Source: Macrostomum lignano (Eukaryota). Taken from it: a stretch of 64,000 bases of DNA. Below, piece by piece: positions 1-64,000 of the stretch; position 1 is the stretch's first letter, and each line of letters begins with the position of its first letter. A model generated the notes under the pieces. That model was not told the origin of the DNA. It saw nothing but the letters and a program-made list of their open reading frames with translations, and ran no database searches. The position numbers were made by a program, and so were the translations under genes. The DNA lies in contig NIVC01003532.1 in NCBI GenBank assembly GCA_002269645.1, forward strand, positions 1 through 64,000, in the 5' to 3' direction.

Positions 1-1439
1 ATGCGGTACGTGGTCAATTACACATACAGCGGCACTAATCGCACGAAATTCATCGACAAGTTCCAGACCAATTCCCGTGCGATCACGCACGGATTCGAAC
101 TACTGTATTACCGCTATTAAAGTTCCTCCGCTCCAAAGCTCAGCACATTTTTTCGCAAAATTCATGCATTTCTACTAGCGAGTTTTTAGTAGTGTAATGC
201 GGATTATTCTTGAAAATGTTTCTTTTCTATTTTTCAGAGTGGAGCTGCCGACTACGAAGAAGACATCGTGAATATGTGAATATACATTGTGTCACCATCA
301 CCGGTCGTTGTGTAAACAACCTGTTAGATTGAGCCACAAAACAGAGATATGACAATATGTAATGTGACCTATTGGCAATTTTTCCTTAGAAAGAAGAGTA
401 AGGAATATCCACCCAGTTTTGCCAGCCGTTATCGCCAGTAAACCGGCTTGGATGGGTTGCCGATATGTAGTGCAAATAACTTTTTAACTGTAGGCTATAG
501 ATATCGCAAGAATTTTGCAACGAAAAACTTCTGACGTTTGGTAGGTCAATGCAGGTAAAGTTTGTCGGAATGTTTTACATGTATATTTCCTTAGCAAACC
601 CTTGCTTGCCTAGTTGCACTGACTTTGTGAGCAGATACAGCATGCTATAAATATACCATTACGTCACGCATAATCCTGGATTCACTGTTGGTTAAGAAAT
701 TAATTTTAGTTTCACTGTTGAGGAAGCTATAGTGCTATAGACTATAGGGCTATGGACACGCATCTTTAGCAGTGTGAGTGTGACACAAGAAGCAAGGATG
801 TTCTCGAAGTTTTAAGTAAGTGAAAACATGAAAAATATAAAGATGGCAATCAAACTCGTGTTCACATCGCGAGTAGGCATCTAAACAATTATACTCTGTG
901 GTTGCATATTAATATTAATATTCATTTCGGTAAAATATACATATGGTACTACAGCAAAGTACTTCAATATATTCGATACCCCCATGCAGCCAGTTAACGC
1001 ATTGAGCGATATGCAAGAAATTATATTAAACACAGAAAGTCTCTAATATAGTGAATTAATTCTGGTAGACACGGATACGCACGTGTACGAAAATATTTGA
1101 ATCCAACAAGCTCAATTCAGTTAAAATAATAATAATTGCCCAACTGCCGCTCATGCAGTCAGTTAAAACAAATTGAGTAAAGCAAAGCACTCGCATTTGA
1201 GACCATTCCGGAGCTGAAAAGGACGACTGAGATACTTGAGTGACAATCAGGATGAGACCAGTGAAAGACGGAAAAAGGCAACTAAAAATGCATGCAATAA
1301 GAGTCACTCAAACAACCTTTAAAAACGTTGCTTCGATAGGCAAAACAATCTGGTTGTTGTTAATGAGTTGTCAGTAAACTTTGTACCCTTCTCAACCTGC
1401 CGCGTTTGTGAAAAAGACTTTGCAACGATTAGCATCGAG

Positions 1440-2705
1440 TCACAGCTTCCTACCAACATTGGGTGCTGTTGACAGCTGCATTCTGGCAGCTCGACTGTTG
1501 CACTGCCTGCTGCTGCCGATCTGCTTGGATACCGAGTTCACGAGTCTTCTGTTGGACGACTGCTGCAGCTGAACCTGCGGATCCGCGTCCGAGTTCTGCT
1601 GGCCGAGGTCTTGCGGCTGCTGCTCCTCATGAGGGTTCTTATCCTTGACCTGTTGTTGTTGTTGTTGTTGTTGCTGCTGTTGCTGTTGTTGCTGCTGACG
1701 CTGTTGATGCTGCTGCATCAGTGCCAGCTGGTGCTGAGGATGCCGAAGTTCCTTGCTGATGAAGCGCTCCATCCTGGCGTAGCTCTCCGGTCTCCGCAGC
1801 GTGTCCATGTGCTCGCCTTCAACTAGCCACAGCGGCTCCCGCTTGCAGTGCTCCGGTATTCGTTCGTACAGCTCCTTGGCGTCGTGCAGCTGAATCATCT
1901 TGTCATTGTCACCGTGGATTAGTAGACAAGGCGAGGTGATGCCCTCAATCTTCTTGATGTTTAGGTAGGGCTTGATCTTGCCGCACATGATCTGGTCCGA
2001 GCTCGTCATGGTGGCCATGCCGGACCGGACGGCCGAGTCCAGGATGACGCCGGCCACCCGTTCTTGGCAGGCCAGGTGGATGCTGGGACAACTTCCGATG
2101 GAGCTGCCCATTACAATGACATTCCTAGACGACAGGTGAAAACGTTCGAGCATGTCCTTGTAGACTGACTCGATGTTTCGGTAGAGATTTCTCTCGGACG
2201 GTCGCCCGGTGCTCCAGCCGTAGCCGCTGTAGTCGTAAGCCAGCACGTTGACGCGGAGGTTTCTGGACAGCATGAACAAATAGGGGCACATGTAGCCATT
2301 GTCCGAGCTGTTAGAGTGCGAGTACAGGATTGTGTAGCCGCGGCTGGGCACTTTGGTGTAGCGGATGTACATGCACACGAGCTGGTGCGAGTACTCAGTC
2401 TCCAGCCGGTAGCTGTACACGTGGCTGTCTACTATGAAGTCCAAGCCGACAAAGCAGGACAGTTGCATTTTGATCTCGTCATTGAACTTGTCAGCCGAGC
2501 TGGTTTGGTTGCCAGACTCGAGAGCCAGGTGCGGCAGCCACTGCAGTCTGCGCTGTTTGCCTGCCGACACCTTGGTCTCAATCTCGTAGCCGGCCTCTGA
2601 TGGCGGGAACAGCGAGGCCTTGGCAACGATGCTCGGCGGCCATGGAGGACAAATCATTGGACAAATGAAACAGCAGCAGACTTTCAGCTTCTCGAAGCAG
2701 GGCAT
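1440..2705 (-). CDS. ABHD17: ABHD17-like alpha/beta-hydrolase (protein depalmitoylase family), intronless, with C-terminal poly-Q tract
   Basis: 421-aa ORF. N-terminal Cys cluster CCCFICPMICPPWPPSIVAKASLFPP (ABHD17 palmitoylation motif), YDYSGYGWSTGRPSERNLY, nucleophile elbow GSSIGS, HGDND (Asp) and GEHMD (His) complete a Ser-Asp-His triad. Confidence 0.9.
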   Translation of the reverse strand: MPCFEKLKVCCCFICPMICPPWPPSIVAKASLFPPSEAGYEIETKVSAGKQRRLQWLPHLALESGNQTSSADKFNDEIKMQLSCFVGLDFIVDSHVYSYRLETEYSHQLVCMYIRYTKVPSRGYTILYSHSNSSDNGYMCPYLFMLSRNLRVNVLAYDYSGYGWSTGRPSERNLYRNIESVYKDMLERFHLSSRNVIVMGSSIGSCPSIHLACQERVAGVILDSAVRSGMATMTSSDQIMCGKIKPYLNIKKIEGITSPCLLIHGDNDKMIQLHDAKELYERIPEHCKREPLWLVEGEHMDTLRRPESYARMERFISKELRHPQHQLALMQQHQQRQQQQQQQQQQQQQQQQVKDKNPHEEQQPQDLGQQNSDADPQVQLQQSSNRRLVNSVSKQIGSSRQCNSRAARMQLSTAPNVGRKL

Positions 2706-2974
2706 TGCTGATTAAAACTTACGATGGTATACTAACTGAAAATATTCCTTAATTAAATATCGATCAGTTATATTTCTTGACAAAACTAGACTTAATGGAC
2801 TTGCGAAGCGACTGTATGACTCAAGGCATTCGATGAGTTTTCGGCCATAGACAATAAATTGCTAATCCGATTGATCCAGGTGCGCTAATATAATCCATTC
2901 TTCAAAGGGGATCAAGCCATATCTAATGACCGTATTTCTCTGAGGCACAACCACATGCACAGATAACTGCACTA

Positions 2975-3415
2975 AAATAACTAGATGGGCCACTCAGGCA
3001 TACGCTCGTATATACATAGTAAAACAGCTTTCTACTTTCAGTTCAGTAGCAAAGAAGAATGCATAAGCTATTTTATAAAAATAAAGTCAGTTGAGATGAC
3101 TTTGATAAGTTTAGAAGTTCAAGCTTGCATGCAGGCGTAAACAGCTTGCTAATTGGTTCAGCAATAATGTACATTGGCCAGTCCACTGAAATGTACATGG
3201 CAGCTTTAAACTGGAATTCCCGAGAAAAGCAATAAAAATTGGGGTGGGGCGGAGGGGGGTAGGGTGGAAGGACGCGGTTGGAGGGTTTAAGCTGGGGAAT
3301 AGGAGCCAATAAAGTAGCCTTGGCTTTACAAATACGTTAAAATGCTTCTGTCTAACCTACTACTGAACTGAAAGTAGCTTACACGCAAATGCGCTGAGTG
3401 GCCCATCTGGTTATT
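2975..3415. repeat. Imperfect inverted repeat pair (MITE-like), arms ~2975-3050 and ~3358-3415
   Basis: ctagatgggccactcag and tactttcagttcagtag recur as reverse complements (tactgaactgaaagta, ctgagtggcccatctgg) ~300 bp away. Confidence 0.55.
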
Positions 3416-4329
3416 CTGGTATCTGAAGGCACAACCCAACTACCAACATTACCAACCGTTCTTTCAACCGTGTGATGTAAGAAAATCTAATTTTTCGAAA
3501 GCATACTAAACACACTACTAACGATACGACAGGTATACGTTCCTTTCCAGCCTCCAGTCTGTTTTTAAGAAACTCGAGTGTAACGTTTCCCTACTTCGGT
3601 TGTCCTTGGCTAATGCTTAACTGCTCTCTTTGATTTTTCCTCAGAGATATTATTCTGTTCTCCAAACTACTTCTATCTTTCTCTCTCACGATCTCTCCTT
3701 TCAGAAGCCAAACAGCTTCCGGAATTTTAATAGCTGAGCAGAGCAAGCTCACACAGGCAAGCTTTGGCTGCCCAACACGCGAGAGCCAAGAGCCTGCAGT
3801 CTCATTTTGCCTGCAGGCACTCTTACATTCTCAAGGGCAACTGTTCGAAGGTCTCTTTCTAATTTTGATCGCTAGCAGTCACGTGACAAAATTTTGGGAA
3901 TTTTATTGAAAGGTAAGAGTTCATTCTTAAAGTGCGTTGGCGCGGTGAAAACTGTCTCTGCTTTTTTAGCAATAAATTGAAATTGCAATTGAAATTGTCA
4001 TTCAAAAATCTTTCAAAAACGTCGCCTGGCTGTGCGCAGTTAGTTTGACCAACTTTCCAGTTTAAATTGTCATAAAATACAGACTTAGCTCTTACCAAAA
4101 ATATTTTAGCAAACTTGCAACACGAGCTTCTCGGGTCGAATGCACACGCCAGCTTTGAATTTGAGTAATTTTTAATCAAAACAGCAAACAGCAAACCAAA
4201 ACAGCAGAGAAATCCCTCCGATATTGCCAATGCACTTTTCCTGCTATACAGTGATGCATAAAGGGATGTCAAATTATAGGCACCAAACTAAACAAACGGG
4301 ACCAAAACGACTGCCATCGATATCTAGTC

Positions 4330-5060
4330 GGCCCAGACGACTATGACCGCCCAGACATCCCATCCAGCTCCCTCACGTAGGGTCCCAAGGGATAAAGAAG
4401 ATATCGAGGGTAAGGTCTGCAGCAGAATCCTCCGCATGCGTTTTCTGGGGCACTACAGCTCGATTCGGGTACAACTCGTCAACTTGTCTCGGTAGCAGCG
4501 CGGCCCCAGTCTCCAAGGAAGTTGTCTAACCGTTTCTACTTGGTTGTCAAGGTCAAGGTTGTCAAGAGTTGGTCTGTGGTTGGCAAATCACTTTCTCAAA
4601 CGCGTGATTTGATCGAGAGCGACAGGAGACCAGAGTCGCAGGCGGTAGTGATCGAAGCTCCAGCTTCATATCGAGCTTATCAACACGTTGTACTTGTGAT
4701 GAATCCATCCGGTTGTCCCTCTAGCCGTGGTCTGTGAGTCACTGGGGAACATTGAGCCGGGTCTTTGTAGTTCATTTGGCTGCAGTAGTGGGACTTATGT
4801 CTCACCAGAAGTGCCAAGTCTGCGCCAAGGAAATCCTGAGTCAAGATTGCAGCTTGTCAGCACGTGCTCGATTGTCCTAGAGCTGCAGGTGCTCAACTCT
4901 CCTCGAGCTCTCTGCATTTTCAGGTTTCTTGACATTGCGACCTTGCATCTGAGATAAATAAGCCAGGTAAACTGATGATGCATGATCCAGCTTCGTTGCA
5001 TCCCATACAGTGATTTGAGTCGAATGAAATGCTCCCATACGAAATACATTGCTCACCCTC
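4330..5060 (-). mobile_element. Degenerate 3' fragment of a restriction-like-endonuclease non-LTR retrotransposon (R2/NeSL/Hero-like)
   Basis: Minus-strand peptide TCSSRTIEHVLTSC..GFPWRR resembles the zinc-knuckle/RYxWRH region; a frameshifted IEL*CP resembles the IELTVPWE motif. Heavily decayed. Confidence 0.4.
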
Positions 5061-5849
5061 AACACATCCGGTTGGTAAAAAATCTCTGCTTCTAGAAAAA
5101 GCGACTCAATTTCCAGATGCAACAGCCCAGAAAATCCACATGAAGACCATCCTAGAGACCTCCATTCCCGGGTGCTTAATTTGACATTCAATTAGTTTGT
5201 CTTTTAACCGAGATGTTTATTTTAATTTTCGACTTCCACTCAACACTCCATCGACATTCACAAAGCTTTCGAAACGGCACAAGGTAGAAACTTGGTTTTG
5301 TCATAGTCGTAAAGCCCCTGCTTTGTTCACTTTCACATGGCTCGCAATTTTAACTAATTTGAATGGAACAACGCATTGTGTTGTCTTTAGTCTTCCGATT
5401 CTGTTCAAGGTTTAAGCCGCAATTTACTTGTAAATGACTCCCGCTTACGATTGTCAGTTTGGAGACATCATAGCGAGCGTACAGTGGTTTAATGACCATC
5501 AATAACTGGGAATATTTGGAGTAAACGAATACTTAATAGCCGAATTTGACTGAAGACGCTACTCGGTGAATAGCTAATGTGGAGAAGAATTTGCATTGGA
5601 GTTGCATGGGAAGAACCAGTCCTGTTGTAAATCTATGACTGCCCATCAATCACTGGTGCGCCTGGTTTCCAGGAATAGCTGAAATTCGAACTCAGATTTA
5701 TAGTTTGAACTTAGTACGACTCAATATTATAAGCTGTTTACATTTCAGCTACTGTATATGCATTGCACTGAACCAACTGGGGAAATTCTACAATTCTTAA
5801 TGTTTTATCACCGTTTTATCATTTAGTTTTTTTCACTAATTTCCCCGAC

Positions 5850-6050
5850 TGTATCTCGTTGATTCACCACTTCCCTCAGAGTGTAACTCGTTGATTCACC
5901 AATTCCCTCAGAGTGTAACTCGTTGATTCACCACTTCCCTCAGAGTGTAACTCGTTGATTCACCAATTCCCTCAGAGTGTAACTCGTTGATTCACCAGTT
6001 CCCTCAGAGTGTAACTCGTTGATTCACCAATTCCCTCAGAGTGTAATTCG
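5850..6050. repeat. 32-bp tandem repeat (gtgtaactcgttgattcaccaattccctcaga), ~6 copies
   Basis: Unit starts at 5881, 5913 etc. Confidence 0.9.
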
Positions 6051-6588
6051 CTCATTCACCATCAGTAACGCATTCAACAATGCACGGATTCACTTAATTC
6101 AGCAACTCACAAATGAACCCATTGATTAAATAACTCATTCGCCGCTTTACCCATTCAAAAGTTCAATTCCATCAGCCCTATAAATTCCTTGATTGATTTG
6201 GCAGCATCCGCCATGAATGCTTAACTATTTCTCTCTCCCAAAGGTTGAACTGCAAAAGTATAAAAGTCCAAATCGAGCCGAAGATAAAAACGCTGCATGA
6301 GTATTAGAGGACGTTGAGTTGCAGAGCAAATTATAATTACCCAGCTTGTTTTGTTTTGCCGAGACGCTTTTGTCAAGCCCATTTTTTTTCAAAGCCAGCT
6401 TCCAGCACGGAAGTGGCGCCAATGTTGACAGAAAGCTCGACTGGCATTCAAGGAAGGAAAGGCCTCTCGCTGATCTCGGCTCTGCTTTCCGGGTGGTTGG
6501 CTGCTTTTTACTAAAATGAGTATCAGAGACAAGCTTTACCGCTGCGAGCCGAGATTTGCTTCGCCTCTGCAATAATGCAAAAATGTAA

Positions 6589-6998
<410 letters not shown>

Positions 6999-7188
6999 AT
7001 GATAGCTGCTCTACCACAGCAACTCAGTGATTGGCTCTTCCTCTCAAAATGATCATAGTTAAGAGCTCATAGCTACCCACCTCGTCCAAAAACTCCTAAT
7101 AAAAAAGAGAAACAAAACCAGTCAAGCTCTGCTGCTTGAAGTCCCTCTCGTCACGTGCGCATCATCAGTGAAATTAAGCGAGCAAAAT

Positions 7189-8427
7189 ATGGGCGACAAA
7201 CACTCGCCCGCGGACACCGACAGAGCCTGGCTGTTCGCCCAGCTGTGCGTCAATTTGGCATCAACATTCTCAAACAGCTGCGCAACCCACCTGTTCCTCA
7301 AGCTGTACCGGGCGTCACCCCGATCGGCTTCACTGCTGGGCTTGCTGCTTCTGTCAGCCAGCGAGTTTCTGTTCGACGCTTCCCACCTTACTTTCACCTC
7401 GGTCAACCTGGCAACTGGCGTCTGTCAAGGCGGCAAAACGCCGGATTCGGTTGTCATAGCAACCAATGCGTCATATAACGCTAGCAACGGTACCAGCGAG
7501 GAGAAATTTGAAGCCGATGAGTTTGCCGAGCACTGGGACAGCAGGATGTGGGTCTGCGTGCTGATCTTCGCCCCATCGAACGCGAGCCTGTTTGTGAGGA
7601 ACTGGTGGATCACCTGCTTCACTCTGGCTCGCTGCCTTGTGATTCTGTGCCCGTTCACCGCCAGAACAGTGTTCACCCGGTCAGTGTACAAGCGTTGCTA
7701 TGCGGTGTGCCTGTTGCTAGGCGTCGGATTCACCGTGCTGCGAATATGGTCGGAGTACGCGGCCAGCGCCACAGCACGGAAATTAGCAGTGGTTGTGCAG
7801 GCGCCGATGCCCAGTTTGCTGGTGTTCGCCGCGTCGGTTGTCATGGCAACCGATTTGGCGCGTCTGCGCTGTTGTAAACAAGGCGGCAGTGGCGGCAGTG
7901 GCGGAGGCGGTGGCGGCGATAGCGGTGGCGGTGGCGGAGGCGGCGGAGGTGGCGGAGGTGGTGGCAGCGGCAGCGGAGGCCGCTCGGACTGGACAGCCTG
8001 GCACGCCGGCTCGGAGCACCTGCAGCATCAGCAGCGGCAGCAAAATCTTCAGCAGCAAAAGCGTTTACTCCGCCGTTGGCATAACAACTCCCCAGCAACC
8101 GGATCGCCGTTTCGTAGCGGCGCCCAGCAACAGCTCAGATCGACGGCCGGCACCGTCGGAACGAACGGCGGCGGTGGCAGCGGCGGCCGCAACGTCGGCT
8201 CGAATCGGGTCATGAGGGCGACTATCACCATAGTAACAGTGGCTGTTCTGTTCGTTGTCATGGAAACGCCGTGTAGCATTTTCGTGCTAATTGGAGAAAA
8301 TTCGGCGTTCACGGAGCACCTGAGCAACATGCTGATTGGCACTGACTCCCTGCTAAACTTTGCCATATTTTTGGCCACTAGTTGCACTTTTCGTAAGCAA
8401 TTTCTCGCGCTTTTCCATCGCCAGTGA
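7189..8427 (+). CDS. Class A (rhodopsin-like) GPCR, FMRFamide/srw-type peptide-receptor-like, intronless, with poly-Gly/Gln third intracellular loop
   Basis: Seven hydrophobic segments; TM3 end WWITCFTLARCLVILCPF (ERY equivalent = ARC), TM6 VAVLFVVMETP, TM7 DSLLNFAIF. First ATG at 7189 (the ORF track starts at GTG 7168); AATAAA at 8507. Confidence 0.85.
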   Translation: MGDKHSPADTDRAWLFAQLCVNLASTFSNSCATHLFLKLYRASPRSASLLGLLLLSASEFLFDASHLTFTSVNLATGVCQGGKTPDSVVIATNASYNASNGTSEEKFEADEFAEHWDSRMWVCVLIFAPSNASLFVRNWWITCFTLARCLVILCPFTARTVFTRSVYKRCYAVCLLLGVGFTVLRIWSEYAASATARKLAVVVQAPMPSLLVFAASVVMATDLARLRCCKQGGSGGSGGGGGGDSGGGGGGGGGGGGGGSGSGGRSDWTAWHAGSEHLQHQQRQQNLQQQKRLLRRWHNNSPATGSPFRSGAQQQLRSTAGTVGTNGGGGSGGRNVGSNRVMRATITIVTVAVLFVVMETPCSIFVLIGENSAFTEHLSNMLIGTDSLLNFAIFLATSCTFRKQFLALFHRQ

Positions 8428-8907
8428 AATCGGCTTCTCTGCAAAAAATTGTTTGTAAGGTTTTGTTCTTCTGTCACGTAATCAGATCGTAAAGTTTAAT
8501 CAGATGAATAAACAGAGATAAACAAAGTTTTTTAAACTAATTTTTACGGACAACTATATTTTATATTCTGTAATTTAATAAACAGATTTTTAAGCCAAAT
8601 TTGGACCTTTGATCTGAAACTCGGACTTCAGGACTCATTCAACATAATGAAGAATAATCATGACTCCAGTAAAACTGCAGGCATCCTACCGCAACGCCTT
8701 TAGACATCGGCCAACACAACAATCACTGAAGCAATTCTGCCCATCCGAGTGGGCAAAGCGAGAGTCAGACGTGTTAACCGTTGAGCTGCGGCAGTGTCCC
8801 AAATTCCATTCCAGGATCCTGTAATCTACTAGCTGTACATGTATCCTATCCCACATGTTCTAGGGTTTTTGTGGTGGCTTGGGCGAAAACGTGATAACTT
8901 GAAACTT

Positions 8908-9150
8908 TGAATATGACATCCTGACACTTTTAATATGACATCCTGACACTTTTAATATGACATCCTGACACTATGACTATGACATTCTGACACTTTGAAT
9001 ATGACATCCTGACACTTTGAATATGACATCCTGACACTTTAAATATGACATCCTGACACTTTTAATATGACATCCTGACACTTTAAATATGACATCCTGA
9101 CACTTTGAATATGGCATCCTGACACTTTGAATATGACATCCTGACACTTC
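8908..9150. repeat. 22-bp tandem repeat (gaatatgacatcctgacacttt), ~10 copies
   Basis: Directly visible. Confidence 0.9.
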
Positions 9151-9260
9151 AAATCAACGTACACTAGCAATGGCCCCTCCCACTATTGCGTAACATTGTA
9201 GCCACACGTTGGCAGTGACTCTATATAACGTTACAGCTCAAATATAAGGTCCACGAGACC

Positions 9261-9620
9261 ATGTTTTCTCCGCGTACAAGCGCACTACACTTGCCATTCG
9301 CTCCCGCAACCGACTACAACAAAAGTGATGAGCAGAGACTCAACGAAATGATTGCATTTGCTGTGCCAGAAGCTTCACCGAAGAAGTGTAAGCGGGTCGT
9401 AGAAATCTTTCGATTCTGGCACGAGAAGATGACTCAGTGGGCTAAGGCAGAACATGGACCGAGTTTGATGGCGCTGGCCGATCTATTCGAGAAGAGCCGG
9501 CGCGATCTCAACTACGTTCTTAGGTGATTTATCCTAGAGATACGAAACAAGCGTGGTGATCGCTATGACGCTTCTACGTTGAAGGATTTCTTCAGCACGC
9601 TGCAATGCTGCTTGGTGTCA
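9261..9620 (+). mobile_element. Crypton-like (DUF3504/tyrosine recombinase) transposon remnant with in-frame stop
   Basis: AVPEASPKKCKRVVEIFRFW...DLNYVLR*FILEIRNKRGDRYDASTLKDFFSTLQCCL matches the N-terminal block of Crypton/ZMYM/QRICH1-type domains; TGA at 9525; catalytic C-terminal part not seen. Confidence 0.65.
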
Positions 9621-11874
9621 ACGAATTCGGACAGTCATGGAGCCTCTGGAAGGACGTGGGATTCCCTGAGATCCGACTTGCGCTTATATTTGTTTTGAGT
9701 TACTTTCCTGTGGCATATTCTTCTGTTGCATTTAGTTGAATCGTTTATTAGGCCGGGCCAGATTAATTTTTTACATTGGACCCATAGACTTATTTGGCGC
9801 GGCCAAAAGGGATACAAATCTTTTTGAACTGTTCCTTGATGCTGTTCAAGTCCTAAAGTGTATTGGAGGAATCTAGCACGCTGAAGAGTGCGTCAATGAG
9901 TGTCAGAATGCGCTAGCGCACGAGTGCACGATGTCCTTCACGCACGAGTGAACGTGAAGGAATCCCATTGTCGGATGATTCATCGTGCAGGAATGCACAA
10001 AACCGTGCAGGAATGCATTTCTGCGCCTAACGCTTTTTCAGTGAGATTTTACCATAGACATCCATTCCTGCACGCAAAAGAGTGCAAGAATGCCATTCCT
10101 GCATGGAAAATCAGCCGACAATGACAGTTTGTCGCGTCAGAGTGCAGCATTCCTGTGAGGTTGTCAATGAATGGTTTTATTGATTTTTGTTTTCATGGTG
10201 GAGGTAAGTTTAAACGATTTTGATCATCGCGGAGTGTTTTACAGGGCACGCGTGTTTTATAAAGGCCGTTTAGCCTCTTGCAAAAATGTTTACTTCTTCA
10301 GTTGAACGCACTGATAATTTAATTCGCTGCATGCGATGCGACTCTCAACACAAGCATCGCGTGCGCTCACCCGCCAGCCCTGTCTATCAGGTTGCACGCC
10401 ATGGATACAGAGATAATCCTGCAGCTCATACCGGCAGTTCGAGCTCGCTGAGCCGCTAATGCCCGCCCGCTGCCCGGATAGCTGCTAATTCCTTAAAGCA
10501 CTCCGGTTGCACTTGGATTTTCATTCAGCGACGCCCTCGAGAGGAGGTCGGCGGTGGAGGGGGCGGACGGCGCTGCATGATGCTAAGGTAAAAATCAACG
10601 CCTGAGGGCGTTGCTGTCACGCGTAAATAGCGTGATCCTGGGGGCTTCGCATGCGAGCAGAAAGAGTGTTCTCCAGCTCTTTCCGGTCTCTCTGCCTGGG
10701 GAAGATTCTCCCCCCCCTGTGATCCCAGCGGCTGCAGAATATCAGGCTTTTGGTTTTTCTTTCTTCTCCCCGATTTCAATTGAAGGCGCGGCTGCGGGGC
10801 TAATAAGCGGAAGGCGGAATCATTAAATTTAATATCTCTTATTGAGCACTGGAAACTCTGGGTGCTGCGGCAATTGCGAAGGCTATTAAAAACGGTTGGA
10901 CACAAGTCTACATGTATATATTTTAAAGAGCCGGCAGCTATTGGTAATTATATTCGCTAAATTTAAATCACTTCATGATATTTTGCTTTCAGACCGATGT
11001 CGCTAAAAATGACGTTTGAAATTAGAAACGGTTTTCGTTCTGTGAGGGCGGTCTTGCAGTCCGAGGCCATGACCTGACCGTCAGAGGGCGGCGTTGCTTC
11101 CAGGCTGTGGTCGAGACCGTTCTGCTCTAGGACACCGGAGAATTTGGACGCTGACGGACTTGCTGGAGCAGCGAGCTGATGCCATCTTCAGAAGCAGTGA
11201 CGAATGAGCTACCATCTCGATAGGCAACCTGTTACTCCGTCGGCGACTCCAGGTGCCAGGCCAACATCATCCGCGTCGAATCGTGCTGCCCACAGCCACA
11301 GTGAAGATGCTTTTATTGAACTTACAGTTGCCATTCGTCTGTCTTGTTATGCTGCAGAGGTTACATTTAAGGACCAGTGGAATTTCAGAAAATCCTGTCT
11401 CTAGAACATGCATGCGTGCGTGCCTTTGCAAGTTTACAGATTTTATGCTTAAAAGTACTTTTTTTAATCGCAGTTGCTAAAAATATCAAAAAACTTTGAC
11501 TCTACCTCCAAACAAAAACATTGTCCCTTCTTGAACGTAATTCAGAGGAAAAAGAATTGAAGTTGAGCCTCCAGTGGATTTTTTTCATATTTTGGCATAC
11601 TAATCATTCCAGCACATTAGGTGCAGTGAGTGTTTGGCCCACATTATCGTAAATGAAATATAACAACTAATGTAATATGTCTATGGTACACATGAAGAGA
11701 GAGAATAGATCTACTTTCAAATAGATTGGAAGTTTATTTTTTATTGATTCGTCTTATTGCAAAGATGAAATGAAATTTCAAAAGTATTGCTATAAGTATA
11801 ATTATTATAGTGAAGCAAAAATTTGAGCTAACCAGCGACACTGAAGCGTAAAAAATCAACCACGAGTTCATCTG

Positions 11875-11962
11875 ATGAATCCGCATTTTGGCGAACGGCT
11901 GCTGCTCCTTGTTCTCTGCTTGTACATCAGTTCGCGTAATGTTGCAGCCACTCCAGCATGGC
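11875..11962 (+). CDS. SUSD2/Mesh-like gene exon 1 (signal peptide)
   Basis: MNPHFGERLLLLVLCLYISSRNVAA-TPAW; donor c|gtgagt, phase 1. Confidence 0.75.
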
Positions 11963-14900
11963 GTGAGTCATCTTCTTTGCGACAGTCTTTTCTGGATTTG
12001 AGTTTGGAAATAAGCGGATTTTCTGGGCAATTTATGGGGTTTTCGGTGCCAGTTAGAAATATGCTGAGAGGGAAACAGTGAGACGGAGACTGTGAGGGAG
12101 ACTGTTTGGGAGATATTGAGAAGAAGACTGAGAGAGGGAGATTGTGAGAAGGAGGCTAAAAGGGAGGCTGTAAGGGAGACTGAGAAGGAGATAGTGAGAG
12201 GAGACTGAGAGGAAGACTATGAGCGAGACTATGAGGGAGCCTTTGAGACGGAGACTGTGAGAGGGAGACTGTGAGGGAGACAGTGAGGAAGATAGTGAGA
12301 GGGAGACTGAGAGGGAGACTGTGAGAGGGAGACTGAGAGGGAGACAGTGATCGAGGGAGATGTGAGAGGAAGACTGAGAGGGAGACTGTGAGGGAGACTG
12401 AGAGGGAGACTGTGAGAGGGAGACTGTGAGGGAGACTGTGAGGGAGACTGAGAGGGAGACTGTGAGGGAGACTGTGAGGGAGACTGTGAGGGAGACTGAG
12501 AGGGAGACTGAGAGGGAGACTGTGAGGGAGACTGTGAGGGAGACTGTGAGGGAGACTGTGAGGGAGACTGTGAGGGAGACTGAGAGGGAGACTGTGAGAG
12601 GGAGACTGTGAGAGGGAGAATGGGAGAGCGAGGCAGTGAGGAGACTATGAATCGCCATTAGAGAGTGGTATCTATGAATGAACACAGTATTGCCTAAAAA
12701 AGCATTGTTGCTTAGCAAAATCTCAAAATTAAGGATCATACCAGTAGCTTGGTCGCTGGTAAACTGCTATATTTCATTGCGGTTATAAGAAATCATGGAG
12801 GCTTACAGCTAATCAACCATGCAATCATCCCCGCCTCCAGAGAACCCGGAGACTGTTGATTACAATTTGAAAATCCATCTGGTTGACGCGATGGAGTGGC
12901 GCAAACTCCAGCCGAAAAGTTTGAAGGTGCAGTTCGACAAGACGCAAATCAGCGGCAAAATGACGTTTAGCCTGCTGGGCTACTCGGAGCGAAATGCCAC
13001 CAAAATTTCCAAAGTGCACGTGAGTTCTCAATTGATTTCATTAAAAGCTTATTGCCACTTTGGTGTTGTCCAGGATACCAAGCCGATGCTGTTAGTCAAC
13101 TGAAAGAACAGCGCTATATAGCTGCGCACTCTGCGCTGGCCTTCCCGGTCCCCAGACATGAATCCCATCGAGCATGTCTGGGACTTCCTAAAACACAGCA
13201 TTCGAAGAGAGAATCCACCACGGAATGTTGCGGAGCTGCGTCATGTCATTGAAACACTTGGCAGCAGCTTCCCCAGGACTTTCTGCGCCGCCTCATCCTG
13301 GGGATGCCCCGCAGAGTCGCCGCACTTCTGCGTGCAAGGAACTTTCCCTTCCTCGCGGGCGGGTTAGTTGCATAACTTCAGGGTTGAATTTTGAGTTCTG
13401 TAGCCCAGTGGTCCAGCGCGGCGCTCTGATATGCCAGCGGCCCAGGCTCGATTCCAAGTGCAGTCACATTAATTTGGGGCTATTAGAATCACGGCTTGGC
13501 TCTGCTCGAGCAATTCACGCCATTGAAGGCCAATCCCTAAGGCACAGTGAAGTGTACATGTCCTACAATAAATAAAGTTAGGGCCGCTGTACACTCCTGT
13601 GTGAGTGTGAGCCTGTGCGTATGACTGCGTATGTATCCGCGCGCTTGTGTGCCTGCTCATGGGAGTCGGCGGGATGGGGGCAGTAATGTCTCTCGTTGGT
13701 TGTGTGACAATGTCGCCTAAAGTGCACACAGCGCCTGCCTCTCAGTAAGCAGATATCTTAGATCTTCCCACGTTTGTGCCGAAACAATCAATTGTTAAAA
13801 GTAGCAATTTCGGTCCTGTATTTTTCGTTGGAGTATTCAAAAGTGATCTCTTTCTAATCTCTTCCAGCTGCCCTTCTCAATGCTGGCTTCCAAGGAGCTT
13901 CCCGAGACGCAGGTAGGAGAGCTGGACGTATTAAAACTGCAGCTGAAGTGCGGCGCCAAGGATGAAGAGTGCAACCTGTACGATATGGGGTTCATGCAGA
14001 TCTCCGGCGAAATGGCCGCGGATCTTGGCCACGTTGCGTAAGCCACTGCTTCTATGTGTAGTAGCTTGTGTATGTACATGTACTTTCTTCCAGACACAAT
14101 GGTAATATCTGTTTTGGCCGTTGACTGTGACGTTGGCAGAGACTGTGAGAGGGAGACTGAGAAGGAGACTGAGAGGGAGACTGTGAGAGGAAGACTGAGA
14201 GGGAGACTGTGAGAGGGAGACTGAGAGGGAGACTGTGAGAGGGAGACTAAGAGGGAGACTGTGAGAGGGAGACTAAGAGGGAGACTGTGAGAGGGAGACT
14301 GTGAGAGGGAGACTGGGAGAGCGAGACTGAGAGAGAGGACCAAATGCGCTAAATTTTCTTTCAAATGGAAGAGTATTCGAGCTCAGATATTGTTTCGGTA
14401 CCAATATGAAGCGTTGGGGCTGTTGCATTCCTAGATTATGTCATGCCTTTGATGAAGTTTGTAAGAGTTAGTTCATTATGTGGACCTTCTTGAGTCATTA
14501 TAGGTAAAATACTTTATACACTGCAGTGTAAAGTTGTTAAAACTCAAAAATTAATCCGAGACTTCCTGTACAACTTTATCCCAGGGAGTGCTATAACAGT
14601 TCCAACTGCACTTGAACAAGAAGTGAGATTCGCTTTCTAACACCCACCTGTCGGCAGGTCCTCTTTTTCGTAAGGGATATATGGTCTCGCAGTCCTCATT
14701 GTTTCGCAGTCTAGCTCATAGCTTGCTAATTTAAAGTGTCACAGGGTGCCTTTGAATCCTGGATTGTGTTAAATTGTCAGAAAATAACACACATGCATGT
14801 ACAGTCTGTTACTTGTGCAGTAGTAAGTAGTTGAGTTGTCTATCTGGTACGCAACAAAAACCTACACCAGGCTATGAAATTGTTGCAGATCGATAAGACA

Positions 14901-17039
14901 ATAAAAGTCCTTGGGTTAGACAAAGTCATTGGCACGATTCTACAAAATACCTAAGACAGATAAAAAGCTATGCTTGATCGTCCAAGATCTTAGGAGTTCT
15001 ACAAAGAGAAGTTATTTTCATTAATCATTACTTCAAATAATACATTAAAATGGATATATAATTTATTTTTTTGAATATAACAACAAAAAACTCCAAAACT
15101 TTTGTTATAATATGCTTTAATCTACGACTCTTCAGTAAAACAAACGGTCCAAAGGTTAAATGTAACAACAAGTCAATAACGCAGACTTCATTGTGATTTG
15201 ATAAAACGAATTAACGGTCTTAATTGTGACCTATGAGTAGTACGCTTTAAAAATGGTGTTGGTGAGGCAGGTAAGCCAAAAGAAGAGCCAAGCTGATGAA
15301 ATTTCTACAGTAGATTTGGTACCTACTCAGATGTACAGTATAATGTACAGCCAAGTCTTTTTGTCTGAAACAGCTTTGTATAGCGCAGTGCTGAACTAGA
15401 AGCTATAGTCTATGGCCAGCCCCGGTTTGAACAACGGTTAGCGTTATTTTTAGTCTTCAAGAAGGTTCAGGTTTAAGAAAACTAACTTCTCCATGTACCT
15501 CCAGGACCCTGGTGTCGCCGGTCATACCGCTGGGCTGGTTCATTCAGCCGCTATTTAAAAAGGCCGGCTTCACTAATTGGGCATTCGGCAAGTGTCGCAC
15601 CTGGTACAAAGCTGAACCAGCAGAGATCTCGACAGCTATAGCCAATGTTAGCTGCCCAACCGAACTGGCGGTTGCTAGGAGCGATCCGGGCTGGTTTCTG
15701 CTCTCTAATTACTTGGCCGGAGTCCCCGCCGGCAATAAACCGCAGCCCAGCCAGGAGTGCTTTTATTCGGCTATCGAGGAAGTACCCGCGTATGTTTTTT
15801 GACTTCTTTACTTTATCATTCTTGCAGAACGACCCAAAGTAAATGCTGAATTTGAACAGAAATAAATCAAAGGTATTAAGAGCTAGATTAATGGGGGCCG
15901 AGATTCCAAGTGTTGTTGGAATCTCGTCTTGGCTCTCCTCGTGCAATTAACGGCCTTGCCAACCCCCCAAGGCACAGTGAAGTGTACATTTCTAACAATA
16001 AATAAAGTTAGGGTCGCTTTACACTCCTGTGTGAGTGTGTGCCTGTGCGTATGACTGCGTACGCATCCGCGCGCTTGTGTGCCTGCTCAGGGGAGTCGGC
16101 GGAATGGGCAGCAATGCATCTCGCCGGTTGTGTGACAATGTCTTTTAAAGTGCCCCTAACTATATTAAAAGACCTAAATCAATAGCCAAAATAAAATATC
16201 AACAACAGGTAAAAGTCGCATACTCCGGCCTCGCACTTCTCCCTTCCGTTCCCCGCTAACAGCAACATGCACGCTGCCCCAGCCAGCCTATGCTGCTACC
16301 GCACCTCGGACTCAGGCCTGCTACAAAAAGAGTTCGTAACCATTGAGAAGCCTCTGCTGCACGGCAGCTCAGTGCTTCGGTCGCATCCTTTCGGCTCGGA
16401 TTATCACAAGGAGCATTACCTGCCCGGCCACGTGCCCTACCTGTCCCACTGGTATTGGGACATTATGCCTCATATCTACTGCTGCATCTGGTGGACTGGG
16501 AATGCTTGCGTCAATATGTACATGAAGCTGCGACCGGCGCCGCAGATGAAGAGAAAAGAGCCGGGTAGTCAGGCAGGCTACGTGTACGGCTCAACCGTGC
16601 GACTGCTTGGCGCAAACCCGCCGCCGTCGGCCTTCTGCACAAAGCCGGGCGAGTACTGGCTAGTTCGCAGTCCGGCCATTGAGGTGCAAATTCGGTACTA
16701 CGTCGTGTCCGAGTACATTGGACCAAAAGACGTACCGAAGCCGACGCTTTATTCGTACTTTCGACCGTCCGGCTCCAGATCTGTGCTGGTCACGGCGCTG
16801 GCTATTAGAAGCATGGAGATGCCCCACCGAATAGTTGAGATCATCTGTCCCGAGGGCGAATACCGAGCCTATATCCAGGTTTGTTAGACGTCAAGCTTGG
16901 GTCTCCTTTGGGAGAATGTTTTCTAGCTTTCTGGTGAATTTAGTCAGTCAATCCAGACTCCTTATTAAAACAAATGTTTAGGCTTGGGAATTGTTAAAAA
17001 TGGTTAGTATCAGTTCCGAAATTGTACCTCTAATGTACC

Positions 17040-17070
<31 letters not shown>

Positions 17071-17167
17071 CGTTAGTTAGTTAGTTACTTAGTTAGTTAG
17101 TTAGTTCGTTAGTTAGTTAGTTCGTTAGTTAGTTAGTTCGTTAGTTAGTTAGTTACTTAGTTAGTTC

Positions 17168-17226
<59 letters not shown>

Positions 17227-17227
17227 C

Positions 17228-17265
<38 letters not shown>

Positions 17266-20200
17266 AAGTTAGTTAGTTAGTTAAATCTCAAAGTGCGGCC
17301 GCAATAATACATTTAGCTACTGAAAATATATTTTTTCGATACATATCGCCTCAAAATTACTACAATTAGATCTGTGTACACAGATGCGTTAGATAACAGG
17401 TACCAGATGCCTTACAAATGCCAGGGGCATCGGGGGGGCTTTTTAGCTCTTAATTCGTGTGAAACACATAGGTCATAGCCATAAACAATAATGGACACAA
17501 TATAAACCATCGTCCCACCTTTGAAGACGACAGCGTCTTCATTCACTAGTTAGTTGCTCATAAAATGCATTCACTCCCACTCCAGGTATCCGATATTCAC
17601 GCGGGTACCTCGGCCACCTACGAGTTGAGAATGGGCGGAGGAGTGGGCACCAAGCTGGTGGTTAGCGAGAGCTTGTTCACGGACGGCAACCGGGTGCTGT
17701 CGGTCCTGGCTCGCCACGCGGCCGGCCGGGTCGGCATCACGGCATACATCGCTCACCCTGGCGAGGAGTTCTTCAATTTATACGTGACAGTCAGCGGCGG
17801 CCTGATGGCGCAAAGCACCGGCTTAATTAAAGATGGCGGACATTGCACTGTTAACAAGATTAGAAAACATATTGACCGATTGTTCACAACTTCGTGCGAG
17901 TTCTGCGACGACCTGAACAAGTATGCTGAGGGCAGGCCGCTATACTTTGAAGACTACAATGGACCCGAGCATCTGAGGCTCACTGTTTCTGTTGACCCGC
18001 GCTGCAAAAACGACACAACCTGTCAGTACATGATGTGGTCCACCAATTATATGGAGTATTTTAAGTCTTCACTGAAAGCTAAAACTCTTCATATTGATAA
18101 ACTACTGCCGAATGTGAACAAAAAGGGTGAGTTGCCAAAATTAAGTGTTTTTATTTAGAGTCACTTTTTATGGATGAATTGTCTTTGAATCTACTTGATC
18201 TGCAACCGGGCTCTGTTTGGTCTCAGTCCCTTTTCTCCGTGATTTCTATCCATGCTTGTGTGGTGTCTGTCCAATGTCTGTGTGTGGTGTCTGTCCAATG
18301 TCTGTGTGTGGTGGCTGTCCAATGTCTGTGTGTGGTGTATGTCCAATGTCTGTGTGTGGTGTCTGTCCAATGTCTGTGTGTGGTGTCTGTCCAATGTCTG
18401 TGTGTGGTGGCTGTCTAATGTCTGTGTGTGGGTGTCTGTCCAATGTCTGTGTGGGTGTCTGTCCAATGTCTGTGTGTGGTGTCTGTCCAATGTCTGTGTG
18501 TGGTGTCTGTCCAATGTCTGTGTGTGGTGGCTGTCCAATGTCTGTGTGTGGTGTCTGTCCAATGTCTGTGTGTGGTGTCTGTACAATGTCTGTGTGTGGT
18601 GGCTGTCCAATGTCTGTGTGTGGTGTCTGTCCAATGTCTGTGTGTGGTGGCTGTCCAATGTCTGTGTGTGGTGTCTGTCCAATGTCTGTGTGTGGTGTCT
18701 GTCCAATGTCTGTGTGTAGTGGCTGTCCAATGTCTGTGTGTGGTGTCTGTCCAATGTCTGTGTGTGGTGTCTGTCTAATGTCTGTGTGGGTGTCTGTCCA
18801 ATGTCTGTGTGTGGTGTCTGTCCAATGTTTGTGTGTGGTGTCTGTCCAATGTCTGTGTGTGGTGTCTGTCTAATGTCTGTGTGGGTGTCTGTCCAATGTC
18901 TGTGTGGGTGTTTGTCATATGTCTGTGTGTGGTGTCTGTCCAATGTCTGTGTGTGGTGTCTGTCCAATTTCTGTGTGTGGTGGCTGTCCAATGTCTGTGT
19001 GTGGTGGCTGTCCAATGTCTGTGTGTGGTGTCTGTCCAATGTCTGTGTGTGGTGGCTGTCCAATGTCTGTGTGTGGTGTCTGTCCAATGTCTGTGTGTGG
19101 TGGCTGTCCAATGTCTGTGTGTGGTGGCTGTCCAATGTCTGTGTGTGGTGTCTGTCCAATGTCTGTGTGTGGTGTCTGTCCAATGTCTGTGTGTCGTGTC
19201 TGTCCAATGTCTGTGTGTGGTGTCTGTCTAATGTCGGTGTGGGTGTCTGTCCAATGTCTGTGTGTGGTGTCTGTCCAATGTCTGTGTGTGGTGTCTGTCC
19301 AATGTCTGTGTGGGTGTCTGTCTAATGTCTGTGTGTGGTGGCTGTCCAATGTCTGTGTGTGGTGTCTGTCCAATGTCTGTGTGTGGTGTCTGTCCAATGT
19401 CTGTGTGTAGTGTCTGTCCAATGTCTGTGTGTGGTGGCTGTCCAATGTCTGTGTGTGGTGTCTGTCCAATGTCTGTGTGTGGTGGCTGTCCAATGTCTGT
19501 TGTGTGGTGTCTGTCCAATGTCTGTGTGTGGTGTCTGTCCAATGTCTGTGTGTGGTGTCTGTCCAATGTCTGTGTGTGGTGTCTGTCCAATGTCTGTGTG
19601 TGGTGGCTGTCCAATGTCTGTGTGTGGTGTCTGTCCAATGTCTGTGTGTGGTGTCTGTCCAATGTCTGTGTGTCGTGTCTGTCCAATGTCTGTGTGTGGT
19701 GTCTGTCTAATGTCTGTGTGGGTGTCTGTCCAATGTCTGTGTGTGGTGTCTGTCCAATGTCTGTGTGTGGTGTCTGTCCAATGTCTGTGTGTGGTGTCTG
19801 TCCAATGTCTGTGTGTGGTGGCTGTCCAATGTCTGTGTGTGGTGTCTGTCCAATGTCTGTGTGGGTGTCTGTCCAATGTCTGTGTGTGGTGTCTGTCCAA
19901 TGTCTGTGTGTGGTGTCTGTCCAATGTCTGTGTGTGGTGTCTGTCTAATGTCTGTGTGGGTGTCTGTCCAATGTCTGTGTGGGTGTCTGTCCAATGTCTG
20001 TGTGTGGTGTCTGTCCAATGTCTGTGTGTGGTGTCTGTCCAATGTCTGTGTGTGGTGTCTGTCCAATGTCTGTGTGTGGTGTCTGTCCAATGTCTGTGTG
20101 TGGTGTCTGTCCAATGTCTGTGTGTGGTGTCTGTCCAATGTCTGTGTGTGGTGTCTGTCCAATGTCTGTGTGTGGTGTCTGTCCAATGTCTGTGTGTGGT

Positions 20201-23200
20201 GTCTGTCCAATGTCTGTGTGTGGTGTCTGTCCAATGTCTGTGTGTGGTGTCTGTCCAATGTCTGTGTGTGGTGTCTGTCCAATGTCTGTGTGTGGTGTCT
20301 GTCCAATGTCTGTGTGTGGTGTCTGTCCAATGTCTGTGTGTGGTGTCTGTCCAATGTCTGTGTGTGGTGTCTGTCCAATGTCTGTGTGTGGTGTCTGTCC
20401 AATGTCTGTGTGTGGTGTCTGTCCAATGTCTGTGTGTGGTGTCTGTCCAATGTCTGTGTGTGGTGTCTGTCCAATGTCTGTGTGTGGTGTCTGTCCAATG
20501 TCTGTGTGTGGTGTCTGTCCAATGTCTGTGTGTGGTGTCTGTCCAATGTCTGTGTGTCGTGTCTGTCCAATGTCTGTGTGTGGTGTCTGTCCAATGTCTG
20601 TGTGTGGTGTCTGTCCAATGTCTGTGTGTGGTGTCTGTCTAATGTCTGTGTGTGGTGTCTGTCCAATGTCTGTGTGTGGTGTCTGTCCAATGTCTGTGTG
20701 TGGTGTCTGTCCAATGTCTGTGTGTGGTGTCTGTCCAATGTCTGTGTGGGTGTCTGTCCAATGTCTGTGTGTGGTGTCTGTCCAATGTCTGTGTGTGGTG
20801 TCTGTCCAATGTCTGTGTGTGGTGTCTGTCCAATGTCTGTGTGTGGTGGCTGTCCAATGTCTGTGTGTGGTGGCTGTCCAATGTCTGTGTGTGGTGTCTG
20901 TCCAATGTCTGTGTGTGGTGTCTGTCCAATGTCTGTGTGTGGTGTCTGTCCAATGTCTGTGTGTGGTGTCTGTCCAATGTCTGTGTGTGGTGTCTGTCCA
21001 ATGTCTGTGTGTGGTGTCTGTCCAATGTCTGTGTGTGGTGTCTGTCCAATGTCTGTGTGTGGTGTCTGTCTAATGTCTGTGTGGGTGTCTGTCCAATGTC
21101 TGTGTGTCGTGTCTGTCCAATGTCTGTGTGTGGTGTCTGTCTAATGTCTGTGTGTGGTGTCTGTCCAATGTCTGTGTGTGGTGTCTGTCCAATGTCTGTG
21201 TGTGGTGTCTGTCTAATGTCTGTGTGTGGTGTCTGTCCAATGTCTGTGTGTCGTGTCTGTCCAATGTCTGTGTGTGGTGTCTGTCCAATGTCTGTGTGTG
21301 GTGTCTGTCCAATGTCTGTGTGTGGTGTCTGTCTAATGTCTGTGTGTGGTGTCTGTCCAATGTCTGTGTGGGTGTCTGTCCAATGTCTGTGTGTGGTGTC
21401 TGTCCAATGTCTGTGTGTGGTGTCTGTCCAATGTCTGTGTGGGTGTCTGTCCAATGTCTGTGTGTGGTGTCTGTCCAATGTCTGTGTGTGGTGTCTGTCC
21501 AATGTCTGTGTGTGGTGTCTGTCCAATGTCTGTGTGTGGTGGCTGTCCAATGTCTGTGTGTGGTGTCTGTCCAATGTCTGTGTGTGGTGTCTGTCCAATG
21601 TCTGTGTGTGGTGTCTGTCCAATGTCTGTGTGTCGTGTCTGTCCAATGTCTGTGTGTGGTGTCTGTCTAATTTCTGTGTGGGTGTCTGTCCAATGTCTGT
21701 GTGTGGTGTCTGTCCAATGTCTGTGTGTGGTGTCTGTCCAATGTCTGTGTGGGTGTCTGTCCAATGTCTGTGTGGGTGTCTGTCCAATGTCTGTGTGTGG
21801 TGTATGTCCAATGTCTGTGTGTGGTGTCTGTCCAATGTCTGTGTGTGGTGTCTGTCCAATGTCTGTGTGTGGTGGCTGTCCAATGTCTGTGTGTGGTGTC
21901 TGTCCAATGTCTGTGTGTGGTGTCTGTCCAATGTCTGTTGTGTGGTGTCTGTCCAATGTCTGTGTGTGGTGTCTGTCCAATGTCTGTGTGTGGTGTCTGT
22001 CCAATGTCTGTGTGTGGTGGCTGTCCAATGTCTGTGTGTGGTGTCTGTCCAATGTCTGTGTGTGGTGTCTGTCCAATGTCTGTGTGTGGTGTCTGTCCAA
22101 TGTCTGTGTGTGGTGTCTGTCCAATGTCTGTGTGTGGTGTCTGTCCAATGTCTGTGTGGGTGTCTGTCCAATGTCTGTGTGTGGTGTCTGTCCAATGTCT
22201 GTGTGTGGTGTCTGTCCAATGTCTGTGTGTGGTGTCTGTCTAATTTCTGTGTGGGTGTCTGTCCAATGTCTGTGTGTGGTGTCTGTCCAATGTCTGTGTG
22301 TGGTGTCTGTCCAATGTCTGTGTGGGTGTCTGTCCAATGTCTGTGTGTGGTGGCTGTCCAATGTCTGTGTGTGGTGGCTGTCCAATGTCTGTGTGTGGTG
22401 TCTGTCCAATGTCTGTGTGTGGTGTCTGTCCAATGTCTGTGTGTCGTGTCTGTCCAATGTCTGTGAGTGGTGTCTGTCTAATGTCTGTGTGGGTGTCTGT
22501 CCAATGTCTGTGTGTGGTGTCTGTCCAATGTCTGTGTGTGGTGTCTGTCCAATGTCTGTGTGGGTGTCTGTCTAATGTCTGTGTGTGGTGGCTGTCCAAT
22601 GTCTGTGTGTGGTGTCTGTCCAATGTCTGTGTGTGGTGTCTGTCCAATGTCTGTGTGTGGTGTCTGTCCAATGTCTGTGTGTGGTGGCTGTCCAATGTCT
22701 GTGTGTGGTGTCTGTCCAATGTCTGTGTGTGGTGGCTGTCCAATGTCTGTTGTGTGGTGTCTGTCCAATGTCTGTGTGTGGTGTCTGTCCAATGTCTGTG
22801 TGTGGTGTCTGTCCAATGTCTGTGTGTGGTGTCTGTCCAATGTCTGTGTGTGGTGGCTGTCCAATGTCTGTGTGTGGTGTCTGTCCAATGTCTGTGTGTG
22901 GTGTCTGTCCAATGTCTGTGTGTCGTGTCTGTCCAATGTCTGTGTGTGGTGTCTGTCTAATGTCTGTGTGGGTGTCTGTCCAATGTCTGTGTGTGGTGTC
23001 TGTCCAATGTCTGTGTGTGGTGTCTGTCCAATGTCTGTGTGTGGTGTCTGTCCAATGTCTGTGTGTGGTGGCTGTCCAATGTCTGTGTGTGGTGTCTGTC
23101 CAATGTCTGTGTGTCGTGTCTGTCCAATGTCTGTGTGTGGTGTCTGTCCAATGTCTGTGTGTGGTGTCTGTCCAATGTCTGTGTGTGGTGTCTGTCTAAT

Positions 23201-26200
23201 GTCTGTGTGGGTGTCTGTCCAATGTCTGTGTGTGGTGTCTGTCCAATGTCTGTGTGTGGTGTCTGTCCAATGTCTGTGTGTGGTGTCTGTCTAATGTCTG
23301 TGTGGGTGTCTGTCCAATGTCTGTGTGGGTGTCTGTCCAATGTCTGTGTGTGGTGTCTGTCCAATGTCTGTGTGTGGTGTCTGTCCAATGTCTGTGTGTG
23401 GTGTCTGTCTAATGTCTGTGTGTGGTGTCTGTCCAATGTCTGTGTGTGGTGTCTGTCCAATGTCTGTGTGTGGTGTCTGTCTAATGTCTGTGTGGGTGTC
23501 TGTCCAATGTCTGTGTGGGTGTCTGTCCAATGTCTGTGTGTGGTGTCTGTCCAATGTCTGTGTGTGGTGTCTGTCCAATGTCTGTGTGTGGTGTCTGTCC
23601 AATGTCTGTGTGTGGTGTCTGTCCAATGTCTGTGTGTGGTGTCTGTCCAATGTCTGTGTGTGGTGTCTGTCCAATGTCTGTGTGTGGTGTCTGTCCAATG
23701 TCTGTGTGTGGTGTCTGTCCAATGTCTGTGTGTGGTGTCTGTCCAATGTCTGTGTGTGGTGTCTGTCCAATGTCTGTGTGTGGTGTCTGTCCAATGTCTG
23801 TGTGTGGTGTCTGTCCAATGTCTGTGTGGGTGTCTGGCTAATGTCAGTGTGTGGTGTCTGTCCAATGTCTGTGTGTGGTGTCTGTCCAATGTCTGTGTGT
23901 GGTGGCTGTCCAATGTCTGTGTGGGTTTCTGTCCAATGTCTGTGTGTGGTGTCTGTCCAATGTCTGTGTGTGGTGTCTGTCCAATGTCTGTGTGTGGTGT
24001 CTGTCCAATGTCTGTGTGTGGTGTCTGTCCAATGTCTGTGTGTGGTGTCTGTCCAATGTCTGTGTGTGGTGTCTGTCCAATGTCTGTGTGTGGTGGCTGT
24101 CCAATGTCTGTTGTGTGGTGGCTGTCTAATGTCTGTGTGGGTGTCTGTCCAATGTCTGTGTGTGGTGTCTGTCCAATGTCTGTGTGTGGTGGCTGTCCAA
24201 TGTTTGTGTGGGTGTCTGTCCAATGTCTTTGTGGGTGTCTGTCCAATGTCTGTGTGGGTGTCTGTCCAATGTCTGTGTGGGTGTCTGTCCAATGTCTGTG
24301 TGTGGTGTCTGTCCAATGTCTGTGTGTGGTGTCTGTCCAATGTCTGTGTGTGGTGTCTGTCCAATGTCTGTGTGTGGTGTCTGTCCAATGTCTGTGTTGT
24401 GTCTGTCCAATGTCTGTGTGTGGTGGCTGTCCAATGTCTGTGTGGGTGTCTGTCCAATGTCTGTGTGTGGTGTCTGTCCAATGTCTGTGTGTGGTGTCTG
24501 TCCAATGTCTGTGTGGGTGTCTGTCCAATGTCTGTGTGTGGTGTCTTTCCAATGTCTGTGTGTGGTGTCTGTCCAATGTCTGTGTGTGGTGTCTGTCCAA
24601 TGTCTGTTGGAGTGGGTGTTCGTCCAACGTCCGTGTGTGGTGTCTGTCCAATGTCTGTGTGTGGTGTCTGTCCAATGTCTGTGTGTGGGTGTCTGTCCAA
24701 TGTCTGTGTGGTGTCTGTCCAATGTCTGTGTGTGGTGTCTGTCCAATGTCTGTGTGGGTGTCTGTCCAATGTCTGTGTGTGGTGTCTGTCCAATGTCTGT
24801 TGGAGTGGGTGTTCGTCTAACGTCCGTGTGTGGTCTCTGTCCAATGTCTGTGTGTGGTGTCTGTCCAATGTCTGTGTGTGGTGTCTGTCCAATGTCTGTG
24901 TGTGGTGGCTGTCTAATGTCTTTGTGTGGTGTCTGTCCAATGTCTGGTGGGTGTCTGTCCAATGTCAGTTGGAGTGGGTGTCTGTCCAATGTCTGGTGGG
25001 TGTCTGTCCAATGTCAGTTGGAGTGGGTGTCTGTCCAACGTCCGTGTGTGGTGTCTGTCAAATGTCTTTGTGATCTGTACCCAATATCTGTCTAACTTTT
25101 ACCTAATATCTGTGATCTGTACCCAATATCTGTCTAACTTTTACTTAATATCTGTGTGATCTGTATTAAATGTCTTTGTGATCTGTACCCAATATCTGTC
25201 TAACTTTTACCTAATATCTGTGTGATCTGTACCCAATATCTGTCTAACTTTTACCTAATATCTGTGTAATTTGTATCAGTTCTTAATACTGTCTCTATTG
25301 TATTATTTAGCTTGAGCAGACACCTGACACATACCCAGATAATTCCGGTCTCAACCATGCAGTGCACAGGTAGGTATCGCTACTACGAGCGTACCTTTGT
25401 GTTCCGAATATTCCCTACAGGTTTTCCTGTCTGTCAGCGGCCGAACATCACCGGGCTGGACGTGTTGGAGACTCAGCGATTCACCGTGTCGTCCACGATG
25501 CCGCTGAACTGCTTGAAACCGTTCAGCGCCTCTGCTTCAAAAGTCGTTGCCGAGTGCAGGCAGGGGCCGAAGGGGCCGGCCTTTACCGTGCCAAAGGATT
25601 TCATTTGTGCCCGTGAGTTTCTATTGGGTATCTAGGGTATCTATTGGGTATCTATTGGGTATCTATTGGGTATCTATTTGGTATCTACATGGGTATCTAT
25701 TGGGTATCTATTAGTATCTATTGGGTATCTATTGGGTATCTATTGGGTATCGATTGGGTATCTATTGGTTATTTATTGGGTATCTATTGGGTATCTATTG
25801 GGTATCTATTGGGTATCTATTGGGTATTTATTGGGTATCTATTGGGTATTGCATCTATTAGGTATCTATTGTGCAAGACAGTGTGGCTGTCCAACACGTG
25901 CGTGTGCTACGAATACTTCACTGGTGAAACATGGTAATGAACTCATTCATCCCTGCTGTAACTATCTATCTAACACACGCAATATATTTATCTTACACAC
26001 TCAACCTATTTATCTAACACACGGAACCTATTTATCTAACACACGGAACCTATTTATCTAACACACGGAACCTATTTATCTAACACACTTGACCTTTCTT
26101 TTTAACACATTCAAACTATTTATTCAAGCCATTTAAGCTAACACACCCATCCGATTTATCTAACACACCCAATCTGTTTATCTAAAACAACATGCCTACA

Positions 26201-26877
26201 ATATCTAACACACCATGCCTACAATATCTAACACACCATGCCTACAATATCTAACACACCATGCCTACAATATCTAACACACCATGCCTACAATGTCTAA
26301 CACACCATGCCTACAATGTCTAACACACCATGCCTACAACATCTAACACACCATGCCTACAATATCTAACACACCATGCCTACAATATCTAACACACCAT
26401 GCCTACAACATCTAACATACCATGCCTACAATGTCTAACACACCATGCCTACAATATCTAACACACCATGCCTACAATGTCTAACACACCATGCCTACAA
26501 TATCTAACACACCATGCCTACAATGTCTAACACACCATGCCTACAATATCTAACACACCATGCCTACAACATCTAACATACCATGCCTACAATATCTAAC
26601 ACACCATGCCTACAATATCTAACACACCATGCCTACAACATCTAACACACCATGCCTACAACATCTAACATACCTTTAATTTCCTTTAGAATCGCCGAAA
26701 TTTGTTGAAGTAGAGAAGGCGGCAGCGAAGGCTAACGAGCAGTACACAAAAGACCACTACACACCAAAAGAATCTAAAGGGGCCTCTTCTACAAAGAGTA
26801 TCCCTCCGCTATCTGAAATTCTTCTCAGTATTCTCGGCAGATGGATTCAGTTTAAAATTTACAATAAGATTGTCTGA
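11875..26877 (+). CDS. 8-exon SUSD2/Mesh-like gene: signal peptide - AMOP - divergent VWD-like - Sushi - short tail; 752 aa
   Basis: Exons 11875-11962, 12841-13019, 13868-14037, 15505-15789, 16263-16878, 17586-18126, 25421-25612, 26690-26877. All junctions are GT-AG with matching phases (1,0,2,2,0,1,1); total 2259 nt = 752 codons + stop. Motifs: LLGYSE, DMGFMQI, PIPLGW-like VIPLGWF, AMOP CCY...SHWYWDIMPHIYCCIW, Sushi C..P..C..C..C. Confidence 0.85.
12077..12650. repeat. 12/14-bp purine-rich minisatellite (gagggagactgt / gagagggagactgt) in intron 1
   Basis: Directly visible; same family recurs at 14140-14335. Confidence 0.9.
12841..13019 (+). CDS. SUSD2/Mesh-like gene exon 2
   Basis: Acceptor ccccgcctccag; WRKLQPKSLKVQF...FSLLGYSE; donor cac|gtgagt, phase 0. 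Confidence 0.8.
13137..13350 (+). mobile_element. Tc1-family transposase C-terminal remnant (intron 2)
   Basis: WPSRSPDMNPIEHVWDFLKH, then frameshifted WQQLPQDFLRRLILGMPRRVAALLRAR, the classic DD34E terminal region. Confidence 0.85.
13398..13715 (+). mobile_element. tRNA-derived SINE-like dispersed repeat, copy A (intron 2)
   Basis: A-box-like tagcccagtgg (13401) and B-box-like ggctcgattcc (13445); the 3' ~220 bp is shared with 15928-16141. Confidence 0.6.
13868..14037 (+). CDS. SUSD2/Mesh-like gene exon 3
   Basis: Acceptor ctcttccag; LPFSML...LYDMGFMQISG; donor gc|gtaagc, phase 2. Confidence 0.8.
14140..14335. repeat. Second copy of the gagagggagact minisatellite (intron 3)
   Basis: Directly visible. 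Confidence 0.9.
15505..15789 (+). CDS. SUSD2/Mesh-like gene exon 4 (start of AMOP region)
   Basis: Acceptor cctccag; TLVSPVIPLGWFIQP...CFYSA; donor gc|gtatgt, phase 2. Confidence 0.85.
15928..16141 (+). repeat. 5'-truncated copy B of the SINE-like repeat (intron 4)
   Basis: ggcacagtgaagtgtacat...aataaataaagttaggg...tgtgacaatgtc aligns with 13495-13715. Confidence 0.75.
16263..16878 (+). CDS. SUSD2/Mesh-like gene exon 5 (AMOP and start of VWD-like domain)
   Basis: Acceptor ccgctaacag; SLCCY...HVPYLSHWYWDIMPHIYCCIW...PGEYWLVRS; donor cag|gtttgt, phase 0. Confidence 0.85.
17038..17283. repeat. (TTAG)n microsatellite with TTCG variants (intron 5)
   Basis: Directly visible. Confidence 0.95.
17586..18126 (+). 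CDS. SUSD2/Mesh-like gene exon 6 (VWD-like C-terminal part)
   Basis: Acceptor cccactccag; open frame of 180 codons; donor aagg|gtgagt, phase 1. Confidence 0.75.
18250..25070. repeat. ~6.8-kb minisatellite, 24-bp unit tggtgtctgtccaatgtctgtgtg (22-23-bp variants), in intron 6
   Basis: Directly visible; explains all the repetitive ORFs (WCLSNVCV, DRHHTQTL) in the ORF track. Confidence 0.97.
25070..25270. repeat. ~44-46-bp tandem repeat (tgtgatctgtacccaatatctgtctaacttttacctaatatctg)
   Basis: About four copies at the end of the large minisatellite. Confidence 0.85.
25421..25612 (+). CDS. SUSD2/Mesh-like gene exon 7 (Sushi/CCP domain)
   Basis: Acceptor ttccctacag; PVCQRPNITG...LNCLKPF...AECRQG...FICA with four Cys; phase 1-1 symmetric exon typical of Sushi modules; donor c|gtgagt. 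Confidence 0.8.
25620..25870. repeat. 11-bp tandem repeat (gggtatctatt) in intron 7
   Basis: Directly visible. Confidence 0.9.
25990..26672. repeat. 22-bp (tatctaacacacggaacctatt) and 23-bp (catgcctacaatatctaacacac) tandem repeats in intron 7
   Basis: Directly visible; the 23-mer has ~20 copies at 26195-26672. Confidence 0.9.
26690..26877 (+). CDS. SUSD2/Mesh-like gene exon 8 (terminal)
   Basis: Acceptor ttcctttag, phase 1; open to TGA at 26875: QSPKFVEVEK...PPLSEILLSILGRWIQFKIYNKIV*. Confidence 0.65.
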
Positions 26878-27461
26878 CCAGGACAGCATTAAGTGTAGAT
26901 GTACGTGTAGCAACTTTACTTAAAAACAACTATGGAGCTGATCGTACTACCGTACTATTTTGTTATATTTTGTAAGCCAACGGTAGAATCAGCAAAGCGT
27001 TTAGCATTTCCTTTACCGCTCGCATTTGTACTCAAAATTTGTGTTTTAAAAGTTAGATAAATAAATCTTTTTAATTTCGTCTCGAAGATAAAGTGCAAAG
27101 AGAGATATTTTTGTCAACCAGATAATGACAAGTTGTAACATTTTTCTAAATTCATTTTTTCTGTTGAGCAATGTCCTTAATGCTTGTTTCAGCCTCGTGT
27201 GTATATACCAGTAGGAACCACAGGCATGCAAAAGTGCGCCATCAGCCAGTTGATGAACTCTTAGTGGCCATTCAGAACCGCGCCTGCCGCAACCAACTGC
27301 TTAGCATTCTGTGGGGCACCCTGCTTGAGATGGGTTCATGTCTGGAGACTTTGACAGCCTGTTTAACGTGCATGCGTTGCGCGACTCCATAGTTCCTTGA
27401 TGTATCGCAACTTTGCGCTGGAGAGTCTGGCGGCGACAGCCTTTTCTTATTTCTGCATCAA

Positions 27462-28095
27462 CAGGACGTAAAACTCGAAGATTGTGTAATTTTTTGGCCG
27501 ATTTCCTGGAAAAAATACACTGAGGAGATAGGAGAAGTTCATGTTTTTCCTGGAAAAGTACACTGAGGAGATAGGAAAAATTCATGTTTTTCCTGGAAAA
27601 GTACACTGAGGAGATAGGAAAAATGCATGTTTTTCCTGGAAAAGTACACTGAGGAGATAGGAAAAATGCATGTTTTTCCTGGAAAAGTACACTGAGGAGA
27701 TAGGAAAAATTCATGTTTTTCCTGGAAAAGTACACTGAAGAGATAGGAAAAATTCATGTTTTCCTGGCAAAATCAACGATTGCATTTAATCTGGGGCAGT
27801 GAAGACTACCTTTCCTTTAATTTAGTATGCACAGATGTTACTCTGTTGTATTTTATATAGCTGTGTAGTGAAAGTTTTCTTTTCATATTGTTCTCTTTGT
27901 ATTTCACCAGCTTAAGCCAAAAGTGGTAAATACTCACGAGATAATTATTTTTTCACTTTCGAATCAAGTATATTTTCAAAAAAAGTTTTTGATTTTCTGA
28001 TAAAAAAAATATTTTTTCCTTTCTTTACAGTGTATTTTTCCAGGAAACTGCATGGCCTCCTAAAAATTGCATGATTTATGAGGTTTACGTCCTGT
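27462..28095. mobile_element. Foldback/MITE-like element with imperfect terminal inverted repeats and an internal 43-bp tandem array
   Basis: aacaggacgtaaa...tttcctggaaaaa.tacactg at the left end, reverse complement at 28010-28095; 43-bp unit tttcctggaaaagtacactgaggagataggaaaaatgcatgtt ~6 copies. No TSD found. Confidence 0.55.
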
Positions 28096-29115
28096 TTTAT
28101 TACAGTGGTCCTTTGCTTTTCGCTCTCGCCGGACACGCCAATAACAACTGAGCAGGATTTCAGCAACCAGCCGATGCAGTTGCCACAGTAGATGTGATGA
28201 ACCACGTACTTGTTAGCGCCCTTGTGCCCGTTGAGTGGAACACGGAAGTAACGCGGTAGGAAGATCTCCGGGAGTGTCTCGCTGATGTCCTGCGCTTTTA
28301 ACTGGCTGCTTTAACTGCATGGCTGGGTGTGTTGTACCTGCTGTGACAGCTTCGCTTCTCCATCAACTGGAGCAAGGTGGTGGTGACGTGTATCAGGCTG
28401 CTCTAACCTACAAGTAGATTCAAGGAGCCCGCGTCGCGACAAGTGTTCACGGCTCTGCTCTTCCAGCAGCACCTGCTACCTGGGTGATCTACTTCGACAC
28501 CACGGCTACCACTTATTATAAGCAGACGCACCGCATTTCCCACTCTAGCTAATACTCGAAGGATGAGGAAAATGTGGCGGGGCAAAGAATCTTTTACATA
28601 ATGCAGCAGCTCTCATTGGCTCACCTGTTAGGTACGAGCGTGCGTAGAAAATTTTTTTATTTGCCAGTGTGTCCTTTCAGTACGTTAAGGAAGGCACCAA
28701 ACAATGCTCAAAACGGGTATCATTATCAGCTATCTGATAAAGCGGCGCGTTTGAAGGAAACCTTTAAGCCATTTCGTCGACTGCCTGCTGGATAACGCCG
28801 GCGCCTCGGATTCGGCTGGCGGCGTGGGTTCATTCGCGACCTGGCCTTGAGGCGCGCCCTGAGACGCTGAACGCGTATTCTGTTGTTTAAGCCCGGTTAA
28901 CACTTACTGCTCCACGGGCCAAATACAAAGTATGACTCAAACCAATTTTAAATTGTCTAAGCAAAATCGTACATTGGTTTAGGAAATAGTTACAAATTGA
29001 AAACCACACACAGTTAATTTATGCTTACTAATTAACAATTTTAAGTTTTATTACTACATTCAAGTGTGTAGAAGAGCGTAGAATCCCGAAAATCGACTTT
29101 ATTAACAAAAATTTT

Positions 29116-30909
29116 TCAGTGTAGCGGATGCTGCACTACGGGCTCTCGCATATTGAATGACACGCTTTCAAAGAACGCCTCCGGGTCCTGCGACTGCTTG
29201 CGCATGCGGCGGCTTTCGGTGAGCATGAAGTCGAGGAACAACTCCGATGTGGCAAAGTCATCGCCTCGCTGTCTGAGATGCAGCTCTGTGAACAGTCTCA
29301 CTTGCAGAGCGGAGAATCCGAGCTGAGTGAGCAGTCTCACAACGGGCAGGTCGGCTCTCGCCTTGATGTCTCTGGCCTCGACTCTGAACTCGACTCCAGG
29401 TGTGACTGCGAGAGCCTCGTCTGCGCGACTGCTGCGGACTGCGGACCCGTCGACAGTCGCAGCACCAGCTGATGCAGTTGAGTCCGTCTGTACCAATGCA
29501 GTGTGACGCTGAGCTGAGGCGCCACAAGTCGGGTGCTGCACGGGAGGCGACAGTCGGTGCACTGTCTGTACAAAGTCGCTGCCTCGCTCCAACAACACGT
29601 GAGGACACCGAGGTGACCACCTGGCGTGCTCAACCCACACATCATCGTCGCAGCTCCACTCGCTCATGCAGAGTCCGCAGCTGAAGCAGCAGGTCGCTCT
29701 CTCGGCTTCCGAGTAGAAGAAGCCCGCCTTTGCAAGCAAGTACACTGGCTGCTGAACGAGAGCCGAGTGCAGAGACTGCGACCTCGCTTGGTAGGTCTCG
29801 AACTGTGCGCGTTTGGCAGTCACACTCGATGGATCACTCTCGAGACTGTGTTGCAGAGCTGACAGGTTCGTGAGAGCTCTCTCGGAGCACGCAGATCTCG
29901 CTACGTCGCTCGACACTGGAAGCTGAGGACGCTTCATCATGTCGAAAGCAACCAGCTTATCGTCCACATCGCGTTCTGCATTCGTTCCAAAAGTTGCGCG
30001 TGTCGCCAGCGCCCACTCGTTCAGTCCAGCGAACTCCATCGGTGGTAGCTCAGCGACCAGCTTTATGCTCCAGTCTCCGTTCACCATCACTGCTGCATCA
30101 TCTGCAGTCTGATCACTGCACTGCACTGCTTCTACCAGCTTTGCTGAACTCAAGACTCTTTCCGGCTCTCTGTGATCTCGAGGCACGTTGCCGACCTCGA
30201 CGAACAACACGAACGGACAGGTGGAGAAGTGGCGTCTGTGAGCCTCTCGGACCTGCTCGCCCGCCTCCCAGTCCTTGAGCACACCCTTGCAGAATGCACA
30301 CTTTACTCTGTCCGACTCCTGCAGGTAGAAGAATCCGTCAGCAGCCAGATCCGTCACTGACACCAGGTGAGCCGCTGTGAAGCTGGCATCTGGCAGGTGG
30401 AAAGACTGCCACCTGTTCTCCTCTCGTCTCATGTCCCACAGGTGTTGTGGAATCGAGGCCGGCATTCCACTCGTGTCCCATCGCTGATTGCGGAAGTCCA
30501 GAGTCTGCGGCACGGATGACGCTCTGCCACCAGGTGTGCTGTTGTTGTAGTACCGCAGCACCTTGCTCTTACCTGTCAGTTTTTTCTGCTGACTAATATT
30601 TTGCTCAAGATTTTGCCTAGTCGATCTTTGGATGAGTAGACGAAGTCTCGGAATTTCGACGAGGGCCACTGATATGAGACAATCCCTGAAGTCATTCGTC
30701 CAGCGAATTTCCTGAAAAATTAGTTGCAGCAGTTCCTTATGTCTCGTCTTTGAGACTATGATGAATCCAAATATTTCATTAGCGAAGTCCAATCCCTTTT
30801 GAGAGATAAGTTCTTTTGGAACTGTTTTGGATCGCAGCGATAAAATGTGTCGTTCTGTGGCTCGTATTTCAAATAGGTTGTATTTTGAACGGTTTGTTTT
30901 ACTTTCCAT
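29116..30909 (-). CDS. IAP: IAP copy 1: BIR-BIR-UBA-like, RING domain missing
   Basis: First ATG at 30909. Two C-x2-C-x16-H-x6-C BIR motifs (KCAFCKG...AHRRHFSTC; CCFSCG...EHARWSPRC). Diverges from paralogs after DPEAFF and ends VSFNMREPVVQHPLH*; AATAAA ~13 nt after the stop. Confidence 0.9.
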   Translation of the reverse strand: MESKTNRSKYNLFEIRATERHILSLRSKTVPKELISQKGLDFANEIFGFIIVSKTRHKELLQLIFQEIRWTNDFRDCLISVALVEIPRLRLLIQRSTRQNLEQNISQQKKLTGKSKVLRYYNNSTPGGRASSVPQTLDFRNQRWDTSGMPASIPQHLWDMRREENRWQSFHLPDASFTAAHLVSVTDLAADGFFYLQESDRVKCAFCKGVLKDWEAGEQVREAHRRHFSTCPFVLFVEVGNVPRDHREPERVLSSAKLVEAVQCSDQTADDAAVMVNGDWSIKLVAELPPMEFAGLNEWALATRATFGTNAERDVDDKLVAFDMMKRPQLPVSSDVARSACSERALTNLSALQHSLESDPSSVTAKRAQFETYQARSQSLHSALVQQPVYLLAKAGFFYSEAERATCCFSCGLCMSEWSCDDDVWVEHARWSPRCPHVLLERGSDFVQTVHRLSPPVQHPTCGASAQRHTALVQTDSTASAGAATVDGSAVRSSRADEALAVTPGVEFRVEARDIKARADLPVVRLLTQLGFSALQVRLFTELHLRQRGDDFATSELFLDFMLTESRRMRKQSQDPEAFFESVSFNMREPVVQHPLH

Positions 30910-32861
30910 TATTTTTTGTCGCTCGGTCAAGACAGGTGGAAGATAAAGTGTTCTCTAACTTCGAAAATTTTGGGACTATGATTGACTCACGGTTGGAAAT
31001 CTACAATGAAATGTTTTAGTGCTTTTGCAAAGGACTAAGCAATTCGAGTGGTATATAAATGATACATTTATGTATACTTAGTTATTTTGAGGTTTATTTT
31101 GCTAGATACTTTCCTGATATTTTGAACACGTTCACGACAGTATGTGTACATGCAATTTAAAATTTTGTTTTTGGCAAAAGCAAAGCACAAAAAGGTTATA
31201 GCCGCAAAAGTCAAAACGTCTCGGTTCTTACCTGTATATAGTGTGCTCAAGACAGTTCAAATTTTTAAAAAACATATTTTTTCGATGGATGAGGTGAGGT
31301 GCAGTATTAGGTTTAGTGTTATAGATAGTGTAATTTTTGTTTCCTTACTAATGAATTGTTTTGAAACTAAAAAACAGTGTTCTTAGTTCGATGCAGTTTA
31401 GAGTATTACTAGTAGATAAAATAGTTAGTTGACTTGGGGTGTGAGTGAATCTTCTTGTACAAGAACGGTTTTTATGAACAGGCTCAGTAGAGAAGCAACT
31501 ACCCCAGCCAACTACACTTTATAATCAGTGTTCACTGTTCTTAGCTCGCATTTGCGCACCAAAAGCTATATGCAAACTGTACACGCGTTGGAATGGCCGC
31601 GGTTTGTTCGTGGATTTTTCGCGGATTATTTTGGGATTTCCCAATTTTTACTTCACTGGCTGCAGTGCTAGGGCGTTAATCTCTAATCTAACCATGTGTA
31701 AAAATAATTTTCCCATTCGCCTATAAATATGTGGTGTAGCTGAAGATGGCTTCTCCATGGCATTGCCACGGTTCAACCATAGCCAGTTCGTGCTATAAAA
31801 AGGACTTCTCCGGTAAGTTCTATCTAGATTACTGCAATTATACTCTCGTTTGCGGTACTAATCTGCTTAAGGGTGCAATTCACGCTACTGAGAAATTAAG
31901 GACCTCCACACCAGTTGCTCTGAGAACACTAGCTAGCTACGTGTAGATAGGACGCATTCCCACTTGCTTGTCATGCATTAGGAAAATGATTATCTCTGAT
32001 AAAGAAGTACATAAAAAGTGTAAACTAATCTGTAATATTATTCTCATTGAGAAAAAAACTCTTATTGAAATATTGCATATATTACATTCACATTAAAACT
32101 CGAACGCTTTCTAACAATTTTGCTTTACACAACTTATATCGAGGATATATTATTGCCGTTGCTAAATTGCTCATTTGTCCATTGTTTTGATCGTCCTAAA
32201 AAGAAATTCAGAAGTCGTAATTATTATAGTTAGAGACCAGTCTCATTGCCTGCTGATTTCTAGAAGATTTCTTTGTCTTGTTTTGTTTCAGCTAGCCTAG
32301 AATTAAAGAGAAATTTCCGCGGAAATTCCACGTTATTGCCGGGAGTCGAAAATAGCACTGACGGTATTAGTCTCCAAAACAGCTGATAAAAATAGAGTAC
32401 TGGCAGCGGTGTTTTGCATGGACTAAATACGAGCTATAGACACACAAGCAAGTGTGTACACACCACTTTCGATGACGAAAAATGTGTTTGACTGGTTAAA
32501 AAAGCTGGAAAATTTATCTCATAGATTAGATTAGATTCTTTTAAGGCCACATCCTAGATGTATGATGTATAAAATTACAAAGTTATAACTGTTATATTAG
32601 AAAAATAAATGTGAAACTACATCAAACTAGGCATTAAAAAAAGAAAATACTTGCCAGACCACATCTTAGCTTTCTATGAAAAACTAAGGATCTCTCGAAA
32701 AGCTTTAACAATAGAGTATTAAGCCAAGACCCTTCTATAGGCCACTAAAATCAGTCATTCAAAAACTATACAGTACTAACAGTACCCAACCTTATTCGCA
32801 TAAAACGAACTATCATTTGCAGAAATTTAGCCTGCAGACCGAACAAAGAAGAAGCATCTAC

Positions 32862-34907
32862 ATGTCGACAGAAGTACAAAACCCAAAAAGTTCAAACTTA
32901 ATTAAAAAAGGTACGTCAAAAACAAAAGAGTGCATAAAAACGGCATGTTCAAAAATTAATAGCTATGTGGATGAAATTAGAAACGTCTTCAAACTTACCG
33001 TCCATCTTGTTAAAGAATTCGAGAGCGTTCTCAAAAAAAGAGCATATTATCTCTCAAAAAACATTTCAAATATTTTCTATGAAATTACACATTCTGCACT
33101 GAATGCCACAGATAATATGGACCATATAATAAATTGCATTGAAGAAGAACAACAGATTGCAGACGAAAAGATCCAAAGTCTTTTGTCCGTAGTTTTATCT
33201 GAAATGCAAAAACAGCGACTGCTTGTCATGAAGTCTTCAAACCAAATATCTGACCAACGAATAGTCGAGCACAAAATACAGACAGGCAAGAGCAAGGTAC
33301 TGCGGTACTACAACAACAGCACACCTGGTGGCAGAGCGTCCTCCGTGCCGCAGACTCTGGACTTCCGCAATCAGCGATGGGACACGAGTGGAATGCCGGC
33401 CTCGATTCCACAACACCTTTGGGACATGAGACGAGAGGAGAACAGGTGGCAGTCCTTTCACCTGTCAGATGCCAGCTTCACAGCGGCTCACCTGGTGTCA
33501 GTGACGGATCTGGCTGCTGACGGATTCTTCTACCTGCAGGAGTCGGACAGAGTAAAGTGTGCATTCTGCAAGGGTGTGCTCAAGGACTGGGAGGCGGGCG
33601 AGCAGGTCCGAGAGGCTCACAGACGCCACTTCTCCACCTGTCCGTTCGTTCTGTTCGTCGAGGTCGGCAACGTGCCTCGAGATCACAGAGAGCCGGAAGG
33701 AGCCTCGAGGTCTGCAAAGTTGGTAGAGGCAGTGCAGTGCAGTGATCAGACTGCAGATGATGCAGCAGTGATGGTGAACGGAGACTGGAGCATGAAGCTG
33801 GTCGCTGAGCTACCACCGATGGAGTTCGCTGGACTGAATGAGTGGGCGCTGGCGACACGCGCAACTATTGGAACGAATGCAGAACGCGGTGTGGAGGACG
33901 AGCTGGTCGCAGTCGACATGATGAAGCGTCCTCAGCTTCCAGTGTCGAGCGAAGTAGCGAGATCTGCGTGCTCCGAGAGAGCTCTCACGAACCTGTCCGC
34001 TCTGCAGCACAGTCTCGAGAGTGATCCATCGAGTGTGACTGCCAAACACACACAGTTCGAGACCTACCAAGCGAGGTCGCAGTCTCTGCACTCGGCTCTC
34101 GTTCAGCAGCCAGTGTACTTGCTTGCAAAGGCGGGCTTCTTCTACTCGGATGCCGAGAGAGCGACCTGCTGCTTCAGCTGCGGACTTTGCATGAGCGAGT
34201 GGAGCTGCGACGATGATGTGTGGGTTGAGCACGCCAGGTGGTCACCTCGGTGTCCTCACGTGTTGTTGGAGCGAGGTAGCGACTTTGTGCAGACAGTGCA
34301 CCGACTGTCGCCTCCCGTGCAGCACCCGACTTGTGGCGCCTCAGCTCAGCGTCACACTGCATTGGTACAGACGGACTCAACTGCATCAGCTGGTGCTGCG
34401 ACTGTCGACGGGTCCGCAGTCCGCAGCAGTCGCGCAGACGAGGCTCTCGCAGTCACACCTGGAGTCGAGTTCAGAGTCGAGGCCAGAGACATCAAGGCGA
34501 GAGCCGACCTGCCCGTTGTGAGACTGCTCACTCAGCTCGGATTCTCCGCTCTGCAAGTGAGACTGTTCACAGAGCTGCATCTCAGACAGCGAGGCGATGA
34601 CTTTGCCACATCGGAGTTGTTCCTCGACTTCATGCTCACCGAAAGCCGCCGCATGCGCAAGCAGTCGCAGGACCCGGAGGCGTTCTTCGAGAGCAGGATG
34701 TCTCAGATTCGGGAGTCTCTGAACCAACAGCCGAGACCCCGAGACACAACCGACTGGAAGACGTGCAAGGTGTGCATGGACAAGGAGGTGAACATCATGC
34801 TGCTGGACTGTGGTCACGTGGCCTGCTGCTCAGTGTGCGCCAAGTCGCTGAAGACGTGTCCCATCTGCAGAGCCTTCATTCGTGGGGTGGTATTTGTGCA
34901 AATGTGA
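32862..34907 (+). CDS. IAP: IAP copy 2: unique N-terminus - BIR-BIR-UBA-like-RING
   Basis: First ATG at 32862; two BIRs; C3HC4 RING CKVCMDKEVNIMLLDCGHVACCSVCAKSLKTCPICR; intronless. Confidence 0.93.
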   Translation: MSTEVQNPKSSNLIKKGTSKTKECIKTACSKINSYVDEIRNVFKLTVHLVKEFESVLKKRAYYLSKNISNIFYEITHSALNATDNMDHIINCIEEEQQIADEKIQSLLSVVLSEMQKQRLLVMKSSNQISDQRIVEHKIQTGKSKVLRYYNNSTPGGRASSVPQTLDFRNQRWDTSGMPASIPQHLWDMRREENRWQSFHLSDASFTAAHLVSVTDLAADGFFYLQESDRVKCAFCKGVLKDWEAGEQVREAHRRHFSTCPFVLFVEVGNVPRDHREPEGASRSAKLVEAVQCSDQTADDAAVMVNGDWSMKLVAELPPMEFAGLNEWALATRATIGTNAERGVEDELVAVDMMKRPQLPVSSEVARSACSERALTNLSALQHSLESDPSSVTAKHTQFETYQARSQSLHSALVQQPVYLLAKAGFFYSDAERATCCFSCGLCMSEWSCDDDVWVEHARWSPRCPHVLLERGSDFVQTVHRLSPPVQHPTCGASAQRHTALVQTDSTASAGAATVDGSAVRSSRADEALAVTPGVEFRVEARDIKARADLPVVRLLTQLGFSALQVRLFTELHLRQRGDDFATSELFLDFMLTESRRMRKQSQDPEAFFESRMSQIRESLNQQPRPRDTTDWKTCKVCMDKEVNIMLLDCGHVACCSVCAKSLKTCPICRAFIRGVVFVQM

Positions 34908-36424
34908 CTTGCAGTCGACCGATTGGATACAGGTTGATTAGCAACTTCTTCTGACTCGATATGTGATTTGTATGTCGGTGGCAAATGCACCAGAGAACTT
35001 GTAAAAAGCTGCAACGTTGCTTCAACAGAAAAAATCATTCGAAGTCGGATGAATAAATCAATATTTGGTGAAGTAGGACAAAGCTTACATGGGAATTTCA
35101 GCTATGTTGAAAGAAAGTGAGTTCTTCGTTCGGTGAATTATTCTAAGTGCAAGAGTGGCCTACGCCTGAAAAAAGCGACATAAGTTTTTATAAAAGGATT
35201 TGTTTTCGGACTTTCAATACCGGATCTCATCAATGAAACATCTGCAATGTTTTTTATATGGAATTGCGAAGCTTTGAAAGCTAAAGACTGCTGCTGAAGT
35301 ATTCGAAGCCGAGAGTTATAGTGTGCTTTCATCAGTCGTCGCAACAGTTCGCTTTTCATATCAAAAGCTTTGAACGTTGACTCCAATCAAAATGACTTAC
35401 TGTTTCTGAAAAAGTTCACAGATTTCGGCATGGGACTCAAGCCAGAACGGAAGTCGGTGACGTCATGAATTGCAAAAATCTGTATAGCTTTTGCATAGAT
35501 TTTGCGATGAGACGCCTTTTTGAGAACTTGGACATCTGATCTTTGATTTTCAATCCATTTAAAGTAACAAATATTTTATACTAACCAAGTTATCGTAGAA
35601 GTAGCTTATCGCAGTAGGAATATTTGCAAATTTTAATAGAAGTAAATATTGTTTTCTTATATTATAATTTTAATTATATTATACGCTCCTATTATTCACT
35701 GAATGGCTTGTCGGTACAATGTCATTGTAGTTTTCTTCATCTGATAATTATATTGTGCATATGTAATGGAAGTACTTCGTGTAAGGCTTTCGATAGATTT
35801 AAAACATCTGAACGCATTTGTCCGTGAACGGAAAGAATCCACTGTACGGTACATCGAATCGCTTTACATGACACATCATCGCCAATTTGAATAGTTTTGA
35901 TTCTTGCAAAAGAAAAGGCATGATAGTATGAAAGAAATGTTAACGAAGTTTAGTGGCTATGTTTGTAAATTGAATTGGAATGGAACTTTTATTAAGGTAT
36001 TTTTTAACTGTTCCAGCAGGCTCCTACCTAGTTATCCTTATCCTTCACACTCCAATCTCTTTCTTTCTTTTTTCATCAGATCCTCTTTGATCCTAGTCTG
36101 CTTTCACCCTACTCTCCACCGTAATCTGCATCCTCTACCTCTCGCACTACCGTTATGATGTTCTATCTCATTTGCCTACATTTTCACACTAAAAAACGTA
36201 GGCAAACAGTTAAAAAAAGTCTCGTAAAGTCAAGAAGCCAGATCGGGCAACTTCAGATGGTGCTGCGGTGCCAGTGAGCCGACATAGTCCGGCCGTTCCA
36301 TTGAAGCCATCAGAGGCCATCACTTAGACGATGCAGATGACTTCAGGCTTGGTCCCGCCCGAATTGAAGTCCTAAAGGTGCTGGGCGAAATAACCGTTAG
36401 CCCCCGCACCCTTGAATCGCGGCA

Positions 36425-37355
36425 TCATGCAGAATCGTTGCTGCCGCCAGTCTGACCGAAGATGCTCGATACAGAGCGAACCAGTTGGCTCAGGATGTCA
36501 CCTGCGCCGCAAAATGACATCTGCATCGCTGACGAGCTCCCGTTGGTGGCGGCTGCAGTTACCGACTGGCCGTTGATGTCGGTGACGCCTCCGCCTGCAA
36601 ACTGATGAGCCACGTCAGCGGCATTCGCCGTCGAGTAGCACCGTCGGTGGCTTCGGCCGTTGCCAGCTGCAGACGACATCGCAGAGTCGCTGGCGAAGTC
36701 TTCCAGCCGCTCCCGGTTGGTGTTGCGAACATCGTCACCGATGGCTGCTTGGATGCCGCCGCTGTCGCTGACATTGCTCTGACTGGCTGCAACCGGTGAC
36801 ATCGCTGGAGAACAGGGAAGGGTTGAGCTGATGCTGGAGGCACCAATTTAAAAAGTGTAATGTTCAAGTGTTTCCAGTTTCATCAACTCATTTCACATGT
36901 TCATCGATCGATCATGTTAGATCGTTTAGCTCCTAACTTTCTAGCTACATGTATACTATGTAATGCTTTTTTAGGCCTTCATCTTTTACTCAAAACGGGA
37001 TGATTCAGTGTCTTGAAATCATAGCGTGATTTTTTTCTGGAGTAGAACTGATTGATGGATGTTATTTTAGACTTGACGGGGGGTCATTTTGAAGTTGATT
37101 AGTGACATTTTGGAGCTCTCTACCTTCCGACTGTCCATAGCGCCCGCCTCTGTCAGGTGAAGCTGATCCGGTTTCGAAGCTGACTGCCATGGATGACGCG
37201 GATCCTGCAGTCGATTGTTGATGCAGCGACATAGCAGCCCGACTCAGACTTTGGAGTCCATGAGCATCTGCATCTGTAGGAAGCGACAGGTCGTCTTCTG
37301 CTGACAGTCCGCTGAATTCCGAGGCCAGGTCCGGCTCGCTCGTTGTGTTTGGCAT
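36425..37355 (-). CDS. Two-exon orphan gene, Ser/Ala/Gly-rich low-complexity protein, 203 aa (exons 37355-37124 and 36804-36425)
   Basis: GC-rich coding-like exons; donor gaag|gtagag and acceptor cccttccctgttctccag join in phase 1; TATAAATA ~40 bp upstream of ATG. No recognisable domain. Confidence 0.55.
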
Positions 37356-37392
37356 TTCCGCAGGACAGAAGAGGGAGAGGCTGGCACAATAC

Positions 37393-37400
37393 TATTTATA
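37393..37400 (-). promoter_or_regulatory. TATA box of the orphan gene
   Basis: tatttata on + = TATAAATA on -, 38 bp upstream of ATG 37355. Confidence 0.45.
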
Positions 37401-38667
37401 AGCGGCCAGCTAGCTATAGCTGTTTACGGGGAGGAAAACAGCGTACGTAGAATTATACATTGAAATTTACTACGAGCTACCTTTTATTTCGCTACTTGTC
37501 AAGAAATTTCCGTGGCAGTTCCATGGAAAAACCGCGGCATATTTTCAAACCCGGATCCGTAAGCCTTGTGCATTCAGTGTATAGTTTAGAACTAACTGCG
37601 CAAACTGTAGGCCTGGCCTGCATTATGAGAGTTGTGAGTTGTGCCTTATTGTTGAAGGTTTCCTTTTCTCTAAGGCTGTTTCGAATGACAAAAATTGTAA
37701 TTACATGACTAGCAAACATTTCTGTTTAGCTGCTTTAGCAAATGATATCTGCTAGGTGGGATGGCTTGAAAGAGAATGGATTTCCAGAAGGTGGATTCCC
37801 AGTGGCTTAGAAATAGAATTCCAGAAGAGCTGCGAGCGTACAAAGGATCGGTACTGAATTCTCTGGGTGAACAGTTTGTTGCAAATGTGCGCGCTATTTT
37901 TATCGCTATAAATAGAACACGAGCATGTGCATGCGTGGATTTACAGTTTTGGTAGATGTGCGTCGAAAACTGCACTAGCGAATCAGAATTTTTAACCGAC
38001 TTCTTATTTTCCCTTCTAATTGTTCAATGCGTGTGTATAAATGGAAAACCCAAAATCTGAGCAACAATCACGCCAAGTACGTGTGCATTCACTGCTGAAA
38101 CAATCGTACGATACTGAGCACGCAAGCTTTCCGGACATCATTCAGCTATTGTGCTAAGGTAGGGAATCTGCAGTGCAATTAAGGTATTTTAGAAACCATA
38201 TACATTAATACGTTCAGCTGAGTAAAGAATCAAAACCATACTCGACCTATTTTAATCATTAGCCGCTTTACTTAGTTTTTCTTAGTTTTCTTAGTTCTTC
38301 ACAATTCCTTTTTCACTTACTAGTTTTTCACTCACTTACTTGTTATACTCTCGTACATGTATGTGTTAAAAGAGTATAAATGGGTGTAATACGTACAACA
38401 GACAAATTAAAGTTTGAATTTGCATAAATCTACACGAGTATACATTATATCAATTTGAATAGGCTGTAGATGAAGACCGAAACGAGCTAGAATATCGAAT
38501 CGCATAGCGTCGAGGCGTTATGACTTGTTTTGGCCAAGCAGCCTATCTACACTTGGCAACATTTAAAAGTTTTCACTCTTATGCGGGCGCGAAAAATCGT
38601 CAAGACTGTTAGTACTTTTGACCATAGACAAATAGAGTAGCTGAAAATTCTTTCAGTGGGTGGAAAC

Positions 38668-38899
38668 AATACACCTTTTCACGTTCAATTTTGAACAAAG
38701 TCCAGTTCTAAAAAAACTAGCGGAAATTCAATTCGGACAATTCAGACTGGGGACAATTTTGTCTATGGCTAAACCTCGCTTCCGTAGCAGAATGTTTTGA
38801 ACTGGGGTTTGTTGCCCCAGTCTGAATTGTCTGAATTGAATTTCCGCTAGTTTTTTTAGAACTGGACTTTGTTCGGGATTGAACGTGAAAAGGTGTATT
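38668..38899. mobile_element. Hairpin MITE: ~90-bp near-perfect inverted arms with ~55-bp spacer
   Basis: aatacaccttttcacgttcaa...cagactggggacaa versus ttgccccagtctg...gaacgtgaaaaggtgtatt; possible TA TSD. Confidence 0.75.
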
Positions 38900-39289
38900 A
38901 GCGTTGTAGTTGTAGTCTAAGCTATTTCACGGCTATTTCACGAATTCATGGGCGGTATGAACAAAAAAAGAGATACTTTTTTTTCTTGCAAGAAAGCGAG
39001 AATTTCTTGGCTTTTAATGAATAAGAAAATTACTTTTTCTCGCGAGAATTTCTTCTGAAGATTTTCTTATGAGATTTTGAGACAAGAAAATCTTGCTAAG
39101 AAAATCTGTGAAGAAAAAGATTTTCTCGCTCTCGTATGAATAAAATCACCCTTTTCTCAATGTCTGTGTAAAAACTAGAGTTTTTGACGAGCTCCTTCTT
39201 CTAAAGCTCAGACACTGAATTTCTATCACTGATTTTTTTTCTTGCTTTAGATTTGAAATGTTTGCATTAATAAGGAAGCGCAAGGCGTA

Positions 39290-39720
39290 TCAGCCACGAC
39301 AGGCCTCTCCCCCTGGCATACCACCAGCTGCATCGGTTTTCTGAGGAACACGTGTCCCTCCTGGCAGAGAACTTTTTGCGGGAATCAACAGAGACCAGAG
39401 GTGGTGCTTTGTCTTCCAAGCAGAAGATAGAGGTCGCTTTGCGATACCTCAACAATCCCGGCTTCTAGTCGGGCGTTGCGAAAGAGACTGGCGTACATCA
39501 GAGCACAGTGTCAAATACTGTCTGGGATGTTTTGCAGCAGATTGCAGCACACTCAATCGACTGGATTCGCTTTCCACGAGACCTTGCAGAAGCAAATGAG
39601 GTAAAGCTCCGATTTTCCGCAGCCACTGGATTCCCATCTGGGATTGGAGCAATAGACTGCACGCATGTTCGAATCGAGAAGCCTGCAGGAGTTTTCGGGG
39701 ACGAGTATATCAATCGTATG
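39290..39720 (+). mobile_element. PIF/Harbinger (HARBI1-like) transposase remnant, truncated, in-frame stop
   Basis: ALSSKQKIEVALRYL...PGF*...QSTVS...FP..IGAIDCTHVRIEKP...YINR; TAG at 39466; coding similarity ends after YINR. Confidence 0.85.
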
Positions 39721-40753
39721 CCGAGATTTTCTCGATTTTTATTCATACCGCCCTGGGAGAGAGAAACTACTGCCTCTGTGTTAGACCCCGTTCCACTTCT
39801 CTATCCCAAGCATTCTGATTGTAGCTCGTAAATGCATCAATTGTTTTGCATAGAATACAGCATGCAGAAGAAGTAAGATCCTATCTCATTCTTGCTGCTG
39901 CAGCTTTTAATTTAAATATGAGCTCACGATCAGCCTCAGTCTCTCCTCATTCCTCAGTCAGCTTCCAATCCTGCGCCAAGTAACCCTACAAAAGTTGTTG
40001 GAAAATATCACAATGTATTCTGGCACTGTACGCGATAGGAAAAAAGAAAAACAATTAAGAACTCCAGAGTATGATCAGATTTTGGTTCAAATGGCATCCT
40101 TGAGACGGCAGAACCTACATGTAACACACTATATTCACCCAATTTTCAGATAGCAGCTACTTCTACCGACTCTCTAGCGGCTCTCGTCAGCTTCGGCTGC
40201 TCCCAAGGCGTTGATCTTGAACCTGTAGGAACTCGATGTGTGCGCAGAATTATTTCGATCAACCAACTGGGTCTTGTTCAAAGTGGAGTTGTCGAGTTAC
40301 AGATACGAATTTTGCCTTCCTACGGGTATTGGCATTCTCAGCCTCAGAGGTAATTCCACTAAGCATAGCAATGCTTAAAATATCAAAAAGAATTTTTACA
40401 ATAGTCTTAAGAGTTTACTGTGAAAAAACCAACAATGATAATCTAAATTTCCATCAATTTAAACCGAAGTTAATTACTAAAATCAATACCGAAAATTTTT
40501 AGTTCCATGTTAAAGTGGCAAACCCACGGAAAGTCCAAGGAAATGCCTTCTTATCATTTGGCCAAATTTACCGACCATTAAAAATAGACTGTACGCTCGT
40601 ACAGCCTGTACAACTGAATTCTAAAAATAGCTCCTCCGTATTCCCCACAGTACACACCGTGTTCTAAAAGCCCGAGACAAGAGAGTTGAGAGTTTAGTAA
40701 TGGTGCAGTGCAGTGCATACAGTTCGTAAAATTGGACATCGTTGGCATGGATA

Positions 40754-40804
40754 ATTTTTTCTCCTTGCTTTTTGGGCGCCCCAAAGGTGGTATAGATTGC
40801 TAGT
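40754..40804 (+). mobile_element. Helitron-like 3' terminus (GC hairpin + CTAG|T), copy A
   Basis: ctccttgctttttgggcgccccaaaggtggtatagattgctagt, homologous to 60862-60915. Confidence 0.5.
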
Positions 40805-41065
40805 CCACCTTTAAAAATAATAATTACACCTGCCCAATGGGCAGATGTGCAACTGACAGCTCAACTATTGCGCGGGGCATCCTGAAGGCTGCGTACGGCT
40901 GTTTACTCCAAGGACTAAGGGGACGCCACACACACACCTCAGTTACCCCAGCTAAAGCTGGCCCATTTTACAGCTGGGTGAACTGAAGCAATGCAGAGTT
41001 AAGTTAAACATTGTTCCAGGTGGGTCGAAAATCAAACCCCGACCTTTCGTGAGTCCGATGCTGAA
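40805..41065 (-). mobile_element. SINE-like element with conserved central motif and (TAA)n tail
   Basis: Minus strand: degenerate tRNA-like head, cttcagttcacccagctgtaaatggg (resembles the central motif of Meta/Nin-type SINEs), tail taattattattttt. Confidence 0.45.
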
Positions 41066-41520
41066 AACAATAAACTACAACCCCTATAAGCTTTAGAGCT
41101 TTTAGTTTTTGACAGTTGTTCCTAATAACATTTCATTATTTAAAGATCAAATTAAAACTGTTTTAGAGAGAAACGACTTTCAACAAGAGGCTACTGAAGC
41201 ATCGAGATAACAAAATAATAAATTGATAAAAACAACTGCTACACGACTTTTTTCTCCGAGGATTGGTTTGAATCATGAATCATCTCAACTTTCGAAGCGT
41301 GCTTCAGTGGCAATTGGACTCATCTTATTCAACTCAAACGGTCCAAATTCAAAATCAATCCCAGCGACAAGCCGTAGACATCAGCGATGTTGAGCTCACT
41401 AGCAATGCGGTCATGGAAACAGCAGATTTTAATAGAGCTCAATAAACAGACAATACAATATCAAACCCAAGTGTTAAAAATTCATTAGCTGTTGCACTAA
41501 AAGCCATAGCTGACACAGAA

Positions 41521-43233
41521 ATGGCCAAGCAGCGAATGCTCATAGCAGCTCAGCATCGAGTTTCAACATACTTTGGTACACCTGACACGCGACAATTGGT
41601 ACAAACAGGTAAGAGCAAGGTGCTGCGGTACTACAAAAACAGCACACCTGGTGGAAGAGCGTCCTCCGTGCCGCAGACTCTGGACTTCCGCAATCAGCGA
41701 TGGGACACGAGTGGAATGCCCGCCTCGATTCCACAACACCTGTGGGACATGAGACGAGAGGAGAACAGGTGGCAGTCCTTCCACCTGCCAGATGCCAGCT
41801 TCACAGCGGCTCACCTGGTGTCCGTGACGGATCTGGCTGCTGACGGATTCTTCTACCTGCAGGAGTCGGACAGAGTAAAGTGTGCATTCTGCAAGGGTGT
41901 GCTCAAGGACTGGGAGGCGGGCGAGCAGGTCCGAGAGGCTCACAGACGCCACTTCTCCACCTGTCCGTTCGTGCTGTTCGTCGAGGTCGGCAACGTGCCT
42001 CGAGACCACAGAGAGCCGGAAGGAGTCTCGAGGTCAGCAAAGCTGGTAGAGGCAGTGCAATGCTGTGATCAGACTGCAGATGATGATGCAGCAGTGATGG
42101 TGAACGGAGACTGGAGCATGAATCTGGTCGCTGAGCTACCACCGATGGAGTTCGCTGGACTGAACGAGTGGGCGCTGGCGACACGCGCAACTATTGGAAC
42201 GAATGCAGAACGCGTTGTGGACGATAAGCTGGTTGCTTTCGACATGATGAAGGGTCCTCAGCTTCCAGTGTCGAGTGAGGTAGCGAGATCTGCGTGCTCC
42301 GAGAGAGCTCTCACGAACCTGTCCGCTCTGCAGCACAGTGTCGAGAGTGATCCATCGAGTGTGACTGCCAAACACGCACAGTTCGAGACCTACCAAGCGA
42401 GGTCGCAGTCTCTGCACTCGGCTCTCGTTCAGCAGCCAGTGTACTTGCTTGCAAAGGCGGGCTTCTTCTACTCGGAAGCCGAGAGAGCGACCTGCTGCTT
42501 CAGCTGCGGACTCTGCATGAGCGAGTGGAGCTGCGACGATGATGTGTGGGTTGAGCACGCCAGGTGGTCACCTCGGTGTCCTCACGTGTTGTTGGAGCGA
42601 GGTAGCGACTTTGTACAGGCGGTGCATCGACTGTCGCCTCCCGTGCAGCACCCGACTTGTGGCGCCTCTGCTCAGCGTCACACTGCATTGGTACAGACGG
42701 ACTCAACTGCATCAGCAGGTGCTGCGACTGTCGACGGGTCCGCAGTCCGCAGCAGTCGCGCAGACGAGGCTCTCGCAGTCACTCCTGGAGTCGAGTTTAG
42801 AGTCGAGGCCAGAGACATCAAGGCGAGAGCCGACCTGCCCGTTGTGAGACTGCTCACTCAACTCGGATTCTCCGCCCTGCAAGTGAGACTGTTCACAGAG
42901 CTGCATCTCAGACAGCGAGGCGATGACTTTGCCACATCGGAGCTGTTCCTCGACTTCATGCTCACCGAGAGCCGCCGCATGCGCAAGCAGTCGCAGGACC
43001 CGGAGGCGTTCTTCGAGAGCAGGATGTCTCAGATTCGGGAGTCTCTGAACCAACAGCCGAGACACCGAGACACAACCGACTGGAAGACGTGCAAGGTGTG
43101 CATGGACAAGGAGGTGAACATCATGCTGCTGGACTGTGGTCACGTGGCCTGCTGCTCAGTGTGCGCCAAGTCGCTGAAGACCTGCCCCATCTGCAGGGCC
43201 TTCATCCGTGGCTCAGTGTTTATTAAGATGTAA
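41521..43233 (+). CDS. IAP: IAP copy 3: BIR-BIR-UBA-like-RING; upstream in-frame extension from ATG 41275 is broken by TAA at 41443
   Basis: 570-aa ORF with two BIRs and a C3HC4 RING; upstream frame homologous to the copy 4 N-terminus. Confidence 0.9.
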   Translation: MAKQRMLIAAQHRVSTYFGTPDTRQLVQTGKSKVLRYYKNSTPGGRASSVPQTLDFRNQRWDTSGMPASIPQHLWDMRREENRWQSFHLPDASFTAAHLVSVTDLAADGFFYLQESDRVKCAFCKGVLKDWEAGEQVREAHRRHFSTCPFVLFVEVGNVPRDHREPEGVSRSAKLVEAVQCCDQTADDDAAVMVNGDWSMNLVAELPPMEFAGLNEWALATRATIGTNAERVVDDKLVAFDMMKGPQLPVSSEVARSACSERALTNLSALQHSVESDPSSVTAKHAQFETYQARSQSLHSALVQQPVYLLAKAGFFYSEAERATCCFSCGLCMSEWSCDDDVWVEHARWSPRCPHVLLERGSDFVQAVHRLSPPVQHPTCGASAQRHTALVQTDSTASAGAATVDGSAVRSSRADEALAVTPGVEFRVEARDIKARADLPVVRLLTQLGFSALQVRLFTELHLRQRGDDFATSELFLDFMLTESRRMRKQSQDPEAFFESRMSQIRESLNQQPRHRDTTDWKTCKVCMDKEVNIMLLDCGHVACCSVCAKSLKTCPICRAFIRGSVFIKM

Positions 43234-45649
43234 TTTGCTTAAACATTAACTTAGTTTTCGTTTTAAACATAATATAATTTAGCAGTGTCTGTAATTTTTC
43301 TTTCGGGTATTGACCCAAAATTATTGACCCCACCTGTGCCTTCATGAATTTATAATCTATTTAGAAATTTTCTTCCTTTTTTATTCTTCATTCTTTATTT
43401 TCCTCGCTTGTTGCCTTCTAAAATAAATTTAATTCGCTGTACTTATCTTTCATCAAAAAATGAATCATAGGAAATAATATTGCTGTTCTTTGCTTTAATT
43501 CTGTTTCTACGCTGTTATTACCGCGTGCGCATGCTTCGTACCCCATATCCTTGATTTTTATCGTACTCGTACTCGTACATTTTCAATGGTTATTTGCTTG
43601 TGAACGGGAACCAAAATAAATAGATTCTCCTTAATTGTAGCTTTTACCGCGCGTGTAATGCAAGCTAAAAGCTACTGTTGTAGAAAGAAGACCCCAATTT
43701 CATATGTATTGCTGTCTTCTACATTTTTTGTTGAGATTAAAGATGATAGCTACGGAATAGCTATCATATAGCGAATACTCTAACTGAGAATTACAGAACC
43801 GGGTTTAATATCCTACATGTACATAAGCATGGCTTGTTATAAATCAGATTGAGCTATAAATGTATGTGAAACTGGAAGTTTCAGGCTGTACATTAATGGA
43901 AAAATCGAGAAGAATAGTACCTGAATAAAACCGGAATAGTAAGAGATTGTCGTCAGAAGTTCTTTGTGAAAATCTTTCTGACATTGTTTTCGAGTAACCC
44001 AGAGATAAAAATCTAGACATATACGGTGAACCTGCACGTGTCTAGATGATAATGCTTTGGAGAAGGTCGGTAGCGGATCGGAATGCTCCCTCCTGCAAGG
44101 GTTCAGAGAGAATACATGATTGAGAAAAAGAATCCATACCTGTATAATAAAAACTTCTCAGATTAAAAATAAAAAGGGGATAACATATTATCACGAGTAA
44201 GATGAGGCGCCGCGGCCTATATATCGCATAATTGGATGGCACCAAAATTCCATGAATTTTGTTAGCAATGTAAACAAAAGTTAAATTTGTCATGCAGATT
44301 AGGCAAGACTCCAGCTGTTGAATTTTCCAGGCTCAGTGGAGCGTTCGTGTTATCAAAGCTGGGCTATTCAAGATTATTCTGGATATACAGGTACGAGCGT
44401 AAGTAGAATGATGGATATACATTTTTATACACCATGTATTTTATGTACATGTAGACCTAGCGAAGGGGTAGATTGAAATTAACCGATGTTGATCCTTGAC
44501 TAATAAGACAATACTCTTAGATAGAAAATACTAAAACAATACTACGAGCGTAAAATGAAGCTTTTGATCGTTTTCACTAAACTTAGTCTTTGTTGAACGG
44601 TTGAGTATATAGATTTACGACGTATTCGATATTTATTCTCGTATTTCGCAGAAGGAACCAGTTCCCTAAACATACATGTACATGTACATGTATACCAGAC
44701 CAAGTCTTACATGTAATTGGATTTCGCAAATCTCATTCTGTAGCATCTGAAAGTGAGCCACCGCTACATTGTAAGCAGTAAATTATTTTGGAGAAAATTA
44801 AAGTCACCATAATTTCGTCGCAAGCAGCTCAGCCGATAGCAAATGAAAATAATAATGCTTTCAAATAACTTGTTTTACTTGAGTATACGAGCGTATTTTC
44901 TTCTTCATTTAGTTCAAACTCCACGGTGGTCATCAATTGTTAGCATAGAAGCAATGATTTAGATGTAAATTGCAAGTACATGTACATGTATATAGCCATA
45001 CTGCTTATATAAAGTGGTAGGAATTAAAGCTACGTCGACAAAAAGTTACTCTTTGTATTTTGTGTTTCTCCCAGTAATAATGCGCGCCTGCTTCTGTTTT
45101 TTGTTTTTTTTTCTGCCATGGGTTCTTCCCGTACAGCAATCTGACGTCGTGGTGACGTCTGGCCGTCGATGTCAGGTTGTACTTTTACATTACGCCAACG
45201 TCGGATTGCTGTACGAGCTTGTCTGTCCCACCCTGTAGTCCCGCGTTGTTAGAAATGACAAGCCAAGGCGAGCAATTGCTATGAAACGAGAATCACGACA
45301 GTTCTGAGCCAATGCTCAGTGCAAAACTATTTATTATCAACGATGTAAACAGTGCGAAGCCCCGCCCAAGTCCAACACGCGTCATCCTGCACTGGTTTCA
45401 CTCGGTGGGTCCTCATTTATCACCACGGCGTACCCCCCCCATTCGTATCCGGTGGCTCATGAAAGCTTTCATAACAGCCTAAAGTGTACATGTGTATGCT
45501 GCCCGTCCATGGCCAGACTAGAATGTAGCCAGCTCCCTTTTCTTAAATGCCCCTACTGATACCTATAAGCCCAAGCCACCGGCACTGACCAGCTCATGCC
45601 CATAAGCTAATTTTTGTTAATTTATCAATTCTGTCTGCTAATTAGCTGC

Positions 45650-47045
45650 TCTGCAGAATATAGCTCGTACCGTATATTCTGTGGCTAAGCTCTGCAGAAT
45701 ATACTGTATATTCTGTGGCTAGGCTCTGCAGAATATACTGTATATTCTGTGGCTAGGCTCTGCAGAATATACTGTATATTCTGTGGCTAAGCTCTGCAGA
45801 ATATACTGTATATTCTGTGGCTAGGCTCTGCAGAATATACTGTATATTCTGTGGCTAAGCTCTGCAGAATATACTGTATATTCTGTGGCTAAGCTCTGCA
45901 GAATATACTGTATATTCTGTGGCTAGGCTCTGCAGAATATACTGTATATTCTGTGGCTAAGCTCTGCAGAATATACTGTATATTCTGTGGCTAAGCTCTG
46001 CAGAATATACTGTATATTCTGTGGCTAGGCTCTGCAGAATATACTGTATATTCTGTGGCTAAGCTCTGCAGAATATACTGTATATTCTGTGGCTAGGCTC
46101 TGCAGAATATACTGTATATTCTGTGGCTAAGCTCTGCAGAATATACTGTACATTCTGTGGCTAAGCTCTGCAGAATATACTGTATATTCTGTGGTTAAGC
46201 TCTGCAGAATATACTGTATATTCTGTGGCTAAGCTCTGCAGAATATACTGTATATTCTGTGGCTAGGCTCTGCAGAATATACTGTATATTCTGTGGCTAA
46301 GCTCTGCAGAATATACTGTATATTCTGTGGCTAAGCTCTGCAGAATATACTGTATATTCTGTGGCTAAGCTCTGCAGAATATACTGTATATTCTGTGGCT
46401 AAGCTCTGCAGAATATACTGTATATTCTGTGGCTAAGCTCTGCAGAATATACTGTATATTCTGTGGCTAGGCTCTGCAGAATATACTGTATATTCTGTGG
46501 CTAGGCTCTGCAGAATATACTGTATATTCTGTGGCTAAGCTCTGCAGAATATACTGTATATTCTGTGGCTAAGCTCTGCAGAATATACTGTATATTCTGT
46601 GGCTAGGCTCTGCAGAATATACTGTATATTCTGTGGCTAAGCTCTGCAGAATATACTGTATATTCTGTGGCTAGGCTCTGCAGAATATACTGTATATTCT
46701 GTGGCTAGGCTCTGCAGAATATACTGTATATTCTGTGGCTAAGCTCTGCAGAATATACTGTATATTCTGTGGCTAAGCTCTGCAGAATATACTGTATATT
46801 CTGTGGCTAAGCTCTGCAGAATATACTGTATATTCTGTGGCTAAGCTCTGCAGAATATACTGTATATTCTGTGGCTAAGCTCTGCAGAATATACTGTATA
46901 TTCTGTGGCTAAGCTCTGCAGAATATAGCTCGTACCGTATATTCTGTGGCTAAGCTCTGCAGAATATAGCTCGTACCGTATATTCTGTGGCTAAGCTCTG
47001 CAGAATATAGCTCGTACCGTATATTCTGTGGCTAAGCTCTGCTAA
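45650..47045. repeat. 34-bp tandem array, each unit containing a 21-bp palindrome (cagaatatac-t-gtatattctg), ~40 copies
   Basis: Unit gctctgcagaatatactgtatattctgtggcta(a/g); no unique spacers, so not CRISPR. Confidence 0.95.
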
Positions 47046-47821
47046 TAAGCTGGAAATAAGCTCTGCTAATTTCACTGCAGTACGCTGATACTTGTGGACG
47101 TCTCACTAAATTGTAAATAAAGCCAGTTTTTTGTCACCAATCTTTGGTAAAGCGCGAGCATCGAGAACGCTCACTTGGATTAAATTGTTCCTTCGACTTT
47201 CTAGAGCCCTCATTGGTCTCTGGCTTCGTTCTTTCTTCGGTTTTGATGAATTGTTCGAATCTCCCAGCCGTGTCTCAGAGAGCTTACAGTAGAGATCGCG
47301 CTTTAAGTAAAGTCCTTCCGTGCCTTTAGCACAAATAATCGTAAAGAAACTCCACGTGTTTTTGATTGTTCCAGAGATATTTCTAAAGTAGCTAAGAAGC
47401 GAGAGAGCACGCCGAGGGCCGACGCTTGTGTCTATTTTATAGATGCCATGAGACGGAGACGCTATCGGCAGCCGCTGGAGGGGGTGGATTCTCTCTTGGT
47501 TAGCAACGGCCTCAGCTGGCACTGCAGGTAAACAGACGCAAGCAATTATAGATTTTTACATTGAACTAGCAGGTTGCTGCAGGCGAGATAAATTATTTGA
47601 TATTATAGTTACTTATAGCGAGGTTGAGTCGTCAGAGCGATTAGGGGAGCTCAATCAGGAGACGTCTCTTTTTCTTTTGCGCATATCAGACCCCCACTGA
47701 TCCATGCAGCCTTCGGTTTTCAGCGCGATCAGGTGAGCCGTATGCTTCTCGTTCTTCAGTCGGCCAAATTCCACACTGGCGTCAGCACTGATCTCGCCTG
47801 TCAACCGTTAATTGCTTGTCT

Positions 47822-48337
47822 GTTGTTGTTGTTGTTGTTATTTCCGGCCGGTCAGTCCGGGGGGGGGGGGGGGCGGGTCTGAGCCCCGACCTCCTTCAAG
47901 AAGTCTATCACCTGCCTGCTGATGTTGCTGAGCGTCTGGAGGCTCGGGTTTTCGCCGAGGTGCCGGTCTCTGGCCTGTTGGTGAGAGCGGCAAACCTTGA
48001 TCAGGTGCTCCAGGTCCTCATTGGCTTCGCCGCAGTGCGGGTACGTAGGGCTGTCGGCTTGGCCAATGCGGTGACGCTACTGCTGGAGCAAGGGGGAGTG
48101 ACCAGTTCGGAGTTGGGCGTCATGTCTGGGGAGAGATCTCTTGATTTTGGCGCCGTCCCCGGTGGTTAGGCGGTGAGTGATGCAGTGCGGGTCCGCTCGG
48201 TAGACGGCGGTGAATTGGGACTTGGCTGATCGGTCGATCGCCGCTTTGGCCGCGGCCAGGCTGATTTTTGCGTGAGTCTGGTCAAGAGCCGATCCAGCTT
48301 TGGCGGTGGCGTCCGCCAGGTCGTTGAGGCCGACTGA
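47822..48337 (-). mobile_element. 5'-truncated I-clade non-LTR retrotransposon (RNase H end + zinc-finger C-terminus, (CAA)n tail)
   Basis: Minus frame NDLADATAKAG...QLRTGHSPLLQQ*RHRIGQADSP...CGEANEDLEHLIKVC...VIDFLKEVG; 14-bp TSD ttaattgcttgtct at 47808-47821 and 48372-48385. Confidence 0.85.
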
Positions 48338-48376
48338 GCCCGGTTAGCTCAGTCGGTAGAGCATGAGACTCTTAAT
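48338..48376 (+). pseudogene. tRNA-Lys(CTT) 5' half (positions 1-39) captured inside the LINE insertion
   Basis: gcccggttagctcagtcggtagagcatgagactcttaat matches eukaryotic tRNA-Lys-CTT from the 5' end through the anticodon loop (CTT at 48371); T-arm and 3' acceptor strand absent. Confidence 0.85.
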
Positions 48377-50532
48377 TGCTTGTCTCGCCCGCCATGTCGG
48401 AGGTATCTCGTCATCTTGATTTGCCTGACAATGCAACGGCGCGACTGCTGGCTCTGCTGCCTGACTGCAGAAAAGCTCTGCCTTGGCTGACATTGATGTC
48501 AACTCGCTTGGCCTGCAGTGCAGGTATCTGGAATGAAGGGTGATTTTTTAATTCTTATGTACGAGTATCACACAATCGTGTCCCCCTACGGACTCTAGCC
48601 ATAGTCGTTCCATTTACGAGCCTTATCTTTTCACTCCCTTTACACGTAAATTGTTCCTGCATCTAGCCTAGGTTATCCAGCTTTGGTGTGTGGTTATTTT
48701 ACAGGTACTTTGTTTAATTTATGTGGCGTTTCTTGTGGATTTCTCAGCCCTTTCAGACTTTTGTGACCCTCGAATTATAGCATTCCAATCTCAGAGGTCA
48801 ATTGTCAAAGAATAGTCCTGCGGACTATACTCATATTCGCGTCAACTCAGTCACGGAAGTATCGCAGCGGTGAGATGGTATGGTATAGCGACAGTATTAA
48901 GCATTTAACCCTCTAGCAAGCTTTACTAATTAAGTGGTTTTTAGAATGATTGGATATTGAAGGCAAAAGAAGGCAATATGCGTATATAGCGATGAATTAC
49001 TATAGAAACGATGAAAAAGGAAAATACACAATTGTTGAGCGAGATGCTCTTTAGCTACGAGTATATGGTCAATAAAAAGTTATAATTTCTGCGTGCAGGC
49101 GTACAACACAGAGACCAATAAATAATTAACAAGTGCAGGGCGGTCGACAAGTTGCAATCAATGGCCACTATAGAAGTCCTTTGTAGTCTATAGAAGTTCT
49201 AGTGGTCCTTGGTTGCAATTTACGTTACATGTACAAATATGTTAAGCTAACTGATCGGTACTGTCTTGTTATCGCAAGACCTTTAGACAAAGACGGTAAC
49301 GGAGAAGTAACAAAGACAGCTTAAATGAACACGCTTAGTTCGCCCAGAGGCTGCATGAGTATCTATACAAATTTCGTTAAATTTTTCACCTTGGCTAACC
49401 TAAATCCTGTCTGCCCAGCATTCTAAAGACGGTATCAACTCACACAACTCAGCCAGGAACACAGCTACCCTCCCCCTGAGCTTGACGAACTCAGCAGCGG
49501 AGCAGCCGAAGCTCCTCGTTGCACCCCAGTTTGTTCAAATCTCCCTAGACTCTCGGAAATTCCGGCACCGATTTAAACTCACATCAACATGGAACTCATT
49601 TGACATCATGGCAATATATACAACTAGTATAGTACGCCTGGTAGCATTTGATGTTGAGGTAGGTAGGCAAAGACAGGTACGTCGTGCTTGATCACCACTA
49701 GCTAGCTAACAGCACTCGACTCACCCTTCGGCACCCAGCCAGAGCCAAGACCAAAATAAGCCCCCGTCTTAAAAAAGTAATTCATCTAACTTTGGTAATT
49801 GGTAATCTAAATGTTGGCCTACTACGGGTGCGGGGTGCCTACCTGTCTTTGCGGGGGGGGGGGGACTTTGCCTACCTACCTCAACTCAACCTCAATCGCA
49901 TCGCTCAATGCTACCAGTGGAACCAGCTGTACTGTACTAGTTGTATTCATAGCATAGCTAAATTATTTATTACTACGTTAGGCCTAATTCAAACTTTAGT
50001 TATTTTTAACATCTTTCGATCCAATGCTTGTGTTCAGTATTTGTAGTGTTGTGTGTGGAATGAAATGTCATTATCGCCTTATCGGGTTTTTTTATCCAAT
50101 TTCAATTATGTTTAGGCCTAGCCATAATTTTTAGGGCCTAGGGCCTAGTCTAAGTTTTAAATTAAAAATAAAATAGACCATACATAAATTAATGAATTAA
50201 GTTATTGTAGCCCAGCTCACAGCGAAATAAGTCCTAGTCCATGACATTTAATAGGCTAGCTTTTCCAAAAAGCTGCTTAGGATATATTCTAAAAATAGGC
50301 TATAGTTTTTGTCTGTCTTTCAATCTAAAAATAGATAGAGTTTAGCATAGGTTAAAAATAGGTCTATGAACTATGGTGTAGCCTAAACCTAATTGAATGA
50401 TTATTATATTGTCATTGTACTTTTACTTGTATTGGAAGGGTCTTACTTAAGCAGGCTAGGCCTGTAACAATGACAGGCTATGTTAAGGCCTAGGTAAAGC
50501 CTATAGGCCCTAGGCCTAGAGCAAGATAGGAG

Positions 50533-50965
50533 CAGGGGGTCAGCAAACTTAGGCCCATAGGCTAGGGCCTACATGTAGCCTGCAAATTCTTTCTAGGGCC
50601 CATTCAGCCCTTGGGTCTTTAAAACTTTACAATAGCAATCTGGTAGATTTTGGTCTAGTTAAGGTTTGTATCTTATTTAGTTATTATTTTCTCTTGTCTT
50701 TTTTATCTTTTCTCTTGTCTTTTTTCTTTCCTTTCCTCTCTTCTTTTCTTTCCTTTTATTTCAATTTCTTTCTCCTTTTTCCTTTCCTTTCTCCTTACCT
50801 TTCCTTCTTCTCTTCTTTTTCTTTCTTTTTTCCTTTTCTTTCTTTACTTCTTTTTTATTCCATTTCTATTTTTCTTCTTTATTCCCTTTTTTCTTCCCCT
50901 CTAGCTTGTAGTCATGTGCTAGGTTCTTTATTTGACCCTTTAGGTAAAAAGTTTGCCAACCCCTA
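50533..50965. mobile_element. hAT-type MITE, CpG-eroded
   Basis: Left end cagggggtcagcaaacttaggcccataggc and right end aaagtttgccaaccccta resemble the common hAT terminus CAGGGGTCGGCAAACT..GGCCCGCGGGC; TSD not recognisable. Confidence 0.5.
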
Positions 50966-51319
50966 CCTTAGTGGCTTAGAAGCTATAATTTACTATTTGA
51001 AATTTCCAAAAATTAGAAATTAGGCCTAGGATTAGCCTTAGCTACTAGGGATAAAGATTTTGCTAACTCTAAAGTCTAATTCTAGCTAGATATCAAAAGA
51101 ATCAAAAATTTAAATTTTAGGACTGAACCCAGTATAATTAGTACAAGGATAAATTTAAAGGAGGCTACGTTTTAACACTTGCCATGGACTTTTCATTTGG
51201 TTCATTATTAGGCATTTTATCCAATCTAAGCTTAAAAAGCAAATTTTTACTTGAGACAAAGTGCAAAATTGCACCTTGTGCCCAATTTTAAAGTGCAATT
51301 TTAAGACTCAAAGTCAATG

Positions 51320-51645
51320 ACATAGCCAGGAATTTCAATTGGGGGGTTGGCTTGGCTGGCCATGCCTTATGCCATTGCCACTTTTGGTGCTGCAGGCTCT
51401 CATTTTGGTGCCACAAGCACTCATTTTGGTGCTGCAAGCACTCATTTTGGCACTGCAGGCACTCATTTTAGCACCACAAGCACTCATTATAGCACCACAG
51501 GCACTCATTTTGGTGCCGCAGACACTCATTTTGGCGCTGTAGGCACTCATTTTGGTGCTATAGGCACTCATTTTGGCACTGTAAGCACTCATTTTGGTGC
51601 CACAAGCATTCATTTTGGCATTGCATTGCCCCCCTGGCTATGCCA
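51320..51645. repeat. 21-bp tandem repeat (ggcactcattttggtgctgca) inside short inverted ends catagccagg/cctggctatg
   Basis: About 11 copies; flanking inverted motif suggests a small non-autonomous element. Confidence 0.75.
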
Positions 51646-54409
51646 TTGCTCAAAGTACTTTTTTTCTTTTCTCTTAAAAATTTTCCCTTTTTCTTATTTT
51701 AAGATTGCAAATGAGCTTAAAAGGATAAAAAAAGGTTATAAGACTATATATAGACTACATTTTCTTTTCAATTTTAGAGTGCAATTCAAAAATTTAGGGT
51801 GCATATGCATATTGCACACAAAAACATAGGAGAGGGGCAAGGAGGTGGTTGCCTCCCCTAGCCCCCTCTATAGCTAGCAATGATAATGCATGCCCCTTTT
51901 CTTTTAGGCTAAAAGGGTCATTATAGCCCTTAGTTAACTTAGTACAGTGCCCCTAGGCCTGCCCTTACTTATTTTTATAGTTAATATCTACCTACTTATT
52001 TTATATTTATATATCTACTTTTAATAATTGGGTTAGGCCCTATTAATTTTTCTTAAGATCACATAGTTTTTTGATTATAGAATTAGGCCTAAGATAGGCC
52101 CAAGGGTCACAATTTCTAGGATCTAAAAATGCTAAAATCCTGGACCTAGGATTCAATTTTTTAAGATCTTTAAAATCTTTAAAATCTTGTCCTTGGGATA
52201 TCCAAGATTTATTCCTAGATTTTAGAAAATTTTAAACAAATAAAGATCTTAGGATTGTTAAATACCAAGATTTTGGCATCTAGATCTTTAGTTAATATCA
52301 TAGTATACATCCTTCAAAATACATTTTAAGACCAAAAAACTTTCTGTCTTGATGCCTTGATTCCCTAAAACTAAAACTCAGAATCCTTGATGCCTTTAAA
52401 TAATCTTAATTTCTATCTCAAGGTCAAATTTTGTGTTTTAGTCATTTTTATCTAGATCCACATTGTAGTATTAGCCAACAAACAAATGGGCAATATGTCT
52501 TGGCTCTAGCATATTAGTCAAAACTTTGCTATTCAATATACTACCTTGCCCTTGCCTTGCCCCAATCTACCTTGACCTTTTTGCAAATTTTTTCAATGCT
52601 ACTTTAGGATTTAAATTGGGATCCTCTCTAACCTCTAATTTACTAGACTATATAGTTTTGTTTTAAGAAATGCTATTTAGTTTTTAACAACATTGTTTTA
52701 ATTAGTCTAGTTGCAACTCTGTTTTTGTTTTTTCTCTTTTTTTTCTTTGTTTCCTTGGTATCTTTTTTATTTTTTGTTTATAGGGAAATCAATTAATATT
52801 GTGACTTATCTAGGCTAATAGTATCCTCATCTAGCTAGATTGGGCAGGTTGCCTAGGTATTATATATATAATCATTTTAAGAACTAAATACTATAAAAAG
52901 CCTATATCTAATCATCTAACTTTCTAAAGTTATAGTCATTGCCTATTATTTAATATTTAAGCTTAAAATTATATCAATATTCTTGAAGCCTTCTATTAAT
53001 AAGTAAAATCAGTCAAATAGTAAAAGCTCAACATAATAAATGTTCAACATTATTGTTAAAATTAAAATTTATAGTAAAACTTGACTTATAAAGAGGACTT
53101 TCTCCTAGAATTTTTCATTATATTAAAATAGAAAGAACAATAGAAGCACATAAAATTTGAGAATATAAGCTAACTTTTATATTGCACCTTCTAAAAAAAT
53201 AATCAATTTGCCAGCCTTTTCTGCCATTTAAATATATAACAATTCTGAGGTTAGATTTTTCTTATAAATATTAGTGTTTTAAATATAGCCCCCTTTAACT
53301 TTCATCAGCAGCCTAACAACATTTGTCTGTATTAGCTCTGACTTTGTTGGTCTTTCATTGGCCTTCACCCAAGTAGAGCTTCTAGATATTTAGTTAGAGG
53401 TGAATGATAGTGTTTATAGACACCCTGTTACAAATATATACGTAGCAACATTGAAAGGTCGCCACCCTTCACCTAGCCAACCATTTTGTTATTAAAAATG
53501 CTTTTAAAAACAATGAAAACCGGGCAGAAGCTTCAATCCATCTAGTCTTCGCCCTCTGCTCTTCCCAATCCCTCCTCACCCAGCTCAACTCTGTGTCATG
53601 TGGTGCAAGTTGCGTCACTCAAAAGTCAATAATGAGCTGGAATTTACTGCACACTCTCAATTGGTGGCGACTTTTTAATGTTGGTGAGTATATATGCTTC
53701 TATCTCTCATCAAGCGTTAACAGTGGGCAAACCTTGATTGCCAAACCTTAGCAATCAAGCATTAAAAATGGTTTTGTAAGTTGGATAACTCTCAATATTC
53801 ATTCCAGTGGGTGAAAAAATGGCTTAGTATTCCTATTGCTACTGTTAAGCAGATCTAAACCTCTAGTTAAAATTGCAGCAATCCACCTATACTAAATCTC
53901 TAAGATTTGTATGCTTGCTTGCTTGCTTGTCTATCCATCCACCCCACCCCACCTATACTAAATCTCTAAGATCTGTTTGTTTTTCTGTTTGTAACGCTCT
54001 AGAAATTGCAGTTCTTGACCAATTTTGATCGCATTTTCGCCAAAAGATTCAAAATTGTTTGGAAAGAAGACAGTTAAAATTTCTTTAATCTGTTTCAATG
54101 CTAAAGGTATTCGAAAAACGAGTTTTCCTAATGCTTTAATGGGACTCCAAACCAGGTTGAATTCTTGACTGGCTGAGTTCCAATTTCAAAAATGATTGCG
54201 CCACAACTTTTCTCTATTCACTGTGTAGGCCCCAATACTGGCTGCAGTGTGCAGGGGAGAGGAAAATGCTCAGGGGCTGCGTGTACATTCTGACCCTGGC
54301 TGACTGGCGGACTGCATAGACAATTGCTATTTATAGATTTCACTCAACTGTGCATTGGCTCTGCCGAAGTGCCGTAGCATATATGGCTGATTTTGTCTCC
54401 CCCGATCAA

Positions 54410-54500
54410 TAGGCGGAGTAGCCGCGCTGTAGGCACTAGGACTAGGTTTAGGCTAGGCGTAAGGTCCCAGGTTCGAGTCCCGGCCCCGGCTGACAATTTA
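54410..54500 (+). mobile_element. tRNA-derived SINE head
   Basis: A-box-like tagccgcgctgtagg and B-box ggttcgagtcc; related degenerate heads near 55795-55870 and 58240-58300. Confidence 0.45.
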
Positions 54501-54577
54501 AATTGAGTAAATTCATTTATTGGTAGCTTGTGCATCGACTTATTGCAAAGTTTTTTCATGAATAGGAATTAAAACTA

Positions 54578-55186
54578 CACTCAGCAACAGTCAAAACCGC
54601 CACCCTACCGAGAGAGGCAACTTCTCTCTCACCTCAACTGCAAGTGACGTAACTTGCGCCACGGCGTGGCTAAAGCTGGGTGAGAGTGAATTCCAGGGTG
54701 AGAGTAAAAAAGGGACTGGGGTTGGGGTTGGGGGTGCAACAGTACACGTGACAATGGTCAGGCATATGACAGACGCTGAACGATGGCGCGCTGTTGGCAT
54801 GCTAGAAGCTGGTGCATCCATCAGCGCAGTTCGACAATTCAACGTTCAACAATTCGAGCGCTATTAACGAAGTCCCAAGATACTGGTAGTGTTCAACACG
54901 CAGCCATAGGCAGCCAGCGCCATGATCTCCGCGGCTCAACAGCCAGGGAAAATCGACGTCTGCTGCGGATTGTCAGGCGAACTCCGACCGCGCCAGCCAC
55001 CCTGCTCCGTCTAATGTGGGGTGAAAGAAGCAGATGGGGCATCCCATGTATCCCCTGATTGCCCTCTCCTGCATTCACTCTCACCCAGCTTTAGCCACGC
55101 CGTGGCACAAGTTACGTCACTTGCAGTTGAGGTGAAAGAGAAGTTGCCTCTCTCGATAGGGTGGCGGTTTTGACTGTTGTTGAGTG
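54578..55186 (+). mobile_element. Internally deleted Tc1 element with ~130-bp TIRs and TA target duplication
   Basis: TA|cactcagcaacagtcaaaaccgcc...ggcggttttgactgttgttgagtg|TA; internal remnant MVRHMTDAERWRAVGMLEAGAS and TGSV...ARENRRLLRIVRRTP (Tc1 HTH region). Confidence 0.85.
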
Positions 55187-56469
55187 TATTTTTACTAATT
55201 AGCAATTAATTATTTTTGCTACTCGGCACAAGCCAGTAAGCAAATTTGATTTCTAAAAACTGCTTCGAGTATTACTGATCCCATCAATGGGTATTGCCTA
55301 GCTCAATGGAAGTATGAAATTGCTAAACTGCAGACGATGATAAGAGACTGCTGAAGGTATTGCTAAATGCTGAGTTGTGCAAAAGACTGCCGATATGCAT
55401 CGAAAATGGATAAGTGAGCCACACAATGCTGGGCAAATTTCTAGATTGTTAAAAGGATCATTCATGCAGACCTTCCAGACTTATGAGTGTATAGCTGCAA
55501 ACTGCTGAGGGGATAACTATCTACAGAGTTTTGAGTGGATTAAGTGCAACTTTGCTGAGGGGACAGTTCTAGGCCGCTAAGGGTAAAGTGTTAAATGTTC
55601 ATGAAAGTTTTAGACTGCAAAGTGGATAAATGCAGACTGCTAAGAGATGACTGCAGTCTGTTTTGCGGCATAAGATGAAGGGATAATTTCAGGTTGTTCT
55701 GGGGATAACTGCCGATTTCTGGGGGGTTAACTTCAAACTGCTGAAGTTACTAAACTTCTTGAATAGTAGAAGGTTTATTTCGACCATCTGTCAATAGGCG
55801 TAATAGCCGCAGTAGGCAGGCAGTAACAGGCATAGACTGAAGGTCGGCAGTTCGAGCCTGAATTGAAGTAGCGAATTTATTTCTGACCTGTGACAATATT
55901 TACTGTCTACTATACAGATTCCTGCAGATTTTTAACATTTAATATTAAATGTACTTTTGCTGGATCTGCGTTAATCTTCTAGAACAGTGCTACTCTGATG
56001 TAAATGCTAATTTACAGGAGGTATTACTAATCTGGGTGAGCAGCGCTAATCGGGGAGAGCAGTGCTAATCTGATGTACTGATGTGTTCCTTATTACCAGT
56101 CCTCAACTGTAATCAAGGAACACTCACTTCTAGCTCGGTAGCTAGGCAACCCAGTAAGTCAACAGAAGGTATTTAATTACCTTGAATCCTTATGAGATAT
56201 CTCTTCAATGTGGATCTCGTGTAGATCTCGTCTGTAGTTGTGTGAATCTCAGTTGATCTGATAGATCAGGCGCCTTGGTTCTTCAGTTGCTCTGGTCCTG
56301 GTTCCTCTTGTACTTCCGATGAAGTTGTTCCGGCCGGTATCTGTCGTTCGGACCAATAGGAAGCTTCCAAATTAACAATGGGTACCCTGCGCCAAACTGC
56401 GGTATCGTCTAAGCCTTCTCTTTCTAGCAGTGGCTCTATGCACTCTAGGAATAGCTCCGGAAAGCTGCT

Positions 56470-57340
56470 GTCAAAGCTCATGGGGATAATTACTGGAATG
56501 CTGTGGCTGTTGGGGGAATTGCCGAGATTGTTAAAGTAAGGTAAGGGTTAAACCATAAATGAATTGGCCTGTCAAACAGAAAATACTCATTGGGGAATGT
56601 CAAGGCTCATGGGGGTATCTGAAATATACTGTGGCTCAAGGCTCAGGAGGAATTGCTGTGATTGCAAAACATGGGGATATTGCCGAAATTCTGTGCCTCA
56701 AATAGGAGTTGCTGAGATATCAAGACTCATTGGGGAATTGCTGTGCTGTCAAAGCTCATGGGGTATCCGTGTAATGCTGTACGCTGTGGCTCTTGGGGTA
56801 TTGCTGAGATGCTAGGGTTCACATGGGAACGGCTAGGATGTCAAAGGCTCATATGGGAATTAATAAAATTCACGAAATGTCAAGGTTCATTGGGAAATTA
56901 TTGAAATGCAGTGACTCGACAGGGTTAGGGTTAGGGTCAGTTTTGATTCAAACATAGAATAACCGCTCTGTCAACCATAAAAGACTTGCTAAGATAGAAT
57001 TGCTAAGATATCAAGGCTCATGGGGGGAATCGCTGAGTTACCAAGGCTCATGAAGAAATTGCAGAGATATCAAGGCTCATAAGGGGATTGCTGAATTGTA
57101 GGGGAGAGGTGAGTTGGGTTGCTGGGATGTCAAGGCTTACTGGGCTGGGAGAATTGCGTAGATGTCAAGGCTCAAGTATAATTGCTGCGATGTCGAGGCT
57201 TACTGAGGAAATTTCTGAGATGTCAAGGCTTACTGGGGATTCGGGGAAATTGCTGAGATGTCAAGGCTTACTGGGGGAATAGCTGAGATGTCAAGGCTTA
57301 CTGGGGGAATTACTGAGATGTCAAGGCTCATGGGGGGTGG
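56470..57340. repeat. Degenerate ~30-bp repeat (tgctgagatgtcaaggctcatgggggaat)
   Basis: Recurrent tgtcaaggct(c/t)a core with variable spacing. Confidence 0.7.
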
Positions 57341-58367
57341 CTGAATTGTTGGGGGGAGGGAGTAGGTTTCTGGGCGATTGTCAGATAGTCAAGTAGTACG
57401 GCTCAAGTAGCTCATTTAGTTCAGATAATGAAAATGTACACGTAAGTGATCCTAATTTCTGCTAATAGGAAATACCAGCGTATTTATTAAAGGTTTGATT
57501 CTCTGAGTTAGGCTAATAAAGAGGGGTCTAAGGCCGTCAGGGATTGGCATATTAAGCTTCTGCAGACCATAATATAACTAGGCCAATAACGATACGCACT
57601 AAGAGTTTTGCTTGAAAGGATAAGCACTATTTGCTAATTTAAAAAGGGAAAGACAAGCGCTAAACTGATAAAAAGCCACCCGGAGGGGGCTAAATGGCTA
57701 GTCCATCCATTAAACTAAATTCCATTAAACTAAAAATGGTCTGTCGGTAGGTATGTGTAATCGATTCTAGAAAAAATGGCTCATCTTTTTCGAACTTGCA
57801 CTGTTCGATCAGAAATTTTTCCGTGACGGTACAAGTGTCTTGGCTAAGAAATTGCTCAATGCTAAAGGGATTAAATATTCAAAAAACATGCTTTTTTGCA
57901 AAGGTCAAGCAGCTCTTTCGACTTGAAATGCATTGTAAGAATGCTAGAGAAAAAACTGACTGGTTGAATTCTGATTCTGAAATAGATTGCATCACAATAG
58001 GCTTTTTATTTATTCAGTCTGTGTACTGGCTGAATTTTGACACTCAATTGAATTGCGTCACAGCGTGGAAGCATAGCACAATACTTGATTTATATTGCGT
58101 AACCATATTGGTAACTTTATTAGAGACTGACTTGCCTAAGAAATTGATTGTCATAACTGCTTCGTGTGACTTTTACTCTAGCTGACTTGGTGTGAGTGTT
58201 GAATTATAAGTGCTACAAATTCACTTATAAATTCGATGAGAGCTAGCCTAGAGGTGAACAGACTGGACTGCTAATGCAGCGACCTGGGATCGAATCTTAG
58301 TACTGTAAAAAAAAGTAATGTAATTTTTTTATTGAAAGCTTTTATTAAAATATTAATTAAAAGGTCC

Positions 58368-60175
58368 TGGATTACTGCACTTGATAAACCAAGGACTACT
58401 GCACTTGATAAACCAAGGACTACTGCACTTGATAAACCAAGGACTACTGCACTTGATAAACCAAGGATTACTGCACTTGATAAACCAAGGACTACTGCAC
58501 TTGATAAACCAAGGACTACTGCACTTGATAAACCAAGGATTACTGCACTTGATAGGCTAAGGATTACTGCGCTTGATAAACCAAGGACTACTGCACTTGA
58601 TAAACCAAGGACTACTGCACTTGATAAACCAAGGACTACTGCACTTGATAAACCAAGGATTACTGCACTTGATAGGCTAAGGATTAATGCACTTTATAAA
58701 CCAAGGACTACTGCACTTGATAAACCAAGGACTACTGCACTTGATAAATCAAGGACTACTGCACTTGATAAACCAAGGATTACTGCACTTGATAAACCAA
58801 GGATTACTGCACTTGATAAACCAAGGACTACTGCACTTGATAAACCAAGGACTACTGCACTTGATAAACCAAGGATTACTGCACTTGATAGGCTAAGGAT
58901 TACTGCGCTTGATAAACCAAGGACTACTGCACTTGATAAACCAAGGATTACTGCACTTGATAGGCTAAGGATTACTGCGCTTGATAAACCAAGGACTACT
59001 GCACTTGATAAACCAAGGATTACTGCACTTGATAAGCTAAGGATTACTGCACTTGATAAACCAAGGACTACTGCACTTGATAAACCAAGGACTACTGCAC
59101 TTGATAAACCAAGGACTACTGCACTTGATAAACCAAGGATTACTGCACTTGATAAACCAAGGACTACTGCACTTGATAAACCAAGGACTACTGCACTTGA
59201 TAAACCAAGGATTACTGCACTTGATAGGCTAAGGATTACTGCGCTTGATAAACCAAGGACTACTGCACTTGATAAACCAAGGACTACTGCACTTGATAAA
59301 CCAAGGACTACTGCACTTGATAAACCAAGGATTACTGCACTTGATAGGCTAAGGATTAATGCACTTTATAAACCAAGGACTACTGCACTTGATAAACCAA
59401 GGACTACTGCACTTGATAAATCAAGGACTACTGCACTTGATAAACCAAGGATTACTGCACTTGATAAACCAAGGATTACTGCACTTGATAAACCAAGGAC
59501 TACTGCACTTGATAAACCAAGGACTACTGCACTTGATAAACCAAGGATTACTGCACTTGATAGGCTAAGGATTACTGCGCTTGATAAACCAAGGACTACT
59601 GCACTTGATAAACCAAGGATTACTGCACTTGATAGGCTAAGGATTACTGCGCTTGATAAACCAAGGACTACTGCACTTGATAAACCAAGGATTACTGCAC
59701 TTGATAAGCTAAGGATTACTGCACTTGATAAACCAAGGACTACTGCACTTGATAAACCAAGGACTACTGCACTTGATAAACCAAGGACTACTGCACTTGA
59801 TAAACCAAGGATTACTGCACTTGATAGGCTAAGGATTAATGCACTTGATAAACCAAGGATTACTGCACTTGATAAACCAAGGACTACTGCACTTGATAAA
59901 CCAAGGACTACTGCACTTGATAAATCAAGGACTACTGCACTTGATAAACCAAGGATTACTGCACTTGATAAACCAAGGATTACTGCACTTGATAAACCAA
60001 GGACTACTGCACTTGATAAACCAAGGACTACTGCACTTGATAAACCAAGGATTACTGCACTTGATAGGCTAAGGATTACTGCGCTTGATAAACCAAGGAC
60101 TACTGCACTTGATAAACCAAGGATTACTGCACTTGATAAGCTAAGGATTACTGCACTTGATAGAGCAAGGATCAT
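58368..60175. repeat. 24-bp minisatellite (ccaaggactactgcacttgataaa), ~75 copies, with a 672-bp higher-order period
   Basis: Rare variant ggattaatgcactttata recurs at ~58681 and ~59353. Confidence 0.95.
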
Positions 60176-60324
60176 TGCACTAGATAATAAAATGATTCTT
60201 GCACTATCTTAGAAGCGGATAATTGCGCTGAAAAAAAAGAGATTATTGCGCTAGCTGAGACATGGATTATTGCACAACCTGAGAAAGCGATTATTTCATT
60301 AGCGGAGGAAATATTTGCACTAGC

Positions 60325-60640
60325 TACTTGCTGTCTAATGGATGCTTGCTATCTGCAGGATGCTTGCTATCTGCAGGATGCTTGCTATCTTCAGGATGCT
60401 TGCTATCTGCAGTATGCTTGCTATCTGCAGGATGCTTGCTATCTGCAGGATGCTTGCTATTTGGGGGGATGCTTACTATTTTGGAGGATGCTTGCTATCT
60501 GGGTGGAGGCTTGCTATCTGCAGGATGCTTGCTATCTGCAGGATGCTTGCTATTTGGAGGGATGCTTACTATTTTGGAGGATGCTTGCTATCTGGGTGGA
60601 GGCTTGCTATCTGGGGAATGCTTGCTGTCTTGGGGATGTT
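60325..60640. repeat. 18-bp tandem repeat (atgcttgctatctgcagg)
   Basis: Directly visible, with a duplicated internal variant block. Confidence 0.85.
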
Positions 60641-60861
60641 TTCTATTTAGGGGGAATGTCTGTGTCTTTGTAAAATTCAGGTGGAATTTAGGGGGAATCT
60701 TTGTGAAAACTATATTTTGTCTTTCTGTTAATTTAAAAAAAGTAAGAGATTCATAGCAAACATCTTTGTTCATGACAATTTTACTCGAATAAGGTGATTT
60801 ATAAAACTTAAGAAGGAATTGGTTCTTAAGAAAATGTGCTTTTTTAATTGTTTTATATAAA

Positions 60862-60915
60862 TATTTTTGCTCCTTGCTTATTGCGCGCCCCGAAGGGGGG
60901 CACTAGATTGCTAGT
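60862..60915 (+). mobile_element. Helitron-like 3' terminus (GC hairpin + CTAG|T), copy B
   Basis: ctccttgcttattgcgcgccccgaaggggggcactagattgctagt; hairpin gccccgaagggg followed by ctag. Confidence 0.55.
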
Positions 60916-61279
60916 AGCAATAGCTAAATTTAGATAGTTACAAGTGTAGACAATGATACAATCAAGTGTAGCCTAAATAAATAAACTTTAACATTGATAA
61001 TAGCTTAGAAAAAGAGCTAATTGTCTTTAATTCTTTAGTATAGCATATTGGTGAATATCTAGATATCTAGATATATCATACTTGTTTCATGTCCATGTTG
61101 CGCTCCTATTGGCTGAAAGGCTTATCTGTTTGATAGTTCTGAATTAATGTACTGACCCATTTCAGTGTAAACTTGCTAACCAAGTAAATATAAAAAAAAA
61201 TTCAGACACCTGCAGCCACAAACTACGCTGTCAAATCATTTTGCTGCATACCGCTTTGTAGCAGTTCAATTTGTGAAAA

Positions 61280-63265
61280 ATGACGAACTTAATGTCAGTT
61301 AGTAATTGGCTAACAGACTCCGCCGTCAATCAACCGCAAAATGTAGTACTAAATAACACATTCGCCACATCAGAGAGGGATTCCGATATATTAGACTATG
61401 AGATTACGAGCAATGCTGTCATACCAACTGAGGCATTGATACCAATATTACCTACTCCATGCAACTTAGCAAACAATAGTACGAAAGACTCCTTAGCTGT
61501 TGCACTGAAAGCCATAGCTGACACTGAAATGACTAAGCAGCGAATGCTCATAGCAGCTCAGCTTCGAGATTCAACGCAAATTCAACTTCAGTACTTCAGT
61601 ACACCTGACACGCGACAATTGGTACAAACAGGTAAGAGCAAGGTGCTGCGGTACTACAACAACAGCACACCTGGTGGCAGAGCGTCCTCCGTGCCGCAGA
61701 CTCTAGACTTCCGCAATCAGCGATGGGACACGAGTGGAATGCCGGCCTCGATTCCACAACACCTGTGGGACATGAGACGAGAGGAGAACAGGTGGCAGTC
61801 CTTCCACCTGCCGGATGCCAGCTTCACAGCGGCTCACCTGGTGTCAGTGACGGATCTGGCTGCTGACGGATTCTTCTACCTGCAGGAGTCGGACAGAGTA
61901 AAGTGTGCATTCTGCAAGGGTGTGCTCAAGGACTGGGAGGCGGGCGAGCAGGTCCGAGAGGCTCACAGACGCCACTTCTCCACCTGTCCGTTCGTGCTGT
62001 TCGTCGAAGTCGGCAACGTGCCTCGAGATCACAGAGAGCCAGAAAGAGTCTTGAGTTCAGCAAAAATAGTAGAGGCAGTGCAATGCAGTGATCAGACTGC
62101 AGATGATGCAGCAGTGATGGTGAACAGAGACTGGAGCATGAATCTGGTCGCTGAGCTACCACCGATGGAGTTCGCTGGACTGAACGAGTGGGCGCTGGCG
62201 ACACGCGCAACTATTGGAACGAATGCAGAACGCGTAGTGGACGACGAGCTGGTCGCTTTCAACATGATGAAGCGTCCTCAGCTTCCAGTGTCGAGCGAAG
62301 TAGCGAGATCTGCGTGCTCCGAGAGAGCGCTCACGAACCTGTCCGCTCTGCAGCACAGTCTCGAGAGTGAGCCATCGAGTGTGACTGCCAAACACGCACA
62401 GTTCGAGACCTACCAAGCGAGGTCGCAGTCTCTGCACTCGGCTCTCGTTCAGCAGCCAGTGTACTTGCTTGCAAAGGCGGGCTTCTTCTACTCGGAAGCC
62501 GAGAGAGCGACCTGCTGCTTCAGCTGCGGACTCTGCATGAGCGAGTGGAGCTGCGACGATGATGTGTGGGTTGAGCACGCCAGGTGGTCACCTCGATGTC
62601 CTCACGTGTTGTTGGAGCGAGGCAGCGACTTTGTACAGGCGGTGCATCGACTGTCGCCTCCCGTGCAGCACCCGACTTGTGGTGCTTCTGCTCAGCGTCA
62701 CACTGCATTGGTACAGACGGAATCAACTGCATCAGCTGGTGCTGCGACTGTCGACGGGTCCGCCGCCACTACTGCAGTCCGCAGCAGTCGCGCAGACGAG
62801 GCTCTCGCAGTCACTCCTGGAGTCGAGTTCAGAGTCGAGGCCAGAGACATCAAGGCGAGAGCCGACCTGCCCGTTGTGAGACTGCTCACTCAGCTCGGAT
62901 TCTCCGCTCTGCAAGTGAGACTGTTCACAGAGCTGCATCTCAGACAGCGAGGCGATGACTTTGCCACATCGGAGCTGTTCCTCGACTTCATGCTCACCGA
63001 GAGCCGCCGCATGCGCAAGCAGTCGCAGGATCCGGAGGCGTTCTTCGAGAGCAGGATGTCTCAGATTCGAGACTCTCTAAACCAACAGCCTAGACGCCGA
63101 GACACAACCGACTGGAAGACGTGCAAGGTGTGCATGGACAAGGAGGTGAACATCATGCTGCTGGACTGTGGTCACGTGGCCTGCTGCTCAGTGTGCGCCA
63201 AGTCGCTGAAGACGTGCCCCATCTGCAGGGCCTTTATTCGCGGCTCCCTATTTTTTCGTGAGTGA
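61280..63265 (+). CDS. IAP: IAP copy 4: N-terminal extension - BIR-BIR-UBA-like-RING
   Basis: 661-aa intronless ORF; two BIRs; C3HC4 RING; 4-aa insertion (ATTA) relative to the other copies. Confidence 0.93.
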   Translation: MTNLMSVSNWLTDSAVNQPQNVVLNNTFATSERDSDILDYEITSNAVIPTEALIPILPTPCNLANNSTKDSLAVALKAIADTEMTKQRMLIAAQLRDSTQIQLQYFSTPDTRQLVQTGKSKVLRYYNNSTPGGRASSVPQTLDFRNQRWDTSGMPASIPQHLWDMRREENRWQSFHLPDASFTAAHLVSVTDLAADGFFYLQESDRVKCAFCKGVLKDWEAGEQVREAHRRHFSTCPFVLFVEVGNVPRDHREPERVLSSAKIVEAVQCSDQTADDAAVMVNRDWSMNLVAELPPMEFAGLNEWALATRATIGTNAERVVDDELVAFNMMKRPQLPVSSEVARSACSERALTNLSALQHSLESEPSSVTAKHAQFETYQARSQSLHSALVQQPVYLLAKAGFFYSEAERATCCFSCGLCMSEWSCDDDVWVEHARWSPRCPHVLLERGSDFVQAVHRLSPPVQHPTCGASAQRHTALVQTESTASAGAATVDGSAATTAVRSSRADEALAVTPGVEFRVEARDIKARADLPVVRLLTQLGFSALQVRLFTELHLRQRGDDFATSELFLDFMLTESRRMRKQSQDPEAFFESRMSQIRDSLNQQPRRRDTTDWKTCKVCMDKEVNIMLLDCGHVACCSVCAKSLKTCPICRAFIRGSLFFRE

Positions 63266-63662
63266 AGGCTGTGTAGTTTTTTAGCACTAGGTAAAACGTT
63301 GCACGAATTGTTTTCCATAGAAACAATAACTGTTGGATTGTTAGCGCATAATGGGGCGGAATCAAAGAGAAGAATAATTAGTGAGTTTTTTGGATCCTTA
63401 CTAGCAGTTTTTTGTAGGCAAGTCATCTTCAAGTTGAGACCTTGTCACAATTTATTTTAACAAGTTTTTGATTTCATAGTCGCTTAGTCGCTTAATGACA
63501 TTTATGCTACTTTTCAGTTTGGTTTTTCCTTGCAAATAGATTCATCGCTTCAGATAGCAAGAATACCATATTTTTAATTTATCGCATCTATTTATAGCAT
63601 TTGTGACATTAATACTTACATTAGTTGGTTTTCATCTTTCTGTGCAATATTATTACTGCGTA

Positions 63663-63720
63663 ATGTATAATGCACTTGTACATTACTTGTACATTACTTG
63701 TACATTACTTGTACATTAGT
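63663..63720. repeat. 11-bp tandem repeat (tgtacattact) x4
   Basis: Directly visible. Confidence 0.8.
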
Positions 63721-64000
63721 TCGTATAATTTTGTCATATGTACGTAGGATAAGCGTTTACGAGTATTTAGACGTCACCGTGTGGATATTCAGTGGATCTA
63801 TCATCGATGCAAGCACCCACGCCTAATCGGTAACTTCTACACCATTACCTTCAATTTCATTCAAGTTCCAATTCACGTTGCACAATCGGAAGCTCAACTT
63901 CGACACTTCTAGCTCTGGATAACAATCTATATTCATTTAAGACAAACTCCTTTTTAATATCGATAGAAAGCACAAATTTGTATGGGGAAGAAAGCCTATA

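Follow-up and report, generated by a model that had tools for sequence, protein, structure and literature searches.

Gene conversion as the probable cause of near-identical cores in intronless IAP genes of Macrostomum lignano with diverged N-termini

Macrostomum lignano possesses a lineage-specific subfamily of intronless IAP genes in which a near-identical core of ~1.6 kb is joined, in one reading frame, to strongly diverged N-termini. The best explanation for the observations as a whole, to which we assign a probability of about 0.68, is that these genes are old paralogs with a conversion-homogenised core and drifting N-termini, probably descended from a retrocopy. The distribution of sequence differences between copies gives good support to ectopic gene conversion of the core. 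The case illustrates a known process very cleanly and does not constitute a new kind of system.

The window analysed here comprises 64,000 nt (bases 1-64000 of contig NIVC01003532.1, M. lignano assembly Mlig_3_7) and contains four of these genes, c1-c4, three of them full and one (c1) RING-less (Table 1). Their best protein matches are M. lignano proteins, and the window agrees letter for letter with NIVC01003532.1:22862-64000 throughout their overlap. The contig bears six paralogs, the other two lying 10-20 kb past the window end, and the subfamily comprises at least eight paralogous loci plus homeologs. According to annotated models, the family CDSs are single exons. Each gene follows a three-part plan, in which an orphan, predicted helical N-terminal extension of ~100-140 aa precedes the core (BIR1, BIR2, a helical UBA-like domain and RING, in this order), which is followed by a private 6-codon tail and the 3'UTR. 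The exception is c1, which departs from the other copies after EAFFES at 29164; its ORF stops 15 codons on, and an AATAAA lies 12 nt past the stop.

Table 1. IAP genes of the window and their parts. Cores begin at T-G-K-S-K-V (30576 on the minus strand, 33282, 41605 and 61628); the coordinates of the preliminary description were all confirmed.
Feature	Position	Strand	Description
c1, RING-less IAP gene	29116-30909	-	ORF; two BIR, no RING (Pfam)
c1 N-terminus	30577-30909	-	
c1 converted core	29164-30576	-	
c1 private tail	29116-29163	-	15 codons plus stop
c2, full IAP gene	32862-34907	+	
c2 N-terminus	32862-33281	+	140 aa
c2 core	33282-34885	+	
c2 tail	34886-34907	+	VVFVQM plus stop
c3, IAP gene with broken N-terminus	41275-43233	+	
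c3 N-terminal ORF	41275-41604	+	ATG at 41275
c3 proximal N-terminal segment	41476-41604	+	81-92% identical to c4 61484-61627
c3 core	41605-43211	+	
c3 tail	to 43233	+	SVFIKM plus stop
c4, full IAP gene	61280-63265	+	
c4 N-terminus	61280-61627	+	
c4 core	61628-63243	+	
c4 tail	to 63265	+	SLFFRE plus stop

The preliminary description had read all four genes as intronless IAPs of BIR-BIR-UBA-RING type. The absence of introns stands, as do the two BIR domains, which Pfam detects in each copy (E 1e-26 to 1e-29). A C3HC4 RING (zf-C3HC4_3, E ~4e-13) is present in c2, c3 and c4 and missing from c1. The C-C-H-C zinc ligands of the BIR domains are kept, with C437, C440, H457 and C464 invariant in a 55-sequence alignment, and the AlphaFold2-predicted BIR domains (pLDDT >90) reach Foldseek TM-scores of 0.8-0.9 to BIR3 of XIAP and cIAP1. 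For the linker that joins the last BIR to the RING, Pfam gives no match, even at E<=10; at the expected place of the UBA (c2 residues 541-601), AlphaFold2 confidently predicts a helical domain, and the best structural match of the whole model in Foldseek is cIAP1 BIR3-UBA-CARD-RING (PDB 3t6p). With canonical IAPs such as DIAP2, cIAP1/2 and XIAP, the family shares two BIR domains with zinc ligands, a C-terminal C3HC4 RING and a hydrophobic tail after the RING. It differs from them by an extra N-terminal region of 100-140 aa without known homolog and by the absence of a sequence-detectable UBA.

The core is delimited with great precision. Among c1-c4, pairwise DNA identity amounts to 95.0-97.1% over 1416-1766 nt, whereas the flanks yield no BLAST match between copies. 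The 1-aa and 4-aa indels reported previously were recovered in c3 and in c4, where the insertion reads AATT. Sliding-window identity, a check that had been proposed at the outset, shows a step at both edges. Averaged over all pairs of eight paralogs in 30-nt bins, identity rises from 0.60 to 0.97 at the 5' edge and falls from 0.90-1.00 to 0.62 and then 0.55 at the 3' edge, compared with 0.54 for unrelated 30-mers; the step to random level takes a single bin on either side. At its 3' end, the core breaks off within the RING coding sequence, 6 codons ahead of the stop, and in eight of nine paralogs the core/N-terminus junction reads ...ACAG/GTAAGAGC. The same boundary positions are found in the more distant copy E (88% identical). 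A second identity step, ~140 nt upstream of the core, is formed by the proximal segment of c3 and c4. In copy B, islands at random-level identity occur within 98-100% identical sequence, and the ORF is unbroken, which adds to the support for conversion.

Base composition changes along with identity. The N-termini are AT-rich, as first noticed, with a GC content of 0.33-0.42 compared with 0.58-0.59 in the core, and their GC3 of 0.28-0.44 resembles that of intergenic DNA. In GC3, the core (0.65-0.68) is on a par with single-copy genes nearby (0.68-0.75) and therefore gives no sign of GC-biased conversion. Within the ORF, the odd part is the AT-rich N-terminus and not the core. Among main-group copies, the core evolves with a dS of 0.05-0.12 and a dN/dS of 0.14-0.37.

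Given the repeat-rich genome of M. lignano, a hidden polyploid (PMC10468722), we considered whether the pattern is an artefact of assembly or polishing. Mlig_3_7 is a Canu assembly that was Pilon-polished with short Illumina and RNA-seq reads (PMC5730564), and the annotated model P0073, which employs the N-terminus of c2, joins it to the core of c4 over 28 kb, so that cross-mapping between copies does occur. However, polishing corrects single bases and small indels and cannot render 1.6 kb 96-98% identical between otherwise unalignable loci, and PacBio reads anchored in unique flanks easily bridge a repeat of this size. Moreover, the architecture recurs on seven Mlig_3_7 contigs and is also seen in predicted proteins (P0001, P0003) of ML2, an independent assembly. 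An artefactual origin is highly improbable, and only the fine mosaic is at risk from it: cross-mapping between near-identical cores during the Pilon polish could produce some of the 40-100-nt mosaic patches.

The preliminary description had offered two explanations for the core, conversion confined to it while the N-terminus diverges, or a mobile IAP cassette installed in an older ORF family. Site patterns and duplicated loci both argue for conversion. In the core, 316 of 561 informative-site pairs (56%) fail the four-gamete test. All three possible bipartitions of c1-c4 are present and clustered, and neighbouring informative sites have identical patterns in 7 cases, compared with 0.93 expected (p<0.0002). 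The four duplicated locus pairs provide a second comparison. Here, divergence between homeologs is 0.5-1.25% for the N-terminus and 2.4-2.9% for the core (pooled, 15/1600 versus 169/6437; Fisher p=1.4e-5), such that a core has diverged 2-5 times as much as the N-terminus attached to it. When cores are compared, the nearest neighbour of a copy is not its homeolog. For the three main-group pairs, both states of 46-67% of the core differences recur in other paralogs, at clustered sites, and the private remainder of 0.8-1.4% matches the flank rate. The E/Eh pair likewise shows excess core divergence, but hardly any of it is common to the sampled paralogs (4 of 48 sites), which speaks against the conversion reading.

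The alternative is a burst of insertions. In such a scenario, older loci received the core as a discrete cassette in one or a few events, by a mobile element or from cDNA of a processed IAP mRNA, with no continuous conversion between residents. Identical knife-edge boundaries in at least eight paralogs, the diverged copy E included, and the break in composition exactly at the core edge agree with it. So do the lack of introns and a core start that precedes the ancestral start codon by 108 nt, as an mRNA 5'UTR would, and in some ML2-assembly gene models (P0005) the core is fused to reverse-transcriptase sequence. Yet neither target-site duplications nor terminal repeats, poly(A) tracts or spliced-leader remnants are present at the core edges, the 3' edge falls within the RING coding sequence, and no TE-like gene was found among the window ORFs of at least 150 aa between copies. 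A burst further predicts tree-like cores, in conflict with the 56% of incompatible site pairs, and core exchange went on after the genome duplication. N-termini and tails are homologous between loci, which makes these loci paralogous copies of a single gene rather than unrelated hosts, and a search of limited sensitivity among 1.84 billion representatives returned no N-terminus-like protein without the core. We consider a cassette quite unlikely.

We propose instead that the paralogs are old, with saturated synonymous sites in their N-termini, and that recurrent short-tract, homology-limited ectopic conversion, within the array and between contigs, holds the core at 95-98% identity. Heteroduplex would form only where homology exists, and conversion would therefore halt at the first non-homologous base, keeping the knife-edge boundaries. 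N-terminus, tail and flanks would escape conversion and drift near-neutrally toward the AT-rich composition of intergenic DNA, the main constraint on them probably being that the reading frame is kept open. The exact positions of the boundaries, common to all paralogs, are not accounted for by conversion.

Are the N-termini part of the protein? In all nine paralogs, the frame of the core stays open for 54-190 codons upstream of it, compared with 1-26 codons in the other two frames, and indels between related N-termini keep the frame. The in-frame extensions described earlier are thus borne out, except that the N-terminal ORF of c3 contains an in-frame TAA (41443-41445; the following ATG is at 41521). 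Its homeolog P0080 has an intact N-terminus. On this evidence, the N-termini are coding. Single-exon CDSs running from an N-terminal ATG through the core are found in P0002, P0077 and P0080 in the transcript-based GenBank annotation (method in PMC5730564), which indirectly supports fusion of N-terminus and core in the mRNA.

An alternative holds that the N-terminal regions are outrons or leaders. The mRNAs would be SL trans-spliced or would start at the ACAG/G edge, and translation would begin at an internal Met as in canonical IAPs, hence the non-coding-like evolution of the upstream part. The core had been described as lacking a start codon, which was inexact; an in-frame ATG (MPASIP) is located 36 codons into it. 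In alignment, this ATG coincides with the position at which the canonical M. lignano IAP P0009 starts; the GenBank models P0004 and P0079 are annotated from it, and the ML2-assembly models P0001, P0003 and P0005 start at KSKV. SL trans-splicing affects 30% of M. lignano genes by a deduplicated estimate (PMC8629364), and the conserved ACAG junction, the intergenic-like GC3, the N-terminal pN/pS of 0.92, the nonsense codon of c3 and the absence of an ATG from the N-terminal region of copy C would all fit a leader. Nonetheless, the junctions (AAACAG, AGACAG, TGACAG; ACTG in copy E) do not fit the published acceptor motif [TC]TNCAG (PMC8629364), and the ORF runs on through them, the frame remaining open in every paralog despite saturated divergence and length changes. 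In addition, the annotation pipeline trims transcripts at trans-splice sites and still gave the three CDSs that contain the N-terminus (PMC5730564), and AlphaFold2 predicts two long helices in the extension (c2). A leader is therefore unlikely on balance.

The N-termini are anciently homologous and of one shared origin, as judged from their alignment. Smith-Waterman scores exceed those of shuffled sequences by z=6.1 (c1-c2) and z=8.2 (c2-c4), with 3.1-3.5 against copy D, and two motifs, EIT[SH] and L..A...QR[LM]L, are common to them; the faint motif seen earlier ahead of the core is real. The distal N-termini are saturated (pS 0.6-1.0), and so are the older comparisons for dN/dS. Between homeologs, pN/pS is 0.92, a value resting on 13 recent changes, 3 synonymous and 10 non-synonymous. 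Together with the GC3, the nonsense codon and the copy without ATG, this suggests relaxed constraint more than directed diversification. The suggestion of a constant-region/variable-region regulator with a diversifying module is not supported so far, and adaptive diversification of the N-termini is unproven. The extension matches no Pfam family. It might still be a real recognition or regulation module, by which each paralog aims the same conversion-protected BIR-RING ubiquitin-ligase core at a different partner or pathogen factor, with the 5' boundary held by selection or by RNA/cDNA-templated conversion from the processed mRNA end. We regard this as quite improbable; if true, a regenerating flatworm would possess a repertoire in which the effector is constant and the adaptor variable.

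Comparison with P0009 bears on the origin of the family. This canonical paralog has an ~830-nt intron within BIR1, and BIR domains of bivalve IAPs are likewise split between two exons (PMC7831173), whereas the c1-c4 family has no intron. It is only 37% identical to P0009 and <30% identical to IAPs of other phyla. The family probably goes back to a retrocopy of a canonical IAP, which gained its new N-terminus by recruiting sequence from upstream. Any poly(A) or target-site marks might have been wiped out by an old origin.

Large lineage-specific IAP families are also known from bivalves, likewise lophotrochozoans. In hard clam and oysters, they expanded by tandem duplication and retroposition (PMC7831173, PMC8917759). 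There, as here, tandem arrays accompany dispersed copies, RING-less variants occur (here c1) and intronless members stand beside a parental-type gene with an intron-split BIR. The M. lignano copies differ in that a defined 1.6-kb tract evolves in concert and holds them together, and in their orphan N-terminal helical extension; the term gene conversion occurs nowhere in PMC7831173. Our literature search found no flatworm IAP study.

Concerted evolution through ectopic gene conversion confined to the conserved part of a gene is familiar from hsp70 genes, globin genes and the mouse Naip/Birc1 array. As in such tandem families, one tract is far more similar than its flanks, variants are shared as a mosaic and duplicated loci have more differences within the tract than beyond it. 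However, the boundaries in M. lignano are unusually sharp, stepping from random level to 97% in one bin, and both lie within one ORF. One exon therefore unites homogenised and saturated parts of very different GC3.

For work on M. lignano, an immediate consequence is that RNAi, in situ probes, RNA-seq quantification and gene models will cross-react in the core, and the existing model Mlig029966g1 is a c2/c4 chimera; copy-specific reagents need the N-terminus or the 3'UTR as target. The family also represents an unusually clean natural case of homology-limited gene conversion inside a single exon, one ORF combining a tract that evolves as a single population over at least eight loci with a saturated, near-neutral one. 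In this hidden polyploid, it can help to gauge how long conversion tracts are and where they end, with the recent whole-genome duplication as an internal clock. Finally, it draws attention, in a model of regeneration and stem cells, to an expanded IAP subfamily that was undescribed and bears an orphan N-terminal domain.

The locus of the annotated protein P0073 (GenBank model Mlig029966g1) is identical, base for base, to the window, NIVC01003532.1:1-64000 of GCA_002269645.1 (Mlig_3_7). Canu produced this assembly from PacBio reads, and Pilon polished it with short reads (Illumina and RNA-seq). The gene models derive from assembled transcripts that were split at sites of trans-splicing and polyadenylation; TransDecoder supplied the ORFs (PMC5730564). 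M. lignano underwent a whole-genome duplication recently and is a hidden polyploid (PMC10468722). Neither the IAPs of M. lignano nor the gene identifiers turned up in the literature. In a protein search with c2, one of four intronless IAP copies in the window, the closest relatives were all from M. lignano (79–96% identity over the core), the next match was P0009, the canonical M. lignano IAP (37%), and arthropod, annelid, brachiopod and mollusc IAPs fell below 30%. The family also includes the paralogs A to E and the loci c2h, c3h, Ah and Eh, which are colinear with their partner loci at ~97% identity, flanks included, and are thus homeologs or haplotigs.

Positions of the IAP copies, their relatives and neighbouring features (window coordinates unless a locus or contig is named)
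Feature	Position	Strand	Remark
Hydrolase ORF	1440-2705	-	single exon, GC3 0.75; Pfam Abhydrolase_1, E=1.5e-10
419-aa ORF	7168-8427	+	single exon, GC3 0.68; no Pfam family
AMOP match	16267-16887	+	
Minisatellite	18257-25072		24-nt unit (TGTGTGGTGTCTGTCCAATGTCTG), 285 copies, 95% matches
Annotated AMOP-gene product	22862-26877 (record positions)		752 aa
c1	29116-30909	-	IAP copy
c2	32862-34907	+	IAP copy
P0073 model	32862-63265 (L004 10001-40404)		685 aa
c3	41275-43233	+	IAP copy
Tandem array	45668-47042		34-nt unit, 40 copies, between c3 and c4
Tandem array	58369-60187		24-nt unit, 76 copies, ~1.1 kb upstream of c4 ATG
c4	61280-63265	+	IAP copy
C	same contig, 10-20 kb past window end	-	paralog
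D	same contig, 10-20 kb past window end	+	paralog
A and B	contig other than that of the window		tandem neighbours, 8 kb apart
B	L001 18271-19829, contig NIVC01000199.1		ORF intact
E	other contig		more diverged paralog, 88% identity
c2h, c3h, Ah, Eh	other contigs		duplicated versions of loci c2, c3, A, E
P0009 gene	L008 5001-7292, contig NIVC01000140.1		483 aa

The cores of c1–c4 share 95.0–97.1% DNA identity, and outside them there is no alignment. The core runs from ACA GGT AAG (T-G-K) to just after ...CGT GG (F-I-R-G), six codons ahead of the stop, and homology starts and stops at the same two positions in every family copy. The starts that the preliminary description placed at 30576 (minus strand), 33282, 41605 and 61628 match exactly, and 30-nt bins confirm the abrupt loss of identity that it reported at both edges. 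Across c1–c4, A, B, C and D, mean pairwise identity rises from 0.60 outside to 0.97 inside the 5′ edge and falls from 0.90–1.00 inside the 3′ edge to 0.62 and then 0.55 outside, against a baseline of 0.54 for unrelated 30-mers. The core had been said to lack a start and stop codon of its own; it does, however, contain an in-frame ATG (MPASIP) 36 codons in, which aligns with the P0009 start and is the annotated start of the database proteins P0004 and P0079.

All four copies described earlier as IAP genes are present, and Pfam finds two BIR domains in each, but a C3HC4 RING only in c2–c4. Within the proposed BIR-BIR-UBA-RING order, the UBA is undetectable by sequence; AlphaFold2 models c2 residues 541–601 confidently as a helical domain, and the whole c2 model aligns best with the BIR3-UBA-CARD-RING structure of cIAP1 (PDB 3t6p). 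PDB sequence matches comprise cIAP1, XIAP, DIAP1, ML-IAP and NAIP. The RING-less c1 departs from the family after EAFFES and stops 15 codons on, with a poly(A) signal 12 nt past the stop. Truncation by a tRNA-derived SINE was rejected: ARAGORN finds no tRNA-like gene, and the sequence downstream of c1 is, short pieces excepted, no repeat common to the other loci. Copy B carries two islands of random identity (core nt ~1080–1200 and 1400–1500), both in predicted disordered linkers amid sequence 98–100% identical to the family consensus; they are either unconverted ancient remnants or local replacements, and add to the evidence for exchange given below.

Several database models in this region merge separate sequences. 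P0073 couples the N-terminus of c2 with the core and tail of c4, passing over c3 by way of a 28-kb 'intron'; it is almost certainly an artefact that the near-identical cores caused, through cross-mapping or a chimeric transcript. The GenBank record has no separate models for c1, c3, the true c2 or the true c4. In P0005, P0007 and P0078 (UniProt, ML2-assembly models), the IAP core is cut at ...CPICRAF(IR) and fused to downstream reverse-transcriptase or repeat sequence, probably by annotation read-through into adjacent transposable elements.

The N-termini are coding. The core frame is open upstream for 54–190 codons in all nine paralogs (118 codons or more in eight), while the remaining two frames are shut after 1–26 codons. 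Given saturation and unequal lengths, selection against stops and frameshifts is the only explanation for this open frame. Indels between related N-termini are multiples of three, and the database proteins P0002, P0077 and P0080 are transcript-derived GenBank CDSs that run in one exon from an ATG in the N-terminus across the whole core. For the c2 N-terminus, AlphaFold2 models two long helices (residues 19–78 and 85–136, pLDDT 55–75); it places the junction with the core inside a disordered linker (residues 135–171). The normal N-terminus is lost in c3, where an in-frame TAA (41443–41445) interrupts the ORF at a serine codon of its homeolog P0080, and in C, where the upstream frame is open but has no ATG. 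The strongest rival reading is a trans-spliced short isoform starting at the internal methionine, which matches the canonical start and lies downstream of an AG at the core boundary. However, this acceptor is unlike the published [TC]TNCAG motif (PMC8629364), the AG is absent in copy E, and the open frames favour translation across the junction. Long and short isoforms may both exist.

Local alignments of N-termini score above shuffles (z=6.1 for c1–c2, 8.2 for c2–c4 and 3.1–3.5 against D), with the recurring motifs ..EIT[SH].. and L..A...[KR]QR[LM]L, bearing out the faint shared motif noticed earlier. As the N-termini are homologous, the loci are paralogs descended from a single gene in which the extension was already present. 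Pfam yields only sub-threshold noise here (e.g. GMP_PDE_delta, 18 bits; cutoff 25). Searched against 5.8 billion proteins, a nine-sequence profile had no match at E<=0.01, being too weak for a database of that size. An exhaustive HMMER search of 1.84 billion representatives with a three-sequence profile retrieved no homolog beyond the family; its one match, P0082, is spurious, a translated tandem repeat in which a single short motif is matched five times.

GC3 is 0.28–0.44 in the N-termini, resembling intergenic DNA (GC 0.31–0.51), 0.65–0.68 in the core and 0.68–0.75 in two unrelated neighbour genes that served as local coding baseline. The first of these encodes an alpha/beta-hydrolase that carries a polyglutamine run at its C-terminus; the second, with a poly-Gly/Ser insert and apparently rich in hydrophobic stretches, possibly encodes a multi-pass membrane protein. 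Homeologous N-termini differ by 3 synonymous and 10 non-synonymous changes (pN/pS 0.92; n=13, too few to exclude positive selection). The simplest reading is an extension under weak constraint whose frame has to remain open, rather than a selected hypervariable module; in view of this pN/pS and the intergenic-like GC3, the earlier idea of a functional variable region is an unproven minority reading.

Paralogs exchange core sequence, and this keeps the core homogeneous. Main-group cores have a dS of 0.05–0.12 (dN/dS 0.14–0.37); neutral flanks that old would be expected to be ~90% identical, whereas they are at random level. The four-gamete test fails for 316 of 561 informative-site pairs among the seven main-group copies, and in 7 cases adjacent informative sites share their pattern exactly, where 0.93 would be expected (p<0.0002). 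All three 2+2 groupings of c1–c4 occur, each clustered: c1 with c4 and c2 with c3 at core nt 420–431, c1 with c3 and c2 with c4 at 635–644, and c1 with c2 and c3 with c4 at 458–521 and 1029–1391. A PHI-like neighbour test is not significant in wide windows (w=10, p=0.67; w=2–5, p=0.10–0.13), since the tracts are very short; at w=1 it gives p=0.027, with clustering in adjacent sites only. Short-read polishing could account for part of this fine mosaic, but an assembly artefact cannot create the main pattern, which repeats on seven contigs and in models of the independent ML2 assembly.

The most telling evidence for exchange comes from the homeologs. N-termini and cores diverge by 0.75% and 2.42% in c2/c2h, 1.25% and 2.36% in c3/c3h, 0.50% and 2.92% in A/Ah, and 1.25% and 2.80% in E/Eh (pooled, 15/1600 versus 169/6437; Fisher p=1.4e-5), while downstream flanks diverge by 0.5–2.1%. 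The constrained part has thus diverged most, whereas between paralogs the reverse holds. Of the core differences in the three main-group pairs, 46–67% have both states represented in other paralogs, at sites clustered over 40–100 nt, and the leftover private differences (0.8–1.4%) equal the flank rate. N-termini pair strictly by locus, but homeologous partners are not nearest in the core: from c2, D lies at 2.4%, c3h at 2.5% and c2h at 2.7%, and the nearest cores to c3 and A are D (1.7%) and c4. Between neighbours (c3/c4 and A/B), high identity runs ~140 nt into the N-terminus (91–93%, pS 0.14–0.18) and then drops abruptly to pS 0.6–1.0, which looks like occasional conversion past the usual boundary. 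Core-only gene conversion, the first of two alternatives offered in the preliminary description, is thus supported by four-gamete failures, clustered mosaics and the homeolog test. The second, a mobile IAP cassette installed repeatedly, is not supported; the mosaics, exchange that went on after duplication and the homology of the N-termini among loci likewise argue against a one-off mobile or cDNA cassette. GC-biased conversion as the source of the GC-rich core was dismissed, because neighbouring single-copy genes have equal or higher GC3.

Since heteroduplex formation needs homology between donor and recipient, conversion tracts would reach the last homologous base and no further, and with the N-terminus and tail diverged, the identity step would then maintain itself. 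The P0009 gene lacks the N-terminal extension, has a single ~830-nt intron inside BIR1 and is likely the parental type of the intronless family. The core begins 36 codons before the ancestral start codon, and the family lacks the BIR1 intron that this canonical paralog has kept. Both features point to an ancestral retrocopy; its 5′ end would be the present boundary, and its N-terminus would have been recruited from upstream AT-rich DNA. In bivalve IAPs, BIR domains are likewise divided between two exons (PMC7831173), and lineage-specific expansions have arisen by tandem duplication and retroposition (PMC7831173, PMC8917759). There is no poly(A) tract or target-site duplication at the core edges, and no spliced-leader remnant in the window.

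Minisatellites seem to be a regular spacer feature of these IAP clusters. Besides the arrays near c3 and c4, similar ones flank copy A in the loci L001 and L005, and the 285-copy minisatellite, with strong GC and AT skew, lies within or adjoining the annotated AMOP-domain gene.

That part of a gene can undergo concerted evolution is textbook knowledge. The new elements are the IAP family in M. lignano with its orphan N-terminal extension, and the exceptionally sharp boundary, within one exon, between a homogenised and a saturated tract.

What the first reader, a model, noticed from the sequence alone, without database searches (positions are those of the whole stretch)
47808..48385. LINE insertion that captured an inverted tRNA-Lys 5' half: footprint of twin priming in trans
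Seen: between two copies of a 14-bp TSD (ttaattgcttgtct) lie a minus-strand LINE 3' fragment with a (CAA)n tail and, in the opposite orientation, tRNA-Lys(CTT) nt 1-39. The tRNA anticodon-loop TTAAT overlaps the first 5 nt of the right TSD. At the junction an inverted copy of the D-arm forms a hairpin (ccgactgagc-ccggtta-gctcagtcgg, 48330-48356). Known: in twin priming the second nicked strand primes a second cDNA, normally on the same LINE RNA. Inference: here the bottom-strand end (...ATTAA-3') annealed to the tRNA anticodon loop, copied to the tRNA 5' end, folded back for ~8 nt and was joined to the LINE cDNA. This is a one-step route to tRNA-LINE chimeras, the raw material of new SINEs.
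Basis: partly seen in the sequence, partly recalled or inferred. Interest (0 to 1): 0.72.

Follow-up and report, generated by a model that had tools for sequence, protein, structure and literature searches.

The report
LINE insertion with captured inverted tRNA-Lys half
An old, truncated LINE retrotransposon insertion carries the first 34-39 bases of the genome's own tRNA-Lys(CTT) in the opposite orientation inside the same target-site duplication, a real and neatly preserved footprint of a side-reaction already catalogued for human LINE-1, and not a route to a new SINE.

Summary
A perfect 14-bp target-site duplication (47808-47821 and 48372-48385) encloses three parts. They are a minus-strand, 5'-truncated LINE 3' end with an (AAC)6 tail, a 7-10 nt inverted copy of the tRNA D-arm, and tRNA-Lys(CTT) nt 1-39 on the plus strand.

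The tRNA piece is 39/39 identical to the genome's tRNA-Lys(CTT) genes. It starts at mature nt 1, and its last 5 nt (TTAAT) coincide with the start of the duplication.

Other copies of the LINE family run through the junction without any tRNA. Diverged paralogues of the flank cross the site with neither LINE nor tRNA. The chimera occurs on three contigs, all with the same flanks and duplication, so it is one event that was later duplicated, not a mobile family.

The second-strand nick end (...ATTAA-3') primed reverse transcription on a tRNA, in other words twin priming on a foreign RNA, followed by a short snap-back.

The same architecture (5' tRNA halves antisense to LINE-1, inside TSDs) was published for 21 human loci (PMC13174262). 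This is therefore a new member of a known kind, in a different LINE type that encodes RNase H.

The SINE-origin claim fails. The tRNA is antisense to the LINE tail, lacks box B, and never amplified.

The parts
47808..47821 (.). Left copy of the 14-bp target-site duplication, TTAATTGCTTGTCT. Its 3' end on the + strand (...GTCT-3') is the inferred primer of first-strand LINE cDNA.
   Evidence: (D4), 49: two exact copies in 64 kb, 0.04 expected by chance.
47822..47839 (-). LINE 3' tail, (AAC)6 on the LINE strand.
   Evidence: Other family copies carry the same type of tail.
47840..48330 (-). 5'-truncated LINE 3' fragment (~490 nt). It covers the end of the RNase H domain, the CCHC region, the ORF stop at 47852-47854 and a 12-nt 3' UTR. 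A premature in-frame stop lies at 48077-48079.
   Evidence: blastx 48% identity, E=7e-39, to residues 802-959 of a related RT/RNase H ORF. (RVT_1, RNase_H, zf-RVT). (91-93% identity to other genomic copies that continue past 48330).
48330..48339 (-). Inverted copy of tRNA D-arm nt 10-19, CCGACTGAGC on the + strand. Base 48330 is shared with the LINE, and 48338-48339 with tRNA nt 1-2. Inferred snap-back synthesis at the 3' end of the tRNA cDNA.
   Evidence: I6; hairpin z = -4.2; absent from the LINE family.
48338..48376 (+). tRNA-Lys(CTT) nt 1-39: acceptor 5' strand, D-arm, anticodon stem 5' strand and anticodon loop. It is antisense to the LINE, and nt 35-39 overlap the right duplication copy.
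   Evidence: 39/39 identity to 12 tRNA-Lys(CTT) genes, starting at mature nt 1; every other genomic hit to this 5' half is a full 73-nt gene.
48372..48385 (.). Right copy of the target-site duplication. On the - strand its 3' end ...ATTAA-3' is the inferred primer that annealed to tRNA nt 35-39 (UUAAU).
   Evidence: After nt 39 the genes read CTCAGGG, whereas the window reads TGCTTGT, which is target sequence.

Best explanation
This is a single target-primed reverse transcription event by an RNase H-encoding LINE with an (AAC)n tail.

Inferred sequence of events:
1. The + strand was nicked after ...TTGTCT. That 3' end primed cDNA on the LINE RNA tail, and synthesis stopped about 510 nt in (5' truncation).
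2. The - strand was nicked 14 bp away, leaving ...AGACAAGCAATTAA-3'.
3. Instead of priming on the first cDNA, this end annealed through ATTAA to UUAAU (nt 35-39) in the anticodon loop of a processed tRNA-Lys(CTT), or of a long 5' fragment of it. A reverse transcriptase extended it to tRNA nt 1.
4. The new 3' end (...GGGC-3') folded back on the GC of its own D-arm copy and was extended 8 nt (TCAGTCGG).
5. It was then joined to the end of the LINE cDNA with a 1-nt overlap.

Repair filled in both 14-bp gaps and produced the duplication. The locus was later duplicated, or persists as diverged haplotypes, giving three copies.

Shown: the anatomy, the identity and exact ends of the tRNA piece, the single origin, the absence of tRNA from the LINE family, and the paralogous empty sites.

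Inferred: the order of events, which polymerase made the snap-back, and whether the template was an intact tRNA or a fragment.
For: - Both parts lie inside one exact 14-bp duplication.
- The tRNA is antisense to the LINE and abuts the 5'-side duplication copy, as twin priming requires.
- tRNA and duplication overlap by 5 nt. This is about 1 in 1000 by chance for one junction, my own arithmetic (4^-5).
- The piece begins at mature nt 1, whereas the 12 gene leaders all end in AA or CA and differ from the window. The template was therefore processed RNA, not genomic DNA.
- LINE copies on four other contigs read straight through the breakpoint.
- Paralogues at 74-77% identity cross the site colinearly without LINE or tRNA.
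- Only three copies exist, all with identical flanks. Insert and flanks have diverged alike: 100-98.8% against C199 and 98-92% against C10.
- All 19 other genomic matches to the 5' half are full tRNA genes.
- An ordinary insertion of the same family has an 11-bp duplication.
- Precedent: 21 human tRNA/LINE-1 chimeras, mostly antisense 5' halves, with 9-19 bp TSDs in the eight cases checked, attributed to twin priming (PMC13174262).
- Snap-back 5' junctions have been observed experimentally for R2 (PMC11331408).
Against:
- In mature tRNA-Lys, A37 normally carries t6A (general tRNA knowledge). That would weaken the 5-bp primer-template duplex, so the template may have been hypomodified, or the overlap may reflect end joining rather than priming.
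- No allelic or orthologous empty site was found. Only paralogues at 74-77% identity serve as empty sites.
- The snap-back seed is only 2 bp.
- The internal junction has a 1-nt overlap, so it does not reveal which pathway joined the two cDNAs.
- I could not screen other LINE insertions of this genome for similar captures.
Confidence: 0.7

Rival explanations
1. End-joining capture. A free cDNA of the tRNA 5' half, made elsewhere (for example by self-primed or mis-primed reverse transcription), was ligated into the double-strand break left by abortive LINE integration. The joining would be microhomology-mediated (polymerase theta-type), which also produced the templated snap-back insertion.
For: Microhomologies of 5, 2 and 1 nt at the three junctions, together with an inverted templated insertion, are typical of alternative end joining (general knowledge). 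The anatomy is compatible with this.
Against: It needs an extra unexplained step: a primer that started the tRNA cDNA exactly at nt 34-39. Priming by the target end explains both the start point and the overlap in one step. The orientation would be free under capture, whereas the human catalogue shows a strong antisense bias.
Confidence: 0.13
2. Two tRNA templating events. The first-strand LINE cDNA switched template from the LINE RNA to a tRNA-Lys at G19 and copied nt 19-10. A second cDNA, twin-primed on another tRNA-Lys, then paired with it through the terminal GC.
For: It gives exactly the same final sequence. Template switching of LINE reverse transcriptases to small RNAs is documented for the U6/L1 chimeras (PMC4476161, PMC6789731).
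Against: It needs two independent uses of the same tRNA species and a stop after 10 nt. A snap-back of a single cDNA is more parsimonious and has experimental precedent.
Confidence: 0.07
3. 5' transduction or a mobile chimera. A source locus with a truncated LINE next to an antisense tRNA-Lys gene was transcribed and retrotransposed in trans, and the present copy is a 5'-truncated daughter.
For: The insert occurs three times in the genome.
Against: All three copies share flanks and the duplication, so there is no copy with other flanks. The tRNA piece ends at mature nt 1 and continues into an inverted D-arm rather than any gene leader. All other 5'-half matches are plain full-length genes.
Confidence: 0.03
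4. A pre-existing tRNA pseudogene at the target, or two sequential insertions.
For: None beyond the adjacency of the two parts.
Against: The tRNA lies between the two duplication copies and overlaps one of them. The left copy is preceded by CAACCG, not by tRNA sequence. Paralogous sites lack the tRNA.
Confidence: 0.02

Closest known systems
tRNA/LINE-1 chimeric insertions in the human genome (Cell Genomics 2026, PMC13174262; n = 21, including tRNA-Lys-AAG nt 1-37 antisense to L1PA17)
   Same: A half-length 5' tRNA piece (about nt 1-37), antisense to a 5'-truncated LINE. Both parts lie within one target-site duplication of 9-19 bp. The tRNA 5' end faces the LINE. Twin priming is the proposed mechanism.
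   Different: The LINE here is not L1. It encodes RNase H and a C-terminal CCHC region and ends in (AAC)n rather than poly(A), and the host is not a mammal. This copy also shows a 5-nt overlap between anticodon loop and duplication, and a snap-back hairpin. A term search of the paper's supplementary files found no mention of microhomology, and in my searches of its text I saw no discussion of either feature.
Classical twin priming (LINE-1 5' inversions; Ostertag and Kazazian 2001, cited from memory)
   Same: The second-strand nick end primes a second reverse transcription. The result is two oppositely oriented segments inside one duplication, joined internally with little or no homology.
   Different: In classical twin priming both cDNAs come from the same LINE RNA. 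Here the second template is a cellular tRNA.
U6/L1 and other sense-oriented chimeric retrocopies (template switching or RtcB ligation; PMC4476161, PMC6789731)
   Same: A small cellular RNA is fused to the 5' end of a truncated LINE within one duplication.
   Different: Those small RNAs lie in the same orientation as the LINE. Here the orientation is opposite, which rules out simple template switching of the first-strand cDNA and rules out RNA ligation.
Snap-back 5' junctions of R2-mediated insertions (PMC11331408)
   Same: Reverse-complemented sequence of the cDNA itself is added at the cDNA 3' end before junction formation.
   Different: Those were observed for engineered R2 templates in human cells. 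Here the feature is inferred from a natural fossil and sits on a tRNA cDNA.
tRNA-derived SINEs with LINE-derived 3' tails
   Same: They contain tRNA sequence and LINE 3'-end sequence in one short element.
   Different: A SINE has the tRNA head (boxes A and B) in the same orientation as the LINE tail and is multi-copy. Here the tRNA is antisense, box B is missing, and there was no amplification.

Membership tests
Target-primed (TPRT) LINE insertion | Target-site duplication flanking the whole insert | tested here: met
   An exact 14-bp duplication, with 0.04 matches expected by chance in the window.
Target-primed (TPRT) LINE insertion | Family-specific 3' end and tail abutting one duplication copy, with variable 5' truncation | tested here: met
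   The (AAC)6 tail and conserved 3' end are shared with copies that are truncated at other points.
Target-primed (TPRT) LINE insertion | Empty site with a single copy of the duplicated sequence | tested here: inconclusive
   No allelic empty site was found in the assembly or in metagenomes. Paralogues at 74-77% identity cross the site colinearly without any insert.
Twin-priming product | 5' segment inverted relative to the 3' segment, both inside one duplication | tested here: met
   The tRNA is on the + strand and the LINE on the - strand, both between 47821 and 48372.
Twin-priming product | Complementarity between the second-strand 3' end and the start of the inverted segment | tested here: met
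   TTAAT is shared by tRNA nt 35-39 and the first 5 nt of the duplication.
Twin-priming product | Both cDNAs copied from the same LINE RNA (classical definition) | tested here: not met
   The inverted segment is tRNA-Lys(CTT), which is absent from the LINE family. This makes it a heterologous variant.
tRNA/LINE-1 chimeric insertion class (PMC13174262) | Half-length 5' tRNA fragment, antisense, with its 5' end at the LINE junction | tested here: met
   tRNA nt 1-39, antisense, with nt 1 facing the LINE. The class is described.
tRNA/LINE-1 chimeric insertion class (PMC13174262) | The LINE partner is L1 (poly(A) tail, TT/AAAA endonuclease motif) | tested here: not met
   The tail is (AAC)n, the ORF carries RNase H and CCHC domains, and the first-strand nick site is ...TGTCT|CGCC.
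tRNA-derived SINE | Pol III boxes A and B | tested here: not met
   Only nt 1-39 are present. The box B region (nt 52-62 of the genes shown) is missing.
tRNA-derived SINE | tRNA head and LINE 3' tail in the same orientation | tested here: not met
   They lie on opposite strands.
tRNA-derived SINE | Many copies, each with its own duplication | tested here: not met
   There are three copies, all with the same flanks and the same duplication.

The most novel reading that the evidence does not exclude
Heterologous twin priming on tRNA may be a conserved side-reaction of target-primed reverse transcription across distant LINE clades: mammalian L1 and this RNase H-bearing, (AAC)n-tailed LINE of a non-mammalian genome. 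The 5-nt overlap with nt 35-39 would then show that the template still contained the whole anticodon loop. The second-strand end would have primed inside the loop of an intact tRNA, or of a fragment cut 3' of nt 39, rather than on a classical 5' tRNA half cut at nt 33-35 as proposed for the human loci.
Probability: 0.35. Interest if true: 0.45.

Novelty: new member of a known kind. Interest (0 to 1): 0.3.

Why it matters
This locus is a clean, base-resolution example of a LINE integration intermediate using a cellular tRNA as a second template. It extends a phenomenon catalogued only in the human genome, for LINE-1, to another LINE type and another animal lineage.

The junction details add mechanistic hints that the human catalogue does not discuss. 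These are the exact mature 5' end, the 5-nt pairing with the anticodon loop, and the snap-back.

It has no functional consequence visible here. It does not support a one-step origin of SINEs.

Tried and rejected
- ARAGORN and Rfam at gathering threshold found no tRNA in the window. This is expected for a half molecule; identity was established by alignment to the genome's genes instead.
- I searched the genome for an empty allele with the joined flanks. Only filled copies and diverged paralogues turned up. An exact-match scan of metagenome contigs for the empty junction gave nothing.
- I tried to fetch a full-length copy of the same LINE subfamily and more loci. As a result the LINE clade could be described only by its domains, using a related family at 48-58% amino-acid identity. 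A genome-wide screen of other LINE 5' junctions for captured tRNA pieces was not possible.
- All close copies examined are 5'-truncated and decayed.
- Rejected on the evidence: tRNA as part of the LINE consensus; a mobile chimera or SINE family; a pre-existing tRNA pseudogene (position relative to the duplication; paralogues); an assembly artefact (three diverged copies); and sense-oriented template switching or RNA ligation (wrong orientation).
Full report
**Observation**

- The 14-mer TTAATTGCTTGTCT lies at 47808-47821 and 48372-48385. These are its only two occurrences in the 64-kb window, even allowing one mismatch. The chance expectation is 0.04.
- Directly right of the left copy comes (GTT)6, which is (AAC)6 on the minus strand.
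- About 490 nt follow that, on the minus strand, encode the C-terminal ~160 residues of a LINE ORF. This stretch runs from the end of the RNase H domain (N-D-x-A-D) through a CCHC region to the stop. It shows 48% identity (E=7e-39) to residues 802-959 of a related long ORF of the same genome that carries RVT_1, RNase_H and zf-RVT domains.
- The fragment carries one premature stop (48077-48079), so the copy is decayed.
- At 48338-48376 the plus strand reads GCCCGGTTAGCTCAGTCGGTAGAGCATGAGACTCTTAAT.
- An exact 10-nt inverted repeat (48330-48339 and 48347-48356) forms a hairpin at the LINE/tRNA junction. Folded as DNA it gives dG -14.4 kcal/mol, z = -4.2.

**Identity of the tRNA piece**

The genome (G000, 764 Mb, 5269 contigs) holds 19 full-length tRNA-Lys(CTT) genes that match this 5' half. 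ARAGORN confirmed twelve of them.

Their nt 1-39 are 39/39 identical to window 48338-48376. After nt 39 the genes read CTCAGGG, whereas the window reads TGCTTGT, which is target sequence.

Upstream of nt 1 the twelve genes have varied leaders ending in AA or CA. The window instead has ...CCGACTGA, the inverted D-arm. The captured piece therefore starts at the mature, RNase P-processed 5' end. This points to an RNA template and not to genomic DNA.

Only nt 3-34 are unambiguous. Nt 1-2 (GC) are shared with the inverted arm, and nt 35-39 (TTAAT) are shared with the duplication.

**Is the tRNA part of the LINE, or a mobile chimera?**

A search of the whole genome with the 550-nt insert gave three full-length hits: the window (C3532), C199 and C10. 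It also gave about 15 partial hits to the LINE part only, plus the tRNA genes.

The three full hits share their flanks and the duplication:

| Copy compared with the window | Flank identity | Insert identity |
|---|---|---|
| C199 | 99.5-100% | 98.8-100% |
| C10 | 92-98% | 95-96% |

(Values.) The three copies therefore represent one insertion that was later duplicated, or that is kept as haplotype contigs.

In the other LINE copies (C397, C2732, C1215, C3208) the sequence runs straight through the breakpoint...GTCGTTGAGGC|GGAGTCCAGCGTGTCC.... The window instead reads ...GTCGTTGAGGC|CGACTGAGCCCGG.... The tRNA is thus not part of the family.

**Empty site**

No allelic empty site exists in the assembly or in metagenome contigs.

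Four diverged paralogues of the flank (C2671, C2189, C3834, C1300; 74-77% identity) align colinearly across the insertion point. They have one copy of the duplicated segment and neither LINE nor tRNA. This is weaker than an allele, but it points the same way.

An ordinary insertion of the same family (C397, also present on C2732) has an 11-bp duplication and a plain truncated 5' junction.

**Mechanism**

The LINE RNA is the minus strand. The first-strand cDNA is therefore plus-strand sequence, primed by ...TTGTCT-3' at 47821 and extended rightwards to about 48330.

A second nick 14 bp away on the minus strand leaves ...AGACAAGCAATTAA-3'. The last five bases of that end are complementary to U35-U39 of the tRNA. 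Extension on the tRNA to nt 1 gives exactly the minus-strand sequence of 48371-48338.

The next eight minus-strand bases (TCAGTCGG) are what results if the new 3' end ...GGGC folds back on the GC of its own D-arm copy and is extended. The join to the LINE cDNA has a 1-nt overlap.

It accounts for the orientation, for both ends of the tRNA piece, for the overlap and for the hairpin, using a single tRNA molecule.

A 5-nt overlap is expected about once in 1000 junctions by chance (my arithmetic, 4^-5).

If the overlap reflects pairing, the template still carried nt 35-39. That would make it an intact tRNA or a fragment cut 3' of the loop. One caveat from general tRNA knowledge is that A37 of tRNA-Lys is normally t6A, which pairs poorly.

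**Rivals**

- End-joining capture of a preformed tRNA cDNA would fit the microhomologies. It leaves the cDNA start point unexplained.
- A model with two separate tRNA templating events gives the same sequence but is less economical.
- 5' transduction from a source locus is disfavoured. There are no copies with other flanks, and the boundary sits exactly at mature nt 1.
- A pre-existing tRNA pseudogene is excluded by the position of the duplication.
- Sense-type template switching and RNA ligation (the U6/L1 routes) are excluded by the orientation.

**Comparison with what is known**

A full-text search found [quoted passage not shown] (PMC13174262). That paper reports 21 human tRNA/LINE-1 chimeras. 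Most carry the 5' half (nt 1-37), most are antisense to L1, and 9-19 bp duplications were found in the eight cases checked. The authors explicitly attribute them to twin priming.

Its Table S3 even lists tRNA-Lys-AAG nt 1-37 antisense to an L1PA17. In at least two rows the coordinates of the duplication and the tRNA overlap by 3 nt.

Snap-back 5' junctions are documented experimentally for R2 (PMC11331408).

The present locus is therefore a new member of a known kind. What differs is the LINE, which encodes RNase H and has an (AAC)n tail and so is not L1, and the non-mammalian host. I did not determine the organism. The window carries a tandem cluster of intronless BIR-RING genes and large minisatellites. 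The junction detail is also unusually explicit.

**The SINE claim**

This claim is not supported, for three reasons.

- The tRNA piece is antisense to the LINE tail, so transcription from its box A would run away from the tail.
- The box B region is absent.
- The chimera never amplified.

**Limits**

Because of that I could neither recover a full-length element of the same subfamily nor screen other LINE 5' junctions for similar captures.

**Verdict**

The phenomenon itself is already published for human L1. Interest is modest.

Noticed in passing
window 29116-30954 (-), 32715-34907 (+), 41446-43233 (+), 61277-63265 (+): Four near-identical long open frames without introns, each with two BIR domains and a C-terminal RING finger (IAP-like). 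This is a tandemly expanded inhibitor-of-apoptosis gene cluster, and the insertion lies between two of its members.
   Followed up: partly
window 18257-25072, 58369-60187 and 45668-47042: Very large minisatellites. A 24-bp unit repeats about 285 times (6.8 kb), another 24-bp unit about 76 times, and a 34-bp unit about 40 times. The last array ends about 770 bp left of the insertion.
   Followed up: no
window 47859-47874, compared with L002 and L003: The poly-G run inside the LINE 3' end (it encodes a proline run) differs in length among the three copies of the locus: about 15 G in the window, 9 in C199 and 6 in C10.
   Followed up: no
L003 (C10:1208637-1212190), around locus position 2030: The C10 copy has a 2-nt insertion (GA) inside the D-arm of the captured tRNA piece. 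This breaks the hairpin, so the stem is not under selection. The C10 copy also lacks about 260 bp of the right flank relative to the window.
   Followed up: partly
G000 contigs C3532, C199 and C10: A region of at least ~20-35 kb around the insertion exists in three copies: 99.5% identity (C199) and 92-98% identity (C10). A second paralogous marker lies 24, 34 and 20 kb downstream respectively. Whether these are haplotype contigs or segmental duplications was not resolved.
   Followed up: partly
G000:C446, C2314 and C3116: Six tRNA-Lys(TTT)-like 5' halves occur as close pairs, 5-13 kb apart on three contigs, which suggests tandem tRNA gene clusters. Several tRNA-Lys(CTT) genes also sit in pairs on one contig (C1156, C2428, C300).
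   Followed up: no
window 1440-2711 (-) and 7063-8427 (+): An alpha/beta-hydrolase ORF with a long polyglutamine stretch. Nearby is a 454-aa ORF with long glycine and glutamine runs that has no Pfam match.
   Followed up: no
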